From: Bacteroidales bacterium
GTDB lineage: Bacteria > Bacteroidota > Bacteroidia > Bacteroidales > FEN-979
Assembly (NCBI GenBank): GCA_023231005.1
Contig: JALNWG010000018.1
Location: forward strand, 2,549-66,548
DNA length: 64,000 nt
Direction of reading: 5' to 3'
Shown: in pieces, positions 1 through 64,000 of the stretch
Layout of the letters: each line of letters starts with the position of its first letter
How positions within the stretch are numbered: position 1 is the stretch's first letter
Notes under the pieces: generated by a model
Database searches by the model: none
Seen by the model: only the letters and a program-made list of their open reading frames with translations
What the model was told of the DNA's origin: nothing
Made by a program: the position numbers and the translations under genes

Positions 1-1886
1 TTGTCAGAGATATTGATCGCCCAGGGCAAGTTGGTTGCAGTTTTATAATATCTATTGGATTCCGGGTGACTGTCGTCACTCCATGTTCCAAACTCCGAAC
101 CGTCAACTTTATCTGTCGGTGGATTATCAGGCAGATGTATCTCCCGGTTACGATTTCCGTTCACAATAATAAAAGGATTGTAAGGAGGAGTTCCGATTTG
201 GGCCAAAGATACCGGTTCTGTAAGATCGATGGTGATATGCATTGTATCGGGAGTAATATATGGAGCACCTTTTTCAGTATTACTTCCAATCCCTACGTTG
301 GGGGGAGGCAACCGGTCATAGGCATCATCATAAACAACGACTACCGCATTGGTTTGCTCTGTTTCCACGCCATTGGCACCCACGGTTATTAAACCATGAC
401 GCAAATCTGTTCCCGTAACACTTTGAACGAGGTTGTAAGCAATCGGTATCTGAAATGCAAAGGCATTGTGTAGCTGAGCCCCCATTGCTTCCGTGATCAA
501 GGTAGATTTAATTTGAACAGCTTTATTTTGAGCATTGGTTATCTGATTGAACCGATAACTAATCACCAAGTCGTTGAAATCATAATCTCCCTGACCCGGC
601 CAGAGATCTTCAAAGGCCAGACTGCTATACCCGGTTTTATTGGGATACCAATTATCATGTGCTTTTGTCGGATCCGTAGGATAATCATCCTGATTGTCAG
701 GAACCCCGTCGTTGTCGGTATCTATTTGTGTAGTAGGTACTGTTGGCATTCCATCGGTATTGATTCCCGAAACAGGATTTGATTTCACATACAGGATTCC
801 ATCGTTAAAATCCTGATCGGATCCATTATCACGTCGCCAATCTTCAAAGGCGAACAATACAGAATAACGGGTCGGGTCACGCAATAATACTGTATGCTTT
901 TTCAAGGTTGGATTTGGTTCGGGGTTCAATGCCGGAATAGAATAAATACGATACCTGCTATCGGTAACCTGTGACCCGTTCCATCCATCGGCAAAAACCA
1001 CCCAGCCAACAGATTTTCCAGCGGGGAACCGCCCAATATATACTTTATTCCCTGGATTCAATCCACCACCGCTTCCTGAATTTGACAAATTTGGAAACAC
1101 AATCTTTATGGAGTCAATGGCGCTAGCTGATGTGGGAGGAGAATCGGTGTTGAAAGTAAAAAATCCTACAGAATTTCTCCATTGGGCTCCTTCTGTGATA
1201 TATGTTACCCATACATCGCAAAGTTCCTGCATCGCCAAATTATTTGGAACCGTATTGGCAAGATATTGCGGATGATAATCAGGAACCGACATATATTCAG
1301 GCAGCGCAGCATTAATATCGTTAAGAAGCACAGCATCCACAGGATCGTTGACTGGTTCCAGATAATTTGGAACTCCTTTATTATTATAACTTCCAATATA
1401 ATATACGCCATTGAGCTTACTGCCATATAGCCCATCAGAATTCTTCAATACCACAGGATTTGAAGCCTTCCCTCCAAAAATGTATAAAATTTTATTGTCT
1501 TGTATAGAAATCCTTTTCTCACGGATCAATCCGACATATTTATTGGCCACCACCAGCGAAGTCATATATCCCGGCACGGGTTGAGTACATGACCACATCC
1601 CGGAGGCATCGGTATTACCACCAAACATCAAAATGCCACCCGAATCGGGGCTGGCAGTATAGGCCTGAAAACTGACATTGGGCAATGGATTATCCTGATT
1701 ATCGCGGGCAATGATTGTAACGGATACCTCACGCGTTGTTGCCCAATTAAAATTACGGGCAATCGCGAGCTGATTCATGCTCTTTCCCTCTACAGGAGTC
1801 TGATCTTCTGACCTTTTGTTACAGGATGAAAAAAAATTGAGGATCATTAAAGATCCGATAGACCATAAAAAAATTGATTTCTTCAT
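1..1886 (-). CDS. LruC-domain lipoprotein, N-terminal part only (ORF runs off the left edge of the window)
   Basis: Absent from the supplied ORF track because it has no stop in the window. I read the minus frame codon by codon from the ATG at 1886-1884 down to position 3 and found no stop (at least 628 codons). The N-terminus MKKSIFLWSIGSLMILNFFSSC is a signal peptide plus lipobox Cys. The internal segment LAFEDLWPGQGDYDFNDLVISYRF (about 545-620) matches the hallmark of LruC-domain proteins. Confidence 0.6.
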   Translation of the reverse strand, partial: MKKSIFLWSIGSLMILNFFSSCNKRSEDQTPVEGKSMNQLAIARNFNWATTREVSVTIIARDNQDNPLPNVSFQAYTASPDSGGILMFGGNTDASGMWSCTQPVPGYMTSLVVANKYVGLIREKRISIQDNKILYIFGGKASNPVVLKNSDGLYGSKLNGVYYIGSYNNKGVPNYLEPVNDPVDAVLLNDINAALPEYMSVPDYHPQYLANTVPNNLAMQELCDVWVTYITEGAQWRNSVGFFTFNTDSPPTSASAIDSIKIVFPNLSNSGSGGGLNPGNKVYIGRFPAGKSVGWVVFADGWNGSQVTDSRYRIYSIPALNPEPNPTLKKHTVLLRDPTRYSVLFAFEDWRRDNGSDQDFNDGILYVKSNPVSGINTDGMPTVPTTQIDTDNDGVPDNQDDYPTDPTKAHDNWYPNKTGYSSLAFEDLWPGQGDYDFNDLVISYRFNQITNAQNKAVQIKSTLITEAMGAQLHNAFAFQIPIAYNLVQSVTGTDLRHGLITVGANGVETEQTNAVVVVYDDAYDRLPPPNVGIGSNTEKGAPYITPDTMHITIDLTEPVSLAQIGTPPYNPFIIVNGNRNREIHLPDNPPTDKVDGSEFGTWSDDSHPESNRYYKTATNLPWAINISD

Positions 1887-2028
1887 ATACTGATATTTAT
1901 AACAAACAAAAGTATGATTTCACGAATATAAATTCAACCATAAATGAGTAACTGTATTCAAAATCTTCGTAACTGTGGCGAATATAGGGTTAAAACAAAG
2001 ATAATTGCGGTTCCTGTATATTATCCGA

Positions 2029-3324
2029 TCATTTTTGAACGGAATTCAGGAAGTTCACTGCTATCAACTGGTCATACAAGAAACCTGTTTGATGATAATA
2101 CACATATATTGTATAATCATTTTCGGTTTCAACATGATTTCCTTCAATAAAAGCGATGTCCCCGATTTTTTTGTTATTTTCCCTGAACACATAACAATAA
2201 TTGTAATAGCCCTGTTTCAGGAATAGATTGAGTTCATACCCTTTTCTATGAGAATTATAGTTAAGGTGACTGGTCTCATTGAATTGCCATTGAGTAAGCT
2301 CCCCCAGAAGATAAAACTGGCCATTGGTAAGTAAGGTGGGATAGGGAAGGAAGAAATGTACCCATGCATAATCGGCTTCAATATTGCTATCATCAGCATG
2401 TTCTTCATTCTTTATATAAAATCGTCCATTGATATCCTTTTCAAAGACATATTGTTTAAATGTACGTGGGAGATCATTCAGAAGAAATACCTGGTTGGTG
2501 GTATCATACGATATTTTCGCGATCCGTTCTGTTTGATATATCAAACTCTTAATATCAAAATTCCGGAACTGATTTCCCCCATCGAAGGTAATGGATTCGT
2601 CATACCGGTAATCCAATTCATCACTCCGCTGAAACCGGGGTCTTCCGGCATATAAAAGATTATCCCAGCGTCCATTTTGTTGAATAACAATTTTCAGTTC
2701 TCGCCCCACATCGTTGACGACAAATCCATTTAAATGAACAATGAAATCAATTTGTTGCCTGGTATCACGGTCTTCCATACGGGAGCTCTGAACCACATTT
2801 CCGGAAGTGATAACCGGGGAGGGCTCCACCACCATAAACCGCCAGGTGAAAGCGATTTGTGCAGTATCATCTTCATAAACGATAAACAGGTAGTTTCCGG
2901 AAATCTTGGGACGCATATTCTCAGTAGGAAATTGAGTACTGTAATGGGTATATTTTACCGTTGTATTATATGACATTTCGTAATGATCGATGTTTTCTTC
3001 TGAAAAGCCATCGATCACATCCATTTCCGTCAATTCTGAAGAGGTACGCCAGTCTGATTCACAATGCCGGATAGTGAATTTAAATCGTTTTATATCGGGA
3101 TCCAGACCATCGAATGAAAGCATCAAATGCTCTTCCGATTTAAGCTGAATAATAGGGGAAGAGAGTTCGAATCCCTCTTTGAACACCTGGACTGTTTTAA
3201 TAGATGGGTCATAGATGGTATTTGTATTGGGAAGTACAAAGGCATTAGCAGCAACGGGAAGAATCAGGCAAAAAAAGATGATGGATAACAGGAAACAAAG
3301 CGAAGGTGGATGTTTTTGCATCAT
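2029..3324 (-). CDS. T9SS plug-protein-like (DUF5103 family) secreted protein
   Basis: 431-aa ORF with a signal peptide (..LPVAANA). The stretch SIKTVQVFKEGFELSSPIIQLKSEEHLMLSFDGL..IRHCESDWRTS..YTHYSTQFP..ISGNYLFIVYE resembles, from memory, the first domain of the T9SS plug protein family (former DUF5103). No search was run. Confidence 0.6.
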   Translation of the reverse strand: MMQKHPPSLCFLLSIIFFCLILPVAANAFVLPNTNTIYDPSIKTVQVFKEGFELSSPIIQLKSEEHLMLSFDGLDPDIKRFKFTIRHCESDWRTSSELTEMDVIDGFSEENIDHYEMSYNTTVKYTHYSTQFPTENMRPKISGNYLFIVYEDDTAQIAFTWRFMVVEPSPVITSGNVVQSSRMEDRDTRQQIDFIVHLNGFVVNDVGRELKIVIQQNGRWDNLLYAGRPRFQRSDELDYRYDESITFDGGNQFRNFDIKSLIYQTERIAKISYDTTNQVFLLNDLPRTFKQYVFEKDINGRFYIKNEEHADDSNIEADYAWVHFFLPYPTLLTNGQFYLLGELTQWQFNETSHLNYNSHRKGYELNLFLKQGYYNYCYVFRENNKKIGDIAFIEGNHVETENDYTIYVYYHQTGFLYDQLIAVNFLNSVQK

Positions 3325-3337
3325 AAGTCGGATGATA

Positions 3338-4123
3338 TTAGAATTGGTTCCTTAAGAATTCGGAGCAGAGGATGGCAGTAGCGATGGAAGCGTTCAGTGA
3401 TTCAGCTTTTCCATGGTTTTTATCGCCAAAAGAAGGAATAAAAACCTTGCGGGTAACCCATGTTTCCAACTGAGGTGAAATTCCACGCGATTCGTTCCCG
3501 ATTAAGATGATCCCTGAAGAAGGTAATTCTGCGGTAAAAACGTTCTCCCCTTCCAGGTAAGCGCCAAAAACCGGGAATTGACCATTTAGCCGGGCAAATA
3601 CTTGATCCAGTTCCTCATACATCACTTCGACCCTGGCAATTGAACCCATGGTTGCTTGGACAACTTTGGGGTTGTAAAGATCTACCGTATTTTCTGAACA
3701 CCATATTCGCTTGATCCCAAACCAGTCGGCAATCCGGATGATGGTTCCAAAATTTCCCGGGTCGCGGATGTTGTCAAGGGCAAGGCTGAGACCGGATGAT
3801 GGTTGACAGAAAGCAGATATTGAAATCAGTGATCCGCTTTCTGGTTTTTTGACCACTGCCAATACCGGGCTTGGGGTGGAAAGGGCTGAAATTCGTTCCA
3901 TTTCCCTGGGCAGGGTTTCAATTGCCGGGATTTCCTTTTCCCGTATTATGGCCAAATGATCGATGATCCAGGAAGATGAAGCATAGATTGCCGCTACTTT
4001 AAATTCGCTCCGGATAAGATCCAGTACAAGCTTTTCACCTTCGGCCATGAATAGGCCAAGTTCTTCACGATATTTTCTGACCTGGAGGGCCGTGATTTGT
4101 TTGATCTGGCTTTGTGATAGCAT
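3338..4123 (-). CDS. TrmH/SpoU-family RNA 2'-O-methyltransferase
   Basis: 261 aa. SpoU-methylase motifs are present: LDNIRDPGNFGTIIRIADWFG, LIGNESRGIS and SLNASIATAILCSE. Confidence 0.8.
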   Translation of the reverse strand: MLSQSQIKQITALQVRKYREELGLFMAEGEKLVLDLIRSEFKVAAIYASSSWIIDHLAIIREKEIPAIETLPREMERISALSTPSPVLAVVKKPESGSLISISAFCQPSSGLSLALDNIRDPGNFGTIIRIADWFGIKRIWCSENTVDLYNPKVVQATMGSIARVEVMYEELDQVFARLNGQFPVFGAYLEGENVFTAELPSSGIILIGNESRGISPQLETWVTRKVFIPSFGDKNHGKAESLNASIATAILCSEFLRNQF

Positions 4124-4156
4124 AAAAAAAATCCCGGAATTGAATGATTCCGGGAT
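4124..4156 (-). terminator. Rho-independent terminator after rplI
   Basis: On the minus strand a 10-bp perfect stem ATCCCGGAAT/ATTCCGGGAT (4147-4156 / 4131-4140) with a 6-nt loop is followed by an 8-T run (4124-4131). The T run abuts the next gene's ATG. Confidence 0.6.
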
Positions 4157-4184
4157 AAAAGTACTTATTTTTTTTCAGGATTGA

Positions 4185-4634
4185 TTATTCGGCAAATACT
4201 TCGAGGTTGATTTCTACCTGAACATCCTTATGGAGATGAATTTTTGCCTTATACGTGCCCAGTTCTTTAATATGTTCCTGATCGACATGAATTTTTTTAC
4301 GGTCGATATCAAAATTAAACTGATCTTTCAGTGCCTGTGCGATTTGAATGGCATTCACAGATCCGAAAATTTTCCCGCTTTCGGCAGCTTTGGCACCAAT
4401 CTTTACGGTTATGTCTTTCAATCCCTTCGACAAATCTTCAGCCGCGTTGCGAATCTTGGCTTCTTTATGTGCTTTTTGTTTCAGTGTTTCAGCCAGCACT
4501 TTTTTATTAGATTCGGTAGCCAGGATGGCGATTCCCTGTGGAATCAAATAGTTACGGGCATAGCCTGGTTTCACATTAACCTTTTCATTTGTATAGCCCA
4601 GGTTGAGGACATCTTGTTTTAAAATAACTTCCAT
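4185..4634 (-). CDS. rplI: 50S ribosomal protein L9
   Basis: 149 aa. MEVILKQDVLNLGYTNEKVNVKPGYARNYLIPQGIA is the canonical L9 N-terminus. It follows rpsF-rpsR. Confidence 0.95.
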   Translation of the reverse strand: MEVILKQDVLNLGYTNEKVNVKPGYARNYLIPQGIAILATESNKKVLAETLKQKAHKEAKIRNAAEDLSKGLKDITVKIGAKAAESGKIFGSVNAIQIAQALKDQFNFDIDRKKIHVDQEHIKELGTYKAKIHLHKDVQVEINLEVFAE

Positions 4635-4647
4635 GGTTCCTGTCTCC

Positions 4648-4920
4648 TTATTTTAATAAATCTCCAACATAGGGCAGTAAGGCAATATGCCGGGCCCGTT
4701 TAACTGCCTGTGCAACTTTCCGCTGATATTTGGTAGAAGTACCGGTAATACGGCGGGGAAGTAATTTCCCTTGTTCATTAACGAACTTGATCAGGAAGTC
4801 AGCATCCTTGTAATCAATATATTTTATACCGCTTTTCTTGAAACGGCAATATTTCTTCTTTTTTGTATCGACTGCGATGGGAGTCAAATACTTTATTTCT
4901 CCTTGTTGTGGTGTTGCCAT
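4648..4920 (-). CDS. rpsR: 30S ribosomal protein S18
   Basis: 90 aa. [47 protein letters not shown] is the S18 signature. Confidence 0.95.
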
Positions 4921-4941
4921 GATAAAACAATTTTTTGTGGG

Positions 4942-5298
4942 TTACTGTGCTTTTTCTTCTTTTACTGCTTTGGCTTTATTCCGTTTCTTTTCACTGTAGG
5001 CCAACATGTGTTTATCAAAGACTACAGTTAAAAAACGAAGGATCCGCTCATCGCGTTTAAAAGTTACTTCCCATTCACGAATTAAGGTGGGATCTGCCTT
5101 GAATTCAATCAAGTGGTAGAATCCGGTAGATTTTTTCTGAATGGGATAAGCGAGTTTTCGCAAGCCCCAATGATCCTCGTATACAATTTCAGCGTTTTTG
5201 CTGAGGAGGAACTTTTGATACTTTTCTACCGTTTCCTTCATCTGTTCATCAGACAAAACGGGAGTCATAATGAAAACGGTTTCATACTGTTTTAACAT
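4942..5298 (-). CDS. rpsF: 30S ribosomal protein S6
   Basis: 118 aa. It starts [19 protein letters not shown] and contains ..[12 protein letters not shown].. It is the first gene of the conserved rpsF-rpsR-rplI operon. Confidence 0.95.
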
Positions 5299-5342
5299 CT
5301 CTTGTTGATTTAAATTAATTTTTCGTTTTTTAAAAAGGACTG

Positions 5343-5374
5343 CAAAAGTACTAAAGAAAAATCATTTTACCAAA
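5343..5374 (-). promoter_or_regulatory. Candidate Bacteroidota sigma-A promoter of rpsF operon
   Basis: On the minus strand: TTTG (5374-5371), 20 nt, then TActTTTG (5350-5343). It lies about 45 nt upstream of the rpsF ATG and fits the consensus TTTG-N19-21-TAnnTTTG. Confidence 0.45.
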
Positions 5375-5440
5375 TGCTAAACTTCTCTAAATTTGACTTT
5401 TGATAATTATCTGTATTCATCCTTTATGAAATTTTAAACC

Positions 5441-7273
5441 ATGCCAAGTCACTCCATAAAAATTTCCCTGATTTGTATTTCTACTTTTCTGCTGGCATTT
5501 TTTCTGAGTTACCGTTTGTTTGAAGGAGACGGAAAAAGCTGGAAACATATTGTAACCAGCGACGGCCGGGGATATTTCGCTTATTTACCCGCATTGTTGC
5601 TGGATCATGACCCAACTTTTGGGAAAGTAGTTGAACGGGAGAAGAAATTACTTGGTTTTTCACATTATCAACCCAGTTATTTAGTCAGGTTCAAGGATCA
5701 TGTTGTCAATAAATATTTTTGCGGAGAAGCCATCCTCCTCCTTCCCTTTTTTCTACTGGCTCTTCTTTTTTCATGGTTATTCGGAACTCCGGTCGATGGG
5801 TATTCCTTCTTCTTCCAATTTTTTACTGGTTTGGGGGCATTGTTTTATCTGGTTACAGGATTGCTGTTTTTAGCCAGAGTATTAAGAGGATTTCAGGTGA
5901 AACCCATCTTGATTGCGTTTCTTTTACCGGCTCTTCTATTGGGTTCGAATTTGTTTTACTATTCTTTGTGGCAGCCAACCATGTCGCATCTCTACTCATT
6001 TTTTGCCATCAATGGTTTCCTTTGGTTTACTTTTCGCTCAATCAAAAACTGGAATAAGTCCAATGCATCTCTTGCAGGATTGTTTCTGGGACTGGTCTTC
6101 CTGATCCGACCCACAAACCTCGTGGTTCTCTTCCTGGTCCCCTTTCTTGCCGGAAATTTTAACGCATTCAAATCCTTTATTCAAACCCTCTGGAAACAGA
6201 AAACAAACGCCCTTCTTTCTCTTTTCATTTTTCTTGGTATAGTTTCTATCCAATCCGGATTATGGCACCTCCAAACAGGGAGGTTTTTTATCTGGTCATA
6301 TCAGCACGAAGGGTTTATTTTTTCCCGTCCTGAGGTTATCGAAGTGTTGTTTGGCTTTCGTAAAGGATTATTCGTCTATTCCCCTTTTATATTACTAACC
6401 TGGATCGGATTGTTCTTTTTGCTTTTCAAAAACAGGTTCCGTTTTTTCAGCATGTTCCTTTTCATCGTGGCAAGTACCTACATTATTACCTGCTGGTGGA
6501 ATTGGTATTATGGCGACAGTTTCGGACTCCGTGCATTTATCGATTATTATGGAATTTACCTGCTTCTTTTTGCCTTGATGGTCGACCGGATTTCCACCAA
6601 ACCGATGCTTTATATCCTTGGTGTAATCCTCCTTCCTCTAATTTTTCTCAATATTTTTCAAACCTGGCAATATACCCACCGGATCATTCAACCAAACAGC
6701 ATGAATAAGGACAAATATAATTACGTGTTCCTGAGGTCAGATTCTGCTGTATACAATTGCCTTGGTGGAAACCAGGAGATGGCAGATTTTGGTGTTGATC
6801 TTCTTCACCCAAAAGTTGTTTTTTTTAATGACTTTGAGAAATCCGTTGAAAATTGGAGCCCGATTTCCATTCAACAAACACCCCGTGCCTATTCACCTGA
6901 AAAGGTGGGGTATCTCGATTCTGTGCATCCGTTCAGTCCTGGTCTGGCCATTTCAGTAAACAAATTGGGCATACTTCCATCAAAATTTTTTGTCAGGGGA
7001 GAATTTATGGTTTGGGATAGTATGCCGGGAGCCAGCAATTCGGCCCTGATCGTTTTGAGCATCGACAGTATCAATCCACACGAAAATTACTGGCAGGGTT
7101 TCCGTTTGAACGATATCCCGCGGAATGATGTAAAAAAATGGAGGAAGTGTTTGTTTTCACTCACCCTTCCGGAGATTGTAAATCCTAAGGGGATTCTTAA
7201 AATCTATATATGGAACACTGGGAAGAAACCTTTTCTGATTGACAATGTAAAGTTGCAATTATACCCGGTTTGA
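5441..7273 (+). CDS. Polytopic membrane protein, possibly GT-C fold (ArnT/PMT-like) glycosyltransferase
   Basis: 610 aa with about 12 hydrophobic segments in the first ~400 aa and a soluble C-terminal domain. The early loop DGRGYFAYLPALLLDHDPTF is reminiscent of GT39/GT83-type enzymes. The functional call is weak. Confidence 0.45.
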   Translation: MPSHSIKISLICISTFLLAFFLSYRLFEGDGKSWKHIVTSDGRGYFAYLPALLLDHDPTFGKVVEREKKLLGFSHYQPSYLVRFKDHVVNKYFCGEAILLLPFFLLALLFSWLFGTPVDGYSFFFQFFTGLGALFYLVTGLLFLARVLRGFQVKPILIAFLLPALLLGSNLFYYSLWQPTMSHLYSFFAINGFLWFTFRSIKNWNKSNASLAGLFLGLVFLIRPTNLVVLFLVPFLAGNFNAFKSFIQTLWKQKTNALLSLFIFLGIVSIQSGLWHLQTGRFFIWSYQHEGFIFSRPEVIEVLFGFRKGLFVYSPFILLTWIGLFFLLFKNRFRFFSMFLFIVASTYIITCWWNWYYGDSFGLRAFIDYYGIYLLLFALMVDRISTKPMLYILGVILLPLIFLNIFQTWQYTHRIIQPNSMNKDKYNYVFLRSDSAVYNCLGGNQEMADFGVDLLHPKVVFFNDFEKSVENWSPISIQQTPRAYSPEKVGYLDSVHPFSPGLAISVNKLGILPSKFFVRGEFMVWDSMPGASNSALIVLSIDSINPHENYWQGFRLNDIPRNDVKKWRKCLFSLTLPEIVNPKGILKIYIWNTGKKPFLIDNVKLQLYPV

Positions 7274-7280
7274 ATTTTTA

Positions 7281-7754
7281 TTATTTCTGTAAAAGAGCCA
7301 CTGCATACGCTGAAATCCCCTCTTCACGACCGATAAAACCGAGTTTTTCACTGGTCTTGGCTTTGATGGATAATTGATCTTCTGTAATCTTCATCACGTT
7401 TGAGAGGGAGCGGATCATGGAAGGGATATATCCACTGATTTTCGGATTCTGAAGAACGATGGTGGAATCAATATTCCCGATTGAGCATCCCTTTTCAGAG
7501 ATGAGTTCCATCGTTTTTCCAAGAAGAATTCTGCTATCTACTCCTTTCCAACGATTATCCGTATCCGGAAACTGATTTCCGATATCAGGCAATCCGGCAG
7601 CGCCGAGTAAAGCATCAATGATGGCATGAACGAGGACATCGGCATCGGAATGACCGATAGCTCCTTTTACGTGAGGAATTTGCAACCCTCCTAACCAAAA
7701 ATCCTGGTCAGTCTCCAATTTATGGGTATCAAAACCAAAACCTATGCGCATCAT
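7281..7754 (-). CDS. ispF: 2-C-methyl-D-erythritol 2,4-cyclodiphosphate synthase
   Basis: 157 aa with RIGFGFDTHKL and GHSDADVLVHAIIDALLGA motifs. It starts 1 nt after the porV stop. Confidence 0.95.
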   Translation of the reverse strand: MMRIGFGFDTHKLETDQDFWLGGLQIPHVKGAIGHSDADVLVHAIIDALLGAAGLPDIGNQFPDTDNRWKGVDSRILLGKTMELISEKGCSIGNIDSTIVLQNPKISGYIPSMIRSLSNVMKITEDQLSIKAKTSEKLGFIGREEGISAYAVALLQK

Positions 7755-7755
7755 C

Positions 7756-8979
7756 CTAATTATTTCCTTGCTCTGTAGGCTCTTTGGCTGTTTTTTTACT
7801 GTTGTCGAAATTAAAAAGCAAGGTAAACTGTAAAGTGTTTTGCAGTGGGTTATTATTTTTTATCGGGAGCAGATATGAAAAATCGAGACCGAACACGTTA
7901 TAACGGAGACCTGCGCCCAATGTAAAAAACTGGCGGTCGCCTTTATATTTTGATTCATAATAATAGCCGGCACGAATGGAAAATAGTTTATTGTACCAAT
8001 ATTCAGCTGCGACGGCTACATTAATTTCCTGTAACTCTTCTTTAAATCCATAGGGAGCATCATAAAATGACTGGATCATTCCTTTAACAACAGACACATC
8101 GGGGTCATATCCTTTATCGATGACTTTTTTCCCATCCGGGCCAATGATCGGGTTGTTATTGGAATCGGTTGCATAAACCGGGGGTGTTGGAACCAATAAT
8201 TTGCTCAGGTCAAGGGACAGTGTGACCCGGTTATAATCATCAATATCCATAGAAAAAGAGGGACCTAAGCGAAGGGTTGTGGGGATAAAATCACGCACGA
8301 CGGAGGTGCTGCTATAGGACATTTTAGCCCCAATGTTGGAAATATCAAGACCGAAATCGATGGATCCGCCCGTCATTCCTTTTATTTCCATCGGATGATG
8401 ATAATAAATGGCAATGTCGGCAGCAAACGAGGTGCCCGGACGAACATCATAACTTGTATAGTTCACGGGGACCAGGTTGGAATAAATAAAACGGCCTGCA
8501 ACTGCCCCGGAAAATTCGCGGGAAAATTTACGAGCATAAGTTGCATCAATACTCCATTCATTGGGTTTTACTTCTCCCAGCTCTTGTCCAGCATCGTTTG
8601 TGAACATGACGGCACCCATAGAAAAATACCGGAGCGATGCAGCTACTGCCTGTTTGTCGCCGATCTTTCCAAAACCTGTAACAGAAGCTAATCCGATATC
8701 ATTGACCAAACCCCGTAACCAGGGCACATAACCAACGCCAAAACCAAAAGATTTATCACTGAATGCATACTTTGCTGGGTTCCAAAACATGGAATATGCA
8801 TCCGGAGAGGTCGCTGCGCCAACATCTCCCATTCCACCGGAACGTGCATCAGGAGAAATGGTTAAAAAGGGAACTGCAGTAGAAATCACCCGGCTGCCAT
8901 CAGCAGGTTCTGTATCTTGCCCAAACATCCTGGCAACTGCCAGCGAACACATCAAAACTAAAATAATTCGGATCTTCAT
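7756..8979 (-). CDS. porV: T9SS outer-membrane beta-barrel protein PorV (LptO)
   Basis: 407 aa with a signal peptide. TAVPFLTISPDARSGGMGDVGAATSPDAYSMFWNPAKYAF is the typical PorV N-terminal signature. It lies immediately downstream of porU, as in other Bacteroidota. Confidence 0.85.
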   Translation of the reverse strand: MKIRIILVLMCSLAVARMFGQDTEPADGSRVISTAVPFLTISPDARSGGMGDVGAATSPDAYSMFWNPAKYAFSDKSFGFGVGYVPWLRGLVNDIGLASVTGFGKIGDKQAVAASLRYFSMGAVMFTNDAGQELGEVKPNEWSIDATYARKFSREFSGAVAGRFIYSNLVPVNYTSYDVRPGTSFAADIAIYYHHPMEIKGMTGGSIDFGLDISNIGAKMSYSSTSVVRDFIPTTLRLGPSFSMDIDDYNRVTLSLDLSKLLVPTPPVYATDSNNNPIIGPDGKKVIDKGYDPDVSVVKGMIQSFYDAPYGFKEELQEINVAVAAEYWYNKLFSIRAGYYYESKYKGDRQFFTLGAGLRYNVFGLDFSYLLPIKNNNPLQNTLQFTLLFNFDNSKKTAKEPTEQGNN

Positions 8980-9076
8980 CGGTTAAAAAAAATGTTAAAT
9001 GAGAAAAACTATTGATAAACGAATTAACTTAATATATATTGCCTTAGGATAATATTGCCATTAAAATCATTTCCTG

Positions 9077-12000
9077 TTAAATGATCACAAGTTTTTGTGA
9101 TATCTTGATCAAGCCTCCGTTGCTATCCTTAAAAATGATGTGATATGGATAGATTCCACTACTCAGTTTTTTCCCGTTTTCGTCGGTTCCATCCCAATAT
9201 ATGCGAAAACCATCCGTAATATTATCAGGGAAATTATCAGTTATTGTTTTAACCTGTTGCCCTGTTATATTAAAAATAGTAATGGTTACATTCAGGGATC
9301 CGGACAGCGTGGAGGAGGGATTAAAAACGAACCAGGTATCATTAAATAATGGATTAGGAACATTCATTACCTGTTGTACGCTCAGATCAGATTGATTGGA
9401 AACATAAAATGTAATTTCGCGTTCGGAAGCATTATTATACATATCCCATGCCTTCAATGATAATCTGTGAGTTCCCTTTGTCACCCCGTTTAAAGAATAG
9501 GTAATCGATCCTCGGGAGTATGAATTACAATCCGGTGAAAAGTAGTCGTTTAATACCTGTGAATGGGCACGGTCGTTATCCAGTACCATTTCTATTTCAT
9601 GGCCAATACCCAATCCAAAATAATTAATGCCATTGGTATCGAACAAATCAGCCAATAAGACAGGTGTTTGGGAGGTCTTTCCTCCGGAAACGAAAGAGCG
9701 GTTGTCAAGGTAAAGATGAATATCGGGACCTGTAGTCTCCGGATTGATAGAAGGATCGGTACCCCCAATAATGATTTTATCGGAATATCCTGCGGCAGAA
9801 GCCTGCTCATTAAATGCATAATAGCTTAATTTCCCTTTTCCAAACTCTAAAGAAACATCCTTGGGAAGAACACATGAGAACTGAAATCCTCCGTTTGTTA
9901 CCGAAACATCCCCTTTAAACAAGATGGAGTTTTGCGCTTTAAAAGGTTCGGGATAATTCTCTGGAGTTGGCTGGTTATAAAGACTCCCCAGCGTTACATA
10001 GGTCCGTGGCTTATCAAATACCGTAGCATTGAGTTTCCCGTTGAATGAAGTTACTTTTTGGCCCTGATCGTCTTCAATCTCACCAAGCACGGTCAGGTGT
10101 GATAAACCGCGTACCGTATCGGGCTGATTGAGCGCTTCGTTGTTAATGGATATGGTTTTTACCGAATAATCAGAAAAGGCGATACTCTGTGCCGGATCGC
10201 CCAATAATATGAAATTTCGAAGCAAAAAGTTATTGTCGTTGAAATTCTTGGATAATCTGATCAGGTCTCCCATTTTTATATAATTACCCTGCTCATCACG
10301 GTCCATCAAATGTTTGAAAAAGCTCGTATCCAATTTAATATTTTGACCTGCAAAAGCAAGCCGGGTCGTAGAATAGAGGGCGATGGCACCCCCGTTGGGA
10401 TGAAGGATCACTGTTTCCCCTGCGGTATATCGTTCCGGATTATCAAACCGACTGAACTCACAGGTGGCAGTAACAAAGACAGGGAGCTTGTTGTAGTTAC
10501 TCCAAGCCTCAATATCGGCCATGGTCAGCACCTGTTCAAAACTCCAGCCGGTTTCTCCCCCATGACCGGTATAATTGACTATAAGAGACCCCTTTGATAT
10601 CGCTTCATTCAGTGCTTTGTTGGCATCCGGGTAACGTGATCCGCCAGGTATTGCGACCCGTTTATAGGCATCAAAATAGATCTTGTTCACATTAAAAAGA
10701 GGATACCTTGCAGCCACAATTGCTGTTACCTCCTCAGCCTGGTGGAGATGCAGGTTCAAGTTCTCATCGTCGGCAACAAAAGTGAACGTATTGCGCCAAT
10801 CACCGGTTACCGGTGAAACCATTTCAGAATAATGAATAATTTTATTGACCATGATTTGTGCTTCATCCACCGTAGAAACCGGGAAGCGTCCGATACCGAT
10901 ATCAATTGCCCCATTACATTCATATCCCCCGGTTTCTCCCAGAATACCAAAAAAATCGTCGGAGACATAGCTGCTGGTCGGAGAAAGTGATTCCAAAGAC
11001 TGGAAAGTAGGCACAAAATTATTATTTCCCGGGATTCGGTTTTTGGGATCATAGGATCCGTCTCCGAACAACAGCAGATATTTGGGACGGTTAGTAATGG
11101 AACTTTCATCATAGAGCAGTTTCATAAAATCCCGGATGGACGAAACATCAGGATTTCCGGATGCAAACTCATTATATATCATCTGAGTTTCTACCACTTT
11201 TACAGTGATTCCGTTGTGAGCCCGGTGAAATTCCGCCAATTGATCGGCTTGATTCCGGAACAAAGGATGGGTTACAATGACCAATGTTGAAGATTCATCG
11301 GCATGAAGATTTTGATTGGGGACTTCCCCGGAAAATGTTATGGGATAATACGAAGTACCGTCAAAACCAATGAATTGCCGCAAACTGTCGGTCGACAATT
11401 TGAATTTCAAGGTACTGTCGGTCAGTGTTCCGGTAACAGATCCGACCTCGGAAGCATCTGTTACATCCCATATCGTGATGGACGGAGTTGCTTTTTGAAT
11501 GATAAATTCGGTGATTTTACCTGTTCCAATCGAGTTGGCATCACGAAACGAAAGCTGAGGCCCTACCCAGATCAAGTTGCGGGCACAGGAAAGTTCAATA
11601 TAGTTTAACCATCCCAATGAACTGGCATCAGGAGGGGAATATGACAGGGTCAGCAACTGAGTGGAAGCAGGCTTCAATACCCAGGTTTGCTTTAATTTCG
11701 ATTTGCAATACCGGGTATTATCCCCAGGATCGGTGGCCTCAACTTTCATTGAATCGATCCGCTGACCATTGGAAAAAAGAAAAAAATAACTGGCACTGGA
11801 TGATTTCGAAGCAACATAAGTCCGGATACGCATGGAAGACATGGAGTCGATATTGGGAAAACAGAAAGGGATTTCCAAGGTATTTTCCACATTATCAAAT
11901 TGTTCACCAAACCATTCTTTTCCGGATTTTATCAGATTACGCAGATCCAATTCGTGAAGCTGATAATCATCAAAGCGACGGGAATAGGAATTGGCTGAAC

Positions 12001-12505
12001 CGGATGCCGGGGTAACAGGTTGTATCCTTTTTCCATCACCGGTATCAACATTTAAAAAATAGAAAGTAGAATCGGAATAAATATTCTTCTGATGGGTAAA
12101 AATGTGTGTAACATTATTATAAGTCCATTTGTCGGGCGATTCGCCATAAAACAAGATATAGTCCTCCGGACCGAAATGACCATCTCCTCCGTCGTTGACC
12201 AGAATGGCATTTTCTTTCAAGTCATCGATTCGGGCAAGTGCATTACTTTCCGGGAGCATTCCTGCTCCATTTCCAAAAAGACGGATTTTTGATGGGACTA
12301 AGGTAGTCAGATCGATTCCCATCAATTCCAGATCACTAGCGCTAATCTTATGAATGCCTGATTGTGTTACGGCAATTTTGTACCAGTGACCCGTAGCCAA
12401 AACAGATGCCTTTTTATGCGGCAGGCTCGCAAATAACAAGGCAGGAAGAAGAAAAAAAAGAAGTTGTAAACAGGTTTTTCGAAGCATAGTATAAAAGATA
12501 TGCAA
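9077..12505 (-). CDS. porU: T9SS C-terminal signal peptidase PorU (peptidase C25 family), shorter paralog
   Basis: 1142 aa. The gingipain-type catalytic region carries NYTGHGGETGW (His) and LPVFVTATCEFSRFDNPER (Cys). It also has IRLFGNGAGMLPESNA and a C-terminal T9SS-type beta-sandwich (..GIYPYHIIFKDSNGGLIKISQKLVII). It is adjacent to porV. An alternative start is M at 12487. Confidence 0.8.
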   Translation of the reverse strand: MHIFYTMLRKTCLQLLFFLLPALLFASLPHKKASVLATGHWYKIAVTQSGIHKISASDLELMGIDLTTLVPSKIRLFGNGAGMLPESNALARIDDLKENAILVNDGGDGHFGPEDYILFYGESPDKWTYNNVTHIFTHQKNIYSDSTFYFLNVDTGDGKRIQPVTPASGSANSYSRRFDDYQLHELDLRNLIKSGKEWFGEQFDNVENTLEIPFCFPNIDSMSSMRIRTYVASKSSSASYFFLFSNGQRIDSMKVEATDPGDNTRYCKSKLKQTWVLKPASTQLLTLSYSPPDASSLGWLNYIELSCARNLIWVGPQLSFRDANSIGTGKITEFIIQKATPSITIWDVTDASEVGSVTGTLTDSTLKFKLSTDSLRQFIGFDGTSYYPITFSGEVPNQNLHADESSTLVIVTHPLFRNQADQLAEFHRAHNGITVKVVETQMIYNEFASGNPDVSSIRDFMKLLYDESSITNRPKYLLLFGDGSYDPKNRIPGNNNFVPTFQSLESLSPTSSYVSDDFFGILGETGGYECNGAIDIGIGRFPVSTVDEAQIMVNKIIHYSEMVSPVTGDWRNTFTFVADDENLNLHLHQAEEVTAIVAARYPLFNVNKIYFDAYKRVAIPGGSRYPDANKALNEAISKGSLIVNYTGHGGETGWSFEQVLTMADIEAWSNYNKLPVFVTATCEFSRFDNPERYTAGETVILHPNGGAIALYSTTRLAFAGQNIKLDTSFFKHLMDRDEQGNYIKMGDLIRLSKNFNDNNFLLRNFILLGDPAQSIAFSDYSVKTISINNEALNQPDTVRGLSHLTVLGEIEDDQGQKVTSFNGKLNATVFDKPRTYVTLGSLYNQPTPENYPEPFKAQNSILFKGDVSVTNGGFQFSCVLPKDVSLEFGKGKLSYYAFNEQASAAGYSDKIIIGGTDPSINPETTGPDIHLYLDNRSFVSGGKTSQTPVLLADLFDTNGINYFGLGIGHEIEMVLDNDRAHSQVLNDYFSPDCNSYSRGSITYSLNGVTKGTHRLSLKAWDMYNNASEREITFYVSNQSDLSVQQVMNVPNPLFNDTWFVFNPSSTLSGSLNVTITIFNITGQQVKTITDNFPDNITDGFRIYWDGTDENGKKLSSGIYPYHIIFKDSNGGLIKISQKLVII

Positions 12506-12515
12506 AAATAGACAT

Positions 12516-15500
12516 TTACCTGATCACTACCAATTTTGAGGTTTGTCTTTTTGCCGAACCATCGGGGAGCATCACTTGTAATTGATAAACATACAATCCG
12601 GAGGAGATTGACTGACCTTGATCCGTAGTTCCATCCCAATGAATTTTGGTTGCCCGGAAAGCTTGTGAATATAATGTTTCATGTAATGTTTTAAGGAGCC
12701 TTCCATTCAAAGTAAAAATCCTGATCTCAACTTCCAGGGGCTGATCAATTTGATTGGTCTCCCAGCAAAAAGTAGTCTGGTCACGCATCGGATTCGGATA
12801 ATTGTAAAGATGTTCCAGCGCGAAACTTGCTGAAGGAACAACTAAAAAGCTGATGGAAGCTTCGGAAGAGTTATTGTATACGTCCCAAACTTTCAAGGTC
12901 AAATGATGTTCGCCTTCCTCCAGAGCAGTCAATGGATAGGTAATTACCCCACTTTTGTATGTGTCGAGGTTAGATACATAGTAATCGTTCAGGATCACCG
13001 GATCCATTGTTTTATCATCAATTACGATGGTAATATCATGACCGATCCCATTGCCAACGGTATTGATTCCGGAAGAGTCGCTGATATCTGCAAGCAAGGT
13101 AGGATCTTGATCGGTTACTCCGCCGGAGATAAAATTCCGGTCGTTCATATAAAGGGCTATTTCGGGGCCCAGGTCATCGGGAAGTGCCGAGTTGTTATAG
13201 CCTCCTACCTGGATCTGATCATCATATCCATTGGCATCGGTTTCACTACTGCGTGCATAATAGCTGATTTTTCCGGCACCATATTGGTACGCTATGTCCT
13301 TTGGTACGATAAACGTGAACGAAAATGAACCATCCTTCACAACAACTTGCCCTTTATATACCGGATTTTTTTGCAGGGAAAAAGGATATTTAGGACCCTC
13401 ATCCTGGTTCGCTTTTGTCCAGTTTTCTATAGCTTTATCGAATACTGTTGGAAAAACCGTTCCATTGAAATTCTCAACATTATTTCCATTGGCATCCGTA
13501 ATTTTTCCGGTAATGGTCATCACGGTCAGAGCTTTCAAGGTATCGGGAGCTGAATCAGGGGAGTCCTGATGAATGGAAGTAGTAACAACATTCAGATTGG
13601 GATAAACCAATTGCATGGCAGGATCCCCCAACAATACAAACGAATGAATATTGGGGCTAATGTTCAAATCTTTTTTGGCTGCCATTAAAAGGTCACCCAA
13701 TTTCAAATATTTTCCGTTGGTTTGTTTTAATACAGAATTGTAAAAATTGACCAGGAGATTCTGGTTGGGTCCTGCAGAAGTGAGACGTGTGGTTGTAAAG
13801 AGGGCGACACCTCCCCCTTTTTCATTGAGAAACACCCATTCGCCGGCAGAAATCCGTTCAGGATCATCGAAACGGCTGAATTCGCAGGTTGCCGTAACGA
13901 AAACCGGCAGGTTGTTGAAATTACTCCAGTTTTTAATATCCGGAACCTCCAGGATCCGTTCATGGGCCCACCCTACTTCCCCACCATGGCCGATGTAATT
14001 CATGATCAGGCAACCTTTTTCAACCCGTTTATTGATGGCTTCATTTACCTCCGGATATCGTTTTCCACCGGGGGTACTAATCATATTATAGGCATCCGAA
14101 TAAATTTTATCGATGTTATAATCCTTATAGGTCGTGTCGATAAATTTTGCCAGATCTTCCGAATATTCAATAAATGCATTTCCTCCTTCATTCTGATCAT
14201 CTGCAACAAATGTAAAAACGTTTCTCCAGTCATTTTTAACGGCATCATTGTTTTCACAATAGTGCAGGATTTTATTCACCGAAGCCGTGGCCTGCTGGAG
14301 TGATGAAACCGGTAACCGGCCAATGCCTAAATCAAGTTCACCACTGGCGTTTTGACCCTCAGAGGCATCAAGCTTCCCATAATAGTCGTCGGATATAAAG
14401 GAATCTTTCGGCGACAACGAGTTGACCGATTCAAAAGCGGGAACATAATTTGTATTGTTGTTGGTTCTGTTTTTATAATCATAGGAAGCATCTCCAAAGA
14501 GAAGGAGATACTTGGGTTCCTTCCCCGGGATGGCTTTATCGTATAACATCTTAACGAAATCACGAATGGCGGTCACATCCTGTGCTCCGGATGAAAATTC
14601 CTGATAGATTTTATCCGGAGTGGTAATGAAAACAGAAAATCCGTCTTTCTCGCGATGAAACTGAGCCAGGCGTTCGGCCTGAGAAAGAAAATCGGGATGG
14701 CATACGATAATAAAATCCGGGACTTCTACTGCGTGCAGGTTCTGATTTTCAACCCTTGCAATAAATTCGGGTTTGTAAAAAGATCCTCCGTCAAAAGAAA
14801 GGAACTCACGAAGTGTATTTGTTTCAACCCTGAAAATATAGTTATTCCCTGATTTTGTTGGTTCCAGTTGCCGGATATCTCCTCCGCTGCTAACATCCCA
14901 AATGAGAAGGTTCTGTCCATTTCCATTGAGCGTGAATTCCGTAACCCCATTGGCCATTGTTCCCGAAACGGATCGGAATCCCATTTGGGAGCCCGATTGC
15001 GTAAGGAGCCGGGTAGCATTAACTTCCAGATAATTAAGATAGCCAACCGAACTGACCGAACTTTTATTATATACCAGGTTGATTGTAGTGACAGGATTGT
15101 CGGTATAAAAAGCAGCTGATGAACGCTTTTCAGTGGCGTATTCACTTGAATAATCGATGCCGATCGAACTCAGACTAATCGACATCAAGGATTTTCCCTG
15201 TGCTTTGACAATAAACGAGGTACTTCCGGTTGTCGACCGGGCAGCCACATACGCAGTAACAGTTACGGGGTTAACCAGGTCAATATTGGGGAAGCTGAAG
15301 GCATAATTCCGGCTGGTGGTGATATCGAAGTTTTCTTTGTCCCACCATTCCCTTCCTGATTTGATAAAATTAAGATCATCCTTCTCATAAAATGCAAAAT
15401 CTTCAAATCTGTTTACATAATAAGTAGGAGTTGCAGTTGAAGAAGGCTGGGTGGTAATTCGTTTTCCCTGTCCCTGGTCTACCGTTAAAAAATAGAAAGA

Positions 15501-16331
15501 CTGGTCACTATAAATATTTTTCTGATGGTGAAATAAATGGTCCGAATTGTTGTAAGCCCATTTATCTGGTGATCCGCCATAAAACAGGATATAATCCCCC
15601 GGATCAAAACGGCCATCTTCTTCACCATAAACAAAAATTGTGTTTTCCATCAGATCATCAATGCGGAAAGTAGCATTGGCTTCCGGGAGCATCCCGCCTC
15701 CATTACCAAAGATCCGGATATTTCTGGGATCAATGTTTCCCACATCGATCCCGTCTGTTTTCAGATCATCATAGGTAAGTTGATGGATCCCCGCGGATCT
15801 GACAGCAAATTTATACCAGGTACCTTGGGCTAAAACGGAATTCAGGGCATAGCCTTTCGAAGATTTTTCCACCTGTTGCGCTTCTGGATTCAGGGTTACC
15901 TCCAGGGTAAAGGAGACCAGTTTTTCATAAGCTCCGGTAACCGGATTTTTTCGCAGTGGCAACAAGGTAATTCTCAGAGACGGGACTTTCCGCTGTACTC
16001 TTAATTCATGAAAAACAGCCAGGGTATCCGGAATTAACCCCGGTGGGCAGGTATTAGTAAAAAAAGATGAATCAAGGGGTTGATAAACCGGGTCGTTTAC
16101 GACTATCGATTTAATCTGATATTCCTCCGAAGTTAGCGGAAAAAGTTTGAGATACAGGGGCCATTCTTCAAATTTTTCGTAAGTGATAGCACCACGAAAA
16201 GTAAGTGGTTTTGTCACGCCCCAAGACAGCACGACTTTTTCACTGAAAGTTGGCTGAGCTGAAAGGATCGATACTCCTGTCAGAGAAAGAAAGAACATGA
16301 TCAGGAATGGAGTAGCGTATTTTACGTTCAT
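12516..16331 (-). CDS. Second PorU-type C25 peptidase (longer paralog with extra N-terminal ~130 aa)
   Basis: 1271 aa. It aligns colinearly by eye with the 9077-12505 product: IRIFGNGGGMLPEANA, PKYLLLFGDASYDYKNR, DWRNVFTFVADDQN, NYIGHGGEVGW, LPVFVTATCEFSRFDDPER, LLGDPAM. The C-terminal sorting domain ends ..GLYVYQLQVMLPDGSAKRQTSKLVVIR. A 10-nt gap separates it from the next gene. Confidence 0.8.
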   Translation of the reverse strand: MNVKYATPFLIMFFLSLTGVSILSAQPTFSEKVVLSWGVTKPLTFRGAITYEKFEEWPLYLKLFPLTSEEYQIKSIVVNDPVYQPLDSSFFTNTCPPGLIPDTLAVFHELRVQRKVPSLRITLLPLRKNPVTGAYEKLVSFTLEVTLNPEAQQVEKSSKGYALNSVLAQGTWYKFAVRSAGIHQLTYDDLKTDGIDVGNIDPRNIRIFGNGGGMLPEANATFRIDDLMENTIFVYGEEDGRFDPGDYILFYGGSPDKWAYNNSDHLFHHQKNIYSDQSFYFLTVDQGQGKRITTQPSSTATPTYYVNRFEDFAFYEKDDLNFIKSGREWWDKENFDITTSRNYAFSFPNIDLVNPVTVTAYVAARSTTGSTSFIVKAQGKSLMSISLSSIGIDYSSEYATEKRSSAAFYTDNPVTTINLVYNKSSVSSVGYLNYLEVNATRLLTQSGSQMGFRSVSGTMANGVTEFTLNGNGQNLLIWDVSSGGDIRQLEPTKSGNNYIFRVETNTLREFLSFDGGSFYKPEFIARVENQNLHAVEVPDFIIVCHPDFLSQAERLAQFHREKDGFSVFITTPDKIYQEFSSGAQDVTAIRDFVKMLYDKAIPGKEPKYLLLFGDASYDYKNRTNNNTNYVPAFESVNSLSPKDSFISDDYYGKLDASEGQNASGELDLGIGRLPVSSLQQATASVNKILHYCENNDAVKNDWRNVFTFVADDQNEGGNAFIEYSEDLAKFIDTTYKDYNIDKIYSDAYNMISTPGGKRYPEVNEAINKRVEKGCLIMNYIGHGGEVGWAHERILEVPDIKNWSNFNNLPVFVTATCEFSRFDDPERISAGEWVFLNEKGGGVALFTTTRLTSAGPNQNLLVNFYNSVLKQTNGKYLKLGDLLMAAKKDLNISPNIHSFVLLGDPAMQLVYPNLNVVTTSIHQDSPDSAPDTLKALTVMTITGKITDANGNNVENFNGTVFPTVFDKAIENWTKANQDEGPKYPFSLQKNPVYKGQVVVKDGSFSFTFIVPKDIAYQYGAGKISYYARSSETDANGYDDQIQVGGYNNSALPDDLGPEIALYMNDRNFISGGVTDQDPTLLADISDSSGINTVGNGIGHDITIVIDDKTMDPVILNDYYVSNLDTYKSGVITYPLTALEEGEHHLTLKVWDVYNNSSEASISFLVVPSASFALEHLYNYPNPMRDQTTFCWETNQIDQPLEVEIRIFTLNGRLLKTLHETLYSQAFRATKIHWDGTTDQGQSISSGLYVYQLQVMLPDGSAKRQTSKLVVIR

Positions 16332-16486
16332 GTTATCGTTTCAAAGGTATACTAAAAGACAAATCTTTAACGAGAAAGGTTGCTTTATTTAAACGCTGTA
16401 TGTCAATGAATATTGTCAAATATGATTTTCGGAAACTAAAATTTTCCGTAATATTGTACGTTCTAAATGTTACATATCGTTAAATT

Positions 16487-17458
16487 ATGATGGGTGACCG
16501 AAAGACGAAAGTTTTTCTTTTTGTTTGTATGCTTATGATTCGTTCGGTTTATGCCCAGGATCCGGAATTTTCACAGTTTTATGCCAACCCTCTTTATTTA
16601 AATCCCGCGTTGGCAGGAATGACCATCTGTCCTAAGATCAATGTCAATTACCGGAATCAATGGCCCGGTCTGGATCAGGCTTTCATTACCTACAATGCCT
16701 CCTTCGATATGTATGTCAACGCCCTTCATGGTGGAATTGGCCTGATTGTTACCTCAGATCAGGCTGGGGCAGGAAGCATCAATACTACGATGATTGCCGG
16801 AATGTACGCATACAAATTCAACATCACCAGCCGTTTGCAGGCAAGCGGGGCATTGAAAGTCGGTTATTACATGCGGAATCTGGCCTGGGATAAGTTAACA
16901 TTCGGAGATACTACCCAGCAAGAACCGACAGAAAATTTACGAACTTCCATAGGAGTTGCTGATTTCAGTGCAGGGATATTTTTGAGTTACGATGATCTTA
17001 TTTATGGAGGGATTGCAGTAGATCATTTATCGCAACCCAATACGGGATTTTACACCAATAAAACTTCTCCTCTTTACATGAAGTACACCATTCATGTCGG
17101 TTCAGTCATCAATTTAAAGGGAGGAAAAATAGCTGACGAAGAACGTGAATTTTCCATCTCTCCCAATATTTTATACCAACAACAATATAATTTTCATCAA
17201 TTAAACATTGGATTATATCTTACCATTGATCCATTTATCGGGGGATTGTGGTTCAGGCATAACTTTGAGAATGCAGATGCTGTGATTCCCATGTTAGGTT
17301 TTCACTGGAAGAATTTACGGGTAGCTTATAGTTACGATTTTACCGTTAGTAAACTGAAGGGCGCATCGGGCGGTGCTCATGAAGTTTCCGCTTCCTGGCA
17401 ATTTCCCTGTATTGAAAAAAGAAGACACATCAGGGCAATAAAATGCCCAAGGTTTTAG
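16487..17458 (+). CDS. PorP/SprF-family T9SS membrane protein
   Basis: 323 aa with a signal peptide ending ..VYAQ, followed by DPEFSQFYANPLYLNPALAG (the PorP/SprF hallmark). It also has GGIGLIV, GIAVDHLSQPN and the C-terminal end ..AHEVSASWQF..IKCPRF. Confidence 0.8.
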   Translation: MMGDRKTKVFLFVCMLMIRSVYAQDPEFSQFYANPLYLNPALAGMTICPKINVNYRNQWPGLDQAFITYNASFDMYVNALHGGIGLIVTSDQAGAGSINTTMIAGMYAYKFNITSRLQASGALKVGYYMRNLAWDKLTFGDTTQQEPTENLRTSIGVADFSAGIFLSYDDLIYGGIAVDHLSQPNTGFYTNKTSPLYMKYTIHVGSVINLKGGKIADEEREFSISPNILYQQQYNFHQLNIGLYLTIDPFIGGLWFRHNFENADAVIPMLGFHWKNLRVAYSYDFTVSKLKGASGGAHEVSASWQFPCIEKRRHIRAIKCPRF

Positions 17459-17575
17459 TTATACAATGAACTGAAAATATTTTAATTAAAAAGTTCATCA
17501 CAAACCTGGAGGAATTTTTCACAAAGGATTGATAATCTTGGAAAATTTCGGTAGGTTTGCAAAAATTTTCAACGG

Positions 17576-19051
17576 ATGAAAATTCAACGATTTTTTCAGA
17601 TTGGCGCAATGACGGCCGCCGTCGTTTTACTCTTTGCCTGTAAAAAGGAGGCTTCCCGTTCTACAGGTTGGGAATATAACAATCCCAAAAACGGAGGATT
17701 TGAAGTGAATCAATTTGCAGCACAGCAAACCGGGCCTGGTTTGGTTTTCATCGAAGGAGGCACCTTTACCATGGGTGAAACCGAGGATGATGTGATGTTC
17801 GAATGGAATAACCAGCCGCGCCGGGTTACCGTTGCCAGCTTTTACATGGATGAAACAGAGGTCCGTAACCTGGATTATCTGGAATATCTGTACTGGCTTA
17901 ACCGGGTATATGGAACCGATTATCCCGGCGTTTACCGCAAAGCCCTCCCGGATACCCTGGTATGGCGTGAAAGGCTGGCTTACAATGAACCTATCGTTGA
18001 ATACTACTTCCGTCATCCAGCCTATCGGAACTATCCGGTTGTAGGCGTTACCTGGAACCAGGCCAACGATTATTGTTTATGGCGTACTGACCGGGTGAAC
18101 GAAATGCTGCTCATTAAGAAAGGCATTTTATCAATGGATCCGGCTCAAAAGAATGAAAACAATTTCAACACAGAAGCATACCTTGCCGGACAATATGAAG
18201 GTTTGGTCGACAAACCATTACCCGATTTGAATCCCAATGGTACGGGTACCCGTAAAGTGAAAATGGAAGATGGCATTATGCTTCCGAAATACCGGCTGCC
18301 TACCGAAGCTGAATGGGAATATGCTGCTCTTGGTCTCATCGGAAATACCTTGTATGAACGGGTGGTAGAAAGGAAAAACTATCCCTGGAACGGGAGTTCT
18401 GTTCGCACTTCCGAATCAAAATATTATGGCAGCTTCATGGATAACTTCAAACGGGGAAAAGGAGATTATATGGGTGTAGCTGGTAACCTTAACGATGGGT
18501 CTGCTATTCCCGCTCCCTGCGGATCCTATTTCCCGAACGATTATGGCCTTTACAATATGGCCGGAAACGTAAGTGAATGGGTACTTGATGTATACCGTCC
18601 GTTGAACAGTTATGAGGTTTCTGACCTTCATCCATTCCGGGGTAATGTATTCAAAACCCCTATCCGGGATGCAGAAGGCTTTTTAGCTGAAAAAGACAGC
18701 CTTGGCCATATCAAATACCGCGACATTACCACCGCCGAAGCCTTGAACCGGAAAAATTATCGGCAAGCAGATAATATTAATTACCTTGATGGTGACTTTG
18801 CTTCGAATATCGACAATAACGTTTGGAGAGAAACGGGGAAAGATTCCAGCGCTACCAACCTGATGTACCAATATGGCATTACCTCTATGATCAGCGATCA
18901 TGCCAGGGTTTATAAAGGAGGCAGCTGGAAAGATCCTGCCTATTACATGAGTCCCGGTACCCGTCGCTATCTCGATGAAAACGATGCCTCTTCTGCCATT
19001 GGCTTCCGTTGCGCTATGACCCGCGTCGGCGGATCGATTGCCGGAAAATAA
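17576..19051 (+). CDS. gldJ: Gliding-motility/T9SS lipoprotein GldJ (FGE-sulfatase/SUMF1 fold)
   Basis: 491 aa with lipobox LLFAC. STGWEYNNPKNGGFEV..QQTGPGLVFIEGGTFTMGETEDD..RRVTVASFYMDETEVRN fits GldJ rather than GldK/PorK. The porV-porU...gldJ-murF order matches the arrangement I recall for Flavobacterium johnsoniae. Confidence 0.75.
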   Translation: MKIQRFFQIGAMTAAVVLLFACKKEASRSTGWEYNNPKNGGFEVNQFAAQQTGPGLVFIEGGTFTMGETEDDVMFEWNNQPRRVTVASFYMDETEVRNLDYLEYLYWLNRVYGTDYPGVYRKALPDTLVWRERLAYNEPIVEYYFRHPAYRNYPVVGVTWNQANDYCLWRTDRVNEMLLIKKGILSMDPAQKNENNFNTEAYLAGQYEGLVDKPLPDLNPNGTGTRKVKMEDGIMLPKYRLPTEAEWEYAALGLIGNTLYERVVERKNYPWNGSSVRTSESKYYGSFMDNFKRGKGDYMGVAGNLNDGSAIPAPCGSYFPNDYGLYNMAGNVSEWVLDVYRPLNSYEVSDLHPFRGNVFKTPIRDAEGFLAEKDSLGHIKYRDITTAEALNRKNYRQADNINYLDGDFASNIDNNVWRETGKDSSATNLMYQYGITSMISDHARVYKGGSWKDPAYYMSPGTRRYLDENDASSAIGFRCAMTRVGGSIAGK

Positions 19052-19063
19052 TTGAACAACCTG

Positions 19064-19103
19064 AAAAAAACCCCATTTCGGTGATGAGATGGGGTTTTTT
19101 TTT
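19064..19103 (+). terminator. Rho-independent terminator after gldJ
   Basis: An A-run is followed by a 9-bp stem CCCCATTTC/GAGATGGGG (one G-U pair), a 6-nt loop and a 9-T run (19095-19103). Confidence 0.7.
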
Positions 19104-19124
19104 ATCTTGCCACGTATTTACTAA

Positions 19125-20423
19125 ATGATGACGCTCTCAATAGAAAAGCTGTACTCCCTTTTTCTCCAATACCCTGCAGTATCGACCGACAGCCGACAAA
19201 TCAAGCCAGGGTCTTTGTTTTTTGCCCTCCGGGGTGATTCCTTTAATGGCAATGATTTTGCTGCCGGATCACTTGCCTCAGGAGCCGCGTATGCCGTGGT
19301 TGACGAGAAAAATGTAGCCACAAGCGATCAATTTATTGTTGTGGAAGATGTGCTTACAACCCTTCAAGATTTAGCCCGGTTCCATCGAAATCAATTCGAT
19401 ATTCCGGTAATGGCCATCACGGGAACCAATGGTAAAACAACAACCAAAGAACTGATCTTCTCCGTTTTATCAAAAAAATACCAGACCCTGGCTACCCGTG
19501 GAAATCTGAACAACCACATCGGAGTTCCCCTCACCTTGCTCAACCTCAATGCCAGCACCGAAATGGCAATTATCGAAATGGGAGCCAATCATCCGGGCGA
19601 GATCGGATTTCTCTGCAATATTGTCCACCCTACCCATGGTCTCATCACCAATATCGGAAAAGCTCACCTTGAAGGATTTGGAAACTTTGAAGGAGTAATC
19701 CAAACCAAAACCGAACTATACCGGTATATCAGCGAACATCATGGAAAATTGTTTGTTCATAACAACAATGACCTCTTGATGAAACTTGCTCCATCCACAC
19801 ACTGTATCCAATATGGAACCGCCCCTGCCGACCTGGTCATGCATGATTTCACTTCCGATCCCTTTGTAACAGTCACCGTGGATTTTCGCAACCATCCCTC
19901 CACCAGGATACAATCGCAACTCTATGGACGGTATAATGTTCCCAATATCCTGGCTGCTGCCTGTACCGGTTATTATTTCGATGTCCCTTCCGGGGATATC
20001 AAATCGGCTATTGAATCATACCAGCCCGGAAATAACCGTTCCCAAATTCATCCTACGAAAAATAATGTATTGATCCTGGATGCTTATAACGCCAATCCGA
20101 CCAGCATGGAAACTGCATTGAAAACCTTTGCTGATACCAGTTACCCGAATAAAACCGTAATCCTTGGCGATATGCTCGAACTTGGCGTTGATTCGGATGA
20201 TGAACACAATAAAATTCTTGAATTGCTCAACCGTTTGGCCTTTCCTCAGGTTTATCTCGTTGGGCCATCCTTCACCCGATTGAATACCCGGCGGGATAAC
20301 ATTTGCTTTCAGGACAGCGACCTGGCAAAATTATGGTTGGACCATCACAGAATCAATCAGGCAACGATCTTGATTAAAGGCTCCCGGGGTATCCGGCTGG
20401 AGAAACTGGTGGAATCATTCTAA
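19125..20423 (+). CDS. murF: UDP-N-acetylmuramoyl-tripeptide--D-alanyl-D-alanine ligase
   Basis: 432 aa with the Mur-ligase P-loop ITGTNGKTTTKE and the motifs EMGANHPGEI and DAYNANPTSM. Confidence 0.9.
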   Translation: MMTLSIEKLYSLFLQYPAVSTDSRQIKPGSLFFALRGDSFNGNDFAAGSLASGAAYAVVDEKNVATSDQFIVVEDVLTTLQDLARFHRNQFDIPVMAITGTNGKTTTKELIFSVLSKKYQTLATRGNLNNHIGVPLTLLNLNASTEMAIIEMGANHPGEIGFLCNIVHPTHGLITNIGKAHLEGFGNFEGVIQTKTELYRYISEHHGKLFVHNNNDLLMKLAPSTHCIQYGTAPADLVMHDFTSDPFVTVTVDFRNHPSTRIQSQLYGRYNVPNILAAACTGYYFDVPSGDIKSAIESYQPGNNRSQIHPTKNNVLILDAYNANPTSMETALKTFADTSYPNKTVILGDMLELGVDSDDEHNKILELLNRLAFPQVYLVGPSFTRLNTRRDNICFQDSDLAKLWLDHHRINQATILIKGSRGIRLEKLVESF

Positions 20424-20558
20424 CTAAATTTTCACTATTTTTGTATTATCTTTTCCCTTTTTCTTCGATTATACTGAAGACTATAAGAAATTTGGCAGTT
20501 ATATCAATAGATCTATATACTCTTTAAGATCAAAAACGGAGAAACAAAGGCAAATAAT

Positions 20559-21620
20559 TTGACCCAGTACCGGATCATCGGATTAATGTCGGGAACCAGC
20601 CTTGACGGGCTTGATATCGCCTATTGTACATTTGAACACCAGCCATCTTCGTGGAAATATCATATCATCCGGGCAGAAACGATCCCATATTCCATTGAAT
20701 GGGCCAAACGCCTTAGAAGCGCCGAAAAATCGTCGGCCTTTGAATTTGTTCAAACAGACATTGATTTCGGCCATTTATCCGGACAATTAACCCGACAGTT
20801 TATTGAAAAGCATCAACTGATTCCTGATTTTATTGCTTCTCACGGACATACAATTTTTCATCAACCCGAAAAAAAAATCACTTCCCAGATTGGCTGCGGA
20901 GCCGCCATTGCCGCAGAAACCGGAATTCCGGTTGTTTGTGACTTTCGCTCCATTGATGTGGCTCTTGGAGGTCAGGGAGCGCCACTTGTTCCGATCGGGG
21001 ACAAGCTCCTCTTTCCCGATTTTGAATTCTGCCTGAACCTAGGCGGATTCGCCAATATATCTTTTGATGATCTCGGACAACGGATAGCCTATGATGTATG
21101 CCCTGTTAATATTGTCCTCAACGACCTTGCTGCCCGGGAAGGGTATCCCTATGACCCCGAAGGATCCCTGGCACGTAAAGGTTCTGTAAACCCTCCTCTT
21201 CTTGAAAAATTAAACAATCTGCCCTGGTATCATCTTGATCCGCCAAAATCGTTAGGCAGGGAGTGGGTTTTGGAAAACATTATTCCCTTGTTTACTTCTC
21301 CGGGGTTATCTACATTCGATCTTCTCGCTACTTTCTGTGAGCATATTGCCATTCAAATTGCTACCGTTACCGGTAAGGAAAAGCATCACCGGGTGTTAAT
21401 CACAGGAGGAGGTGCCATGAATCAATTTCTGACAGAACGCATCCGGCACCACGTTATTTCTCCTATTGTTATTCCGGATACGCTTACCATTAATTTTAAA
21501 GAGGCCCTTATATTTGCCTTTCTGGGATTGCTCCGCTGGAGCAACGAGAACAATTGCCTGAAATCTGTAACCGGAGCGTCAATAGACCACTCCGGCGGTT
21601 GTATTTATCGTCCAATATGA
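20559..21620 (+). CDS. anmK: Anhydro-N-acetylmuramic acid kinase
   Basis: 353 aa with a TTG start. The N-terminus RIIGLMSGTSLDGLDIAYC is the AnmK signature, and GGGAMNQFL lies near the C-terminus. Confidence 0.9.
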   Translation: MTQYRIIGLMSGTSLDGLDIAYCTFEHQPSSWKYHIIRAETIPYSIEWAKRLRSAEKSSAFEFVQTDIDFGHLSGQLTRQFIEKHQLIPDFIASHGHTIFHQPEKKITSQIGCGAAIAAETGIPVVCDFRSIDVALGGQGAPLVPIGDKLLFPDFEFCLNLGGFANISFDDLGQRIAYDVCPVNIVLNDLAAREGYPYDPEGSLARKGSVNPPLLEKLNNLPWYHLDPPKSLGREWVLENIIPLFTSPGLSTFDLLATFCEHIAIQIATVTGKEKHHRVLITGGGAMNQFLTERIRHHVISPIVIPDTLTINFKEALIFAFLGLLRWSNENNCLKSVTGASIDHSGGCIYRPI

Positions 21621-22912
21621 GCTATCAAGAAACAATTGACTATTTATTTTCTCAACTACCCATGTATCACCGGGTAGGTGCTGCAGCCTACAAAGCCAAC
21701 CTCGACAATACCGTTGCGCTATGCAACCTGTTAAACAATCCCCATCATTCCTTTAAAACCATTCACGTAACCGGCACCAATGGCAAAGGGTCGGTTTCAC
21801 ACATGCTGGCCTCCATTTTACAAACAGCTGGTTTTCGTACTGGTTTATATACCTCGCCTCACCTGAAAGATTTCAGAGAAAGGATCAGAGTAAATGGAAA
21901 GATGATTGTAAGAAGTTATGTATCGCAATTCGTCGAAAAACATCATTCGGAATTTGAAAAAATCCAGCCGTCATTTTTTGAAATGGCGGTTGGTTTAGCG
22001 TTTCAGTATTTCAAAGATCAACAAGTCGATATTGCCGTAATAGAGGTTGGATTGGGTGGCAGGCTTGATTCGACCAATGTTATTCAACCGGAAGTTTCCG
22101 TCATTACCAATGTCAGTTTTGATCACATGCAGTTTTTGGGCGATACCCTCCAAAAAATTGCCATGGAAAAAGCCGGGATCATTAAGCCCGGAGTCCCTGT
22201 GATCATCGGAGAAACCCAGGAAGAAATCAGGGATCTTTTTATCCGGCAGGCAAAACTGCTTCATTCCCCCATTTTTTTTGCTGATCAATTGTTCTCTATC
22301 TCCAAATTTGATTTACATGAAAAAATTCCAGGGCGAAGCGTACTGGATGTAAATCATAATGGAACAGTTTGTTTCAAACGATTGATATCTCCTCTGGCAG
22401 GTTTATATCAAAAGAAAAATATTGTAACCGTTCTGGCCGTCTGTGAATTGCTTAACCAATCGGGGTATGAATTATCAAACCCCATTATCCGTAAGGGAAT
22501 TCAGGATGTCATCAAAAACACAAAACTGGCTGGCCGTTGGCAAGTTCTTAACCGCCATCCGCTCACCATTTGCGATACGGGGCATAATGAAGGCGGATTA
22601 ACGGAAGTTCTTGCCCAGATTGCTCAAACCCCACACCGGAAACTTCATTTTGTATTCGGAGTCGTTAACGACAAATATCTGCCTCCGATTTTAACCATGC
22701 TCCCAAAAACAGCCCGGTATTATTTTTGTAAACCTGATATTCCACGGGGACTGGAGGTCAAAGAGCTGGCATCAAAAGCCCATGCAGCTGGACTTACAGG
22801 AAAATGTTATTCCAGTGTTAAAGAGGCTCTGATGGCTGCAAAAAAAGAAGCGGACAATGAAGATATGATCTATATTGGCGGAAGCACCTTTGTAGTGGCA
22901 GAAGTTATTTAG
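21617..22912 (+). CDS. folC: Bifunctional folylpolyglutamate synthase / dihydrofolate synthase
   Basis: The track ORF begins at 21554. The conserved N-terminus MSYQETIDYLFSQLPMYHRVG starts at ATG 21617, which overlaps the anmK stop (ATGA). The P-loop VTGTNGKGS is present. Confidence 0.9.
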   Translation: MSYQETIDYLFSQLPMYHRVGAAAYKANLDNTVALCNLLNNPHHSFKTIHVTGTNGKGSVSHMLASILQTAGFRTGLYTSPHLKDFRERIRVNGKMIVRSYVSQFVEKHHSEFEKIQPSFFEMAVGLAFQYFKDQQVDIAVIEVGLGGRLDSTNVIQPEVSVITNVSFDHMQFLGDTLQKIAMEKAGIIKPGVPVIIGETQEEIRDLFIRQAKLLHSPIFFADQLFSISKFDLHEKIPGRSVLDVNHNGTVCFKRLISPLAGLYQKKNIVTVLAVCELLNQSGYELSNPIIRKGIQDVIKNTKLAGRWQVLNRHPLTICDTGHNEGGLTEVLAQIAQTPHRKLHFVFGVVNDKYLPPILTMLPKTARYYFCKPDIPRGLEVKELASKAHAAGLTGKCYSSVKEALMAAKKEADNEDMIYIGGSTFVVAEVI

Positions 22913-23001
22913 ATTTCGTGACACTACTGATGTTCCTGCCAGCCGGCAAGGCAGGAATACTGGATGGGTATAAAAACGTGATCAAAGTTGGATGGTCCAT
23001 G

Positions 23002-23205
23002 TTAGCCGCCGGAGATGAGGTGCAGCACCTGAACATCATCCCCTTCTTTTACTGTGGCAGTTTCATACTCCGGTTTGTTGATCAGCTTGCCGTTTATCTT
23101 AACAACCAGCATTTTAAACGTGAAATTTTTCACTTTCAGCAATTCCGAAACTGTAAGCAAATCCCCGCTTACCACTTCCGAAGTATTATTTAAAGTAACC
23201 TTCAT
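23002..23205 (-). CDS. thiS: ThiS/MoaD-family ubiquitin-like sulfur carrier protein
   Basis: 67 aa ending ..VQVLHLISGG (C-terminal Gly-Gly). Its start overlaps the stop of the upstream ThiF-like gene (TAATG). Confidence 0.7.
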   Translation of the reverse strand: MKVTLNNTSEVVSGDLLTVSELLKVKNFTFKMLVVKINGKLINKPEYETATVKEGDDVQVLHLISGG

Positions 23206-23825
23206 TATAAACCTTGCTTAACACCATTTAATAATAATTCCATTGTCACGTTTGCCTGCATATTGGCCACTATTCCGACTCTTGGAGCCAGGGGTGGGCA
23301 ATCCGGGGCAATTTCAGTAACTTCATCTCCGCAAATATAAAGATTATCCGACTGGCGTAAATGAATCGTGTCATTTTCACCCCATCCAGCCATTCCCAGC
23401 CCCACCACCAGCGGTATTGAAGGCATTTCTGTTAAAATGGTTTCAATGAACAACTGCTTTTGGTCAGCAAGGTCAAAGGCCTCAATAACCACGTCGCACC
23501 CATTGAAAATCACTGGAATATTTGCGCTTGTTAAGCGGAGATCATGAGGTTGTATCTTGATCAGCGGGTTTATCCGGGAGATGTTGTCCTGCAAGGCAAG
23601 GACTTTTTTCGTCCCGATCTGATCACGGAAAAAATATTGCCGGTTCAGGTTACCCTCGGAAATCACATCGAAATCAACAATTATCAACGTACCAATACCG
23701 ACCCTGGCCAAAGCGATGGCACAATTGGAGCCAAGTCCGCCACATCCGGCAATTCCTACTGTTTTAGTCGACAACGCTTCTTTTATTTGATTAAATGTCA
23801 ACTTTTTCATAATTAGGTATGGCAA
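23205..23825 (-). CDS. thiF: ThiF-family (short E1-like) sulfur-carrier adenylyltransferase
   Basis: 206 aa with the Rossmann motif VGIAGCGGLGSNCAIALARVGIG and NLNRQ. It is the short ThiF type and is translationally coupled to the ThiS-like gene. An alternative start is M at 23810. Confidence 0.7.
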   Translation of the reverse strand: MPYLIMKKLTFNQIKEALSTKTVGIAGCGGLGSNCAIALARVGIGTLIIVDFDVISEGNLNRQYFFRDQIGTKKVLALQDNISRINPLIKIQPHDLRLTSANIPVIFNGCDVVIEAFDLADQKQLFIETILTEMPSIPLVVGLGMAGWGENDTIHLRQSDNLYICGDEVTEIAPDCPPLAPRVGIVANMQANVTMELLLNGVKQGL

Positions 23826-23892
23826 GTGAAACTATTGTTGATTTTTTCGGTTATCTATACAAAGATAACACTTTTTGAATTCACGAATTCAC

Positions 23893-23900
23893 TACTTTTG
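23893..23900 (+). promoter_or_regulatory. Candidate -7 promoter element (TActTTTG) upstream of the carboxyltransferase gene
   Basis: TActTTTG matches TAnnTTTG and lies about 50 nt upstream of ATG 23953. It is preceded by the tandem octamer GAATTCAC GAATTCAC (23877-23892) and by TTTG at 23874-23877, a spacing of only 15 nt. Confidence 0.3.
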
Positions 23901-23952
23901 CATAACTATTGTTCATTTTCAATTCATATATTCCATTGTCAATTTCCCGACC

Positions 23953-25689
23953 ATGATAAATAAAACACTTAAAATCAGAGATCTAACCCTTCGTGACGGT
24001 CAACAATCGCTCTTTGCAACGCGGATGAACCAGGATCAGGTAGATCGTGTACTCCCTTATTATAAGAAGTCTGGCTTTTATGCCATGGAAGTTTGGGGGG
24101 GTGCTGTACCTGATTCCATTATGCGTTATTTGTCGGAAAATCCATGGACGCGTTTGGAAACAATAAAAGAAGCCGTTGGGGAATCCCCGAAGCTTACAGC
24201 CCTTTCCCGTGGCCGTAATTTGTTTGGATATAATCCATATCCGGAAGAAGTCATTGAAGGGTTCTGTCGTTTAGCCGTCAAATCCGGGATCGGAATCATG
24301 CGGATATTCGATGCGTTGAATGATGTGGACAACATGAAATCCACCATAAAATATGTGAAACAAAACGGGGGCATTGCCGATTGTGCTATTAGTTACACGG
24401 TGGATCCCAAATTTTCGACCCGTCAGAAATTCCGTTCCTGGGTCCATTTCAAAGCTCTTCCTCACGACATCTTCACCATCGATTATTTTGTCGAAAAAGC
24501 CCGTCAAATGGAAGCCCTGGGCGCTGACATGATTTCCATCAAGGATATGGCCGGACTGATTACCCCGGTAAAGGCCGGCCAACTGATCCGCCGGCTCAAA
24601 GAAGAGGTCCGTGTTCCTATTGATTTTCACACCCATGATACACCCGGGTTTGGCCTTGCCTCTGTCCTTTCGGCCATTGTCAACGGGGTCGATATTGTAG
24701 ATACCAACATTTGGAATTTCGCCGGAGGTCCGGCGGCACCAGCCTACGAACTAATCCATATTTTCTGCGAAAAGTTGGGAATCGATACCGGCGTGAACCT
24801 TGATGCAGTCACAGCCATTAACAAGGAGCTGAAAACAATCCGGGAAGAACTTTCGGATTTCGATACCTGTAAAGTTTTTCCAAACGAATTTGATTTCACC
24901 AAGAATAAACTTCCAAAAGAGGTCAACAAGCTTTTTGTCAAAGCCATTTATATGGCCAAACACGATCGGGAAGAAGAACTCCTTAGCGCTTGCCTGGAAA
25001 TTGAAAAATATTTCAATTTTCCTGAACCGGATGAAATGGTTCGCCGTGCAGAAATTCCCGGAGGAATGTACACCAATATGCTGGCTCAGCTCAAACAACT
25101 TAAACTCGATCATCTTCTTCCTCGGGTACTCGAACTCGTACCGCTGGTCCGAATAAAATCAGGATGCCCCCCCTTGGTTACCCCTACCAGTCAGATTGTG
25201 GGCGTTCAAGCCGTTAATTGTGTGATTGATGAAAACAAAGACCAACCTTTCTTTACCACTAAATCGATCCAATTCGTCAACCTGGTAAAGGGAATTTACG
25301 GACATACTCCCATCCCGGTTGATCCTGATTTCCGGGAACAACTAACCGGCGTTAGAGAAGAAACTCCTTATGATACTAAAAACTACAAGAAACAGGAGAA
25401 TACCATATTCGAAGAGTATGGCGATATGAAATTAGCCGAAAATGAAAAGGATGAACTTCTCCTTGAGCTCTTCCCTACCGTAGCACGCGATTTCCTGCAA
25501 AATATAGTAGAAGAAAAATATACTGAAAATATTCACGCCATCGAAGAGGAAAAACGAAGGAAAGCTCGGGAAGCTCGGGAAGCGTATGAACGCCTTACCC
25601 CTCAGGAAAAACGGGACCGGCTGATGCAGGGACTGTATAGCTGGACCGACCTCTCGTTTCCTGAGGAGGAAAACCTGGGGAGATCATGA
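23953..25689 (+). CDS. Pyruvate/oxaloacetate carboxyltransferase (transcarboxylase 5S / OadA-like) lacking a biotinyl domain
   Basis: The conserved N-terminus MINKTLKIRDLTLRDGQQSLFATRM (HMGL-like TIM barrel) starts at 23953, not at the track start 23875. DFHTHDTPGFG is present. The C-terminus (..EEKRRKAREAREAYERLT..) is charged and helical and has no (A/V)MKM biotinylation motif. Confidence 0.8.
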   Translation: MINKTLKIRDLTLRDGQQSLFATRMNQDQVDRVLPYYKKSGFYAMEVWGGAVPDSIMRYLSENPWTRLETIKEAVGESPKLTALSRGRNLFGYNPYPEEVIEGFCRLAVKSGIGIMRIFDALNDVDNMKSTIKYVKQNGGIADCAISYTVDPKFSTRQKFRSWVHFKALPHDIFTIDYFVEKARQMEALGADMISIKDMAGLITPVKAGQLIRRLKEEVRVPIDFHTHDTPGFGLASVLSAIVNGVDIVDTNIWNFAGGPAAPAYELIHIFCEKLGIDTGVNLDAVTAINKELKTIREELSDFDTCKVFPNEFDFTKNKLPKEVNKLFVKAIYMAKHDREEELLSACLEIEKYFNFPEPDEMVRRAEIPGGMYTNMLAQLKQLKLDHLLPRVLELVPLVRIKSGCPPLVTPTSQIVGVQAVNCVIDENKDQPFFTTKSIQFVNLVKGIYGHTPIPVDPDFREQLTGVREETPYDTKNYKKQENTIFEEYGDMKLAENEKDELLLELFPTVARDFLQNIVEEKYTENIHAIEEEKRRKAREAREAYERLTPQEKRDRLMQGLYSWTDLSFPEEENLGRS

Positions 25690-25761
25690 TTCTTTTCCGA
25701 TATGCAAAAATAAACATATCGAACTTTTTGATTTACTTGTTATTAGATTGATTTTATTTGA

Positions 25762-25769
25762 TATTTTTG
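25762..25769 (+). promoter_or_regulatory. Candidate -7 promoter element (TAttTTTG) upstream of AOR gene
   Basis: TAttTTTG lies 28 nt upstream of ATG 25798 in an AT-rich 108-nt spacer. The -33 element is poorly defined. Confidence 0.3.
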
Positions 25770-25797
25770 TTCTCCGAGAAACAAAAATGCTTTTGAT

Positions 25798-27957
25798 ATG
25801 ACATTCGAAGATTTTAAAAAGACACATGCGCTGCTAACACAGTACAGTTATACCTGGGCCCCAATTGATAAGGGTTATAACAACCGTACGATCCACATCA
25901 ATGTTGGAGATCGCTCCATCCGCGAAAAACCCGTTTCCCAGCAAATGAAAGAGAAATTCATTGGTGGCAAAGGGTTTGATCTCCGGCTATTATGGGATGC
26001 CACCAATCCCAAAACACAGTGGAACGACCCCGACAATGAGATTGTTATTTCGGGTGGCCCTTGTTGTGGCATTACCCAATATTCCGGTTCCGGAAAAGCC
26101 ATCTGTTGTACCATCAGTCCGGAAACCGATATCGTAGTGGATTCAAATGTCGGCGGTTTTTTTGGCCCTTTCCTGAAATTCTGCGGATTCGATGCCATTG
26201 AGCTACAGGGGAAATCAGACCGTGACGTTATGGTGCTGTTTGACGAAGAGCGCTCGGTGATTGAAATTTATGAAGCCGCCGACCTGCCCTCCGATAGTCA
26301 CATTCTTGCTGAAGTATTGCATGACATGATTGCCAATCCGGGCAATGAAAAGGACAAGTATAATGTTGCCGTTGTGTCGGCAGGCACTGCCGCCGAACAC
26401 TCCCTGATCGGAATGCTTAATTTTTCGTTTTATGATATCAAACGAAAAAAAATCCGGCTGAAACAAGCCGGCCGCGGAGGTATCGGAACTGTACTGCGCG
26501 ATAAAAAGATCAAAGCCGTTGTAGCCCATGTAAAAACGATCGGAGGAAACCGGAACAATGTGGTGAACCTCGAAGCAATCCAGGAACGGGGCCGCCGTTT
26601 CAATAAGGAAATGCGGGAATTGGATGACAAACAATGCGAAATGCGTTCGAAAGGAACTGCCCACCTTACCCACATTATGAATGACTATGACCTGCTACCG
26701 GTCAAAAATTTCAAGTTTGGAAGTCACCCGGATGCATATAAAATCCGGGGAGATGTCTGGAAATCTTTTTTCACACAGAATGTTCCTGACGGATGCTGGG
26801 TTGGTTGCAATATGGCTTGCGCCAAGGGAGTCGATAATTACGAACTCCGCACAGGCCCTTACAAAGGAGATAAAGTGATTGTAGATGGTCCGGAATATGA
26901 AACCACCTCCTCCCTCGGATCCGTCGCCGGAATCTTCAATCCCGATTATACCATCGAAGCCAATTTTTATTGTGATACCTATGGCATTTGTACCATTAGC
27001 TGGGGAACCATCCTCGGTTTTATTATGGAGTGCTATGAAAACGGCATATTGAATGAAGAACGTACCGGAGGTTTGAAACTCAACTTTGGGAACTCCGATG
27101 CTGCCATGGAACTCCTTCACCGGGTTTCACGCGGAGAAGGGTTCGGATTGATTGCAGGACAAGGGATCCGGAAAATGAAAGCGTTGTTTGCCAAGAATGG
27201 ATGGGGTGATGCTGCCTTTATGCAAGATATTGGAATGGAAAATAAAGGACTTGAATATTCCCAATACGTTTCAAAAGAATCACTCGCCCAGCAAGGCGGA
27301 TATGCCATGACCAACAAAGGCCCGCAACACGATGAAGCCTGGCTGATCTTCATGGATATGGTCAACAACCAAATCCCCACTTTTGATAAAAAAGCTGAAG
27401 CGCTCCATTACTTTCCGATGTTCCGTACCTGGTTTGGATTGGCTGGCTTCTGTAAGCTGCCTTGGAATGATGTGGAACCAGAGGACAATGCAAAAACCTC
27501 AGAACCTGCTAAAGTCCCCGAACATGTCGACAACTACGTAACCATCTTCAATGCCGTAACCGGAGCCAACATCGATAAAGCTGAAATCATCCGCCAGTCG
27601 GAACGGGTCTATAACTTTCAGCGTATTTTCAGCATCCGTCGCGGATATGGCCTTAGAAAAAACGATGCTCAACCTTATCGGGCCTGCGGCCCTGTGACCA
27701 AAGAAGAATACGAATCGCGCGCCGAACGTTACGATAAACAATTGTTGGAACAGATCAACTTTGACCCTGCCGGAAAAACAACAGAAGAGAAAATGAAAGT
27801 ACTACGCGCCTATCGCGAAAACCGTTATGAACAACTTCTCGACGCTGTGTATGAACGCAGGGGCTGGAACAAAAACGGAGTCCCAAAAATCGAACACCTC
27901 AAAAAACTCGGAATGGACCTCCCTGAACTGCTGGAGGTGATTACACCACTTCAATAG
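25798..27957 (+). CDS. Aldehyde:ferredoxin oxidoreductase (AOR) family tungsto/molybdo-pterin enzyme
   Basis: 719 aa. The AOR N-domain is GYNNRTIHINVGD..FIGGKGFDLRLLWD..GPCCG. A Cys cluster GCWVGCNMAC is followed by the conserved DGPEYETTSSLGS. The long C-terminal alpha-helical domains are typical of the family. Confidence 0.85.
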   Translation: MTFEDFKKTHALLTQYSYTWAPIDKGYNNRTIHINVGDRSIREKPVSQQMKEKFIGGKGFDLRLLWDATNPKTQWNDPDNEIVISGGPCCGITQYSGSGKAICCTISPETDIVVDSNVGGFFGPFLKFCGFDAIELQGKSDRDVMVLFDEERSVIEIYEAADLPSDSHILAEVLHDMIANPGNEKDKYNVAVVSAGTAAEHSLIGMLNFSFYDIKRKKIRLKQAGRGGIGTVLRDKKIKAVVAHVKTIGGNRNNVVNLEAIQERGRRFNKEMRELDDKQCEMRSKGTAHLTHIMNDYDLLPVKNFKFGSHPDAYKIRGDVWKSFFTQNVPDGCWVGCNMACAKGVDNYELRTGPYKGDKVIVDGPEYETTSSLGSVAGIFNPDYTIEANFYCDTYGICTISWGTILGFIMECYENGILNEERTGGLKLNFGNSDAAMELLHRVSRGEGFGLIAGQGIRKMKALFAKNGWGDAAFMQDIGMENKGLEYSQYVSKESLAQQGGYAMTNKGPQHDEAWLIFMDMVNNQIPTFDKKAEALHYFPMFRTWFGLAGFCKLPWNDVEPEDNAKTSEPAKVPEHVDNYVTIFNAVTGANIDKAEIIRQSERVYNFQRIFSIRRGYGLRKNDAQPYRACGPVTKEEYESRAERYDKQLLEQINFDPAGKTTEEKMKVLRAYRENRYEQLLDAVYERRGWNKNGVPKIEHLKKLGMDLPELLEVITPLQ

Positions 27958-28077
27958 AAACATCAATATTTCCTTCCTTATCAGGTAAGTAACTTGTCCT
28001 GAAATTTTTGACATTTTAGGAGTTGTAAATTGATGCATATCGCTAAATAGACTATTTTTGTTTGGCAATTATCGTGC

Positions 28078-29046
28078 ATGGAAATGAAATTTACAATGAA
28101 AAAATCTCTTATCCTTATTTGTTTACTTGTTTCTATCTCTATGGGATTACTGGCACAGACTGGCATTTCCGGCGATCTGATCATCTTTCATGCCGGAAGC
28201 CTTTCAGTTCCTATGAAAGAATTGGCAAAGGAGTTCAAAAAGCTACATCCTAAGGTTAATATTTTGTTGGAGTCGGCCGGAAGTGTTGAGTCAGCACGGA
28301 AAATCACAGATCTGAAAAAGCCCTGCGATATCATGGCTTCTGCCGATTATAAGGTGATTGACAAAATGCTAATTCCACAATACAGCGACTGGAACATCAA
28401 GTTTGTATCCAATGAAATGTGTATTGTTTATAGTGAAAAATCTAGATATGCCAATCAGATCAATAATAAAAACTGGTTTAATATACTCTTAAAAGATGAT
28501 GTTGCCTTTGGGCGTGCCGATCCGAATTCCGACCCGTGTGGCTACCGTTCGGTAATGACCATGCAATTGGCAGAGAAATATTATAAACAACCCAACCTGG
28601 TCAACCGGTTAACCAACAAGGATAACAATTATATACGCCCGAAAGAGGTCGACCAGTTGGCATTGCTTGAATCACAATCGGTCGATTATGTCTTCCTTTA
28701 TAAATCAGTAGCCATTCAACATCATCTTAAATTTCTCATCCTCCCCGATGAGATCAATCTGAAACTTCCGAAATTCACTGCACTTTACAATACTGCCATC
28801 GTTCCAATCAATGGGAAAGAACCAGGACAAAAGGAATTGATGAAAGGCGAACCAATGATTTATGGAGTGACCTTACTTAAAACAGCTCCAAACAAACCGG
28901 CAGCTCTCGCTTTCCTAACCTTCATGCTTTCGAAAGATAACGGGATGAAAATCCTTGAAAAAGATGGTCAGCCCTCGGTAATTCCTCAGCAAAACCCAAA
29001 TTACGAGAAGATCCCTGCCGAATTAAAACCTTTTGTTAAAAAATAA
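28078..29046 (+). CDS. wtpA: Tungstate/molybdate ABC transporter substrate-binding protein (WtpA type)
   Basis: 322 aa with a signal peptide. LIIFHAGSLSVPMKELAKEFKKLHPKVNILLESAGSVESARKITDLKKPCDIMASADY matches my memory of the archaeal-type WtpA/ModA family (FHAGSL..AGS..ASAD). The real start may be M at 28096. Confidence 0.7.
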   Translation: MEMKFTMKKSLILICLLVSISMGLLAQTGISGDLIIFHAGSLSVPMKELAKEFKKLHPKVNILLESAGSVESARKITDLKKPCDIMASADYKVIDKMLIPQYSDWNIKFVSNEMCIVYSEKSRYANQINNKNWFNILLKDDVAFGRADPNSDPCGYRSVMTMQLAEKYYKQPNLVNRLTNKDNNYIRPKEVDQLALLESQSVDYVFLYKSVAIQHHLKFLILPDEINLKLPKFTALYNTAIVPINGKEPGQKELMKGEPMIYGVTLLKTAPNKPAALAFLTFMLSKDNGMKILEKDGQPSVIPQQNPNYEKIPAELKPFVKK

Positions 29047-29065
29047 CTGACCAAAATAAATTATT

Positions 29066-29971
29066 ATGAAGACTCATTTTTACCCTCTTACTTTCTTGGT
29101 TGTTCTGTTACTTCTGTCCTTCGGATGTAAAAAGGATGAAAACCCCTCTCCCCCATCAATCTCGCTGCTTACAGGTACGGCATACACACCCGACAAATCG
29201 GTTATTCTGGTGGGAGGACGGATCTACTTTGGCATTCAGGCTTCGGATCCCTCGGCAAACATCACCAACCTGGTGATTAAAAAGATCATGCCCAATGGAA
29301 CTGTCAAAGTGGTACTTGATTCGGGACTGAACTCAAGCGGATTCTCCGTAAATGAAACATTTTTTCAAAGTGTGGAAGAAGAAGCCAGGTGGACTTTTCA
29401 GGTAATGGATCGCAACCGTCAGTTTGCAACCACCTCCCTTACCCTCTTCAAAGATCCAAACTCTACCTGGGGCGGCATCTTTGAATACCCAAACCTGATC
29501 ATGGGATATCAAAACAATACCCAATATGGACAATTCTGTTGCCCTGCTACCGGTAAAATTTACAATGTTGATTCCGCTAACCTCTATCCTGAACTAATTG
29601 ATATCGTTACCTATTTTTATGTTGACGATAATATCCCCTCCCCTACTTTTTCCTCCCCGGGAGAACTCGGCGGCGGAATCACCGAATATTATCCATCCAT
29701 CGACTCATGGGCCACAAAACATTATACCAAATGGGATGTTAGCGTAGATACGGATCCTGTTCCGATTTCTGCCTACAACGCCTGTCACAACGATAGTTTA
29801 CTAATACTGGCTTACGACGACGTTTGGGGAAAGCGTAAATTCAAATGGGCTGATCCCGGAGATATCCTTCCATTTATGACAGCCGGTGGAAAAAAAGGAT
29901 TGATCCGCGTAATTTCAGCAGATCATGATGCAGCCGGAAAAATTACTTTTTCAATGAAAATTCAACAATAA
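29066..29971 (+). CDS. Lipoprotein of unknown function
   Basis: 301 aa with the signal peptide plus lipobox LLLLSFGC-KKDENPSPP. I recognise no family. It is co-directional and starts 19 nt after wtpA. Confidence 0.55.
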   Translation: MKTHFYPLTFLVVLLLLSFGCKKDENPSPPSISLLTGTAYTPDKSVILVGGRIYFGIQASDPSANITNLVIKKIMPNGTVKVVLDSGLNSSGFSVNETFFQSVEEEARWTFQVMDRNRQFATTSLTLFKDPNSTWGGIFEYPNLIMGYQNNTQYGQFCCPATGKIYNVDSANLYPELIDIVTYFYVDDNIPSPTFSSPGELGGGITEYYPSIDSWATKHYTKWDVSVDTDPVPISAYNACHNDSLLILAYDDVWGKRKFKWADPGDILPFMTAGGKKGLIRVISADHDAAGKITFSMKIQQ

Positions 29972-30005
29972 AACCAATTTAAATTTAACCTAAAATCAAG
30001 TAACT

Positions 30006-30878
30006 ATGAAAAAATGTTTACTCGCAGTCTTTGCACTCCTTGTATTTGGAGTAGTTTCCGCCCAGGATACCGTCACCGGATGGACTTTCCCTGTTAACTC
30101 CGGAGCAGATAGCCTGAATGCCGATCTGGGAACAGACCAGAATAAATCTTACGACATCCGTTTCCAATGGGTTCTCACTCCCACCATCGATTCAACATTG
30201 AACACCATCATCTTCGTTGACGGCGCAACAAATTATGCAGCTGCAACCGCAGGATGGGACAACGGCGCTGATGCAAAATTTTGGTCTGCCAAGTTTAAAG
30301 CATCGGGATACACCAACTTCAAGGTGTCTTCAAAACAAAAAAGCGATTCAACCCTGGCAGGGCCCCGTGATTTTAAATTACAATGGAGACTCAGTACTAC
30401 GTCTTATGAAGATGTGCCAAACAGCAATGTAACCCTGGCTGCCGACTGGACCACCGGTGTTGTTACCGAGCTCCCGGTTCCCATTACCAATCAAGGAACC
30501 GGTTCTATTTTCATTCGCTGGATCATGAGTTCGAATACCGATGTAAAAGGAGGAATTGTAGCTGCCACTGGAATTTCAGCGATCGACGACATTATCGTTA
30601 CCGCTACTGCTCCTTCCGGACAAAATGAAATGGTTTATTCCAACCGGTTACAAATCTATCCGAATCCAAATAAAGGTAATTTCACCTTGCAATCGACAGA
30701 ACCTTTAACTTCTCTTTCGGTATTCGATGCCAGTGGAAAAATGGTTTATAACCAGAAAACTTCAGGCACAACAAACCAAGCCATCGCCCTTCCAAATGCC
30801 AAACCAGGGATCTATTTCCTGAAAGTGATGTTTATGGATGATGAAAAAGTGTATTCAACCAGGATCATTGTTGAATAA
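30006..30878 (+). CDS. Secreted protein with T9SS C-terminal sorting domain, unknown N-terminal domain
   Basis: 290 aa with a signal peptide ending ..VVSAQ. The C-terminal ~80 aa LQIYPNPNKGNFTLQS..LSVFDASGKMVY..GIYFLKVMFMDDEKVYSTRIIVE is a type-A T9SS CTD pattern. Confidence 0.65.
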   Translation: MKKCLLAVFALLVFGVVSAQDTVTGWTFPVNSGADSLNADLGTDQNKSYDIRFQWVLTPTIDSTLNTIIFVDGATNYAAATAGWDNGADAKFWSAKFKASGYTNFKVSSKQKSDSTLAGPRDFKLQWRLSTTSYEDVPNSNVTLAADWTTGVVTELPVPITNQGTGSIFIRWIMSSNTDVKGGIVAATGISAIDDIIVTATAPSGQNEMVYSNRLQIYPNPNKGNFTLQSTEPLTSLSVFDASGKMVYNQKTSGTTNQAIALPNAKPGIYFLKVMFMDDEKVYSTRIIVE

Positions 30879-33228
30879 TTTTTCACTACCGGGAAAGAGA
30901 ACCATCTGTTTAATGTTGGTTCTCTTTCCTTTTTCATGGCTGTATGCAGGAGGGGAAATCCATGGAAAAGTAACAGATTCTATAATGCACCGGCCTTTGG
31001 CTGGAGCTCATATCATCATTCGGGATTCAGGAAAGGGTGTTTATTCCAATTCCGATGGATCTTATTTTCTGACCAACCTGCCTGAAGGGAAGGTTAAACT
31101 TACGATCTCTTTTGTTGGGTATTATCAGGAATCACGCACCGTATTCGTTAAAACCGGCCATCAACAGATCCTCAATGTGTTTATGGTCCCGAAAATCGAG
31201 GAGGCAGCAGAGGTGGAGATCTCCGATCACCGCCCGGGCCGGGGATCACAGGAAGTACCAGTAAGGATGGAGGTCATTACCTCCGGGAATATCTTTAATA
31301 CACCAGGACAAAACATCACCTCAGTACTTGATTATATCCCGGGGGTAAATCTTTCAACCACCATGGGAATCTTTTCGAACAACACGGTGGTTTCTATGCG
31401 GGGCCTCAGTGGAACTGACCAGGGCCGAACCTTGGTGCTGCTCGATGATGTCCCCCTGAACAAAGCCGACCAGGGATCTGTTAACTGGAACCTCATCAAC
31501 CGCGACAATGTAGATCGGATCGAAGTAACCAAAGGACCCGGCAATGCAAAGTACGGAAGCAGCGCCATGGGAGGCGTGATCAACATCATCACCAAACGCC
31601 CAACCAGAATTATCTCCGGTACCGCCACACTTGATTACGGAACCTTCAACACGGCAGGATTCCGCTATCAAATTGCCGGAAAACCAACCCATCTCGAAGA
31701 ACAAAAAGGATTTTCATACGCCCTCAACGGATTTTACCGACGCAGCGACGGATACAATGCTGAGATCCCTGAATATCTCGAAAAATACGACACCTTTTAT
31801 GTTAACAATTACTTACGTGAAGCCAACCTCGGATTAAAAGCCGGTTATCAATTCGACCCTTTGAACCAAGTCGAGGTCAGCGCCAATTTTTTCAACGACA
31901 AACGGGGAAGAGGAGTTGAAATTTATGAAGTGGATGGTGCCTATGAACGGCATAAAACCTGGCAAGCTTCCGTGAGATATCGCGGGGGAGCCGGTAAGGT
32001 ACGCTGGAACTTGCTTGCCTATACTCAAAATGAACACTTCGAACGTTTAAACGAGGCTATGAAAGAGGCTGAGTATAGCCTCTATCTGGTCAAATCCAAC
32101 CGCATCGACCAGGGAGCCCAACTCCATGTGCTGATTCCTGCCGGCAAACACCATCTCTTCACAACCGGATTTGATTATCAGGGAGGAAGCGTAGATGGCA
32201 ACGATATCTACTATACCTCCACCGACTTGATTAACAACAAAGGGAAGATGAATACTTTTGCCCTTTTCCTTCAAGATGAGATGAAGTTTTTTGATGAACG
32301 ACTTCAGATCAACCCCGGAATCCGCCTTAATATTGCCTTATTCCATGATGGTAGTTTTAACATCGACAATCCCTCCTATGCCATCCAGTATTTGGTCGAT
32401 TATCAGGATAGCCTCTTCCCCCATAAGGAATGGCTACAAGTTGATCCCAAGTTATCAATCCAATATCGCTTTTCTCCTCAATCAAGGGTTTATGTAACCG
32501 TAGCCCAGGGATTCCGCGCTCCTAACCTGGATGATCTCTGCCGAAGCGGTAAAATCACCAATGGCTTTAAAGTGGCAAACCCTGGATTAAAACCCGAAAT
32601 CCTCGATAATTTCGAGACGGGATTTGATCTTGTACTTTTTAAAAAACTACATCTCGCACCCAGCATTTATTATTCCATCGGAAGAGACTTTATGTATAAT
32701 GTCAGTACCGGCGATTCGGTTAATATGGGCTATAAACGCGCTCCCGTATTCATGAAGCAGAATATCAGCAAAGTGGAGATACTCGGATGCGAAGTGGAAA
32801 TAGATATCAATCCATTCGATTGGCTTAGTCTCACAGCAAATTATACTTATAATCATTCTGTGATCAGCCATTTTGTTCCATACGATTCAACCGTTGACAA
32901 AGATTTGAACGGAAAATTCCTGACTGATGTCCCTACACACAAGGCTACAGCCGGAGCTACTTTTACAAACAAAATTTTGAATGTTAATGTTTTATGGAAA
33001 TACATCGGATCAAGATGGATCAACGATGAAAATGAAGTAGATCCTTATCTGTTGGTTGCAAAATATCCAGCGTACAGTACCTTTGGTCTGCGTATCTGGC
33101 ACACCTTTTTCAAACATCTCACTGCAGCCGTGAACATCGACAATGTTTTTGATGAAATTTATATCGACGATCGGCTCCAGAGAAGCCCTGGAAGAATGAT
33201 CACCGGAGAAATCACAATAAAATTTTGA
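30838..33228 (+). CDS. TonB-dependent outer-membrane receptor (CarboxypepD_reg + plug + 22-strand barrel)
   Basis: It has an N-terminal carboxypeptidase-regulatory-like domain (IHGKVTDS..PLAGAHIIIRDSGKGVYSNSDGSYFLTNLPEGKVKLTISFVGY) and a plug (VVSMRGLSG..RTLVLLDDVPLN..VDRIEVTKGPGNAKYGSSAMGGVINIITK). The terminal aromatic ..GEITIKF closes the barrel. A more likely start is ATG 30913 (MLVLFPFSWLYA), after the upstream stop at 30878. Confidence 0.85.
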   Translation: MMKKCIQPGSLLNNFSLPGKRTICLMLVLFPFSWLYAGGEIHGKVTDSIMHRPLAGAHIIIRDSGKGVYSNSDGSYFLTNLPEGKVKLTISFVGYYQESRTVFVKTGHQQILNVFMVPKIEEAAEVEISDHRPGRGSQEVPVRMEVITSGNIFNTPGQNITSVLDYIPGVNLSTTMGIFSNNTVVSMRGLSGTDQGRTLVLLDDVPLNKADQGSVNWNLINRDNVDRIEVTKGPGNAKYGSSAMGGVINIITKRPTRIISGTATLDYGTFNTAGFRYQIAGKPTHLEEQKGFSYALNGFYRRSDGYNAEIPEYLEKYDTFYVNNYLREANLGLKAGYQFDPLNQVEVSANFFNDKRGRGVEIYEVDGAYERHKTWQASVRYRGGAGKVRWNLLAYTQNEHFERLNEAMKEAEYSLYLVKSNRIDQGAQLHVLIPAGKHHLFTTGFDYQGGSVDGNDIYYTSTDLINNKGKMNTFALFLQDEMKFFDERLQINPGIRLNIALFHDGSFNIDNPSYAIQYLVDYQDSLFPHKEWLQVDPKLSIQYRFSPQSRVYVTVAQGFRAPNLDDLCRSGKITNGFKVANPGLKPEILDNFETGFDLVLFKKLHLAPSIYYSIGRDFMYNVSTGDSVNMGYKRAPVFMKQNISKVEILGCEVEIDINPFDWLSLTANYTYNHSVISHFVPYDSTVDKDLNGKFLTDVPTHKATAGATFTNKILNVNVLWKYIGSRWINDENEVDPYLLVAKYPAYSTFGLRIWHTFFKHLTAAVNIDNVFDEIYIDDRLQRSPGRMITGEITIKF

Positions 33229-33252
33229 AAATCTAATTAACAACAACAAACC

Positions 33253-34335
33253 ATGAAAAAAATCACTCCCTTTTTAGTATTCATGTTACTTTTACAAACA
33301 CTCTTTGGACAACAAAAACAAAAAACAGTGAACACAACCACCCTTCCTGAAATTGAACCGAGGATCATTCCAGACAAATCAGATAAGAACAACAACTTTT
33401 ATGATAACGAAGAAAGCTATGCACTTCCGGTAAAAGATCTGTACATAGAAGGTGAAATTGAAAATCCCGGAAAAGTAGACTTCTCTAAGCTGCCAAAGCA
33501 CACCGTCATCGTTAAGGAAACGCTGTTATCCGGAGATACTTCAAACCGGTTTGTGGGAGCCTATCGCTATGATGGATATTCATTGTTCGATATTTTATGC
33601 AACCGTGTATTAAAGAAAAAGAATGTTACCGAATTCCGCCCGATCATCGACTTATATGTAGTGATCGAAAATGAAAAAGGTGAAAAAGTAGTGATGAGCT
33701 GGGGAGAAATCTACTATCCCAATTTCCTTCACAATTCCATCATTGCTACCACCGTGATGCGTATTGTCCCCAGTAAAACCAAAGATCTCTGGCCGTTGCC
33801 GACCCAAAGCAAACTTATCCTGGCCAACGACCTGATTACCGAACGCAACATCTCCAGCCCGGTAAAAATTACCGTTTGTTCTTACTCACGCGCCTATAAA
33901 GTGGTAAAGGATATGTCGCCGCTGTTCTCTGAAGAGGTGAAGGTTATAAATGGGGAAAAATCACTCGAAGCGATGACAGTGATCCCTGCCGGACTTCAAA
34001 AAGAGACCCTTCACACAGTATTTTATGGCAAAGGGCGCGGGATTCACAGCACCCAACCTTTTACAGGTGTTTATCTGAAAAATTATCTTGCATCCAAAAT
34101 AAAAGTTGACCGGAACAGCCTTCAAAAAGGGTTGGTCATCCTTGCTGGAATCGACGGATACCGCTCGGTTTATACGCTGAGTGAGATCATGAACCGGAAT
34201 GACCAGGCAGAAATTCTCATCGTTCCCTGTCCGGAAGATCAGAATGGTGGAAAATTCAGAATTTTCCCTTCCTGCGATTTCTTCTCCGATCGCGCTGTGA
34301 AGGGTCTTTCGGAAATCAGGATAGAAATGAAATAA
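33253..34335 (+). CDS. Secreted/periplasmic protein of unknown function with two internally similar halves
   Basis: 360 aa with a signal peptide (..LQTLFGQ). The halves LYIEGEIENPGKVDFSKLPKHTV..YRYDGYSLFDIL..VMSWGEIYYP and ..FTGVYLKNYL..AGIDGYRSVYTLSEIMN.. weakly recall the substrate domain of molybdopterin-dependent oxidoreductase-like proteins. That assignment has very low confidence. Confidence 0.45.
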   Translation: MKKITPFLVFMLLLQTLFGQQKQKTVNTTTLPEIEPRIIPDKSDKNNNFYDNEESYALPVKDLYIEGEIENPGKVDFSKLPKHTVIVKETLLSGDTSNRFVGAYRYDGYSLFDILCNRVLKKKNVTEFRPIIDLYVVIENEKGEKVVMSWGEIYYPNFLHNSIIATTVMRIVPSKTKDLWPLPTQSKLILANDLITERNISSPVKITVCSYSRAYKVVKDMSPLFSEEVKVINGEKSLEAMTVIPAGLQKETLHTVFYGKGRGIHSTQPFTGVYLKNYLASKIKVDRNSLQKGLVILAGIDGYRSVYTLSEIMNRNDQAEILIVPCPEDQNGGKFRIFPSCDFFSDRAVKGLSEIRIEMK

Positions 34336-34350
34336 CGAAATAGAGAAATT

Positions 34351-35133
34351 TTGAAACGTCTACCAACCATACAACTTATTTTTATTCTTCTAGGAGGGTT
34401 GGTATTGCTGTTCATTGTGGCACCATTGCTTGGGATGGCTTTGAAAACCACACCACATCAGATCTTTGAAACAGCCGGGGAAGAGGAAGTCCGCCAGAGT
34501 ATCTGGCTCACAATTGTGACTTCATTTTCCGGAACGGTGTTCTTTTCTGTGGCAGCTATTCCGTTAGCCTATCTGTTGGCAAGGAAAAATTTTCCCTTGA
34601 AAAAGTTAGTTTCCGGTATCATCGACCTGCCCGTAGTGATCCCGCACTCCGCTGCCGGAATTGCATTGCTGGGATTTGTATCGCGCGATTCCGCCCTTGG
34701 GCAAATGGGATCGCTGGTAGGACTGAATTTTGTAGGACATCCGGCCGGAATTTCCATTGCCATGGCTTTTGTCAGCATCCCCTATCTGATCAATGCTGCA
34801 CGCGATGGCTTTGCCGGAGTACCTGAACGATTGGAAAAAGCTGCCCTTACCTTAGGAGCATCGCCCCTTCGGGTTTTTTTTACCATTACCCTCCCATTGG
34901 CCTGGCGAAACATCGTTTCTGGCCTCATCATGATGTTTGCCCGTGGAATGAGTGAATTCGGAGCTGTTATTGTGGTTGCTTATCACCCCATGATTACTCC
35001 GGTTTTGATTTATGAACGGTTTGGAGCTTTCGGATTAAAATATGCACGACCTGTTTCCGTCCTTTTCATCGCGATCTCACTGGTTCTGTTCATTACTTTA
35101 CGATGGCTGGCGAAAGAAAAGGAAGAAAAATAG
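34351..35133 (+). CDS. wtpB: Tungstate/molybdate ABC transporter permease
   Basis: 260 aa with a TTG start and about 6 TM segments. The EAA-like loop is INAARDGFAGVPERLEKAALTLGASPLRVFFTITLP, and it follows the CysT/ModB-type permease pattern. Confidence 0.7.
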   Translation: MKRLPTIQLIFILLGGLVLLFIVAPLLGMALKTTPHQIFETAGEEEVRQSIWLTIVTSFSGTVFFSVAAIPLAYLLARKNFPLKKLVSGIIDLPVVIPHSAAGIALLGFVSRDSALGQMGSLVGLNFVGHPAGISIAMAFVSIPYLINAARDGFAGVPERLEKAALTLGASPLRVFFTITLPLAWRNIVSGLIMMFARGMSEFGAVIVVAYHPMITPVLIYERFGAFGLKYARPVSVLFIAISLVLFITLRWLAKEKEEK

Positions 35134-35160
35134 CCAAATGGTGAAATTGATTTTGGAGAA

Positions 35161-36213
35161 ATGTTAGAAATAAAAGATATTTCGAAAAAGTTTCCGGATT
35201 TTGAGTTGAATGGAATTTCATTCCGCGTTGCGAAGGGAGATTATTTTATTCTGCTTGGAGAGTCGGGGGCCGGAAAATCAATGATCCTGGAAACAATTGC
35301 CGGGCTGGTCCGTCCCGATTCAGGAGAAATCTGGTTGGACGGAAAAGAGATAAGCCATACAAAGATCCAGGAGCGGAAAATCGGACTGGTGTTTCAGGAT
35401 CATGCAGTTTTTCCCCACTTAACCGTGATGGAAAATATAGCTTTTGCCTTGCATGCTCAAGGATTATCCCGAGAAGAAAAGCGCCTCAGAGTGAAGGAAA
35501 TCGCCCGGTTGTTGGGCATTTCCGGATTGCTCCACCGCAGTCCGACAAGTCTTTCCGGAGGCGAGTTGCAACGGGTAGCGCTGGGCCGCACTTTAATTCA
35601 GAAGCCAAGGGTTCTTTTGTTAGATGAACCGCTTGCTTCACTCGATATCCAGCTGAAGCGTGATTTACGAAGACTCCTCCGTTCCATTCACCAGGAAGGA
35701 CAAACCATCATTCATGTAACCCACGATTATGAAGAAGCCCTCGCTCTGGGTACAAATATTGCCGTAATCCATAAAGGACAGGTCATTCAGACAGGGACAC
35801 CGGAAGCAGTGTTTACCCATCCGAAGTCAGAATTTGTCGCCCATTTCGTTGGGGTTAAAAACTTTTTCAGCGTTCATCTTGAAATCAGAGATCAAATTAC
35901 TTTCGCTATAACAAACAACAATATACCCATTCGTATCGTTTCCGAATCAATCAATGAAGATGCTTTTATTCTGATTCGGGGTGAAGATATCCTGGTTTCG
36001 AATACACCGGTAGAAACCAGCGCCACCAATAACTTCCCAGGAAAAATAGTCGAAATTGTTCCCGGGGTACAGGGGGTGAATTTAACCGTGAACATTGGAA
36101 TTGAAATGCATGCCCTCATAACCCGCGAATCGGTGGAAAAATTAAATTTGAAGGCCGGTGGAAAATGCTGGATTCATTTCAAAGCAACAGCGGTAAAAAT
36201 GATAGCGAAATAG
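35161..36213 (+). CDS. wtpC: Tungstate/molybdate ABC transporter ATP-binding protein with C-terminal TOBE-like domain
   Basis: 350 aa with Walker A GESGAGKS, signature LSGGELQRVALGR and Walker B LLLDEPLASLD. A C-terminal ~110-aa OB/TOBE-like extension is present (..NNFPGKIVEIVPGVQGVNLTV..). Confidence 0.8.
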   Translation: MLEIKDISKKFPDFELNGISFRVAKGDYFILLGESGAGKSMILETIAGLVRPDSGEIWLDGKEISHTKIQERKIGLVFQDHAVFPHLTVMENIAFALHAQGLSREEKRLRVKEIARLLGISGLLHRSPTSLSGGELQRVALGRTLIQKPRVLLLDEPLASLDIQLKRDLRRLLRSIHQEGQTIIHVTHDYEEALALGTNIAVIHKGQVIQTGTPEAVFTHPKSEFVAHFVGVKNFFSVHLEIRDQITFAITNNNIPIRIVSESINEDAFILIRGEDILVSNTPVETSATNNFPGKIVEIVPGVQGVNLTVNIGIEMHALITRESVEKLNLKAGGKCWIHFKATAVKMIAK

Positions 36214-36223
36214 CGGAATTTTT

Positions 36224-37423
36224 ATGATAAAATTTGAAGAAGCCTTAAATATTGTATTAAAGGAAGCTGTCACGTTAGGAACCGAGCGTGTTGAACTGAT
36301 CAAATCAACCGGAAGGGTTCTGGCAGAGGATATTTTTTCGGACCTCGATATGCCTCCTTTTGACAAATCGGCAATGGATGGATATGCCTGCCGGGCGAAA
36401 GATTTACAATCCAATTTAGTCGAAGGAGTCGTTCCTATAACCCTGCAGATGATAGAAACCATCCCGGCTGGTAAAATTCCCGAAAAGACGATCAATGCTG
36501 GTCAGTGCTCAAAAATCATGACCGGGGCCATGCTTCCGGAAGGGGCTGATCACGTGGTGATGGTCGAGGACACAGAACCAGTTGACGAACAACATATCCG
36601 GATCACCAATGCCCTTAAAGGCCCGAATATCTGCCGGAAGGCCGAAGATATAAAAAATGGGGATCTGGTTATCAGAAAAGGAGAAATCCTTACCCCTGCA
36701 CACATCGCTGTATTGGCGGCCGTGGGTGCAGTAAATCCCCGGGTAACAACCCTTCCCAGGGTGGGGATCATTTCTACCGGAGATGAATTGGTGGAACCAG
36801 ATTTTAAACCGCAACGATCCCAGATCCGAAACTCCAACGCCTGGCAAATTATGGCTCAGGCTTTTCAGGTCCCGGTAAATCCATACTACCTCGGCATCGC
36901 CAACGATAATGCAATGTCCCTTAGGGAAATAATCGAAAAAGCGCTGGAAGAAAGTGATGTGGTATTGCTAACCGGCGGCGTGTCGATGGGTGATTTCGAT
37001 TATGTACCGGAAATCCTGAATCAAGCAGGTGTGAATATCCTTTTTAAAAGTATCGCCATTCAACCCGGAAAACCCACCCTCTTTGGCCGTAAAAAAAATC
37101 AGTTTCTCTTTGGACTCCCCGGAAACCCGGTCTCCTCTTTTGTTCTTTTCGAAATGCTCGTAAAACCATTCCTGCTGCGACTCATGGGAAGTACCGCCAT
37201 CCCACCAACGTTGGAAATGACCATGGGCCTTGATTTTTCAAAAAAAAATTCGGTCAGAAAATTCATGATGCCGGTAATCATCAAAGGAGGACAAGTGTTT
37301 CCCATCGAATATCACGGATCGGCACACATCAATGCATACACTTCAGCCAACGGAATTCTGATAATGGAGATCGGAACCACAGAAATCAAAAAAGGGGAAA
37401 AAGTTCATGTACGACCACTTTAA
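36224..37423 (+). CDS. moeA: Molybdopterin molybdenum/tungsten transferase MoeA
   Basis: 399 aa with MPPFDKSAMDGYA, IISTGDELVEP, VLLTGGVSMGDFDYV, KPGKPTLFG and GLPGNPVSS motifs. Confidence 0.9.
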   Translation: MIKFEEALNIVLKEAVTLGTERVELIKSTGRVLAEDIFSDLDMPPFDKSAMDGYACRAKDLQSNLVEGVVPITLQMIETIPAGKIPEKTINAGQCSKIMTGAMLPEGADHVVMVEDTEPVDEQHIRITNALKGPNICRKAEDIKNGDLVIRKGEILTPAHIAVLAAVGAVNPRVTTLPRVGIISTGDELVEPDFKPQRSQIRNSNAWQIMAQAFQVPVNPYYLGIANDNAMSLREIIEKALEESDVVLLTGGVSMGDFDYVPEILNQAGVNILFKSIAIQPGKPTLFGRKKNQFLFGLPGNPVSSFVLFEMLVKPFLLRLMGSTAIPPTLEMTMGLDFSKKNSVRKFMMPVIIKGGQVFPIEYHGSAHINAYTSANGILIMEIGTTEIKKGEKVHVRPL

Positions 37424-38207
37424 CCGAAAGATTGACTACCTCCGGGTTTCAGTTACCGACCGGTGCAACCTTCGATGTACATATTGTATGCCCGCCTCCG
37501 GAGTTAAGCTCCTGTCGCACCACGACATTCTTTCTTTTGAAGAAATCCTGGAGGTAATCCAGAAATCGGTCGACCTGGGGATCACCAAAATCCGACTTAC
37601 CGGAGGGGAACCCCTGGTCCGTAAGGGAATATTGTCGCTGGTGGAAAACATTGCAAAAACAAAAGGAATCCTCGACCTTGGATTAACAACCAATGGAATA
37701 TTGCTTTCCGATTTTGCCCCGGACCTTGCCAAAGCAGGCCTTCGGCGGATCAATATCAGTCTGGATACCCTGGATCCTGAAAAATTTAAACTTCTTACCC
37801 GCGGAGGGGAACTTCACAAAGTGTTGGAAGGAATTGAATCAGCGAAAATTTCCGGCCTCTCCCCAATCAAAATTAATTGTGTCGTCCGCCAGTCTTCAGA
37901 TGAACCCGATGCCCAGGCAGTCAGGGAATTTTGCCGTATCCATGGACTGGAAGCGCGGTTTATTCATGAAATGAGCCTGGCAGATGGACGTTTTACCATC
38001 GTAGAAAACGGTCATGGCGGCGATTGCAGGCATTGTAACCGGTTGCGGTTAACCGCCAACGGGATGATCCGCCCATGCCTGTTCAACGACATGGAATTCA
38101 GCATCCGGAAACTTGGCATCAAACAAGCCCTTGAAAATGCAATTTCACAAAAACCCAATCAGGGAACCATCGCTATGTCGGGACAATTTCATAATATTGG
38201 AGGATAA
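37407..38207 (+). CDS. moaA: GTP 3',8-cyclase MoaA (compact radical-SAM form)
   Basis: 266 aa. It has the radical-SAM motif YLRVSVTDRCNLRCTYC, a second cluster CRHCNRLRLTANGMIRPC (C-x2-C-x13-C) and a C-terminal ..NIGG. It overlaps moeA by 17 nt. Confidence 0.85.
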   Translation: MYDHFNRKIDYLRVSVTDRCNLRCTYCMPASGVKLLSHHDILSFEEILEVIQKSVDLGITKIRLTGGEPLVRKGILSLVENIAKTKGILDLGLTTNGILLSDFAPDLAKAGLRRINISLDTLDPEKFKLLTRGGELHKVLEGIESAKISGLSPIKINCVVRQSSDEPDAQAVREFCRIHGLEARFIHEMSLADGRFTIVENGHGGDCRHCNRLRLTANGMIRPCLFNDMEFSIRKLGIKQALENAISQKPNQGTIAMSGQFHNIGG

Positions 38208-38256
38208 ATAGATTTGCGATTTCAAATTTTACTTTATTCTTTGTAAAAAAAATCGA

Positions 38257-38319
38257 AATTTTTAATTTTTAATTTTTAATTTTTAATTCCTAATTCTTAA
38301 TTCCTAATTCCTAATTCTA
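38257..38319 (+). repeat. Heptanucleotide tandem array A: (AATTTTT)x4 AATTCCT AATTCTT AATTCCT AATTCCT AATTCTA
   Basis: Nine contiguous 7-bp units read directly from the sequence. The array ends 4 nt before the moaC ATG (38324). The + strand is G-free over 38256-38325. Confidence 0.95.
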
Positions 38320-38323
38320 AATC

Positions 38324-38776
38324 ATGTCCAAATTATCCCACGTTAGTGATTCCGGTAAAGCCAATATGGTAGATGTTGGGGCTAAGTCCGTACAATTACG
38401 AACTGCCAGAGCCTGTGGAATGATCCGGATGAATCCGGAAACCGTGGCTTTGATCCGCGAAAATAAAATGAAAAAGGGCGACGTTCTAACGGTTGCCGAG
38501 ATTGCCGGAATCCAGGGGGGCAAACGAACCAGCGATTTGATTCCACTCTGTCATCCCCTGCTGATCACAAAAATGGAGGTACATGCTTCCCTTTGTGAAA
38601 CCGGTGTAAAGATAGAAAGCATTGCCCGTTGCATCGGTCAAACCGGCATCGAAATGGAAGCGCTCACGGCTGTTTCCATTGCGCTGCTCACCATTTACGA
38701 TATGTGTAAAGCGGCGGATAAGGCAATGTTGATAGAAGGAATACAATTGGTGGAAAAGACAAAAGAAGATCTTTGA
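38324..38776 (+). CDS. moaC: Cyclic pyranopterin monophosphate synthase MoaC
   Basis: 150 aa with LSHVSDSGKANMVDVGAK, TVAEIAGIQGGKRTSDLIPLCHPL and TGIEMEALTAVSIALLTIYDMCKA motifs. Confidence 0.95.
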   Translation: MSKLSHVSDSGKANMVDVGAKSVQLRTARACGMIRMNPETVALIRENKMKKGDVLTVAEIAGIQGGKRTSDLIPLCHPLLITKMEVHASLCETGVKIESIARCIGQTGIEMEALTAVSIALLTIYDMCKAADKAMLIEGIQLVEKTKEDL

Positions 38777-38816
38777 AAAGAGATAACATAACACTCAATT
38801 TCTATAACAAAAAACA

Positions 38817-39749
38817 ATGCAAGAGATTCAGGTTATTTCGGTCAATATTTCGGAGAAAAAGAGAACGGCTAAGCGTCCGGTTAATCAGATAGAAATTACC
38901 CACAACGGCATTTTGGGGGATGCCCATGCAGGCCCCTGGAACCGGCAGGTAAGTTTATTAGGAATGGAAAGCATCCGGAAATTTGAAAAGGAGGCCGGCA
39001 GGAGAATCCAACCAGGTGAATTTGCCGAAAACATCACCACAAACGGAGTTGAGTTGTGGAAATTACATCCCTTAGATCGATTCACCGCCGGGGACCTTGA
39101 ACTTGAAGTAACCCAGATTGGGAAAGAGTGCCATGGAGCCTCATGTGCCATTTTCAAAGAAGTAGGAAATTGCGTGATGCCCAAAGAGGGGATCTTTTGC
39201 AGGGTCTTGAGCCCGGGAACAGTAAAGTCGGGGATGAACCTGGAATTACATCCGAAAATATACCGGGTAATGATCATCACACTCAGCGACCGTGCCAGTT
39301 CCGGAGAATACGAAGACAAATCCGGCCCACGGATAAAAGAACTTCTGGAGACCCAATTGACAATTGAGAATTGTCAATTCTCAATTGTCAATTCTCTCAT
39401 TCCCGATGATCCTCATAAATTGGGGGACCTGCTCCATAAAGCGAAAGAGGAGTTGACCGATATTGTGATCACTACCGGAGGAACCGGGATCGGTCCCCGT
39501 GATTTCACCCCGGAGGTTGTAAAACCCTTGCTCGATAAAGAAATACCCGGAATTATGGAAGCAATCCGGATGAAATACGGACAGGAAAAAACCGCTGCAT
39601 TAGTCAGCCGCTCTGTAGCAGGAATTATGGGAAAATCCCTCCTGTTTACTTTACCAGGAAGTGTAAATGCAGTGAACGAATATATGGTTGAAATTTTCCG
39701 GTCGCTGAAACATCTAACCTATATGCTCCACGGATTAGATATACATTAA
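38817..39749 (+). CDS. MOSC domain fused to MogA/MoaB-type molybdopterin adenylyltransferase
   Basis: 310 aa. The N-terminal ~145 aa form a MOSC-like beta-barrel (..GILGDAHAGPWNRQVSLL..GEFAENITT..LEVTQIGKECH). The C-terminal MogA/MoaB domain has ITLSDRASSGEYEDKSGP, ITTGGTGIGPRDFTPEV and LPGSVNAV. Confidence 0.8.
   Translation: MQEIQVISVNISEKKRTAKRPVNQIEITHNGILGDAHAGPWNRQVSLLGMESIRKFEKEAGRRIQPGEFAENITTNGVELWKLHPLDRFTAGDLELEVTQIGKECHGASCAIFKEVGNCVMPKEGIFCRVLSPGTVKSGMNLELHPKIYRVMIITLSDRASSGEYEDKSGPRIKELLETQLTIENCQFSIVNSLIPDDPHKLGDLLHKAKEELTDIVITTGGTGIGPRDFTPEVVKPLLDKEIPGIMEAIRMKYGQEKTAALVSRSVAGIMGKSLLFTLPGSVNAVNEYMVEIFRSLKHLTYMLHGLDIH
39354..39395. repeat. In-frame coding heptamer array (CAATTGA CAATTGA GAATTGT CAATTCT CAATTGT CAATTCT) containing a perfect 39-bp palindrome (39355-39393)
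   Basis: I checked base by base. Arms 39355-39373 and 39375-39393 are perfectly complementary around T39374. The 42 bp encode QLTIENCQFSIVNS within the MogA-like domain. Confidence 0.95.
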
Positions 39750-39763
39750 AAAATCAGCAATGA

Positions 39764-39812
39764 AATTTTTAATTTTTAATTTTTAATTCTTAATTCCTAA
39801 TTCCTAACTCTA
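39764..39812 (+). repeat. Heptanucleotide tandem array B: (AATTTTT)x3 AATTCTT AATTCCT AATTCCT AACTCTA
   Basis: Seven contiguous units lie between the MOSC-MogA stop (39749) and the 3' end of tRNA-Leu (39817). The architecture matches array A. Confidence 0.95.
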
Positions 39813-39816
39813 TCAG

Positions 39817-39901
39817 TACCCCGGGCGGGACTTGAACCCGCACGACCGCAATGGTCACAGGATTTTAAGTCCTGCGTGTCTACCAGTTCCACCACCAGGG
39901 C
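39817..39901 (-). tRNA. tRNA-Leu (anticodon TAA), class II with long variable arm
   Basis: Reverse complement: GCCCTGG TG GTGG AACTGGTAGA CACG CAGGA CTTAAAA TCCTG TGACCATTGCGGTCGT GCGGG TTCAAGT CCCGC CCGGGGT A. The cloverleaf folds by hand. Acceptor pairs 1-72 and 5-68 are G-U wobbles. No CCA is encoded. Confidence 0.8.
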
Positions 39902-39910
39902 AGCTTCTGA

Positions 39911-39939
39911 TTAAAAAACCCTCGGGTAGAAGAGGGTTT
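39911..39939 (-). terminator. Hairpin + T-run between tRNA-Gly and tRNA-Leu
   Basis: On the minus strand the stem AAACCCTC/GAGGGTTT (8 bp, 8-nt loop) runs into TTTTTT. Confidence 0.5.
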
Positions 39940-39945
39940 CCTTTG

Positions 39946-40018
<73 letters not shown>

Positions 40019-40061
40019 AGTTAAAATTTGAGGTGCAAAGGTAAAACAATTTTCAATTCTC

Positions 40062-42665
40062 CTACTTTTTTTGAAGCAATTTTTTAATCTCATTTAATTT
40101 CATCAACGCCTCAACCGGGGTCAGGGTATTTATCTCCGTATTTAAAATATCTTCTTTGATCTGCTGCAGCAATGGATCATCAAGCTGGATGAAACTCAGT
40201 TGATATCCACCATCCGCTTTCCCCTTTCCAATCCCCTCTGTTTCATGCGACGCTTCCAACTGACTAAGGATCTCCTTTGCCCGTTCCAGAACAGAAGAGG
40301 GCATACCGGCTATTTTAGCTACATGGATGCCAAAGCTGTGTTCGCTTCCACCAGGAAGAAGTTTCCTTAAAAAAATGACTTTGTTCTGAATTTCCCTGAC
40401 GGAAATATGATAATTTTTGATTCGTGGCAAGCGGGTTGCCATCTCATTGAGTTCATGATAGTGAGTGGCAAAGAGTACCTTGGGCCGGAACAACGGATGC
40501 TGATGCAGAAACTCCGCTATCGCCCAGGCAATGCTGATGCCATCGTAGGTACTGGTTCCGCGTCCGATCTCATCGAGCAGAATCAGGCTACGGCTGGAAA
40601 CATTATTCAGAATGCTCGCCGTTTCGTTCATCTCCACCATGAAAGTAGATTCACCGGAAGAGATGTTATCGGAAGCCCCTACCCGCGTAAATATCTTGTC
40701 GGTAATTCCGAGCGTGGCCGATTCGGCTGGAATAAAGCTCCCCATCTGGGCCATCAATACAATCAGAGCCGTTTGTCGCAACAAAGCCGACTTCCCCGAC
40801 ATGTTCGGCCCGGTCAACATGATGATCTGCTGATTGGTATCGTCAAGATGAACATCATTGGCAATATACGATTCCCCCGGCTTCATCTGTTGCTCTATTA
40901 CCGGATGACGACCATTGCGGATATCAATCACATACGTTTCATTCAGAACTGGCCGTACATAATTGAATTTTACGGCATTAATGGAAAAAGCAACCAGCAC
41001 ATCCAGTCGCGCTATCATCGTGGCATCGAGTTGTATCGGAACAATAAAATCTGCTAAAAAGAGGATCAGATCATTATATATCTTCATTTCGATCTCCTGG
41101 ATCTTCTCTTCCGCATGAAGGATCTTTTCTTCATAAGCCTTCAGTTCCTCCGTGATATACCGTTCGGCATTGACTAAGGTTTGTTTGCGGTTCCATTCGG
41201 GAGGAACCTTATCTTTATGAGCATTGGTCACCTCAAGGTAATAACCAAAAACATTGGTATAGCCTATTTTCAGTGAACTGATCCCGGTCCGTTCCATCTC
41301 CCGCTGCTGGATCTGAACAAGGTAATCCTTCCCCGAAAAAGCAATTTTCCGTAAATCGTCCAATTCCGGATCAACACCATCGCGGATAATATTTCCTTTG
41401 ATGGCCAATGCCGGGGGATCGGGCTGTATTTCATGATCGATGCGTTCACGAACCAGCTTGCAGATGTTCAATTGCTCGCCGATTTTCACAAGTCCCTCAT
41501 TACCTGATGTTCCGCAGATACCTTTCACGGCTTCGATGGCATCAAGGGCCTTTTTCAGATAGATCATTTCCCGGGGATTGACCCTGGCCACAGCCACTTT
41601 TGAAATGAGCCGTTCAAGGTCGCCGATCTGGTGAAATTGATGACACAGCAGTTCGGTAGTTTCCGGGTGAAGCTTGAAATATTCAACTGCATCCAGTCGC
41701 TCTTCGATGGGCTTACGGTTTTTCAGCGGGAGGATAATCCAGCGTCGCAGTTGCCTCGATCCCATTGGAGAAATCGTCTGGTCCAACACCTCCATCAACG
41801 TTTTTGCATTATCGTTTACGGAGTTCAGCAGTTCCAGATTCCGGATGGTAAACCGGTCCAGCCAAACATAGTTATCTTCTTCAATCCGGCTGAGTTTGCA
41901 GATATGCCGAACCTTGTCGTGTTGTGTTTCGGCGAGATAATGTAAGGCAGCACCCGCGGCAATCACGCCCATCTCCTGATTCTCAACCCCGAAACCCTTC
42001 AGCGAAGCGGTACCAAATTGCTTCAGTAGAAGTTCGTGCGAGAAATCAAGGGTAAAAACCCAATCTTCAAAAGTATTGATATAAAATTTATTGCCAAACA
42101 ACTCTAAAAACTGCTGACGTTTATTTTTCTGAATGATCACTTCGCTGGGCCGGAAACTCTGAATCAGCTTATCAATATATTCAAGCGACCCCTGGGCCAG
42201 GTAAAATTCACCGGTCGAAATATCAAGAAAAGAGATCCCCGATATTTTATCCTGAAGATGAACTCCGGCCAAGTAATTATTCTCTTTCTGGTCAAGAATC
42301 TTGTCATGATACGAAACTCCGGGGGTGACCAGTTCTGTAACGCCGCGTTTCACAATGTTCTTTGTCAGTTTCGGATCTTCCAGTTGATCACAAATGGCAA
42401 CCCGTAAACCGGCTTTCACTAATTTGGGAAGATAGAGATCAAGAGAATGATACGGGAAACCGGCTAATTCTACGAATTTTGCTGACCCGTTGGCACGTCG
42501 GGTAAGGACAATCCCCAAAATATTGGAAGCCCGAATGGCATCTTCCCCAAATGTTTCATAGAAATCACCTACCCTGAAAAGCAGTACAGCATCGGGATAC
42601 TTTGCTTTTATGGCGTTGTATTGACGCATCAGCGGGGTCTCTGCTATTTCCGTTTGTTTTGCCAA
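40062..42665 (-). CDS. mutS: DNA mismatch repair protein MutS
   Basis: 867 aa with [34 protein letters not shown], Walker [11 protein letters not shown] and [14 protein letters not shown]. The start is TTG. Confidence 0.95.
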
Positions 42666-42673
42666 AAAATACC

Positions 42674-42708
42674 GGAATTAAGAATTTAGAATTAACAATG
42701 AATAATTT
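42674..42708 (-). repeat. Heptamer array C (minus-strand reading TAATTCT AAATTCT TAATTCC plus two degenerate units)
   Basis: The + strand reads GGAATTA AGAATTT AGAATTA ACAATGA ATAATTT. The array begins 9 nt upstream of the mutS TTG start. More degenerate units (e.g. the reverse complement of CTCATTC) follow to about 42735. Confidence 0.7.
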
Positions 42709-42743
42709 TTCAAAGTTAAGAATGAGTTGGAATTTGTTTTGAT

Positions 42744-42774
42744 TTTGTTGATAAGTCAGCAAAAAGTATCTTTG
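42744..42774 (+). promoter_or_regulatory. Candidate Bacteroidota sigma-A promoter for the SpoU-family gene
   Basis: TTTG (42744-42747), 19 nt, then TAtcTTTG (42767-42774). It lies about 65 nt upstream of the 42838 start. Confidence 0.5.
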
Positions 42775-42837
42775 CACGACAAATCCAACATACTAAAATA
42801 AAATCACTTATTCACTTAACTCTTAATCACTTCCATA

Positions 42838-43380
42838 TTGAAAAAATTGACGATGCCGGAATTGAACCGGTTGACAGTTGAAGAATATAAAGCTGCAGAG
42901 AAAACTCCGATTGTGATTGTTTTAGATAATATACGGAGCCAGCACAATATTGGTTCGGTGTTCCGGACGGCCGATGCATTTCGCTTAGAGGGGATCCTGT
43001 TGTGTGGAATAACCGCAACTCCTCCTCACCGGGAGATTCAGAAAACCGCCCTGGGAGCTACTGAATCGGTACCCTGGCAATATTTTGACAACACCATCGA
43101 TGCTTGTACAAAATTAATCAATGAGGGGTATCATCTTTTAGCTGTAGAACAAGTTACTGGGAGCATTCCGCTCTATGATTTTCAACCGGCAAAAGATCAA
43201 AAACTCGCAATCATTTTTGGAAATGAGGTATCGGGAGTAAGAGAAGATGCCTTGTCGATGGCAACCGGTTGTTTGGAAATTCCCCAGTTCGGAACTAAAC
43301 ATTCCTTTAATATTTCAGTATCCGCAGGGATCGTGATATGGGATATTTTTTCCAAACTCAATTACCAAAAAGTAAAATGA
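42838..43380 (+). CDS. TrmH/SpoU-family RNA methyltransferase (small, single-domain)
   Basis: 180 aa with LDNIRSQHNIGSVFRTADAF, IIFGNEVSGV and SFNISVSAGIVIWD. The start is either TTG 42838 or ATG 42853. Confidence 0.8.
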   Translation: MKKLTMPELNRLTVEEYKAAEKTPIVIVLDNIRSQHNIGSVFRTADAFRLEGILLCGITATPPHREIQKTALGATESVPWQYFDNTIDACTKLINEGYHLLAVEQVTGSIPLYDFQPAKDQKLAIIFGNEVSGVREDALSMATGCLEIPQFGTKHSFNISVSAGIVIWDIFSKLNYQKVK

Positions 43381-43560
43381 AACAATCTGATTTACATTGG
43401 TTTTTATTTTTTTATTTAAACTAATGTAACCCTTCGGTTCTTTTTTGCGTACAATTCTAAAATTTATATTTTTACATTGTTGATAAAATGGGTAATCAAT
43501 TATTTTAAAATGGTATAATAACCTTATAAATAATTTATATTTGTCAAATAAACCATTATA

Positions 43561-43593
43561 ATTGCTCGGAAATTCAATAATTAATTATATTTG
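43561..43593 (+). promoter_or_regulatory. Candidate promoter for the 848-aa outer-membrane/TPR protein gene
   Basis: aTTG (43561-43564), 21 nt, then TAtaTTTG (43586-43593). It lies 40 nt upstream of ATG 43634. A second identical TAtaTTTG sits at 43536-43543. Confidence 0.4.
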
Positions 43594-43633
43594 CTAATCA
43601 GTAAACATATTCAATAAACGAAAAATTAGAGGT

Positions 43634-46180
43634 ATGAAAAACATTTATCGAATCTTACAGAAGGTCATGATTGTCATGCTTGTGGCACTCATTCCCCTGG
43701 TCTCTTTTGCACAGGATAAAGCTAAAGAACAAAAGGTAAGAAACACAGCTCCATCTCACAGTTATTGGTCGGTGGGCGCTTTTGGAGGAATTATGCAGTT
43801 TAATGGCGACCTCTCTAAAAATCTTTGGGTTAATCTTTATTCAAATAGTTTGGGTTACAATTATGGTCTCGTAGTAACCAAGCAATTTACCCGCGTTATC
43901 GGTGTTCGTGCCCGTATCGCTCATGGCATGTTACAAAGCCGGGTAGAAAACAAATTTGTGTATGATTATAACGGGAATGGACAACCAGCCTACATTTCAC
44001 AATCATTCAAGTCCTATCCCTGGGAAACCGATCTTCAGTTTACAGTTAACTGGCTGAATTGGGCCTTAGGTTATAAACCGGATCGTTTCTTCTCCTCCTA
44101 TGTCATTCTCGGCGTAGGTCTTGATCAAACCATCGGTCATAAAACAGACTTGCTGTTGGCTAAGGATGTTGCCTGGATTGGACAGAAAGACAATGTAGGA
44201 AACATGGGTAACACTTCCGGTCTTGCCGGCCATAACCTCGAATTTAAAGTCGGTGCCGGTCTTGGCTTCGATTTCAACATCAATAAACATTGGTCAATTC
44301 CAGTCGAATTATATTGGAGATGGCGTGATGGCGACATCGTTGATATGCAACCCGGCGGTGCCAAAGAAATTGTCAACGATATGTACAGTTCCGCAACCAT
44401 CGGACTTACCTATAAATTTGCTTATAGTGGCTGCAACCTGAAAGAAATGGCAAATAATTACAACCAGGTGAAACTGGAAACCACTCCGGCTGTTCTTTCC
44501 GAAAAGGGTGATTCCGTTATGGTTACTGTTAAAGGAACCGTTCCTCCCAAGTATTTCTGCCCAACCGCTTCCATGTATTTCCAACCTGTTGTTACCTATA
44601 ATGGTGGAAAATATGATCTGAAACCCATGAATATTTATGGTGAAAAACTTAGTGGCGACGGCACCATGATCAAATACAAAGAAGGTGGTACTTTTACCTA
44701 TACTACGGTATTCCCGTACAAACCTGAAATGGGTGTATCGCAATTGTCTGTTGCTCCTGTTGTTTATGAAGCCAAAGAAAAAATTCTGCTGAAAAAAGAC
44801 GAAATCAAGGTAAAGGCAAAATTTGTTGAACTGCCTTCACGCGATCTGGCTCCTGGTATCATCCATACCCCAACCCTTATCCAGCATGATGAAATAACAC
44901 TCATCGCTGATCATGGTTATCAGAAAGAAGTATTCCAGTCAAAAACCGGTATCATCTACTTCAAAAAGAACAAATTTGATCTCGACCTTAAATATGGTAT
45001 CAATAAAACTGACCTTGCCAAAGCAGGTCTCACCGACTTCGATGCCTTTGTAAAACAAGGATGGAAAATAAAAGATATCGCAATGAATGGTTGGGCTTCT
45101 CCTGAAGGCGAAGAAACCTTCAATGCCAACTTATCCGAAAATCGTTCCAAAACCGGAAATGCTTATGTCATCAGTCAGTTTCAGGCTTGGGCTAAGGAAG
45201 CCAATAAAGGCAATAAGGATAAAAAAGCTGTGAAAGCAGCTGTTGAAGCTGCCGGTAAAGATGTTAACATGGTATTGCAACATCATGGCCCGGATTGGAA
45301 TGGCTTCCTGAAAGCCGTTCAAAACAGCGACCTGAAAGACAAAGACAAAATCCTGAATGTAATCAACTCCAATGCAGATCAGCTTAAGAAAGAAGCAGAA
45401 ATTCGCAACATGATCCTGATCTATCCTGAAATTGAAAGCAAACTGCTTCCTCCATTGCGTCGCGTTGAAATTACCGGAACATTGTATGAACCTCGTTTAA
45501 CCGATGTTGAAATCAGCCAGTATGCTGTTTCAAATCCGGATAAATTAAAAGTGGAAGAATTGCTCTATGCCGCTACCCTTACCAATGATGTCAACGCTAA
45601 GGTGACCATCACTGAAAATGCTGTAAAACAATTCCCCAACAACTGGAAAGCCTTGAACAACGCAGCTGTAGCTCAAGTTAGTAAAGGAAACCTGGGCCGT
45701 GCTTCCGAATTACTTAACAAAGCTCAGGGAATTGCCCCAAATAATGGCATCATCGAAAATAACATTGGTGTGATTGCCGCAAAACAAGGTGATCTGAAAA
45801 AAGCTGAAGCTCAATTTAAAAAAGCAGCTACCTTAGGTGAAAATACCAATTACAACCAGGGCGTTCTCCTGATCCCGAAAGGCGATTATCCGAAAGCCAT
45901 CACGATGCTATCTAACGCTAAATGCAGCTATAACCTGGGTCTCGCACAGTTGGTTTCCGGCAATACCAGCGCCGCTGAAACTACGCTGAAATGCGCTCCC
46001 CAAACTCCGGATACGTATTATCTGCTGGCCGTCATTGGCGCTCGTACAAACAACACCAAAACGATGTACGAAAACCTGATGAAAGCTTGCCAGGATTCTA
46101 AAATGAAAACTCAGGCCAAAAATGATCGCGAATTCTACAGTTTTGCGAATTCACCTGAATTTTTGAATATCGTGAAGTAA
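43634..46180 (+). CDS. Large outer-membrane-associated protein: N-terminal beta-barrel-like region, OmpA-like segment, C-terminal TPR repeats
   Basis: 848 aa with a signal peptide ..VSFAQ. The N-terminal ~260 aa have alternating-strand porin-like character. GWASPEGEETFNANLSENRSKTGNAYV resembles the OmpA-C core. The C-terminal segment A..N.G......G....A...F.KA is TPR-like. The function is unknown. Confidence 0.45.
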   Translation: MKNIYRILQKVMIVMLVALIPLVSFAQDKAKEQKVRNTAPSHSYWSVGAFGGIMQFNGDLSKNLWVNLYSNSLGYNYGLVVTKQFTRVIGVRARIAHGMLQSRVENKFVYDYNGNGQPAYISQSFKSYPWETDLQFTVNWLNWALGYKPDRFFSSYVILGVGLDQTIGHKTDLLLAKDVAWIGQKDNVGNMGNTSGLAGHNLEFKVGAGLGFDFNINKHWSIPVELYWRWRDGDIVDMQPGGAKEIVNDMYSSATIGLTYKFAYSGCNLKEMANNYNQVKLETTPAVLSEKGDSVMVTVKGTVPPKYFCPTASMYFQPVVTYNGGKYDLKPMNIYGEKLSGDGTMIKYKEGGTFTYTTVFPYKPEMGVSQLSVAPVVYEAKEKILLKKDEIKVKAKFVELPSRDLAPGIIHTPTLIQHDEITLIADHGYQKEVFQSKTGIIYFKKNKFDLDLKYGINKTDLAKAGLTDFDAFVKQGWKIKDIAMNGWASPEGEETFNANLSENRSKTGNAYVISQFQAWAKEANKGNKDKKAVKAAVEAAGKDVNMVLQHHGPDWNGFLKAVQNSDLKDKDKILNVINSNADQLKKEAEIRNMILIYPEIESKLLPPLRRVEITGTLYEPRLTDVEISQYAVSNPDKLKVEELLYAATLTNDVNAKVTITENAVKQFPNNWKALNNAAVAQVSKGNLGRASELLNKAQGIAPNNGIIENNIGVIAAKQGDLKKAEAQFKKAATLGENTNYNQGVLLIPKGDYPKAITMLSNAKCSYNLGLAQLVSGNTSAAETTLKCAPQTPDTYYLLAVIGARTNNTKTMYENLMKACQDSKMKTQAKNDREFYSFANSPEFLNIVK

Positions 46181-46197
46181 TTTGTTTACTGATGCAG

Positions 46198-46233
46198 AAA
46201 AAAACCCGGCTATTACAGGCCGGGTTTTTTTTT
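46198..46233 (+). terminator. Rho-independent terminator
   Basis: An A-run is followed by the stem CCCGGC/GCCGGG (46205-46210 / 46219-46224), an 8-nt loop and a 9-T run. Confidence 0.7.
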
Positions 46234-46246
46234 CGATATTTGTACC

Positions 46247-46714
46247 ATGAAAGAAGTATTTCTCCTCCTTGGCTCCAATCGCGGTAACCGGCAACAATTA
46301 TTGAAACAAGCCCGTGAACTGCTCGCCGAAAAAGCCGGAACCATTTTAAAAATCAGCACAATCTATGAAACAACCCCCTGGGGCTTTGACGACGATACAC
46401 TTTTTTTAAACCAGGCCGTGGAAATAGATACCAACCTTGCACCCGACCAATTGTTGCAGGAACTCCTGTCCATCGAAAAACAACTCGGCCGGATTCGCCC
46501 ATCTGAAGCACATTACCAAGGCCGTACCATGGATATCGATATTCTGTTTTTCGGAAATCAACGTATTTTTACCGATTCCCTGATAATCCCCCACCCCCGG
46601 TTACACGAAAGATTTTTTGCATTACAACCCCTGGCGGAAATCGCCCCCGACTTTGTACATCCCATAATGCAAAAAGATATCAAAACACTGCTTAAAATGA
46701 TCATTAATTCCTAA
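46247..46714 (+). CDS. folK: 2-amino-4-hydroxy-6-hydroxymethyldihydropteridine diphosphokinase
   Basis: 155 aa with LLGSNRGNR, IYETTPWGF, RTMDIDILFF and IPHPRLHERFFALQPLAEI. The last two codons and the TAA stop lie inside heptamer array D. Confidence 0.9.
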   Translation: MKEVFLLLGSNRGNRQQLLKQARELLAEKAGTILKISTIYETTPWGFDDDTLFLNQAVEIDTNLAPDQLLQELLSIEKQLGRIRPSEAHYQGRTMDIDILFFGNQRIFTDSLIIPHPRLHERFFALQPLAEIAPDFVHPIMQKDIKTLLKMIINS

Positions 46715-46754
46715 TTCTTAATTCTTAATTCTTAATTCTTAATTCCTAATTCTT
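46706..46754 (+). repeat. Heptamer array D: AATTCCT (AATTCTT)x4 AATTCCT AATTCTT
   Basis: Seven contiguous units span exactly from the folK terminal codons and stop (46712-46714) to the TTG start (46753) of the next gene. The + strand is G-free over 46700-46754. Confidence 0.95.
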
Positions 46755-47382
46755 GTACAACTACATCGTAATAGAAGGCAATATCGGAGCAGGAAAGACA
46801 TCGCTGGCAACACAGATGGCCAAAGAACTTAACGCTTCTCTGATTCTCGAGCAATTTGAAGAGAACTCTTTTTTACCTAAATTTTATGAAGATCCACTCC
46901 GGTATTCATTTCCATTAGAACTCTCTTTTTTGGCCGACCGGTATCAGCAATTGAAAAATCATTTCAATAAACCCGATCTCTTTACCTCCTTCACCATTGC
47001 CGATTATTTCATCTTCAAATCGCTGATCTTCGCCAGCCGCAATCTTGAATCACTTGAATTCGGACTCTATGGAAAACTTTTCAACATCGTCTCTTCTGTC
47101 GTCCCCCGGCCCGAACTGATCGTCTACCTTTACCTCAACCTGGAAAATCTGAAGAAAAATATCGAAAAACGTGGCCGTCCTTATGAACAAAACATCAAGT
47201 TCGACTATCTCGATAAAATACAAACCGGGTATCTTGAATTTCTACGACAGCAACCCGACCTCCGCGTACTGCTAATCGATACCAACAACCTTGATTTTGT
47301 TGCCCATAATGAAGACTACCAATGGCTCAAAGAAGTGATCATGAAAGAATATCCGGTTGGAATGCACACCCTCACAAAATGA
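46753..47382 (+). CDS. Deoxynucleoside kinase family protein
   Basis: 209 aa with the P-loop IVIEGNIGAGKTSLA near the N-terminus and the dNK-like motifs ..LEQFEENSFLPKFY.., ..FLADRY.. and ..ERGRPYEQ. Only a TTG start is available. Confidence 0.8.
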   Translation: MYNYIVIEGNIGAGKTSLATQMAKELNASLILEQFEENSFLPKFYEDPLRYSFPLELSFLADRYQQLKNHFNKPDLFTSFTIADYFIFKSLIFASRNLESLEFGLYGKLFNIVSSVVPRPELIVYLYLNLENLKKNIEKRGRPYEQNIKFDYLDKIQTGYLEFLRQQPDLRVLLIDTNNLDFVAHNEDYQWLKEVIMKEYPVGMHTLTK

Positions 47383-47425
47383 TGCACTCACTTCGTTTGC
47401 CGATGGATTTCTTCCCTCCCTCCTC

Positions 47426-48067
47426 CTAATTTGCAAATAGTTTTTTCAGTAACTGGTCGATTTTATAACCATAATCGGGATCTGCTGCCCAGGTACCTGC
47501 CAGATCATAAATCGTAAAGACCGTACCGCGATGCACATGTTCCAGCCGTTTATCCACCGGAGGGGATTGTAAAGGATCTACACTGGCATAAGCTTTGAGA
47601 TGTTGAATATGCGCCCTTACACCCTCTTCCATTGAATCAAACCAGTCGCCTGCCGTATAGGCATTGATGGCACCCAAACCACAGAAATTATTCTGGAACC
47701 GGCTTACAGAACCGGTAAACCGCAGGAAACCGGTCTCCAAACACATCTGGCATACGGCTACATCATGGTTCACTCCTTCCCGCTTGCTTTCGATAATATA
47801 CGTCCGGATCAGCCGGACAAGATAAGCCGAATCAAGATTGTTATTGTTATCAAGCATGAAACTGATGAGGGTCGACGGGGACTTGATCCCACGGTCCATG
47901 ATCATGATCGATGGATATGCTGGCCGTCGGGGGGCGCGATCGGTAACCCTCCCACCGGAAAAAACCGGAGGAACCATCAGGAGAAAAAAAAGCAACAGGG
48001 ACTGTCGCACCAACAACATTACAGCGTGTTTATTCACGTCGCAAGAGTAATCGAATTTTCCACACAA
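47426..48067 (-). CDS. Glucosaminidase (GH73-like, mannosyl-glycoprotein endo-beta-N-acetylglucosaminidase) domain protein
   Basis: 213 aa with an N-terminal hydrophobic segment. ..VAVCQMCLETGFLRF..NFCGLGA..F.S.EEGVRAHIQHLKAY is the pattern of glucosaminidase-domain proteins. Confidence 0.55.
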   Translation of the reverse strand: MCGKFDYSCDVNKHAVMLLVRQSLLLFFLLMVPPVFSGGRVTDRAPRRPAYPSIMIMDRGIKSPSTLISFMLDNNNNLDSAYLVRLIRTYIIESKREGVNHDVAVCQMCLETGFLRFTGSVSRFQNNFCGLGAINAYTAGDWFDSMEEGVRAHIQHLKAYASVDPLQSPPVDKRLEHVHRGTVFTIYDLAGTWAADPDYGYKIDQLLKKLFAN

Positions 48068-48207
48068 AAAAGCACCTTCGGCCTTTTTTTTTGCACAGGA
48101 AAATGTTCATATTTTATTGTCCTGATCAATAGATTCACTTCGTTCGATGATAAAACTGCAACCGATGGAATTATTTATATCTTTGTCCCATATCAAAATT
48201 CCGCTCC

Positions 48208-49968
48208 ATGAAACAGTTTTTCAAATTCATGTTTGCCAGTATGCTGGGAACATTTCTCGTTTTGTTGATCCTGTCGGTTATATCGTTCGGGATCATTGCC
48301 GCTATCGTTGCTTCCGCTTCACAGGAAGAAGTGGTAATATCAAAAAACACGGTGCTTCAGCTTAAACTGAACAAAACCATTGCCGACCGGAGTTCCAAAA
48401 CAAAGGTTGTGATGGGTTATTCCGGCCCAGAAAAAAATACCGGATTGAATGAAATTCTGGATAATTTAAAGAAAGCAAAAAATGATGATAACATCGCCGG
48501 GATATATCTCGATCTGAGCGATATTCCTGCCGGTATTTCCACTGTATCGGAGATTCGTGAAGGATTGCTGGATTTTAAAAAATCAGGAAAATTTATTTGG
48601 GCCTATAGCGAAGTCTATTCTCAAAAATCATATTACCTGGCTACCGCAGCCGATAAAATTTTCCTTCAACCCCAGGGCGCAATCGAATTCAAAGGCCTTT
48701 CCTCCGAGATCATGTTCGTGAAAGGTTTACTTGAAAAACTGGATGTGAAAATGCAGATCATCCGTCATGGTAAATTTAAAGCAGCTACGGAACCGCTGTT
48801 TCTGGACAAAATGAGTCCCGAAAACAGAAAGCAGATGACCGAACTTGTTAATAATGTATGGAATGAAATCCTCGACGGAATTGTTGATACCCGTAAAATA
48901 AGCCGGCAGGAGCTGAACAATCTTGCCGACAGTTTGAAAATTCAGACTGCAGAAGATGCCCTGAAATACAAATTTGTGGATCAACTGGTCTATAAAGATG
49001 AATTGATCACCGAGATGAAGAAAAAACTCGCCCTCACCGACAAACAAAAAATTCAATTGGTAACGCTCGAAAAATATACCGATGTAGCAGAAAAGAAACA
49101 CGGTACGACACCTTCCGATAAAATTGCCGTAGTCTATGCCAGTGGCTCCATTGGAAGCGGAACGGGCGACGATGAAAGTATTGGATCAGAGCGGATCTCC
49201 AAAGCGCTGAGAAAAGCGCGTGAAGATGACAAAGTGAAAGCCATCGTTTTCCGCATCAACTCAGGAGGTGGCAGCGCCCTGGCCAGCGATGTGATCTGGC
49301 GTGAAGTCGACCTCGCCCGCCAGGTGAAGCCCGTTGTGGCATCTTTCGGCGATGTGGCTGCCAGCGGAGGTTATTACATCGCCTGTGCTGCTTCAAAAAT
49401 CATAGCCGACCCCACTACCATCACCGGCTCCATCGGAGTATTCGGAGTGATCCCAAATTTCCAGGGCCTCTTTTCCAAAAAATTGGGAATCACTTTCGAT
49501 CTAGCCAATACCAACAAAAACAGTGACTATATTCCCGTTCAAAAACCCCTTACCCCCTATCAAACACTACTCATCCAGCGTGATGTCGATCATATTTATG
49601 ATGTCTTCACAGGAAAAGTGGCAGCCGGACGGAAAATGACCAAGGCTGCGGTCGACGACATCGGCCAGGGCCGGATATGGAGCGGCACGGATGCAAAAAA
49701 CATCGGCCTGATCGACGATTTTGGCGGACTGTCAAAGGCTATTGAAACAGCTGCGGAATTAGCAAAGATCAAAAACTACCGCATCCTCTCCCTCCCCGAA
49801 CAAAAAGAATGGTTTGAAGAACTCATTAATCAGATCACCGGAAACGACCCCTCCGCAAAACTCAAGCAAGCCCTGGGCGAAAACTACCAGTATTACCAGT
49901 ACCTGAAAGAACTCCAGGAAATGAAAGGGGTGCAGGCAAGGCTGCTTTATGACCTGAATTTGCAGTAA
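48208..49968 (+). CDS. sppA: Signal peptide peptidase SppA, 67K type
   Basis: 586 aa with an N-terminal TM segment and two tandem S49 domains. The second carries GDVAASGGYYIA and ITGSIGVFG. Confidence 0.9.
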   Translation: MKQFFKFMFASMLGTFLVLLILSVISFGIIAAIVASASQEEVVISKNTVLQLKLNKTIADRSSKTKVVMGYSGPEKNTGLNEILDNLKKAKNDDNIAGIYLDLSDIPAGISTVSEIREGLLDFKKSGKFIWAYSEVYSQKSYYLATAADKIFLQPQGAIEFKGLSSEIMFVKGLLEKLDVKMQIIRHGKFKAATEPLFLDKMSPENRKQMTELVNNVWNEILDGIVDTRKISRQELNNLADSLKIQTAEDALKYKFVDQLVYKDELITEMKKKLALTDKQKIQLVTLEKYTDVAEKKHGTTPSDKIAVVYASGSIGSGTGDDESIGSERISKALRKAREDDKVKAIVFRINSGGGSALASDVIWREVDLARQVKPVVASFGDVAASGGYYIACAASKIIADPTTITGSIGVFGVIPNFQGLFSKKLGITFDLANTNKNSDYIPVQKPLTPYQTLLIQRDVDHIYDVFTGKVAAGRKMTKAAVDDIGQGRIWSGTDAKNIGLIDDFGGLSKAIETAAELAKIKNYRILSLPEQKEWFEELINQITGNDPSAKLKQALGENYQYYQYLKELQEMKGVQARLLYDLNLQ

Positions 49969-50062
49969 GAACTCCCGAATGGAACTGAAGTCAGTTCACT
50001 TTTGAGAAACATTGACAATTATCAACTGCTTTAACTAACAATTACAAATACCTCACAACAAT

Positions 50063-50097
50063 AAACCCCCTTCTCCTTGAAAGAGAAGGGGGTTTTT
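50063..50097. terminator. Bidirectional terminator between convergent sppA and PFOR genes
   Basis: A 10-bp perfect stem CCCCCTTCTC/GAGAAGGGGG (50066-50075 / 50083-50092) with a 7-nt loop is flanked by AAA on the left and TTTTT on the right. Confidence 0.7.
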
Positions 50098-50119
50098 GGA
50101 ATAAGGCCATTGTTGCTCC

Positions 50120-53100
50120 TTAGAATTTCATTTCAGCCAACCGCTTGTAATTATTGTAACGCCATTTGGCACATTCTTCAGCAGCTTTGAACAATTCATC
50201 TGCTTCTTCCGGGAACAATTTTTTAAGGGAGGTATAACGTACTTCCCCATTTAGAAACTCCTGGAATTTCGACCAGTCCGGTTCTTTGGAGTCGAGCGTG
50301 AAGGGATTCTTTCCGTCTTTTTCATTCATCGGATTGAACCGGTATAACTGCCAGTATCCTGAAGCTACGGCATTACTCATTTCCGTTTCCACCTTGCCCA
50401 TTCCGTTCCGTAATCCATGATTGATACAGGGAGCATAAGCAATGATCAGGGAAGGACCTTTATAGGATTCGGCTTCTTTTACAGCACGGAACAACTGACC
50501 GTTGTTGGCACCCATCGAAACCTGAGATACATAAACATACCCATAAGCCATGGCCATTGCCCCAAGATCCTTTTTCCGGATTTTTTTACCGGAAGCAGCA
50601 AATTTTGCAACGGCACCAATTGGCGTGGATTTGGATGACTGACCGCCGGTATTCGAATACACTTCAGTATCCAGAACCAGAATGTTGATGTCTTCGCCGG
50701 AAGCGATCACATGATCCAATCCACCATAACCGATATCATAAGCCCAGCCATCGCCACCGAGAATCCAGATCGATTTTTTAACCAAATATTGACGTAAGTC
50801 GATCAGGTCGGTAGCCAATTGATTGTTCTCTTTTTTCAGTAAGGGCAATAAACGGACAGTAGCCGCTTTGGAAGCATCCGCATCATACATGCCGTCAATC
50901 CAGGCTTGCATGGCTTCCATGGTCTCCGCACCCATCAGGTTTTCCTTGATGGCTGCCTTCATTTTTTCAGCAATGCGCTTACGAAGTTTCGTGATGGCAA
51001 CAGCCATCCCTAATCCATATTCAGCATTATCTTCAAATAATGAATTGGCCCAGGCGGGTCCTTTTCCTTCCGAATTAACACAATATGGAGTATAAGGAGC
51101 GGTACCTCCATAAATAGAGGAACAACCAGTGGCATTGGCAATCATCATGCGTTCGCCATAAAGCTGGGTTAGCAGTTTTACATAAGGAGTCTCCCCACAA
51201 CCGGAACAGGCACCCGAAAATTCAAAGAGAGGCTGTGAAAACTGACTGTTTTTGAAAGTCTTGAAACGGTCAACTACAGTATCGGTTTTATAACTTACAT
51301 GGTTAATAAGGTAATCCCAGTTTTTAATTTCAGAAAGTTGTGACCCCAGATCATGCAGTACCAGCGCTTTGGTTTTGGCAGGACAAACATCCAGACAGTT
51401 ACCGCAACCGGTGCAATCGAGAGGGCTTACCTGCATACGGAATTCCAATCCGGCAAGTTCTTTACCAACGGCTTTCAAGGTTACCATGTCGGCTGGCGCA
51501 TTTTTCTTTTCGGCCTCATTGAGAAGGAAAGGACGAATGGCAGCGTGAGGACAAACATAAGAACATTGGTTACACTGAATACAGTTGGCGGAGATCCATT
51601 CCGGAATGTTCACGGCAATACCGCGTTTTTCGAGCTTGGTCATCCCGTTGGGGAATGTACCATCTTCGCGGCCTACAAAGGCGCTTACCGGAATATCATC
51701 GCCATTCATCGCGTTAACCGGATCAAAGATCTCACGGACAAATTTATTTTCGCTTACTTTGGAAGAAAGGTTCACCACAATTTTTGACCATTCGGCAGGA
51801 ACATCAACTTTGGTTAATTCCCCACCCCGGTCGATGGCGGAATAGTTCATATTCACGACATCCTCACCTTTACGCCCATACGTTTTGCTGATGGCTTTTT
51901 TCATCTCTTTCACGGCATTCTCATAAGGAATGACGTTGGCCACTTTAAAGAAAGCGCTCTGCATAATGGAATTGGTACGGTTCCCCAAGCCAATCTCTTC
52001 AGCAATCTTGGTGGCATCAATGATATAGAAATTGATTTTGTGATCAGCCAGGTATTTTTTCATGTGATCGGGAAGCCGTTTCTTTGACTCTTCTGCATTC
52101 CAGATGGAGTTGAGAAGGAAAGTACCGCCATCCTTGAGCCCTTTCAGCATATCGTATTTTTCGAGATAGGCTGGTACATGGCAAGCAACAAAATCAGGTG
52201 TGATCACCAGATATGGGGAACGGATGGGGGTATCGCCGAAACGCAAATGGGATACGGTAATCCCGCCCGATTTTTTAGAATCGTAGAAGAAATAAGCCTG
52301 GGCATATTTATCGGTGTTATTTCCAATGATCTTAATGGAGTTTTTATTGGCTCCAACAGTTCCATCGGAACCAATACCGTAAAACTTGGCAGAATAGGTC
52401 CCCTTGGGGGCAATATCCATCTCCGGAAGTAACGGAAGCGAATGGAAGGTAACATCATCAACGATTCCAACCGTGAAGTGGTTTTTCGGTTCGTTGGCTT
52501 TCAAATTGTTGAAAACCGAGATAACCTGTGATGGGGTGGTATCTTTGGAACTGAGTCCATAACGACCGGCAATGATCATCGGATGCTGTTCCCTTTCATA
52601 AAACATGTCGCGAATATCGAGATAAAGCGGGTCGCCATTGGCTCCGGGTTCTTTGGTACGATCGAGAACACAGATGCGTTTCACACTCTTGGGAAGCACA
52701 TTAAAGAAATACTTAGAAGAGAAGGGACGATAAAGATGAACTGAGATCAATCCCACTTTTTCGCCTTTGGCCATCAGATAATCGATCACCTCTTTGGTGG
52801 TATCGGTGATGGAGCCCATGGCAACGATGATGTTTTCAGCTTGAGGATGACCATAATACATAAAAGGATGATATACCCGGCCACTCAATTTTGTGATTTC
52901 CTGCATATAAGCTTCTACGATGTCGGGGATCGGTTCATAGAATTTATTCACCGCTTCCTTAGCCTGGAAGAAAATATCGGGATTTTGAGCAGTACCGCGG
53001 GTTACCGGATGTTCGGGATTAAGGGCCCTATCGCGGAATTCCTGTAAGGCTTTAAAATCAAGCAATTTGATCATATCTTCATTCTCGTAACATTCTACTT

Positions 53101-53650
53101 TCTGGATTTCATGAGAAGTCCTGAATCCATCGAAGAAATGAAGAAAAGGAACCCTTGATTTGATGGCTGCCAGGTGGGCGATTCCAGCAAGGTCCATAAC
53201 TTCCTGAACCGAACCGGAAGCCAACATGGCAAAACCGGTCTGACGAGTAGCATAAATATCGCCATGATCACCAAAAATTGAAAGAGCATGGGCTGCTACC
53301 GTACGGGCACTTACGTGGAAAACGGCTGGTAACAACTCCCCGGCTAATTTGTACATATTTGGAATCATCAGCAAAAGCCCCTGAGAAGCGGTAAAGGTAG
53401 TGGTTAGCGCACCAGCCTGTAAGGATCCGTGAAGAGCTCCGGCAGCGCCAGCTTCACTCTGCATCTCTACTACTCTCACTTCATCACCAAAAATATTTTT
53501 ACGACCATGTGCTGCCCATTCATCCACGTTTTCAGCCATATTCGATGAAGGGGTAATAGGGAATATGGCAGCTACTTCACTGAACATATAAGCCATGTGA
53601 GCAGCAGCCTGATTACCGTCGCACGACAAGAATTTTTTCGTTTTATTCAT
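50120..53650 (-). CDS. nifJ: Pyruvate:ferredoxin (flavodoxin) oxidoreductase
   Basis: 1176 aa single-chain PFOR with two ferredoxin-type motifs CIQCNQCSYVCPHAAIR and CTGCGNCLDVCP. The TPP domain has GGDGWAYDIGYGGLDH. Confidence 0.95.
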   Translation of the reverse strand: MNKTKKFLSCDGNQAAAHMAYMFSEVAAIFPITPSSNMAENVDEWAAHGRKNIFGDEVRVVEMQSEAGAAGALHGSLQAGALTTTFTASQGLLLMIPNMYKLAGELLPAVFHVSARTVAAHALSIFGDHGDIYATRQTGFAMLASGSVQEVMDLAGIAHLAAIKSRVPFLHFFDGFRTSHEIQKVECYENEDMIKLLDFKALQEFRDRALNPEHPVTRGTAQNPDIFFQAKEAVNKFYEPIPDIVEAYMQEITKLSGRVYHPFMYYGHPQAENIIVAMGSITDTTKEVIDYLMAKGEKVGLISVHLYRPFSSKYFFNVLPKSVKRICVLDRTKEPGANGDPLYLDIRDMFYEREQHPMIIAGRYGLSSKDTTPSQVISVFNNLKANEPKNHFTVGIVDDVTFHSLPLLPEMDIAPKGTYSAKFYGIGSDGTVGANKNSIKIIGNNTDKYAQAYFFYDSKKSGGITVSHLRFGDTPIRSPYLVITPDFVACHVPAYLEKYDMLKGLKDGGTFLLNSIWNAEESKKRLPDHMKKYLADHKINFYIIDATKIAEEIGLGNRTNSIMQSAFFKVANVIPYENAVKEMKKAISKTYGRKGEDVVNMNYSAIDRGGELTKVDVPAEWSKIVVNLSSKVSENKFVREIFDPVNAMNGDDIPVSAFVGREDGTFPNGMTKLEKRGIAVNIPEWISANCIQCNQCSYVCPHAAIRPFLLNEAEKKNAPADMVTLKAVGKELAGLEFRMQVSPLDCTGCGNCLDVCPAKTKALVLHDLGSQLSEIKNWDYLINHVSYKTDTVVDRFKTFKNSQFSQPLFEFSGACSGCGETPYVKLLTQLYGERMMIANATGCSSIYGGTAPYTPYCVNSEGKGPAWANSLFEDNAEYGLGMAVAITKLRKRIAEKMKAAIKENLMGAETMEAMQAWIDGMYDADASKAATVRLLPLLKKENNQLATDLIDLRQYLVKKSIWILGGDGWAYDIGYGGLDHVIASGEDINILVLDTEVYSNTGGQSSKSTPIGAVAKFAASGKKIRKKDLGAMAMAYGYVYVSQVSMGANNGQLFRAVKEAESYKGPSLIIAYAPCINHGLRNGMGKVETEMSNAVASGYWQLYRFNPMNEKDGKNPFTLDSKEPDWSKFQEFLNGEVRYTSLKKLFPEEADELFKAAEECAKWRYNNYKRLAEMKF

Positions 53651-53735
53651 AATATATTGAAATTTAAGAAATTAGTTTCTCTGTTGTGAAATTACTAACA
53701 GTCGGCAAAAGTACAAAAAAATTCCGGAAAATTGC

Positions 53736-53770
53736 TATTCTTAATTCTTAATTCCTAATTCCTAATTGTT
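53736..53770 (+). repeat. Heptamer array E: (T)ATTCTT AATTCTT AATTCCT AATTCCT AATTGTT
   Basis: Five units lie in the divergent spacer between PFOR (start 53650) and mutS2 (ATG 53816). Confidence 0.85.
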
Positions 53771-53815
53771 TAATCGGTGATCGGCCATCTACCATCTTTT
53801 CCTTACCTTTGCTGT

Positions 53816-56167
53816 ATGATCTTCCCTTCAAACTTTGAACAAAAACTCGGTTTCGATGCCCTCCGGCAGTTGCTCAGAGCGTATTGTCTGAGTTCGCTGG
53901 GGAGAGAGAATGTAGATCTGATTTCCTTTTCAACCGATCCTGACGAGATTGAACAATGGCTGTCGGGAACTGCCGAGATGCGGCAAATTCTGGAGTTTGA
54001 GGAACATTTTCCGGCACAGGATTATTATGATATGATCCCTGCCCTTCTTGGTATCCGGATCCCTGGTTCTTATATGGAACCTGAACAACTGTCGGAATTG
54101 CGGCTCTCGTTGACTGCCATCTTGACTTTAATCGATTTCCTGAGTGAACGAACTAATAAATATCCGGTTCTTAACCGACTTCTTCAGCAAACAGAATTCA
54201 GAACCCAGCAAGTTCGTAATGTAGCGCTACCTGCCATTTGCCATCCGTCATCCGCCAATGAAGTATGTCCATCTATCATTGAACTTTTAGCTCGGCTTGA
54301 CAAAATCCTGAACGAAAAATCGGAGATTCGCGATTCGGCTTCGGTGGAATTACAAAGAATCAGGAAGGAAAAGGTTTCCATGCAAACTTCTGTAGAGCGA
54401 AAGGTTGTTCAGTGTTTTAACCAGGCTCGTAAAAGCGGCTGGGTACCCGAAGATGCGGATATCACGATACGAAATGGACGGTTGGTGATCCCGATGATCA
54501 GTACCCACAAGCGAAAAATTGCAGGGTTTGTCCATGATGAATCGGCTACCGGTCACACGGTATTTGTGGAACCAGCCGAGATCTTTGAGACCAATAATGA
54601 AATACGGGAACTTGAATATGCTGAACGCCGGGAAATTGTGAAGATCCTGGCCGCTTTTGCCACCCTGCTTCGCCCGGATATTGAATTGCTGATCCAGGCT
54701 TACCGGTTTCTCGGGAAGATAGACTTTATCCGGGCCAAAGGAAGATTGGCCATCAATACGGGAGGAAGAAAGCCCATGTTGTCTGCGAGTTCATCAAGCC
54801 TCCTTTGGCGCGGAGCCATCCATCCGCTTCTTTTTCTCAGTCATCAGAAACAAAAAAAAGAGATCGTTCCACTTGATATTGAATTACATCAAGAGCAACG
54901 GATCATCATCATTTCCGGACCGAATGCGGGGGGAAAATCGGTGTGCTTGAAAACAGTAGGATTGGTGCAGTATATGTACCAATGCGGACTTCTGCCACCG
55001 GTTAAAGAAGATTCGGAGTTTTGCATTTTTAAAAACATCTTCATCGATATCGGCGATGAGCAATCGATCGACAACGACCTCAGCACCTATACCTCCAAAT
55101 TGATCAACCTGAAATTTTTTCTTGAACACATTGATAACCATTCCTTATTTTTGATCGATGAACTGGGAACCGGCACCGATCCTTCCCTGGGAGGTGCCAT
55201 TGCCGAAGCAACCCTCGAATCGCTCAACGAAAAAGGGGCTTTCGGAGTCGTCACAACCCATTATTCCAATTTGAAACTCCTGGCCGGCCGGCTATCCGGA
55301 ATTGTAAATGGTGCCATGCTTTTCGACCTGAAGAAATTAAAACCATTATACCAGTTGAAAACCGGAAAACCGGGAAGTTCTTTTGCTCTGGAAATCGCCC
55401 ATGAAATTGGGTTTCCGGAGGATGTATTACAAATTGCGCGGGAAAAAACCGGGAAAAGTCAGCTCGATTTCGACCGTGAACTTCAAAACCTGGATGTTGA
55501 AAAAATAGAGATCAAACAAAAATCAACGGAATTAAAAATTGCCGATGACTTTTTATCTGAATTAATCAGGAAATATGAAAAGCTAACTTCAGATCTCGAA
55601 TCCAGGAAAAAAGAAATCCTGGAAAATGCCCGTGAAGAGGCTCGTGAATTACTGTCACAGTCGAATAAAGTCATTGAAAAAACCATCCGGGAGATCCGCG
55701 AAGCCCAGGCAGAAAAAACCCAAACCAAAGCAGCACGACAAAACCTTTCGACTCTCAAAACCGAGCTGGAAGAAAAAAACAAATCCGGCAGCCCAGCCTC
55801 GCCGGCAGGCAAGCAACATCTGTTATCCAAAGTGGAGCAACCCATCCGTGAACGAAGCGAACCAATCGGTCGCCGTATGCTCAGGTCGCAGGTCTACCCT
55901 GACTTTCAGCAAAAAGTCGAGAATTTTACGTTCACTTTGGATCTGAGAGGAAAACGGGTAGATGAGGCGCAGATGATGTTGCAACGATATATCGATGATG
56001 CCATTTTATTATCGATCCATGAAGTAAATATTTTACATGGAAAAGGAAATGGCGTATTGCGACAAGTAACCCGCGATTACCTGCGTTTGCAAAAAGAGGT
56101 GAAAACAGCGCGGGATGCTGCATTGGAACAAGGTGGTGCCGGAATTACCGTAGTAACTTTCAGATAA
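53816..56167 (+). CDS. mutS2: Endonuclease MutS2 (MutS-II ATPase + C-terminal Smr domain)
   Basis: The conserved N-terminus MIFPSNFEQKLGFD starts at ATG 53816; the track start GTG 53777 adds 13 non-conserved residues. It has Walker A SGPNAGGKS and LIDELGTGTDP. The Smr domain is LDLRGKRVDEA..ILHGKGNGVLR. Confidence 0.9.
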   Translation: MIFPSNFEQKLGFDALRQLLRAYCLSSLGRENVDLISFSTDPDEIEQWLSGTAEMRQILEFEEHFPAQDYYDMIPALLGIRIPGSYMEPEQLSELRLSLTAILTLIDFLSERTNKYPVLNRLLQQTEFRTQQVRNVALPAICHPSSANEVCPSIIELLARLDKILNEKSEIRDSASVELQRIRKEKVSMQTSVERKVVQCFNQARKSGWVPEDADITIRNGRLVIPMISTHKRKIAGFVHDESATGHTVFVEPAEIFETNNEIRELEYAERREIVKILAAFATLLRPDIELLIQAYRFLGKIDFIRAKGRLAINTGGRKPMLSASSSSLLWRGAIHPLLFLSHQKQKKEIVPLDIELHQEQRIIIISGPNAGGKSVCLKTVGLVQYMYQCGLLPPVKEDSEFCIFKNIFIDIGDEQSIDNDLSTYTSKLINLKFFLEHIDNHSLFLIDELGTGTDPSLGGAIAEATLESLNEKGAFGVVTTHYSNLKLLAGRLSGIVNGAMLFDLKKLKPLYQLKTGKPGSSFALEIAHEIGFPEDVLQIAREKTGKSQLDFDRELQNLDVEKIEIKQKSTELKIADDFLSELIRKYEKLTSDLESRKKEILENAREEARELLSQSNKVIEKTIREIREAQAEKTQTKAARQNLSTLKTELEEKNKSGSPASPAGKQHLLSKVEQPIRERSEPIGRRMLRSQVYPDFQQKVENFTFTLDLRGKRVDEAQMMLQRYIDDAILLSIHEVNILHGKGNGVLRQVTRDYLRLQKEVKTARDAALEQGGAGITVVTFR

Positions 56168-56259
56168 AATGAGTATTATCGAAATGATAAAACATTTGTT
56201 TTGTTATATTTTTTTACTTTTACAAAAAATAAATTGCAAACCTTTTAATCCTGGATTTT

Positions 56260-56688
56260 ATGAAATCTATTAAATTCAATGCATCCGAGCTCGAATTTTT
56301 GAAAAACCATTATGAGCTGGAATTGGTTGATGCCGAAAATTATATCGGTGAAATAAAAAATATATTAAAAAAATTAGGTGTCTCTGAAAAGAACATCCCT
56401 GAAACGACTACTCAAAAACCGGTCGATAAACAAAAAAAAGGAAAACGCGGCAGACCTAAAAAAGTAATTGAGGAAATAATTGTTGATCCGGCAATGGAAC
56501 CCGAAAAAAAAGCAAAACGGGGAAGAAAACCAAAATTAGAAAAACCAGTCCTTGAAAACAAAGCAGAAAAGAAACCCTTTAAAAAAAGAGGGAAAAGAGC
56601 AGCAACCAAGGTCTTCAAAACAACGCCTAATAAAGCTGCAATGAAATCTCTTGTAACTCCCGTTGTAGAATCCGTCCCAATCATCTAA
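56260..56688 (+). CDS. Lys-rich small protein with AT-hook motifs (histone-H1-like tail)
   Basis: 142 aa. An N-terminal ~45-aa helical region is followed by a basic tail containing GKRGRPKK (canonical R-G-R-P AT-hook core), KRGRKPK and KKRGKR. Confidence 0.5.
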   Translation: MKSIKFNASELEFLKNHYELELVDAENYIGEIKNILKKLGVSEKNIPETTTQKPVDKQKKGKRGRPKKVIEEIIVDPAMEPEKKAKRGRKPKLEKPVLENKAEKKPFKKRGKRAATKVFKTTPNKAAMKSLVTPVVESVPII

Positions 56689-56808
56689 GATTCTTTTTCC
56701 ATTCGAATCAAAAGAATGATTGTATTCCTCCTGCTTATCTATGCCAGATAGCAGACAGGTAGGGAAATAGTATCAGGATCATCGCAATAAATCATTTTTT
56801 TTCAACCC

Positions 56809-56839
56809 TTTGGAATTTCCAGGAAAGGTTGTATCTTTG
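56809..56839 (+). promoter_or_regulatory. Candidate sigma-A promoter of rpsT
   Basis: TTTG (56809-56812), 19 nt, then TAtcTTTG (56832-56839). It lies 28 nt upstream of ATG 56868 and is a full consensus match. Confidence 0.55.
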
Positions 56840-56867
56840 CACCCCAATTTGAAAATTATTTAACAAC

Positions 56868-57113
56868 ATGGCTAACCATATCAGCGCAAAAAAACGCATC
56901 CGTAGTACCAAAACCAAACGTACCCAAAACCGCTATCAGGGCCGCACCGTTCGTAATGCCGTGAAGAAATTACGCGAAACCGAAGAAAAAGAGACTGTTG
57001 TGAAAGATCTTCCCAAAGTTATCTCCCAGATCGACAAGCTGGCCAAGAAAAGCGTCATCCACAAAAATAAAGCAGCTAACCTGAAGAGTAAGCTGATGAA
57101 AAAAGCAAAATAA
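56868..57113 (+). CDS. rpsT: 30S ribosomal protein S20
   Basis: 81 aa. [23 protein letters not shown].. and ..IHKNKAANLKSKL are typical of S20. Confidence 0.9.
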   Translation: MANHISAKKRIRSTKTKRTQNRYQGRTVRNAVKKLRETEEKETVVKDLPKVISQIDKLAKKSVIHKNKAANLKSKLMKKAK

Positions 57114-58082
57114 CTACTTCCTCCTGCGGAAACGCCAGGTTTTTAAGTTAGAAAGCTTTTGAATGTAAGTTGTCAAATGACGTTCCTTTTTCCGTGGATA
57201 GATATCTTCGATGTGAATTAATATCCCGGTTTCCTCTACATCCCCAAATTCATGATTGATTGCCGTACCAAACGTCCGCATCGTAGGCGATAGGTTCATA
57301 TATGCATTTACCAGCGGCGGAACATGTTCATTGTGCTTCCGGACTTCATGGATGAGAATCTTATAATTTTCCTCATAGGTCCGCTCAGAAAAGAAACCAG
57401 TGAGCGAAATATCCGGACTATCAATGTTCAGTCCATCCTTAGGAAGCATCAGCGTTTCCGTATCGGGGAAATATTTTCGTAAAAAACATAAAACCAAATC
57501 GCGCGCTTCCCGGTTATATTCGGGATACATCGTCATCTTCCCAAAGAAATATTTAACATCCGGAATCTCAATGATCATGGCCCCCAACCCATCCCACAAA
57601 TTGTCTAAGGAATACATCCCCTTGCGAAAATTTATTGTTGGCTGATAATTGGGCTGAACAAACGACCGGCCCAATTCAATACTAATCGGGAGATAATCGC
57701 GGATAAACTTGTTGGAAAAATCAAACAATTCAGCAGTAGCGCTGTGTACACACCCATTTTGTGTACACACAATATCGCGCCCATGAATAAACCGATACCC
57801 CCCTGTGATCTCCTTCTCTATAGGGTTCCATACAATCAACTGATGAAAAGGCACCTCCATGGTGTCATATTCATCAATGTCGACCGATTTTCCGGTACCA
57901 CCACCGGCATCGCGAAATGTAATTTCCCGCAACCGACCAACTTCACGCATCAAATTGGGGGATTCATGTGCTGTAAAAACGAAGATCTTGTTGTGACCAT
58001 TATTGGTGTTGCGCAGAAACTTACTGTCGGTCAGCTCAGCTTCAACTAACAAAGGGTCAACCGGGGAAATGATCTCTTCCAT
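57114..58082 (-). CDS. GNAT-fold N-acyltransferase (OlsB/GlsB-like, N-acyl amino acid lipid synthesis)
   Basis: 322 aa. ..FVFTAHESPNLMREVGRLREITFRDAGGGTGKSVDIDEYD..HQLIVWNPIEKEITGGYRFI.. matches my memory of hemolysin-like/OlsB-type acyltransferases. It is paired with an acyltransferase gene on the opposite strand. Confidence 0.5.
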   Translation of the reverse strand: MEEIISPVDPLLVEAELTDSKFLRNTNNGHNKIFVFTAHESPNLMREVGRLREITFRDAGGGTGKSVDIDEYDTMEVPFHQLIVWNPIEKEITGGYRFIHGRDIVCTQNGCVHSATAELFDFSNKFIRDYLPISIELGRSFVQPNYQPTINFRKGMYSLDNLWDGLGAMIIEIPDVKYFFGKMTMYPEYNREARDLVLCFLRKYFPDTETLMLPKDGLNIDSPDISLTGFFSERTYEENYKILIHEVRKHNEHVPPLVNAYMNLSPTMRTFGTAINHEFGDVEETGILIHIEDIYPRKKERHLTTYIQKLSNLKTWRFRRRK

Positions 58083-58256
58083 ACAACTTAAAGTAACGAA
58101 TGACGAATAATATTTAAGATAACATCATACAAAGATATGCCCTTTCAATTTTTAATTAATAAATTTTTCAATATTAATTCTTAGCCAACGCTCCATTTCA
58201 CATTCCTCAATTTTAGCTAAGTTCTTTTCCTCATTCTAAATTCATATTTTTGCAGG

Positions 58257-59120
58257 ATGAATATTCCGGTTGGCAGTGAAATTCCCGAGCGATTGATCGA
58301 TATTGAAGCGCTTTTTGCTTCGAAAAACCCAAAATTACTCAAATTTATTCCACGGTTTGTCCTCTCCTATTTAAAGCGGATCACACACCAGGAGGAGATC
58401 AATGGGTACATTTACCGGCATCGTGATAAATCCGGTATTCCCTTCGTTGAAGCGATCCTCAAAGAATTTGGAGTGAATGTTGAAATTGTAGATGGGAAAA
58501 CCATCAACGGATCCCTCATTCCTGCAACCGGACGGTACATCATTGCGGCCAATCACCCGTTGGGCGGATTAGATGGGATGGCCCTGATGCAGGCGCTCGG
58601 AAGATTCCGGAACGACCTGGTTTTTCCAGTCAATGACCTCCTGATGTATATCCCCGAATTACAACCGCTCTTTATTCCCATCAACAAACACGGACGGAAT
58701 ACCGAAAATGCCCGCCGTATCGACGAAACCTTTGCCTCCGACAAAACCATCCTTTACTTCCCGGCAGGACTGTGCTCCAGAAAAGTGAAGAATACCATCA
58801 TCCGCGACCTTGAATGGAAAACCACCTTCATCAAAAAAGCTATAAAATATCAGCGGGATATTATTCCGGTTTATATCGGCGGACGGAATTCCGATTGGTT
58901 TTATAATCTTTCAAACTGGCGGAAACGCTTTGGAATCAAAGCAAATATCGAGATGCTTTTCCTGGTCGATGAAATGGTTAAACAACTGGATAAAACCATC
59001 ACCCTCGTAGTAGGCGATCCCATCCATTATGCAACCTTCGATAAATCCAAAACCCAAGCCGAATGGGCAGAATGGACTAAAATGCAGGTATATAAACTGG
59101 AATCAAAAAATCATTCCTAA
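58257..59120 (+). CDS. Lysophospholipid/PlsC-family O-acyltransferase (GlsA/OlsA-like)
   Basis: 287 aa with the acyltransferase block IIAANHPLGGLDG, and FPAGLCSR downstream. The stop TAA (59118-59120) lies inside heptamer array F. Confidence 0.55.
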   Translation: MNIPVGSEIPERLIDIEALFASKNPKLLKFIPRFVLSYLKRITHQEEINGYIYRHRDKSGIPFVEAILKEFGVNVEIVDGKTINGSLIPATGRYIIAANHPLGGLDGMALMQALGRFRNDLVFPVNDLLMYIPELQPLFIPINKHGRNTENARRIDETFASDKTILYFPAGLCSRKVKNTIIRDLEWKTTFIKKAIKYQRDIIPVYIGGRNSDWFYNLSNWRKRFGIKANIEMLFLVDEMVKQLDKTITLVVGDPIHYATFDKSKTQAEWAEWTKMQVYKLESKNHS

Positions 59121-59168
59121 CTCCTAACTCCTAACTCCTAATTCCTAACTCCTAATTCCTAATTCCTA
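59113..59168 (+). repeat. Heptamer array F: ATTCCTA (ACTCCTA)x3 ATTCCTA ACTCCTA ATTCCTA ATTCCTA
   Basis: Eight contiguous units fill the whole convergent gap and overlap the stop codons of both flanking ORFs (59118-59120 on + and 59159-59161 on -). The + strand is G-free over 59101-59171. Confidence 0.95.
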
Positions 59169-59506
59169 AATGAATGTAAAGCATTATACGCACCAGGGTC
59201 CAGTGCTATGAAGGCTTCCATCAATTTCAAATGAGTTGAAGGATCGGGGTTAACAAAAACCGCTCCCAACATTTCGCGAAAGCGCAACAATTCTTTTAAA
59301 AGAGTTGTAGCACGACTTCCTTCTATCGTTAAATCAGTCAATTCAAAAGCACGTTCCCACGCATGTTCAGCGTTCTCCAAATTCCCTTTCAACAACGCAT
59401 TTTGAGCCCGGTTCATCTCATTGGCAATCGATAAAATTTGTTGTGACCGGGGATAACCGTTCCATTTTTCGCTTGTCATGTTTTTTTGGTAGATCAGTGG
59501 GTACAT
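59159..59506 (-). CDS. Hypothetical helical protein (115 aa)
   Basis: The ORF is translationally coupled (TAATG) to the upstream 112-aa ORF. I recognise no family, though ..NALLKGNLENAEHAWERAFELTD.. looks TPR/helical-hairpin-like. Confidence 0.45.
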   Translation of the reverse strand: MYPLIYQKNMTSEKWNGYPRSQQILSIANEMNRAQNALLKGNLENAEHAWERAFELTDLTIEGSRATTLLKELLRFREMLGAVFVNPDPSTHLKLMEAFIALDPGAYNALHSFRN

Positions 59507-59844
59507 TATTTTAAAAGCTTTTGTACGATAAAACTGATCTTTTCCCGAATCCTGGTATCCATAATTTCCATGCCTCGATTTTCTTGAGAAGGCCGGATGT
59601 TTATAAACGATGTAAATTCAAGAAATTCATCATTTTCCTTTGATGGATATATATTCGCTCCCCATAAATTCTGCTGCAAGGAACCAGATTCTAAAAGCAT
59701 TTTTTCAAGATCAGCATGCATGTCACCATCAATAGCCAGAATTTCCCGCTCAATATCAACCACGATTTTCATCATCTCCGTGAAATCAACTTCCCGGTTT
59801 TCCCAAACCATTTTTAATAAAGCTGGTTCTGATATGATTTGCAT
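59506..59844 (-). CDS. Hypothetical protein (112 aa)
   Basis: The ORF has coding-like composition. It is possibly a DUF-type family (I vaguely recall DUF5674-like proteins of this size), but this is unverified. Confidence 0.45.
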   Translation of the reverse strand: MQIISEPALLKMVWENREVDFTEMMKIVVDIEREILAIDGDMHADLEKMLLESGSLQQNLWGANIYPSKENDEFLEFTSFINIRPSQENRGMEIMDTRIREKISFIVQKLLK

Positions 59845-60060
59845 TTTCTTTAAATTTTAGCCTGAACACCTCAACACTTGCACCCCTTCCTTGAGGAGAA
59901 GGGGCTGGACGATGAAGTATTTTTAAAATGCAAAGATAGTAATACATTGCAAAGATAGTGACTCGATGAATTACCTTGTATGACCAAAAATAGTACCTTT
60001 GTTTTGGACCTCAAACCCTTCAGCTTATAAAAATCTGGAAGATTTGATCAAAACAGTACC

Positions 60061-60708
60061 ATGGTTATCGAAAACATTGAATTTTTATGCAGCAGTCCGT
60101 CAATACGGGAATGTCCAAAACAGGAGCTCCCGGAGTTTGCATTTATCGGGCGCTCCAATGTCGGTAAATCTTCGCTTATCAATATGTTAGCTGGAAGAAA
60201 GGGGCTTGCTAAGATCTCCAGTACCCCGGGAAAAACCAGATTGATTAACCACTTCAAGATTAGCTCAGCCATCCTTGATCATAAAGAGTTAACAACCAAT
60301 AATTCCATCAATCACAAAGCAACCTGGTTTCTTGTCGATCTTCCGGGATATGGCTTTGCACAGCTTTCCAAGGCACAACGTGAAAAATTCGAAGGGGTGA
60401 TCAAAAATTATCTCGAAAAAAGGGAAAATCTGGCCCTGACTTTTGTGCTGATCGACTCCCGGCTGGAACCTCAACCCATCGATATCAATTTTCTGAACTG
60501 GCTTGGCGATCATGAAATCTCATTTGTGATCCTCTTCACCAAAACCGATAAACTTTCACAAACCCTGCTGGCAGCCAATTTAAACTCTTTTAAGAAAACG
60601 CTCGCCCTTTACTGGGCTGAACTTCCCCTGATCCTGGTTACCTCTTCGAAAACCCGTGCCGGTCGTGAAAATGTACTTGCAGAAATCGAAAAGGTATTAC
60701 ATTATTAA
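60061..60708 (+). CDS. engB: Ribosome biogenesis GTPase YihA/YsxC (EngB)
   Basis: 215 aa with G1 GRSNVGKSSLIN, G3 DLPGYG and G4 TKTDK. It carries an extra ~20 aa between TPGKTRLINHF and WFLVDLPGYG. Confidence 0.9.
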   Translation: MVIENIEFLCSSPSIRECPKQELPEFAFIGRSNVGKSSLINMLAGRKGLAKISSTPGKTRLINHFKISSAILDHKELTTNNSINHKATWFLVDLPGYGFAQLSKAQREKFEGVIKNYLEKRENLALTFVLIDSRLEPQPIDINFLNWLGDHEISFVILFTKTDKLSQTLLAANLNSFKKTLALYWAELPLILVTSSKTRAGRENVLAEIEKVLHY

Positions 60709-61092
60709 CCCTTGTTTCCGCAGAAGTGCCCGGTAAATCTTATAATCGAGCTTGGCCCGCTCAACAAACCGACGATACGTTGCTTCCCTGCCTTCGCGTA
60801 TAAACAAAAGATTTCCGTTGGTTGCTTTAAAGCGTGAAACCGGATCAACCCGGTTTAACAAGGTTACATCACAAAACACATCCGACACAATCTCAACCAG
60901 CACGGGAAAAATATGTTCCAATGCATCACAAGAACCCATTTCCGGTTCCACAAAGACCATTAATTCCGGGAAAATCATTCCCCCTATCTGATCTTCAGGT
61001 TCCATCCCGGTAAGTACAGCAAAATAAATGAAAGGACAAAGGTCTTCCAAGTCAGAAGCCAGTTTTTTAAAATCAATAGTCTTGGATTTCAT
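60697..61092 (-). CDS. Hypothetical protein (131 aa)
   Basis: An ORF downstream of the biotin-carrier gene. Its 3' end overlaps the engB 3' end by 12 nt. I recognise no motif. Confidence 0.4.
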   Translation of the reverse strand: MKSKTIDFKKLASDLEDLCPFIYFAVLTGMEPEDQIGGMIFPELMVFVEPEMGSCDALEHIFPVLVEIVSDVFCDVTLLNRVDPVSRFKATNGNLLFIREGREATYRRFVERAKLDYKIYRALLRKQGLIM

Positions 61093-61145
61093 AATAGCTT
61101 TTTCCTATCATTGACAGGAAAAAACAAAAAAAGGTTGCATCCTAA

Positions 61146-61463
61146 TTATTTCAATTCAACTAAGATATGATGTTTTGGCACTGTTTCTCCCTCCTTAACA
61201 TAAACCTTCTTAACCACTCCGGTTTTATATGCAAGCAAATGATTATCCATCTTCATGGCATGTAATACAACTAAGGTATCGCCTTTTTTTACCTTGGACC
61301 CATCTTTCACAAGGACTTTTATTATCGTTCCGGGAATAAAAGCCATCACCTTTCGCAAATCAGGCGCTTCATACACTTTGCGGTTGGCAAACTTCTTCGT
61401 TAATGTGGTTCGGAACGTGACCTCTTCATAAGGAAAATCGACAAACTGTATATTTTCTTCCAT
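61146..61463 (-). CDS. Small biotin carboxyl carrier protein (biotinyl domain only)
   Basis: 105 aa with IPGTIIKVLVKDGSKVKKGDTLVVLHAMKMDNHLLAYKTGVVKKVYVKEGETV, which includes the AMKM biotinylation motif. Confidence 0.8.
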   Translation of the reverse strand: MEENIQFVDFPYEEVTFRTTLTKKFANRKVYEAPDLRKVMAFIPGTIIKVLVKDGSKVKKGDTLVVLHAMKMDNHLLAYKTGVVKKVYVKEGETVPKHHILVELK

Positions 61464-61513
61464 AAAACAATCAAGTTAAAAAAACCAAAGAAAACATCCC
61501 AAAAATTTAATCT

Positions 61514-61555
61514 GTAATTTGTAATTTGTAATTCCTCATTCCTCATTCCTCATTA
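61514..61555 (+). repeat. Heptamer array G: GTAATTT GTAATTT GTAATTC CTCATTC CTCATTC CTCATTA
   Basis: Six contiguous units lie between the carboxyltransferase stop (overlapping 61553-61555) and the biotin-carrier gene start. This variant has different unit sequences. Confidence 0.9.
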
Positions 61556-63100
61556 AAAAGGCGGTATCCCATGCTTTTTCTTTGGAGAGATTTCCTGTTT
61601 GCTCAGGGCCAGGATGAGTGAATGGATAAGATAATTGCGGGTTTCGTTGGGTTCTATTACAGCATCAACATAACCGTAAGCCGCCGCCACATAAGGGTTG
61701 GCAAACTTCTGCCGGTATTCTTCAATAAGTCGTTTGCGGGTCTCTTCCGGATTATCGCTTGCTTTAATCTCACTACGGAAAATGATGTTGGCCGCGCCTT
61801 CGGGACCCATTACGGCAATTTCAGCCGTGGGCCAGGCAAATACAAAGTCAGCCCTGAGATGGTTTGAACACATGGCAATGTATCCACCGCCATAAGCCTT
61901 GCGTAGGATCACCGTGAGTTTAGGCACACTTGCCTCGCTGTAAGCATATAAAACTTTGGCTCCATGACGGATTACCCCGGCATGTTCCTGATCTACCCCA
62001 GGGAGGTAACCCGGCAGGTCGACCAGCGTAACCAGCGGGATGTTGAAGGCATCGCAATAACGGATAAAGCGGGCAGCTTTGTCGCTCGAGTCGCAATCAA
62101 GTACCCCTGCCAGCACCAGCGGCTGATTGGCAACAAAACCGATGGTTTGTCCGTCAAGACGGCCAAAACCCACCACAATGTTGGCAGCCCACATTTCATG
62201 TACTTCCAAAAAATCGCTGTCATCGGCAATGGCACGGATTACATCACGCACATCGTAGGGTTGCATGGGATTGGTGGGAAAAATGGAGTCGAGTTTATAT
62301 TTGCGCGATTGGGGCGCTTTTTTGGGGAAGATCTCGGCTTTTTTATCATTGTTCCAAGGGATAAAGCTTACCAGGCGTTTGATCTGGTCAAAACACTCCT
62401 GTTCGCTTTCAGCAAAAAAGTGCGCATTCCCGGTAATTTCGGCATGAACACGGGCTCCCCCCAGGTCTTCCATTGAGATTTCTTCCCCCAATACCGTTTT
62501 GATCACTTCAGGACCAGTAATGAACATCTTGGAGATTTTATCCACCACAAAAACGAAGTCGGTAAGCGCAGGCGAATAAACGGCACCACCGGCACAGGGG
62601 CCTAAGATCACAGAAATCTGAGGAATAACGCCGGAAGCCTGAGTGTTACGGTAAAAGATCTCACCATATCCCGCCAGGGAGTTGACCCCTTCCTGGATAC
62701 GGGCACCACCGGAGTCGTTGATACCTATTAATGGTACCTTCATTTTCATGGCATGATCCATGATCTTGGCAATCTTCTTAGCATGCATGAACCCCAGAGA
62801 ACCACCGGCCACGGTAAAGTCCTGAGCAAAAATACAAACAGGCCATGCATTGATGGAACCGGTACCGGTGATAACACCATCACCCGGGAGATATTTTTTA
62901 TCCATGTCGAAATCCTGACCGGCATGTTTCACAAAAAGATCATATTCATGAAAAGAATTAGGATCAAGCAGGGCGAGAATACGCTCGCGGGCAGTCATTT
63001 TTCCCGATGCTTTTTGTTTTTCAAGGGCTTGTTCTCCTCCCCCCATAAAAGCTTCCTGCATCCTCCTTTTCAGTTCAGTAGTCTTTGCTCTCAAACTCAT
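61553..63100 (-). CDS. Acyl-CoA carboxyltransferase (methylmalonyl-CoA carboxyltransferase 12S / decarboxylase alpha / PCC beta family)
   Basis: 515 aa with GKMTARERI, GSINAWPVCIFAQDFTVAGGSLG, DSGGARIQEG, VILGPCAGGAVYSPA and RKAYGGGYIAM. Confidence 0.9.
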   Translation of the reverse strand: MSLRAKTTELKRRMQEAFMGGGEQALEKQKASGKMTARERILALLDPNSFHEYDLFVKHAGQDFDMDKKYLPGDGVITGTGSINAWPVCIFAQDFTVAGGSLGFMHAKKIAKIMDHAMKMKVPLIGINDSGGARIQEGVNSLAGYGEIFYRNTQASGVIPQISVILGPCAGGAVYSPALTDFVFVVDKISKMFITGPEVIKTVLGEEISMEDLGGARVHAEITGNAHFFAESEQECFDQIKRLVSFIPWNNDKKAEIFPKKAPQSRKYKLDSIFPTNPMQPYDVRDVIRAIADDSDFLEVHEMWAANIVVGFGRLDGQTIGFVANQPLVLAGVLDCDSSDKAARFIRYCDAFNIPLVTLVDLPGYLPGVDQEHAGVIRHGAKVLYAYSEASVPKLTVILRKAYGGGYIAMCSNHLRADFVFAWPTAEIAVMGPEGAANIIFRSEIKASDNPEETRKRLIEEYRQKFANPYVAAAYGYVDAVIEPNETRNYLIHSLILALSKQEISPKKKHGIPPF

Positions 63101-63282
63101 ACGTGGAATTTTTACAAAGGGACAAATATACGCGTTAAAAATTTCAATAACAAATCCCGGCTAATTATGGAACAGACCGTATAAAGAATGATGGGCTCGC
63201 ATATAAACCGAAAGTGACAGCTCCCCAAATATTTTTATCTTTGGTCGCGATAATTTTCAAATCCTCAAATCAGGAAAGCAGG

Positions 63283-63789
63283 ATGAAACATCAACGGTTT
63301 TGGTATGCAGTTTATACAAAGAGCAGGCAGGAGAAAGCGTTGATGGAGCGGCTGCTGGAAATCGGAATCGAGGCGTATGTCCCTTTACAAAAGGTAGTCC
63401 GGCAATGGAGCGACCGGAAAAAACTGGTCGAAGTACCCCTGATCCATTCCTATTGTTTTGTCAAAATATTGCCAACCGAATATTTCACTGTTCTGAATAC
63501 CTTCGGGGCAGTCCGTTACATCTGGTTTTCAGGTAAACCGGCACCCATCCCCGACCGTCAGATCGACCTGCTCAAAGTCCTTACCGGTTCAGATGTCCCG
63601 GTAGAATCAATCCCCGCCCACAATCTTCCCCCCGGAACCAAAGTGCGCATCACCGCCGGCCCTCTTATTGGCCTCGAAGGCGAACTGATCCTACATTCCG
63701 GCAAAAGCCGCGTCATCGTCAGAATCGACCACCTTGAGCAGGTACTTTCAGTTTCCATTTCTCCAATGCTGATCGAAAAAATTACCTAA
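63283..63789 (+). CDS. UpxY-family (NusG-like) transcription antiterminator
   Basis: The conserved start MKHQRFWYAVYTKSRQEKA.. is at ATG 63283, not the track start 63214. ..WSDRKKLVEVPLIHSYCFVK (NGN domain) and the KOW-like PGTKVRITAGPLIGLEGELI are present. TAtcTTTG lies at 63236-63243 upstream. Confidence 0.75.
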   Translation: MKHQRFWYAVYTKSRQEKALMERLLEIGIEAYVPLQKVVRQWSDRKKLVEVPLIHSYCFVKILPTEYFTVLNTFGAVRYIWFSGKPAPIPDRQIDLLKVLTGSDVPVESIPAHNLPPGTKVRITAGPLIGLEGELILHSGKSRVIVRIDHLEQVLSVSISPMLIEKIT

Positions 63790-63983
63790 CTCTTTTTTGT
63801 CCCTTCCCGTATTACAAGATGGTTGACTAAGTAGTTTTCAACATCAGTCGCCCGGTAGTAAACAGTTCCGCCAATCTTGCTATAAGGCAGATATCCCTTT
63901 TCACGATACAAGTCGAGGGTCCGTTTTGAAATGTTGAGCATCTTGCAGATGTGCCTGTGGGTAAGCCAACCACCTTTCATCAA
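63786..63983 (-). CDS. Small helix-turn-helix (excisionase/AlpA-like) DNA-binding protein
   Basis: 65 aa. WLTHRHICKMLNISKRTLDLYREKGYLPYSKIGGTVYYRATDVENYL is the typical HTH_17/excisionase-type pattern. It overlaps the UpxY-like stop by 4 nt. Confidence 0.6.
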   Translation of the reverse strand: MMKGGWLTHRHICKMLNISKRTLDLYREKGYLPYSKIGGTVYYRATDVENYLVNHLVIREGTKKS

Positions 63984-64000
63984 TTTTGATATAACTATTT

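Follow-up and report, generated by a model that had tools for sequence, protein, structure and literature searches.

A TonB-dependent receptor cassette nested among tungstate transporter genes: a candidate whole-envelope tungsten or molybdenum acquisition system in Bacteroidales

We describe a bacterial gene cluster that, judging by its genomic context and regulation, is fairly likely to form a whole-envelope acquisition system for tungsten (or molybdenum). A cassette encoding a lipoprotein, a protein with a T9SS sorting domain and a TonB-dependent receptor (TBDR) is inserted between the genes of a tungstate-type ABC importer. It looks like a previously undescribed outer-membrane route for tungsten or molybdenum (W/Mo); the literature that we searched yielded no published TonB-dependent W/Mo system.

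A receptor cassette inside a wtp gene cluster

The cluster lies in the window, the whole stretch of 64,000 nucleotides that was analysed, which comes from an anaerobic Bacteroidales bacterium. All genes considered here are on the forward strand. Arranged head to tail are wtpA (28078-29046), encoding the tungstate/molybdate-binding periplasmic part of the importer, the lipoprotein gene Lipo301 (29066-29971), T9SS290 (30006-30878), the outer-membrane TBDR (30838-33228), P360 (33253-34335, a protein of 360 aa with a signal peptide), and genes for a WtpB-like ABC permease (34351-35133) and a WtpC-like ABC ATPase (35161-36213). This layout, with WtpA split from WtpB and WtpC by four co-directional genes, had been proposed in an initial annotation and was confirmed for all open reading frames. 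From wtpA to moeA, the gaps measure 19, 34, -41, 24, 15, 27 and 10 nt in order; the spacing of 15-35 nt given earlier thus held for the gaps and failed at the T9SS290/TBDR junction, where the longest TBDR reading frame creates an overlap. We sought terminator-like intergenic sites between 25.4 and 40.1 kb and saw none, and the block is presumably co-transcribed in the window.

The binding protein scored above the cutoffs of two families, NF003196 (376 bits, cutoff 355) and TIGR03730 (325 bits, cutoff 242.75), and also matched Pfam SBP_bac_11. The best NCBIfam matches of the permease and the ATPase were tungstate WtpB (NF040839, 279 bits) and tungstate WtpC (NF040840, 370 bits), under their equivalog cutoffs of 340 and 440; in Pfam the former matched BPD_transp_1, and the latter ABC_tran with a C-terminal, oxyanion-binding TOBE domain. 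On one side, the cluster is flanked by an aldehyde:ferredoxin oxidoreductase (AOR) gene of the tungstopterin-type family (25798-27957; AFOR_N 151 bits, AFOR_C 322 bits), whose product probably uses the metal that is taken up. On the other lies a block of cofactor genes (36224-39749) assigned by Pfam and NCBIfam: moeA (36224-37423), moaA (37407-38207), moaC (38324-38776) and a MOSC + MoCF_biosynth (MogA/MoaB-like) fusion (38817-39749). These identifications bear out the earlier view that the surroundings serve W/Mo metabolism. In many loci an AOR with 84-92% identity is kept 5' of the wtp cluster, and the moeA-moaA-moaC-MOSC/mogA genes follow wtpC in most loci, nested and non-nested alike.

Recurrence and repeated gain or loss of the cassette

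We examined the neighborhoods of homologs from three anchors; all relatives compared are metagenome-assembled genomes or metagenome contigs, and their titles indicate anoxic sediments, peat, lake hypolimnia and digesters as habitats. The P360-anchored scan used one genome per species and located P360 in 390 genomes. In the 80 best loci, the nested order wtpA-[Lipo(-T9SS)-TBDR]-P360-wtpBC occurred 21-22 times, wtpA-P360-wtpBC without a TBDR 18-21 times, and TBDR-P360 beside wtpABC in another gene order six times. Six TBDR homologs at 39-46% identity served as the second anchor: P360 lay 3' of the TBDR in all six (directly adjoining in five; in locus L084 a NapH-like gene intervenes), a Lipo301-like gene lay 5' in five, and four had a WtpA/B/C cluster, each with a ModE-N-like regulator gene. 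In the Lipo301-anchored metagenome scan, 29 loci were informative, 24 of them with WtpA immediately 5', and P360 came after the TBDR in 16 of 17.

Whichever anchor was used, the receptor blocks kept company with wtpABC, P360, Moco-biosynthesis genes and AOR, and the homologs showed no consistent linkage to an unrelated substrate. The available DNA around at least five cassettes (10 kb for L035, L047 and L064; 8 kb for L082 and L083) contained no wtp genes, and L111 and L115 appear similar in this respect.

These comparisons also define the inserted unit. Lipo301 is the conserved partner of the TBDR, and P360 belongs to Bacteroidales wtp operons as a resident accessory and is also the constant 3' partner of the receptor. 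T9SS290 is optional in the cassette; it has 53 homologs among the fetched loci and is absent from the nested loci L059, L074 and L075. Hence the initial proposal of a four-gene insertion stands for Lipo301, T9SS290 and the TBDR, which make up a three-gene unit, and falls for P360, since the latter resides in the 18-21 receptor-less loci. In the P360 tree, nested and receptor-less loci are intermixed (for example L021 with L019/L022, and L020 with L024), which indicates repeated events of acquisition or loss of the cassette at one and the same site, the wtpA|P360 junction.

A ModE-type operator shared by the cassette, wtp genes and AOR

The window contains a single perfect 24-nt ModE-type palindromic box, CGATATGCAAAAATAAACATATCG (25698-25721). 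It is located 76 nt 5' of the AOR start codon and about 40 nt 5' of the element TATTTTTG (25762-25769), which resembles the Bacteroidetes -7 promoter motif, TAnnTTTG. A second such element, also TATTTTTG (28053-28060, forward strand), lies 17 nt before the wtpA ATG as a consensus match only. A degenerate site in front of wtpA (28019-28042) has three mismatches and a perfect right half, GCATATCG; it is at chance level, because the window holds five sites with up to three mismatches against 7.6 expected. In the window, therefore, the AOR box is the only significant one, with none before wtpA or the cassette, and no gene for a ModE-like regulator was found there.

The picture is richer across related loci, where the operator CG[AT]TATG-N10-CATA[AT]CG occurs in 35 perfect copies in 1.49 Mb (0.02 expected). 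Its architecture equals that of the Escherichia coli ModE consensus, ATCGNTATATA-N6-TATATANCGAT (PMC545781). The box is found 5' of AOR (the window, L025, L029 and L053), 5' of wtpA (L074), and between a gene for an NAD-aldehyde dehydrogenase (ALDH) and the ModE-N-like gene, itself 5' of wtpA. It also lies within about 100 nt 5' of Lipo301, at 10-16 nt before the mapped ATGs and up to 81 nt in L033. Twelve loci carry a perfect box at this position (L003, L008, L012, L015, L025, L033, L035, L090, L111, L112, L116 and L117) and eight further loci one with one or two mismatches; two or three of the boxed cassettes (L033/L035/L111) have no adjoining wtp genes. Together, the recurrent synteny and the cassette's own operator in many relatives support the W/Mo role first suggested for the block.

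The regulator of the relatives has the ModE repressor domain TIGR00637 as its top match and no Mop/TOBE sensor domains; it would act on the 24-nt box, with W/Mo as a putative effector. The position close to the start codon, as before regulator-wtpA, the cassette and ALDH, suggests repression when metal is replete, and the position further upstream of AOR suggests activation.

Surface proteins and a tandem sulfite-oxidase-fold protein

Lipo301 and T9SS290 carry the export features attributed to them in the initial annotation. The lipobox of Lipo301 (LLLLSFG/C-KKDEN) belongs to a motif, [GSA]C-K-K-[DE], that is invariant in all 26 aligned homologs, and the protein is probably surface-exposed. 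Its AF2 model (pLDDT 81.8) predicts an Ig/PKD-like beta-sandwich for the N-terminal domain; Foldseek returned generic Ig-like matches only, and the C-terminal domain had no informative structural match. T9SS290 ends in a type A T9SS C-terminal sorting domain (Por_Secre_tail PF18962, 51 bits at aa 217-288; TIGR04183, 49 bits), so that it is secreted or surface-attached. Its N-terminal domain is conserved, abundant in conserved Trp and Lys and without a known fold, and hhalign revealed no relation of T9SS290 to Lipo301 or P360.

P360 has 2134 homologs, every one annotated as hypothetical. It is a periplasmic tandem of diverged, cysteine-less sulfite-oxidase-fold (Oxidored_molyb-like) domains. 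Its AF2 model (pLDDT 79.8, pTM 0.79) retrieved SoxC first in Foldseek (prob 0.96), and its only PDB profile matches, both weak, were YedY and SorA of the SUOX family. P360 itself is below every Pfam threshold and has no NCBIfam match; in distant relatives, PF00174 was matched in both halves. The earlier remark that the two halves are similar is correct at the profile level (hhalign probability 99%, E 3e-18, 11% identity over 133 columns) and not by BLASTP, which showed no likeness. At the position aligned with YedY, the Moco-ligating cysteine is absent, and pairs of Asp, Arg and Glu are invariant in both halves. The export signal is of the Sec or lipoprotein type and lacks a twin-arginine motif, which makes export with a preloaded cofactor impossible. 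One natural fusion joins a P360-like domain to WtpA (TIGR03730, 288 bits, above cutoff). A separate clade of 13 P360 loci, all encoding lipoproteins, resides in GntP-permease/glycerate-kinase/dehydrogenase clusters that contain no W/Mo genes, so the fold is not exclusively tied to W/Mo.

Sequence and fold comparisons pointed to no oxyanion-binding site in Lipo301, T9SS290 or P360, and gave no ligand for the two surface proteins; metal binding by any of the three would be putative.

Proposed mechanism and the identity of the cargo

We propose that the cassette would give a metal species energised, high-affinity passage across the outer membrane, with Lipo301 and T9SS290 perhaps capturing it at the surface by analogy with HmuY/HmuR. 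P360 would assist WtpA in the periplasm, handing over or conditioning the ligand, and WtpBC would bring in tungstate, to be inserted in a MoeA-dependent step into the pterin cofactor of the neighboring AOR. The ModE-N-like regulator of the relatives would govern the whole set there through the 24-nt box, repressing regulator-wtpA, the cassette and the cofactor-free ALDH under metal-replete conditions and activating AOR. Free tungstate would be the most parsimonious transported species.

The cassette could also supply W/Mo in a form other than the oxyanion, a possibility that we consider unlikely yet worth weighing: tetrathiotungstate/tetrathiomolybdate, polyoxo or mineral-derived species, or a catecholate-type xeno-metallophore complex, from which P360 might release or convert the metal to the WtpA-bound oxyanion, much as periplasmic siderophore-release proteins do. 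TBDR ligands are typically too big or too scarce for porins, and the tetrathio species are typical of sulfidic anoxic habitats, with the hosts coming from anoxic sites; a methanogen can use thiomolybdate and molybdenite (PMC11484787). P360 would suit such a step, as it appears required in the periplasm, forms a single protein with WtpA in one homolog and has the fold of an oxyanion enzyme with invariant residue pairs in each half; the NapH-like protein of L084, an Fe-S membrane protein, fits as well. However, there are no metallophore biosynthesis genes in or near the cluster, P360 conserves neither a redox cofactor motif nor a catalytic cysteine where the SUOX active site would lie, and its presence in receptor-less wtp operons indicates a job independent of the TBDR cargo.

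The receptor itself raises the question of cargo other than W/Mo. As described initially, it consists of a CarboxypepD_reg-like N-terminal domain, a plug and a barrel (Pfam CarbopepD_reg_2, Plug and TonB_dep_Rec_b-barrel), the last of the 22-strand type. Among named families it comes nearest to the heme/hemoglobin and siderophore receptors, in the PDB it is closest to CirA, PhuR and BtuB, and JGI auto-annotation labels homologs 'iron complex outer membrane receptor'; a heme/iron, corrinoid or glycan importer might thus have entered the wtp operon by accident or loose co-regulation. This appears improbable, as all family scores are far below the cutoffs (TonB-hemin, the best NCBIfam match, 188 bits against 317; SusC/RagA, 112 against 368) and likeness to the PDB sequences is confined to the plug, a generic domain that accounts for most of it, or to a portion of the barrel, so that by sequence the TBDR falls outside every characterised substrate family. 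Moreover, no SusD, HmuY or BtuG/BtuF-type partner and no cobalamin riboswitch was found, the linkage to wtpA, P360 and wtpBC holds down to 39% TBDR identity in three independent samplings, and the cassette shares its ModE-type box with AOR and wtp even away from wtp genes. Scavenging of an environmental pterin cofactor (Moco/Wco or a precursor) with P360 as periplasmic carrier would fit the molybdopterin-binding fold, and a ligand of cofactor size would warrant a TBDR, yet this reading is very improbable given the missing Mo-ligating cysteine, the bona fide WtpA-type oxyanion transporter at the inner membrane, the genes for de novo cofactor synthesis and metal insertion in the operon and the many P360 operons without a receptor.

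Comparison with known systems

The W/Mo acquisition system proposed here builds on known inner-membrane importers. Its WtpA is of the Pyrococcus furiosus type by equivalog cutoffs, with WtpB and WtpC as sub-cutoff best matches, and the relatives share with ModABC/ModE an E. coli-type box before the transporter and a ModE-N-like regulator, which differs from ModE in lacking the sensor domains. WtpABC and ModABC comprise three inner-membrane/periplasmic components alone, whereas here a TBDR cassette and P360 are embedded. Both halves of P360 share the fold of the SUOX family (YedY/MsrP, SorA and SoxC; PF00174), from which P360 differs by its tandem duplication, the absent Moco-ligating cysteine and its Sec/lipoprotein rather than twin-arginine signal.

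Bacteroidetes pair TBDRs with surface lipoproteins in HmuY/HmuR (heme), BtuG/BtuB (cobalamin) and XusB/XusA (xenosiderophores). The layout is the same, with a lipoprotein gene directly 5' of a CarboxypepD_reg-type TBDR, and Lipo301 likewise carries, after its conserved lipobox, a K-(D/E) motif resembling an export signal. However, Lipo301 is unrelated in sequence or fold to HmuY, BtuG, XusB or SusD, a T9SS-anchored protein is added, and context and regulation point to W/Mo as the ligand.

TonB-dependent uptake of non-iron metals is known for zinc (ZnuD), copper (OprC/NosA), metal-pseudopaline (CntO) and lanthanides. CntO also turned up when the TBDR was compared with PDB sequences. The logic is the same, namely a scarce metal and a dedicated, metal-regulated TBDR adjoining an ABC importer; here the cargo would be an oxyanion-forming metal, the receptor lies outside these families by sequence, and there are extra surface and periplasmic accessories. 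[quoted passage not shown] As far as that account goes, IcmP does not belong to the TonB-dependent receptors, ModA itself acts as the secreted binder, and export is by T6SS; in our cluster WtpA is periplasmic, and surface proteins from unrelated families are exported by T9SS and as a lipoprotein. On the same account, the two would have in common the idea of an outer-membrane molybdenum route, assisted by extracellular or surface proteins, that feeds an ABC importer.

Organization of the predicted tungstate transporter operon

Our ORF map and family scans bore out every element of the initial annotation's claim that wtpA is parted from wtpB and wtpC by four co-directional genes. On the forward strand, wtpA (28078-29046) is followed by Lipo301, a lipoprotein gene with the lipobox LSFG-C (29066-29971); T9SS290, whose product carries a type A T9SS sorting tail (30006-30878); TBDR, encoding a TonB-dependent receptor of CarboxypepD_reg-Plug-barrel architecture (30838-33228); and P360, encoding a 360-aa protein with a signal peptide and without a Pfam or NCBIfam match (33253-34335). 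Genes for a WtpB-like permease (34351-35133) and a WtpC-like ATPase with a TOBE domain (35161-36213) come next on the same strand. The substrate-binding product of wtpA scored above both WtpA equivalog cutoffs in the NCBIfam scan (NF003196, 376.2 bits, cutoff 355; TIGR03730, 325.4 bits, cutoff 242.75). The permease and the ATPase had the tungstate WtpB and WtpC models as their top matches, below the respective cutoffs (278.9 bits versus 340 and 370.5 bits versus 440). An AOR-family (aldehyde:ferredoxin oxidoreductase) gene flanks the block on its 5' side, and moeA, moaA, moaC, and a MOSC-MogA/MoaB-like fusion on its 3' side. The co-directional block ends with this fusion (MOSC plus MogA/MoaB-type MoCF_biosynth, 310 aa, 38817-39749), which is kept in relatives.

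The spacing is about as tight as first described (15-35 nt), with gaps of 10-34 nt and, in addition, one 41-nt overlap with the longest TBDR ORF. An intrinsic terminator scan found no terminator-like intergenic site across the block and a sigma-70 promoter scan of it gave nothing beyond chance, both scans being at chance level and uninformative for Bacteroidetes. When the window was scanned with Rfam at gathering thresholds, two tRNAs were the only matches and no Moco or cobalamin riboswitch was detected, so a riboswitch-controlled operon was rejected. The two tRNA genes (39817-39901 and 39946-40018, reverse strand) lie directly 3' of the block and, together with the mutS gene after them (40062-42665, reverse strand), form the 3' boundary of the cluster. 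A ThiF-family gene at 23205-23825, considered as a candidate MoeB, scores as thiamine ThiF and was therefore not counted in the system.

Predicted surface proteins and receptor

The lipobox motif of Lipo301, [GSA]C-K-K-[D/E], is conserved among its homologs and resembles the surface-export signal of Bacteroidetes lipoproteins. In its structure model, an Ig/PKD-like sandwich forms the N-terminal part, and the C-terminal domain is without an informative structural neighbor; Foldseek returned only generic Ig/PKD-like sandwiches, with no hint of a ligand. In T9SS290, residues 217-289 match PF18962 (51.2 bits, cutoff 27) and TIGR04183 (49 bits, cutoff 23), above both cutoffs, and form the type A C-terminal sorting domain of T9SS cargo, while the N-terminal domain is kept in 53 homologs. 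A comparison by hhalign showed T9SS290 to be unrelated to Lipo301 and P360, and thereby ruled it out as a diverged paralog of either. Permissive Pfam and NCBIfam scans yielded nothing usable for Lipo301, the N-terminal domain of T9SS290, P360, or the halves of P360.

Pfam assigns the receptor an N-terminal plug (PF07715, 78.9 bits, aa 138-247) followed by a TonB-dependent beta-barrel (PF00593, 148.6 bits, aa 300-770), as a TonB-dependent outer-membrane transporter requires. It falls under the cutoffs of the heme/hemoglobin receptor model (TIGR01785, 187.7 bits, cutoff 316.85) and of the SusC/RagA model (TIGR04056, 112.1 bits, cutoff 368.25), the adjacent Lipo301 has no SusD/RagB Pfam match even at E<=10, and the receptor's PDB sequence matches are mostly confined to the plug. 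By these comparisons, TBDR falls outside every characterized substrate family. An identical database protein, P0121, is given a start 49 codons farther downstream, which makes it 747 aa long and leaves it without a signal peptide. The longest ORF, starting at 30838, encodes 796 aa; with this start the signal peptide is regained and there is a 41-nt overlap with the T9SS290 gene. Homolog lengths of 774-806 aa agree with the longer form, and the deposited start is probably mis-called.

The P360 family

We found 2134 homologs of P360 at E<=0.001 in a collection of 5.8 billion sequences, all annotated as 'hypothetical' and derived from Bacteroidales and Bacteroidota MAGs; an exhaustive HMM search gave 330 clusters at the 50% identity level. 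P360 is modeled with confidence by AF2 (pLDDT 79.8, pTM 0.79), and the model's sole meaningful Foldseek match is the molybdoprotein SoxC (probability 0.96, low TM), the other matches of the full model being noise, mostly staphylococcal superantigen-like proteins. Neither P360 nor its halves matched Pfam at E<=10. A PDB profile search with close homologs found nothing, and a broadened profile reached YedY and SorA only, both weakly. PF00174 (Oxidored_molyb) was reached, in both halves, by distant relatives only (22-27% identity). The similarity of the two halves claimed at the outset is strong at the profile level (hhalign probability 99%, E 3e-18); BLASTP of half 1 against half 2 is blind to it, so the profile comparison was needed. 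Invariant Asp, Arg, and Glu residues occur in both halves (D193/R198/E152 and D342/R347/E311).

Two marks of the sulfite oxidase family are absent from P360: the Mo-ligating cysteine, since the Moco-ligating position of YedY corresponds to a non-Cys column, and Tat export of a cofactor-loaded protein, the signal peptides being of Sec type, which the P360 of the window has, or of lipoprotein type, and never twin-arginine. Taken together, the SoxC, PF00174, YedY, and SorA matches, the homologous halves, the non-Cys position, and the signal types point to P360 as a periplasmic, cofactor-less, internally duplicated protein of predicted sulfite-oxidase fold. Moco salvage by the cluster is hardly credible, given the missing Moco cysteine and an ABC importer of oxyanion type.

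The distant PF00174-matching relatives are fused to a TP_methylase domain; seven of them (P0454, P0458, P0460, P0471, P0472, P0476, and P0498; 585-620 aa) have tandem Oxidored_molyb-like domains plus a tetrapyrrole (corrin/porphyrin) methylase domain. Another fusion (P0390, L087:2205-4076, 623 aa) joins a P360-like region to a WtpA domain that scores 288 bits on TIGR03730, above the cutoff. This gene stands alone, without adjacent wtpBC, and occurs on two contigs.

Conservation of the gene layout

We examined three independent samplings of relatives, anchored on P360, TBDR, and Lipo301. For the first, one genome per species was scanned, and the best 80 loci of the 390 species-representative genomes that encode P360 were classified by tblastn. 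Among these best 80, the nested layout wtpA-[Lipo301(-T9SS290)-TBDR]-P360-wtpB-wtpC was present in 21-22, usually with moeA-moaA-moaC-mogA next and often with AOR before. A further 18-21 had wtpA-P360-wtpBC without a receptor, six had TBDR-P360 adjoining wtpABC in another order, three had TBDR-P360 and lacked wtp genes over 10 kb, and 13 belonged to a separate P360 clade; the rest ended at contig edges and were left unclassified. TBDR homologs at 39-46% identity had a P360 gene downstream in 6/6 cases, Lipo301 upstream in 5/6, and a WtpA/WtpB/WtpC cluster around them in 4/6, where the WtpA proteins pass the WtpA cutoffs. The Lipo301-anchored metagenome scan gave 32 loci, with WtpA directly upstream in 24 of the 29 informative ones and P360 after TBDR in 16/17. 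The comparative check proposed initially, namely whether receptor blocks accompany W/Mo genes elsewhere, therefore came out in favor, as linkage to wtp/P360 recurs in all three samplings. Complete genomes among the carriers include OY759717.1 (L019) and OY820914.1 (L029). All carriers seen are uncultivated.

In a neighbor-joining tree of P360, nested and receptor-less loci are intermixed at short distances, which means that the three-gene cassette has been repeatedly gained or lost, always at the wtpA-P360 junction. The inserted module, first drawn as four genes, accordingly keeps Lipo301, T9SS290, and TBDR; P360 is a resident gene outside the insertion.

Several variants were seen in the sampled loci. 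In L084, a NapH/MauN-like membrane ferredoxin (Fer4_5, 466 aa, 12369-13769) lies between TBDR and P360 in a wtp-nested cluster. A second, more divergent Lipo-TBDR pair occurs with two conserved genes (L081:1361-2612, L085:3521-4772, L036, L046, L047, L049, L064, and L066), whose products are of ~243 aa, with weak TiaS/methanogenesis-marker-11 similarity, and ~189 aa, with no family. L006 (SACF01000023.1) carries a full Bacteroidales-type cluster (AOR 89%, P360 69% identity) in a MAG labeled 'Alphaproteobacteria bacterium', probably a binning or labeling error. The separate P360 clade is monophyletic and all-lipoprotein, with no W/Mo genes around its 13 loci (among them L045, L050, L051, L056, L061, L065, L068, L073, L076, and L077, P360 at ~10001-11070 in each). 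Its tightly packed clusters encode GntP permeases, glycerate kinase (DUF4147+MOFRL), ABM monooxygenase, Zn-ADH, and a GFO/IDH/MocA oxidoreductase, and the clade has no explanation under the W/Mo model.

A ModE-type box links the cassette to W/Mo genes in many relatives

Of the first 87 loci fetched, 35 carry a gene for a regulator of 124-127 aa ahead of wtpA, as do further metagenome loci. The best-matching family model, TIGR00637 (74-76 bits versus a cutoff of 98.5), describes the DNA-binding domain of the ModE repressor, and we refer to the regulator as ModE-N-like. A 24-nt palindromic box, CG[AT]TATG-N10-CATA[AT]CG, has 35 perfect copies in 1.49 Mb, versus 0.02 expected, and more copies in metagenome loci. 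Its half-sites and spacing agree with the E. coli ModE consensus ATCGNTATATA-N6-TATATANCGAT (PMC545781).

The box stands ~76-80 nt before the AOR start codon in the window (25698-25721, perfect) and in L025, L029, L053, L090, L106, and L114; between the ModE-N-like gene and a divergently transcribed gene for a 546-aa NAD-type aldehyde dehydrogenase (ALDH; Pfam Aldedh); directly before wtpA in L074; and within ~100 nt before Lipo301, perfect in at least 12 loci and with 1-2 mismatches in eight more. In loci with a mapped start codon, 10-16 nt separate the box from the Lipo301 ATG; in L033 the distance reaches up to 81 nt. Three box-bearing Lipo301 cassettes (L033, L035, and L111) have no nearby wtp genes. 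They give our strongest reason to place the receptor cassette in the W/Mo regulon and not to regard it as a passenger. Literature searches found nothing relevant on a ModE regulon containing a TonB-dependent receptor.

The position of the box relative to promoter or start codon suggests opposite signs of regulation: activation of AOR, where it lies upstream of a -7-like promoter element, and repression of the cassette, the regulator-wtpA unit, and ALDH, where it abuts the start codon. The 64-kb window has no ModE-N-like gene, has neither a regulator nor an ALDH gene in the stretch from AOR to wtpA, and bears a perfect box at AOR only; a degenerate site before its wtpA was rejected as an operator (3 mismatches, not above chance). 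It thus appears to differ from its relatives by loss of the regulator gene and of the cassette-proximal operator. With only 19 nt between wtpA and the cassette, we infer that the two are co-transcribed in the window.

The ALDH gene lies at L001:2381-4021 (reverse strand), divergent from the ModE-N-like regulator and wtpA, with a box common to them. Equivalents occur in L002, L006-L008, L011, L017, L029, L031, L037, L039-L041, L053, L055, L088-L092, L095, L106-L109, and L114, and are absent from the window. Together, the ALDH and AOR boxes look like a metal-sparing switch between a tungsten-dependent and a cofactor-free aldehyde oxidizer. In L019, the stretch from the ModE-N-like gene to wtpA contains a tandem heptamer, (GGGATGC)n, repeated ~10 times (4790-4860).

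A candidate whole-envelope acquisition system

The reading we favor, and hold to be fairly probable from the genomic data by which the cluster is known, is a whole-envelope W/Mo acquisition system. Lipo301 and T9SS290 would capture the ligand at the cell surface, the receptor would pass it through the outer membrane with energy from TonB, a hand-over involving P360 and WtpA would follow in the periplasm, and import by WtpBC would supply metal for the MoeA-dependent loading of the AOR cofactor. Of the two metals, tungsten is the more likely, since the binding protein is WtpA-type and the neighboring enzyme is AOR, a step that draws on established knowledge of these families.

The same role with a thiometalate or chelated cargo, converted or released by P360, is a possibility that we rate well below the favored reading. 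The NapH-like Fe-S protein between TBDR and P360 in one locus speaks for it, as does the ability of a methanogen to use thiomolybdate and molybdenite (PMC11484787); the presence of P360 without any receptor speaks against it. Spelled out, this tentative picture would give Bacteroidales anaerobes a dedicated ModE-regulated, TonB-dependent W/Mo pathway whose cargo would be, instead of the free oxyanion, the form prevailing in sulfidic or organic-rich anoxic habitats (a thiometalate, mineral-derived, or chelated species), and in which P360 is a periplasmic converter or chaperone delivering tungstate to WtpA. If true, it would add a class of substrate to those of TBDRs and a new step to W/Mo uptake. 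A cargo unrelated to W/Mo, such as heme, iron, B12, or a glycan, is very improbable: the heme and SusC family scores are below threshold, partner proteins and riboswitches are absent, linkage to wtp/P360 genes persists, and the cassette shares its operator with W/Mo genes.

Molybdate and tungstate are generally assumed to cross the outer membrane by diffusion through porins, a picture that a widespread metal-regulated receptor cassette would alter. Under the whole-envelope reading, the cassette would explain how anaerobes of anoxic sediments, peat, and digesters supply AOR-type enzymes from picomolar tungsten, would put an oxyanion-forming metal on the TBDR substrate list, and would assign roles to three large families now called 'hypothetical'. 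The box would define a compact, directly testable W/Mo regulon of AOR, cofactor-free ALDH, wtp, and the cassette.

The kinds of component are already known: the Wtp ABC importer, a Bacteroidetes TBDR with a surface lipoprotein, T9SS cargo, the ModE box, and the SUOX fold. Not previously described are the way the parts are combined, the substrate they imply, and the P360 family; no TonB-dependent system or receptor for tungstate or molybdate turned up in full-text literature searches. The nearest precedent for assisted passage of molybdenum across an outer membrane is the T6SS-secreted ModA-IcmP route of P. aeruginosa, as cited in PMC11734730.

Follow-up and report, generated by a model that had tools for sequence, protein, structure and literature searches.

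Heptanucleotide arrays of the AATTCYT type in a Bacteroidales genome: an AT-rich branch of the bacterial intergenic heptamer repeats, oriented towards coding boundaries

Short tandem arrays of 7-nt units, for the most part devoid of G on one strand, recur between the genes on a contig (JALNWG010000018.1) of an uncultured Bacteroidales bacterium, raising the question of what they are, how they arise and whether the neighbouring genes make any use of them. The window analysed here is a stretch of 64,000 nt of this contig, in which a preliminary description had listed seven intergenic arrays and one coding copy. All of these were recovered by TRF and by a self-match scan, with TRF intervals of 38257-38322, 39354-39396 (the coding copy), 39764-39811, 42675-42707, 46704-46754, 53737-53767, 59113-59169 and 61508-61554. 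The scan, run over periods 4-12, gave matches at period 7 exclusively, in 10 segments of the window, and 50 Markov-2 shuffles of the window yielded 0 period-7 segments; in 761 kb of related DNA, period 7 also holds the most array DNA when compared with any other period from 5 to 12. Array length here is 3-9 units. The reported lack of G on the + strand across the arrays was borne out, with runs of 31-71 nt, and of the seven G-free runs in the window that reach 50 nt, five correspond to arrays or to an array relic. Their confinement to the second part of the window also stands: 0 of 15 gaps of at least 20 nt bear an array before 38 kb versus 7 of 19 beyond it (hypergeometric p ~0.009, by our own arithmetic), and the 1.9 kb of contig past the window contains two further arrays. 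On comparison, the arrays proved to share no flanking sequence; their flanks are not conserved, and no larger mobile element contains them.

The arrays had been taken for an undescribed repeat family, a view that has to be abandoned, since intergenic heptanucleotide SSRs are already in the literature (PMC4692102, PMC4679880 and, as cited in these, Mrazek 2007). They are the AT-rich, non-G-quadruplex AATTCYT/AACTCCT branch of this known, functionally unexplained class. Like them, the GGGAATC repeats of Xanthomonas and the GGGGA(C/T)T repeats of Nostoc are 7-bp tandem units at many dispersed intergenic loci, have no tie to a functional gene class, vary in length and sequence between related species, and occasionally form inverted pairs (PMC4692102). 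In some of the AATTCYT contigs, AATTCCC units (the complement of GGGAATT) even pass gradually into AATTCCT within an array. However, our host is a low-GC member of the Bacteroidales, the preference for four units seen by Rehm et al. is absent, and some arrays can be placed in 5'UTRs through conserved -7 boxes; moreover, the units here hold at most GG, and therefore the G-quadruplex/i-motif rationale of those authors is inapplicable. The TAACTGA direct repeats reported by MacGregor in 2015 from Beggiatoaceae, Cyanobacteria and five Bacteroidetes are similar in being heptamers, mostly intergenic, forward and a few nucleotides upstream of starts, in their scattered phylogeny (Bacteroidetes, Cyanobacteria and Thioploca included), in sharing their gaps with other heptamers, and in having no known function either, but their unit is different and lacks the C/G skew (PMC4679880). 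Horizontal transfer was proposed for them (PMC4679880), whereas here the repeat spans more than 15 phyla and sister species carry different units in the same slots. Three consecutive AATTCYT units were found on more than 120 contigs from those >15 phyla. Heptanucleotides are reportedly the most abundant class among the long SSRs (LSSRs) of Mrazek et al. (2007), in many bacteria that are not host-adapted, and both these and the STRRs of Mazel (1990) are said to be intergenic and to originate by polymerase slippage. The STRR units of heterocystous cyanobacteria (CCCCAGT, TTGGTCA, CAACAGT) were not met here and, to our knowledge, neither the AATTCYT unit nor placement in 5'UTRs is described in the LSSR and STRR papers.

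Placement follows a simple rule: read along its G-poor strand, an array runs up against a coding boundary at its 3' end. G-free arrays in sense orientation stand directly before the starts of moaC, mutS, dNK and, probably, mutS2, and as a decayed copy before SpoU, and purine-rich (AGRAATT) arrays stand directly after the ends of tRNA-Leu, the 115-aa ORF and the carboxyltransferase gene. The earlier statement that six of the seven arrays share one polarity is literally true, but its extension, regardless of gene direction, fails and makes it misleading, because the polarity of each array follows the adjacent coding boundary. Across loci, the median distance from stops is 5 nt in arrays reading AGRAATT but 83 nt in those of opposite orientation (p=4e-7); of the former, 46 of 67 are within 20 nt of a stop and 25 overlap it. 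Sense arrays are nearer to starts (p=0.012). When stringent arrays were taken irrespective of their unit, cases with the head nearer than the tail outnumbered the opposite by 12 to 4, 33 to 10 and 15 to 2. This head-to-CDS orientation was published by Rehm et al. in 2015 for the GGGAATC/GGGGAYT repeats: there, as here, arrays that overlap a stop or follow it within 50 bp have the G-rich strand as coding strand, and those up to 50 bp ahead of a start have it as non-coding strand (PMC4692102). The rule, published for G4-forming heptamers, also holds for the non-G4 units described here, which is new.

The same evidence bears on a role at the DNA level, in which the arrays would bind a nucleoid or AT-hook protein or act as a signal polar to the replication strand. 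Even though the AATT cores, the C-rich + strand carrying most arrays of the window, and, at 66 of 101 loci (p=0.003), a negative GC skew of the flanks as read on the AATTCYT strand agree with it, this skew is confounded with gene strand, orientation tracks the neighbouring coding boundary even for the inverted mutS array, and unrelated GC-rich units sit in the same slots of sister species, making such a role highly improbable.

The reported abutment of arrays on starts, or overlap with stops, was verified for moaC, dNK, mutS, folK, the acyltransferase, the 115-aa ORF and the carboxyltransferase. Array 1 (38257-38322, + strand; four AATTTTT followed by five AATTCYT units, G-free) reads in sense orientation to a few nucleotides before the moaC ATG (38324), the only start with a Kozak-like A at -3, and a possible -7 box, TAGATTTG, lies upstream at 38209. 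Array 4 (46704-46754, +; seven AATTCYT units) is the whole gap between folK and dNK, to the point that the last two codons and stop (46712-46714) of folK are inside it and the dNK TTG start (46753) is the end of its last unit. Array 5 (53736-53770, +; four to five ATTCYTA units) is sense-oriented upstream of mutS2 and 6 nt before a GTG (53777); if mutS2 starts at the ATG at 53816 instead, it would lie upstream of the -7 box TACCTTTG (53804-53811). Array 3 (42674-42708, AATTCTT-like on the - strand) forms most of the predicted mutS 5'UTR, ending ~8 nt before the TTG start (42665), and next to it is a -7 box of the Bacteroidota promoter type, TAACTTTG (42711-42718, -), kept in relatives. In Bacteroidota the TSS lies 4-5 nt past the -7 element (PMC6847099), and the predicted mutS TSS at this distance is the beginning of the array. 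The SpoU-type methylase gene also has a -7 box kept in relatives, TATCTTTG (42767-42774, +), and from its predicted TSS toward its start (42853) there is a G-free stretch of 61 nt with decayed 7/8-nt periodicity, AATCACT TATTCACT TAACTCT TAATCACT (42779-42839, +), which is a relic array additional to those first listed. Judging from these conserved TAnnTTTG boxes, the arrays of mutS and SpoU are inside the 5'UTR and would be essentially all of it. Of 13 sense leader arrays at Bacteroidota loci, only 2 have a canonical -7 box in the 60 nt preceding them, so this description is limited to mutS and SpoU. No Bacteroidota promoter motif was found within the arrays.

On the other side of genes, array 2 (39764-39812, +; AATTTTT three times, AATTCTT, AATTCCT twice and AACTCTA) begins 14 nt past the stop of the MOSC-MoaB gene and has its head 4 nt from the 3' end of tRNA-Leu(TAA) (39816-39901, -; ARAGORN and Rfam), on whose strand it reads AGRAATT. 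Array 6 (59111-59172, +; eight AACTCCT/AATTCCT units), identical in an independent Logan assembly (L128), occupies an entire convergent gap; the stop codons on either side, of the acyltransferase gene (+, 59120) and of the 115-aa ORF (-, 59159), overlap with it. Array 7 (61508-61556, +; three GTAATTT then three CCTCATT units) reads GAGGAAT on the - strand, where it begins at the stop of the carboxyltransferase gene (61553-61555); the biotin-lipoyl gene starts (61463) 50 nt downstream of it.

Such gaps invite a reading in terms of Rho, where G-free, C-containing, unstructured RNA of 33-71 nt would serve as a rut-like loading site and insulator. The convergent gaps 39750-39815 and 59121-59158 are filled by array, no hairpin terminator was found in either, and the latter is all array with an MFE of 0; classic terminators are present in other gaps (e.g., 50063-50095). 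Array composition, with more C than G and no structure, would also suit Rho, as would the C-rich strand that leader and trailer arrays both present to CDS-bound transcripts. On this reading, such transcripts would be exposed to Rho unless ribosomes engage, and arrays would end read-through in hairpin-less convergent gaps. However, typical rut sites are longer, and a rut in the mutS, moaC and dNK leaders would attenuate housekeeping genes, which leaves this reading quite unlikely.

The proposal of an unstructured, G-free leader suits the SpoU relic as well as the arrays preceding moaC, mutS, dNK and, probably, mutS2: all are sense-oriented and end 0-9 nt ahead of the start. Array MFE is about 0 on both strands, and leaders bearing arrays fold at 0 to -2.7 kcal/mol, whereas 45 other genes average -7.8 (p=0.001). 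Being G-free, the arrays contain no ATG, GTG or TTG. As claimed, stops occur in all three frames on both strands in six of the seven arrays; in the remaining one (42674-42708), only two of three frames are closed. Initiation in Bacteroidota works without Shine-Dalgarno sequences and is tuned by structure (PMC6847099). Transcription of the arrays, its start points and any effect on translation are predictions here. Unstructured leaders rich in AU or pyrimidines, such as the TMV omega leader and S1-binding AU-rich leaders, are translational enhancers. They resemble our arrays in being G-poor, repeat-containing, structure-free and directly upstream of the start, a "works like" analogy with no homology behind it.

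Single-strandedness at the start codon, together with the strict 7-nt register and genome-specific units, could alternatively suggest an RNA-binding platform, each unit being the site of one single-stranded RNA-binding protein (cold-shock OB-fold, S1 or RRM). In that case the arrays would mark out a regulon controlled after transcription, with the unit family and the protein evolving together. MacGregor proposed the same for TAACTGA, and CspB binds heptamer repeats with one protein per heptamer (PMC4679880). This seems improbable, given that no candidate protein was identified, that several unit families coexist within one genome (L126, L131), that the target genes have no common theme, and that trailer arrays read as the complementary sequence.

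How the arrays change can be followed in a strain (L123) that is 99.36% identical across 21.3 kb. The only indels over this distance are one whole AATTTTT unit, missing from its array 1, and one of 10 bp, and all three substitutions inside arrays exchange C and T at the sixth position of the unit (array 2, C to T at 39797; array 4, T to C at 46732 and 46739). Thus, at 0.64% divergence, one of four arrays has changed its copy number and three are exact. In the sister species (L130, L131) and the outgroup (L126), heptamer arrays occupy the same SpoU, mutS, dNK and moaC leader slots with genome-specific units (ATCTYYT, TGACTAT, ATCCAGC, AACCCGT): the SpoU slot has clean arrays in the three of them, and the mutS leader has an orthologous array in L126 and a degenerate one in L130. 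The clade of L124, L125 and L129 has few arrays or none, and their absence from the same gaps shows that arrays are dispensable. A further case is the coding copy (39354-39396, +), with six heptamers of the CAATTGA/CAATTCT type, whose 42 nt equal 14 codons and leave the alignment of the gene product to Cnx1G/MogA gap-free. This is the lowest-identity 42-nt block of the MOSC-MoaB gene, with TQLTIENCQFSIVN where orthologues commonly have EFFxxRxLHHFIHY, and 14 codons of a segment conserved in orthologues have been overwritten in frame by six units. Both the origin and the turnover of the arrays are events at the level of DNA, through slippage by whole units and through conversion or overwriting.

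Phase-variable contingency tracts, also proposed initially, would gain and lose units frequently to switch or grade expression, as in the (ATCTTTC)n arrays of hmw1A/hmw2A in Haemophilus influenzae. These are G-free heptamers in a transcribed 5'UTR, HMW1A expression being set by their length (PMC12721329), and the ATCTTTT/ATCTCCT units of the L130 SpoU leader resemble them. The predicted 5'UTR location and the one whole-unit difference between strains are in line with this idea, but it is weak and we consider it very unlikely. The hmw arrays have at least 11 units, are hypervariable, base-pair to an arm rich in G, undergo RNase III processing and control an adhesin (PMC12721329), whereas the arrays here are short, imperfect with mixed units, unchanged in length in three of four cases, and next to housekeeping genes, neither surface nor virulence genes; with an MFE of about 0, they also have no pairing partner for an hmw-like hairpin.

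A more serious competitor, though still a doubtful one, is that the arrays are a purely neutral by-product, lineage-specific 7-nt slippage filling permissive gaps while selection only purges harmful arrays. Dispensability, units not conserved between species, adjoining genes that are unrelated housekeeping genes, and a substitution rate no lower than in other intergenic DNA (3 in ~196 nt of array versus ~6 in 1100 nt, by our own count) all argue for it, as does the polymerase footprint with which Mrazek explains the 7-nt preference, as relayed in later papers (PMC4679880, PMC4692102). However, the strong start/stop orientation rule calls for selection that depends on orientation, if nothing more (PMC4692102), in three of four arrays the exact copy number survived 0.64% divergence, and slippage alone leaves the homogeneity of units within a genome unexplained.

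The reading we favour, with a probability of roughly 55%, is that these are SSRs driven by slippage or conversion that are tolerated, and perhaps used, as unstructured UTR spacers. With zero predicted structure, no start codons, all frames closed and no Bacteroidota promoter motif, they would be tolerated and probably exploited as inert spacers. The leader idea does not explain the purine-rich preference of the trailer arrays, the within-genome homogeneity of units or the array-free first 38 kb, and the dispensability of arrays in relatives and the restriction of a Kozak-like A at -3 to moaC also weigh against it. Structure-free spacers would suit the Shine-Dalgarno-independent, structure-sensitive initiation of Bacteroidota, and a slow shift of UTR length through gained or lost units would allow weak fine-tuning, not switching.

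TRF, run over the whole window, recovered period-7 arrays at every site of the preliminary description. Intergenic arrays lie at 38257-38322, 39764-39811, 46704-46754, 53737-53767, 59113-59169 and 61508-61554 on the + strand, and at 42675-42707, in the mutS leader, on the - strand; they are numbered here 1 to 7 by position. A further period-7 array, at 39354-39396 (+), is a coding copy in the MOSC-MoaB gene, and the decayed leader of the SpoU gene, a 61-nt G-free run at 42779-42839 (+), represents a relic array. In a self-match scan of periods 4-12, period 7 was the only one with matches; the window yielded 10 segments, and 50 Markov-2 shuffles yielded zero. The G-free runs of the + strand are likewise real (31-71 nt), and the arrays abut start codons or overlap stop codons as described: the final two codons and the stop of folK, and the TTG start of dNK, all fall within the array at 46704-46754. 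Stop codons in all three frames, previously attributed to the CCT/CTT-type units, were found on both strands for six of the seven; array 3 has them in two of three frames. The units are homogeneous within one genome, and the neighbors are ordinary genes, namely moaA-moaC-MOSC/MoaB, two tRNAs, mutS, the SpoU-type methylase, folK, dNK, PFOR, mutS2, rpsT, the acyltransferase and the carboxyltransferase.

Arrays occupy 8% of the intergenic DNA of the window, and their reported absence from the first 38 kb stands, as TRF found none there and array-bearing gaps (of at least 20 nt) number 0 of 15 before 38 kb vs 7 of 19 after it (hypergeometric p ~0.009). A seeming 1.1-kb stretch without ORFs in that first part, at 20424-21553, was discounted as an ORF-picking artefact. 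On L127, a contig running beyond the window end, two further + polarity arrays of the AATTCYT family (16691-16741 and 17305-17374) fall in 1.9 kb past that end; the second runs up to an ATG, and the contig stops soon after, possibly owing to such repeats. Array 6 is identical in an independent Logan assembly, and the Logan contigs L002 and L128, which are of the same strain (100% identity), terminate at arrays or within about 55 nt of them, so assembly did not create the arrays. The practical weight of this lies in the breaking of short-read assemblies by the arrays, as seen at these contig ends.

To our knowledge, heptamer SSRs have been known for decades without an explained function. The view that the arrays form an undescribed repeat family has to be abandoned, since intergenic heptamer SSRs have been described (PMC4679880, PMC4692102). 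As cited by MacGregor, Mrazek in 2007 reported that, in many prokaryotes, the most frequent long SSRs have heptanucleotide units (PMC4679880). MacGregor in 2015 described TAACTGA heptamers just 5' of start codons, found in Beggiatoaceae, Cyanobacteria, and five Bacteroidetes (PMC4679880), a unit absent from the TRF output of the window. For Xanthomonas and Nostoc, Rehm et al. in 2015 described GGGAATC/GGGGAYT heptamers, mentioning also the STRRs of Calothrix (PMC4692102). Whereas those G4 repeats need G-tracts of at least three per unit, the units found here (AGGAATT, AAGAATT, AGGAGTT) reach at most GG. Cyanobacterial STRRs in the strict sense are CCCCAGT, TTGGTCA and CAACAGT in heterocystous cyanobacteria, in contrast to the AATTYYT, AACTCCT and CTCATTC of this Bacteroidales host. 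What the arrays do share with the intergenic heptanucleotide SSR (LSSR) class are exact 7-bp head-to-tail units in at least three copies, beyond chance; dispersal over non-coding sites (seven intergenic, one relic, and two past the window); and unit-wise variation in length and sequence among close relatives. REP/BIME or MITE elements, or a larger mobile element, were also considered and rejected, there being no structure (MFE ~0), no shared flanks and no Rfam match. The 120-nt flanks of the window arrays show no similarity to one another, so the arrays are not part of any larger mobile unit.

A scan for three consecutive AATTCYT units over one genome per species (596 Gb) gave at least 120 matches, where some 2-20 would be expected by chance. 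Those listed come from Bacteroidota, Cyanobacteriota, Ignavibacteriota, Verrucomicrobiota, Bacillota, Patescibacteria, Spirochaetota, Chloroflexota, Acidobacteriota, Thioploca, and others. Since the matches exceed chance and span many phyla, the unit is not confined to one lineage, nor is it a novel kind. The arrays are a real feature, built on an AT-rich, non-G4 heptamer unit within an already described heptamer class.

The polarity of the arrays, previously held to be independent of gene direction, does depend on it: every window array abuts a coding boundary with its head, that is, the 3' end of its G-poor strand. In the sense orientation are four arrays and the relic, which overlap a start codon or end at most about 9 nt before one; these are the leaders of moaC, mutS (the array noted earlier for its opposite polarity), dNK, mutS2 (if its start is the GTG at 53777), and SpoU (42779-42839). 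The other three are purine-rich on the strand of the gene whose 3' end they touch (tRNA-Leu, the 115-aa ORF and the carboxyltransferase). All of them follow the strand rule of Rehm et al., with the G-rich strand coding after stops and non-coding before starts. The rule was wider tested on 120 unrelated loci with three AATTCYT units, taken from the matches listed. There, arrays that read AGRAATT on the strand of the gene have a median distance of 5 nt to the stop vs 83 nt for the opposite orientation (p=4e-7); 46 of these 67 are within 20 nt of the stop and 25 of the 67 overlap it, the overlapped stop often being the array's own first TAG or TAA. Sense arrays are in turn nearer to starts than antisense arrays (p=0.012). 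When arrays of any heptamer unit were defined stringently, the head was nearer to the boundary than the tail in 33 cases v 10 for the other units of those 120 listed loci, in 15 v 2 for the window and its relatives, and in 12 v 4 (p=0.08) for 80 metagenome loci, picked by MOSC protein homology and not by the presence of arrays. Under a lenient definition, the rule is absent from this MOSC-selected set (16 v 23), which is weak on its own because the rule shows there only with stringent arrays.

Exactly the same positional rule was reported for G-rich heptamers and discussed via G-quadruplexes (PMC4692102). Given that the units described here cannot form G4, the orientation rule is independent of it. 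Polarity set by the replication strand was considered too, and the association with GC skew proved weak and confounded with gene orientation in the 8-kb loci, which are too short to resolve the two. A model of polar growth, with old T-rich units at the tail and new C-rich units at the head, matches the pattern seen in arrays 1, 2 and 7; it was not supported, as 51 arrays of other genomes gave no gradient from head to tail in either C content or degeneracy. Binding at the DNA level is a less likely reading of the arrays.

The leaders are best illustrated by the divergent SpoU-mutS region, which holds two TAnnTTTG motifs kept in five related species: TAACTTTG at 42718 (-) for mutS and TATCTTTG at 42767 (+) for SpoU. 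In Flavobacterium, transcription starts 4-5 nt past this -7 element (PMC6847099). With such spacing, the predicted mutS TSS is the first unit of array 3, and that of SpoU coincides with the opening base of the 61-nt G-free run. In the related species L126, both leaders are clean arrays starting right after the boxes. As the box-derived TSSs fall at the array starts and the L126 leaders match, the array is, judging from sequence and counting from the predicted TSS, essentially the entire 5'UTR of both genes. The extension of this layout to a general rule was rejected: a canonical -7 box lies within 60 nt for only 2 of 13 Bacteroidota sense leader arrays, and some arrays are intercistronic, such as folK-dNK. 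Separately, a -7 box stands 4 nt ahead of the gene-caller ATG of mutS2 (53804-53818, TACCTTTG-CTGT-ATG), which would imply a leaderless mRNA, and the TAnnTTTG-N4-ATG layout is also found ahead of moaC in the related species L131 (TATCTTTGACCTATG).

Every array has an MFE of about 0 on both strands. For genes with arrays, the region from -50 to +15 has a folding energy between 0 and -2.7 kcal/mol, whereas 45 other genes average -7.8 (p=0.001). Being G-free, such leaders contain no ATG, GTG or TTG. Bacteroidota ribosomes disregard the SD sequence, and local structure tunes initiation (PMC6847099). Most likely, then, the arrays are tolerated as inert spacers that are structure-free, start-codon-free and frame-closed, and as spacers they are probably useful in leaders, where copy number would serve as a slow tuning parameter. 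The loading of Rho is a less likely role, even if an unstructured composition with more C than G would be compatible with a putative rut site, and so is an RNA-binding platform read in a 7-nt register.

Turnover can be followed in L123, a near-identical strain (99.36% identity over 21.3 kb). Only two indels separate the two: one equals a single AATTTTT unit of array 1, and the other, at 49987, is 10 bp long. Within arrays there are three substitutions, all of them C/T at unit position 6; in this two-strain comparison, length is kept in three of four arrays and differs by one unit in the fourth. We consider contingency switching less likely. Phase-variable SSRs are associated with surface, virulence or restriction-modification genes, unlike these arrays, whose neighbors are moaC, mutS, dNK, folK, mutS2, the acyltransferase, the carboxyltransferase and tRNA-Leu. 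A metagenome scan with MOSC-MoaB for further strains returned no same-species contig (top match 79%). The 10-bp indel is an insertion of AATCTCGTAA in L123, located in the convergent S49 peptidase/PFOR gap and adjoining a strong bidirectional hairpin terminator (50063-50095). Another contig, L212 (Logan SRR22315502_1056748, 1-506), matches the window at 99.2% identity starting from within mutS. The 5' end of its mutS and the DNA before it bear no relation to the window and lack arrays, which makes the contig either a recombinant or an assembly chimera. Arrays 1 and 2 (38257-38322, 39764-39812) are near-identical direct repeats, GAAATTTTT... followed by AATTCYT, flanking the 1.44-kb moaC-MOSC/MoaB pair; L126 and L130, another relative, lack arrays at both sites.

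The coding block at 39354-39396 consists of six heptamers, whose unit variants are stop-free, and spans 42 nt or 14 codons. It aligns gap-free to Cnx1G/MogA and three orthologues, which rules out an insertion in favor of a replacement. The orthologues have EFFxxRxLHHFIHY in common where the window has TQLTIENCQFSIVN, and the block is the least conserved 42-nt stretch of the gene (identity 0.24-0.38 vs a mean of 0.68-0.70). As six heptamers equal 14 codons, coding sequence was overwritten in frame with its length preserved; the alignment shows that arrays can replace sequence and not only insert. We regard it as well supported that the arrays are a heptanucleotide SSR family which occupies untranslated gaps and turns over through slippage of units and through conversion. 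An active process that writes the arrays from the genome-specific unit, used as its template, and extends or overwrites directionally until a coding boundary, seems to us very improbable. If true, it would explain the head-to-CDS rule for any unit, the homogeneity of units within a genome, and the length-preserving 14-codon overwrite in MOSC-MoaB.

In the MutS tree, L126 is the outgroup, L130 and L131 are the sisters of the window, and L124, L125 and L129 form an array-poor clade. L126, L130 and L131 carry heptamer arrays in matching gaps (SpoU, dNK, often mutS and moaC) with different units, namely ATCTYYT, TGACTAT, ATCCAGC/ATCTTGT and AACCCGT. The share of intergenic DNA taken up by arrays is 12-26% in these three species and 0% in L125 and L129. 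At so high a density, shared gaps are no proof of selection on a particular gap. Pure neutrality of the arrays is the main rival to the spacer reading. Directly 3' of mutS, L125 (13026-18267) and L129 (13213-19175) carry integrase-bearing islands at the position occupied in the window by tRNA-Gly and tRNA-Leu, likely a tRNA-targeted integration hotspot. Inverted array pairs, also present in Rehm et al. (PMC4692102), occur in L131 (12444-12479/12501-12529), in L126 (997-1035/1232-1270), and twice in another array-bearing locus, L109 (877-908/987-1020 and 6766-6798/6884-6918); they could form long hairpins at gene ends. Seven AATTCYT arrays of alternating orientation, with a period of ~850 nt, lie in a Chloroflexia MAG (L054, 3034-5706), a layout resembling a tandemly repeated short cassette bounded by inverted arrays.

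The window is a clean low-GC case in which an orientation rule earlier ascribed to G-quadruplex potential holds without G4 capacity. Its useful features are the placement of arrays in defined 5'UTRs, the occupation of the same gaps by other units in sister species, and the in-frame overwrite of coding sequence. These combined properties make it testable whether there is a polar mechanism at the DNA level or selection for structure-free, start-codon-free UTRs in the SD-independent Bacteroidota.
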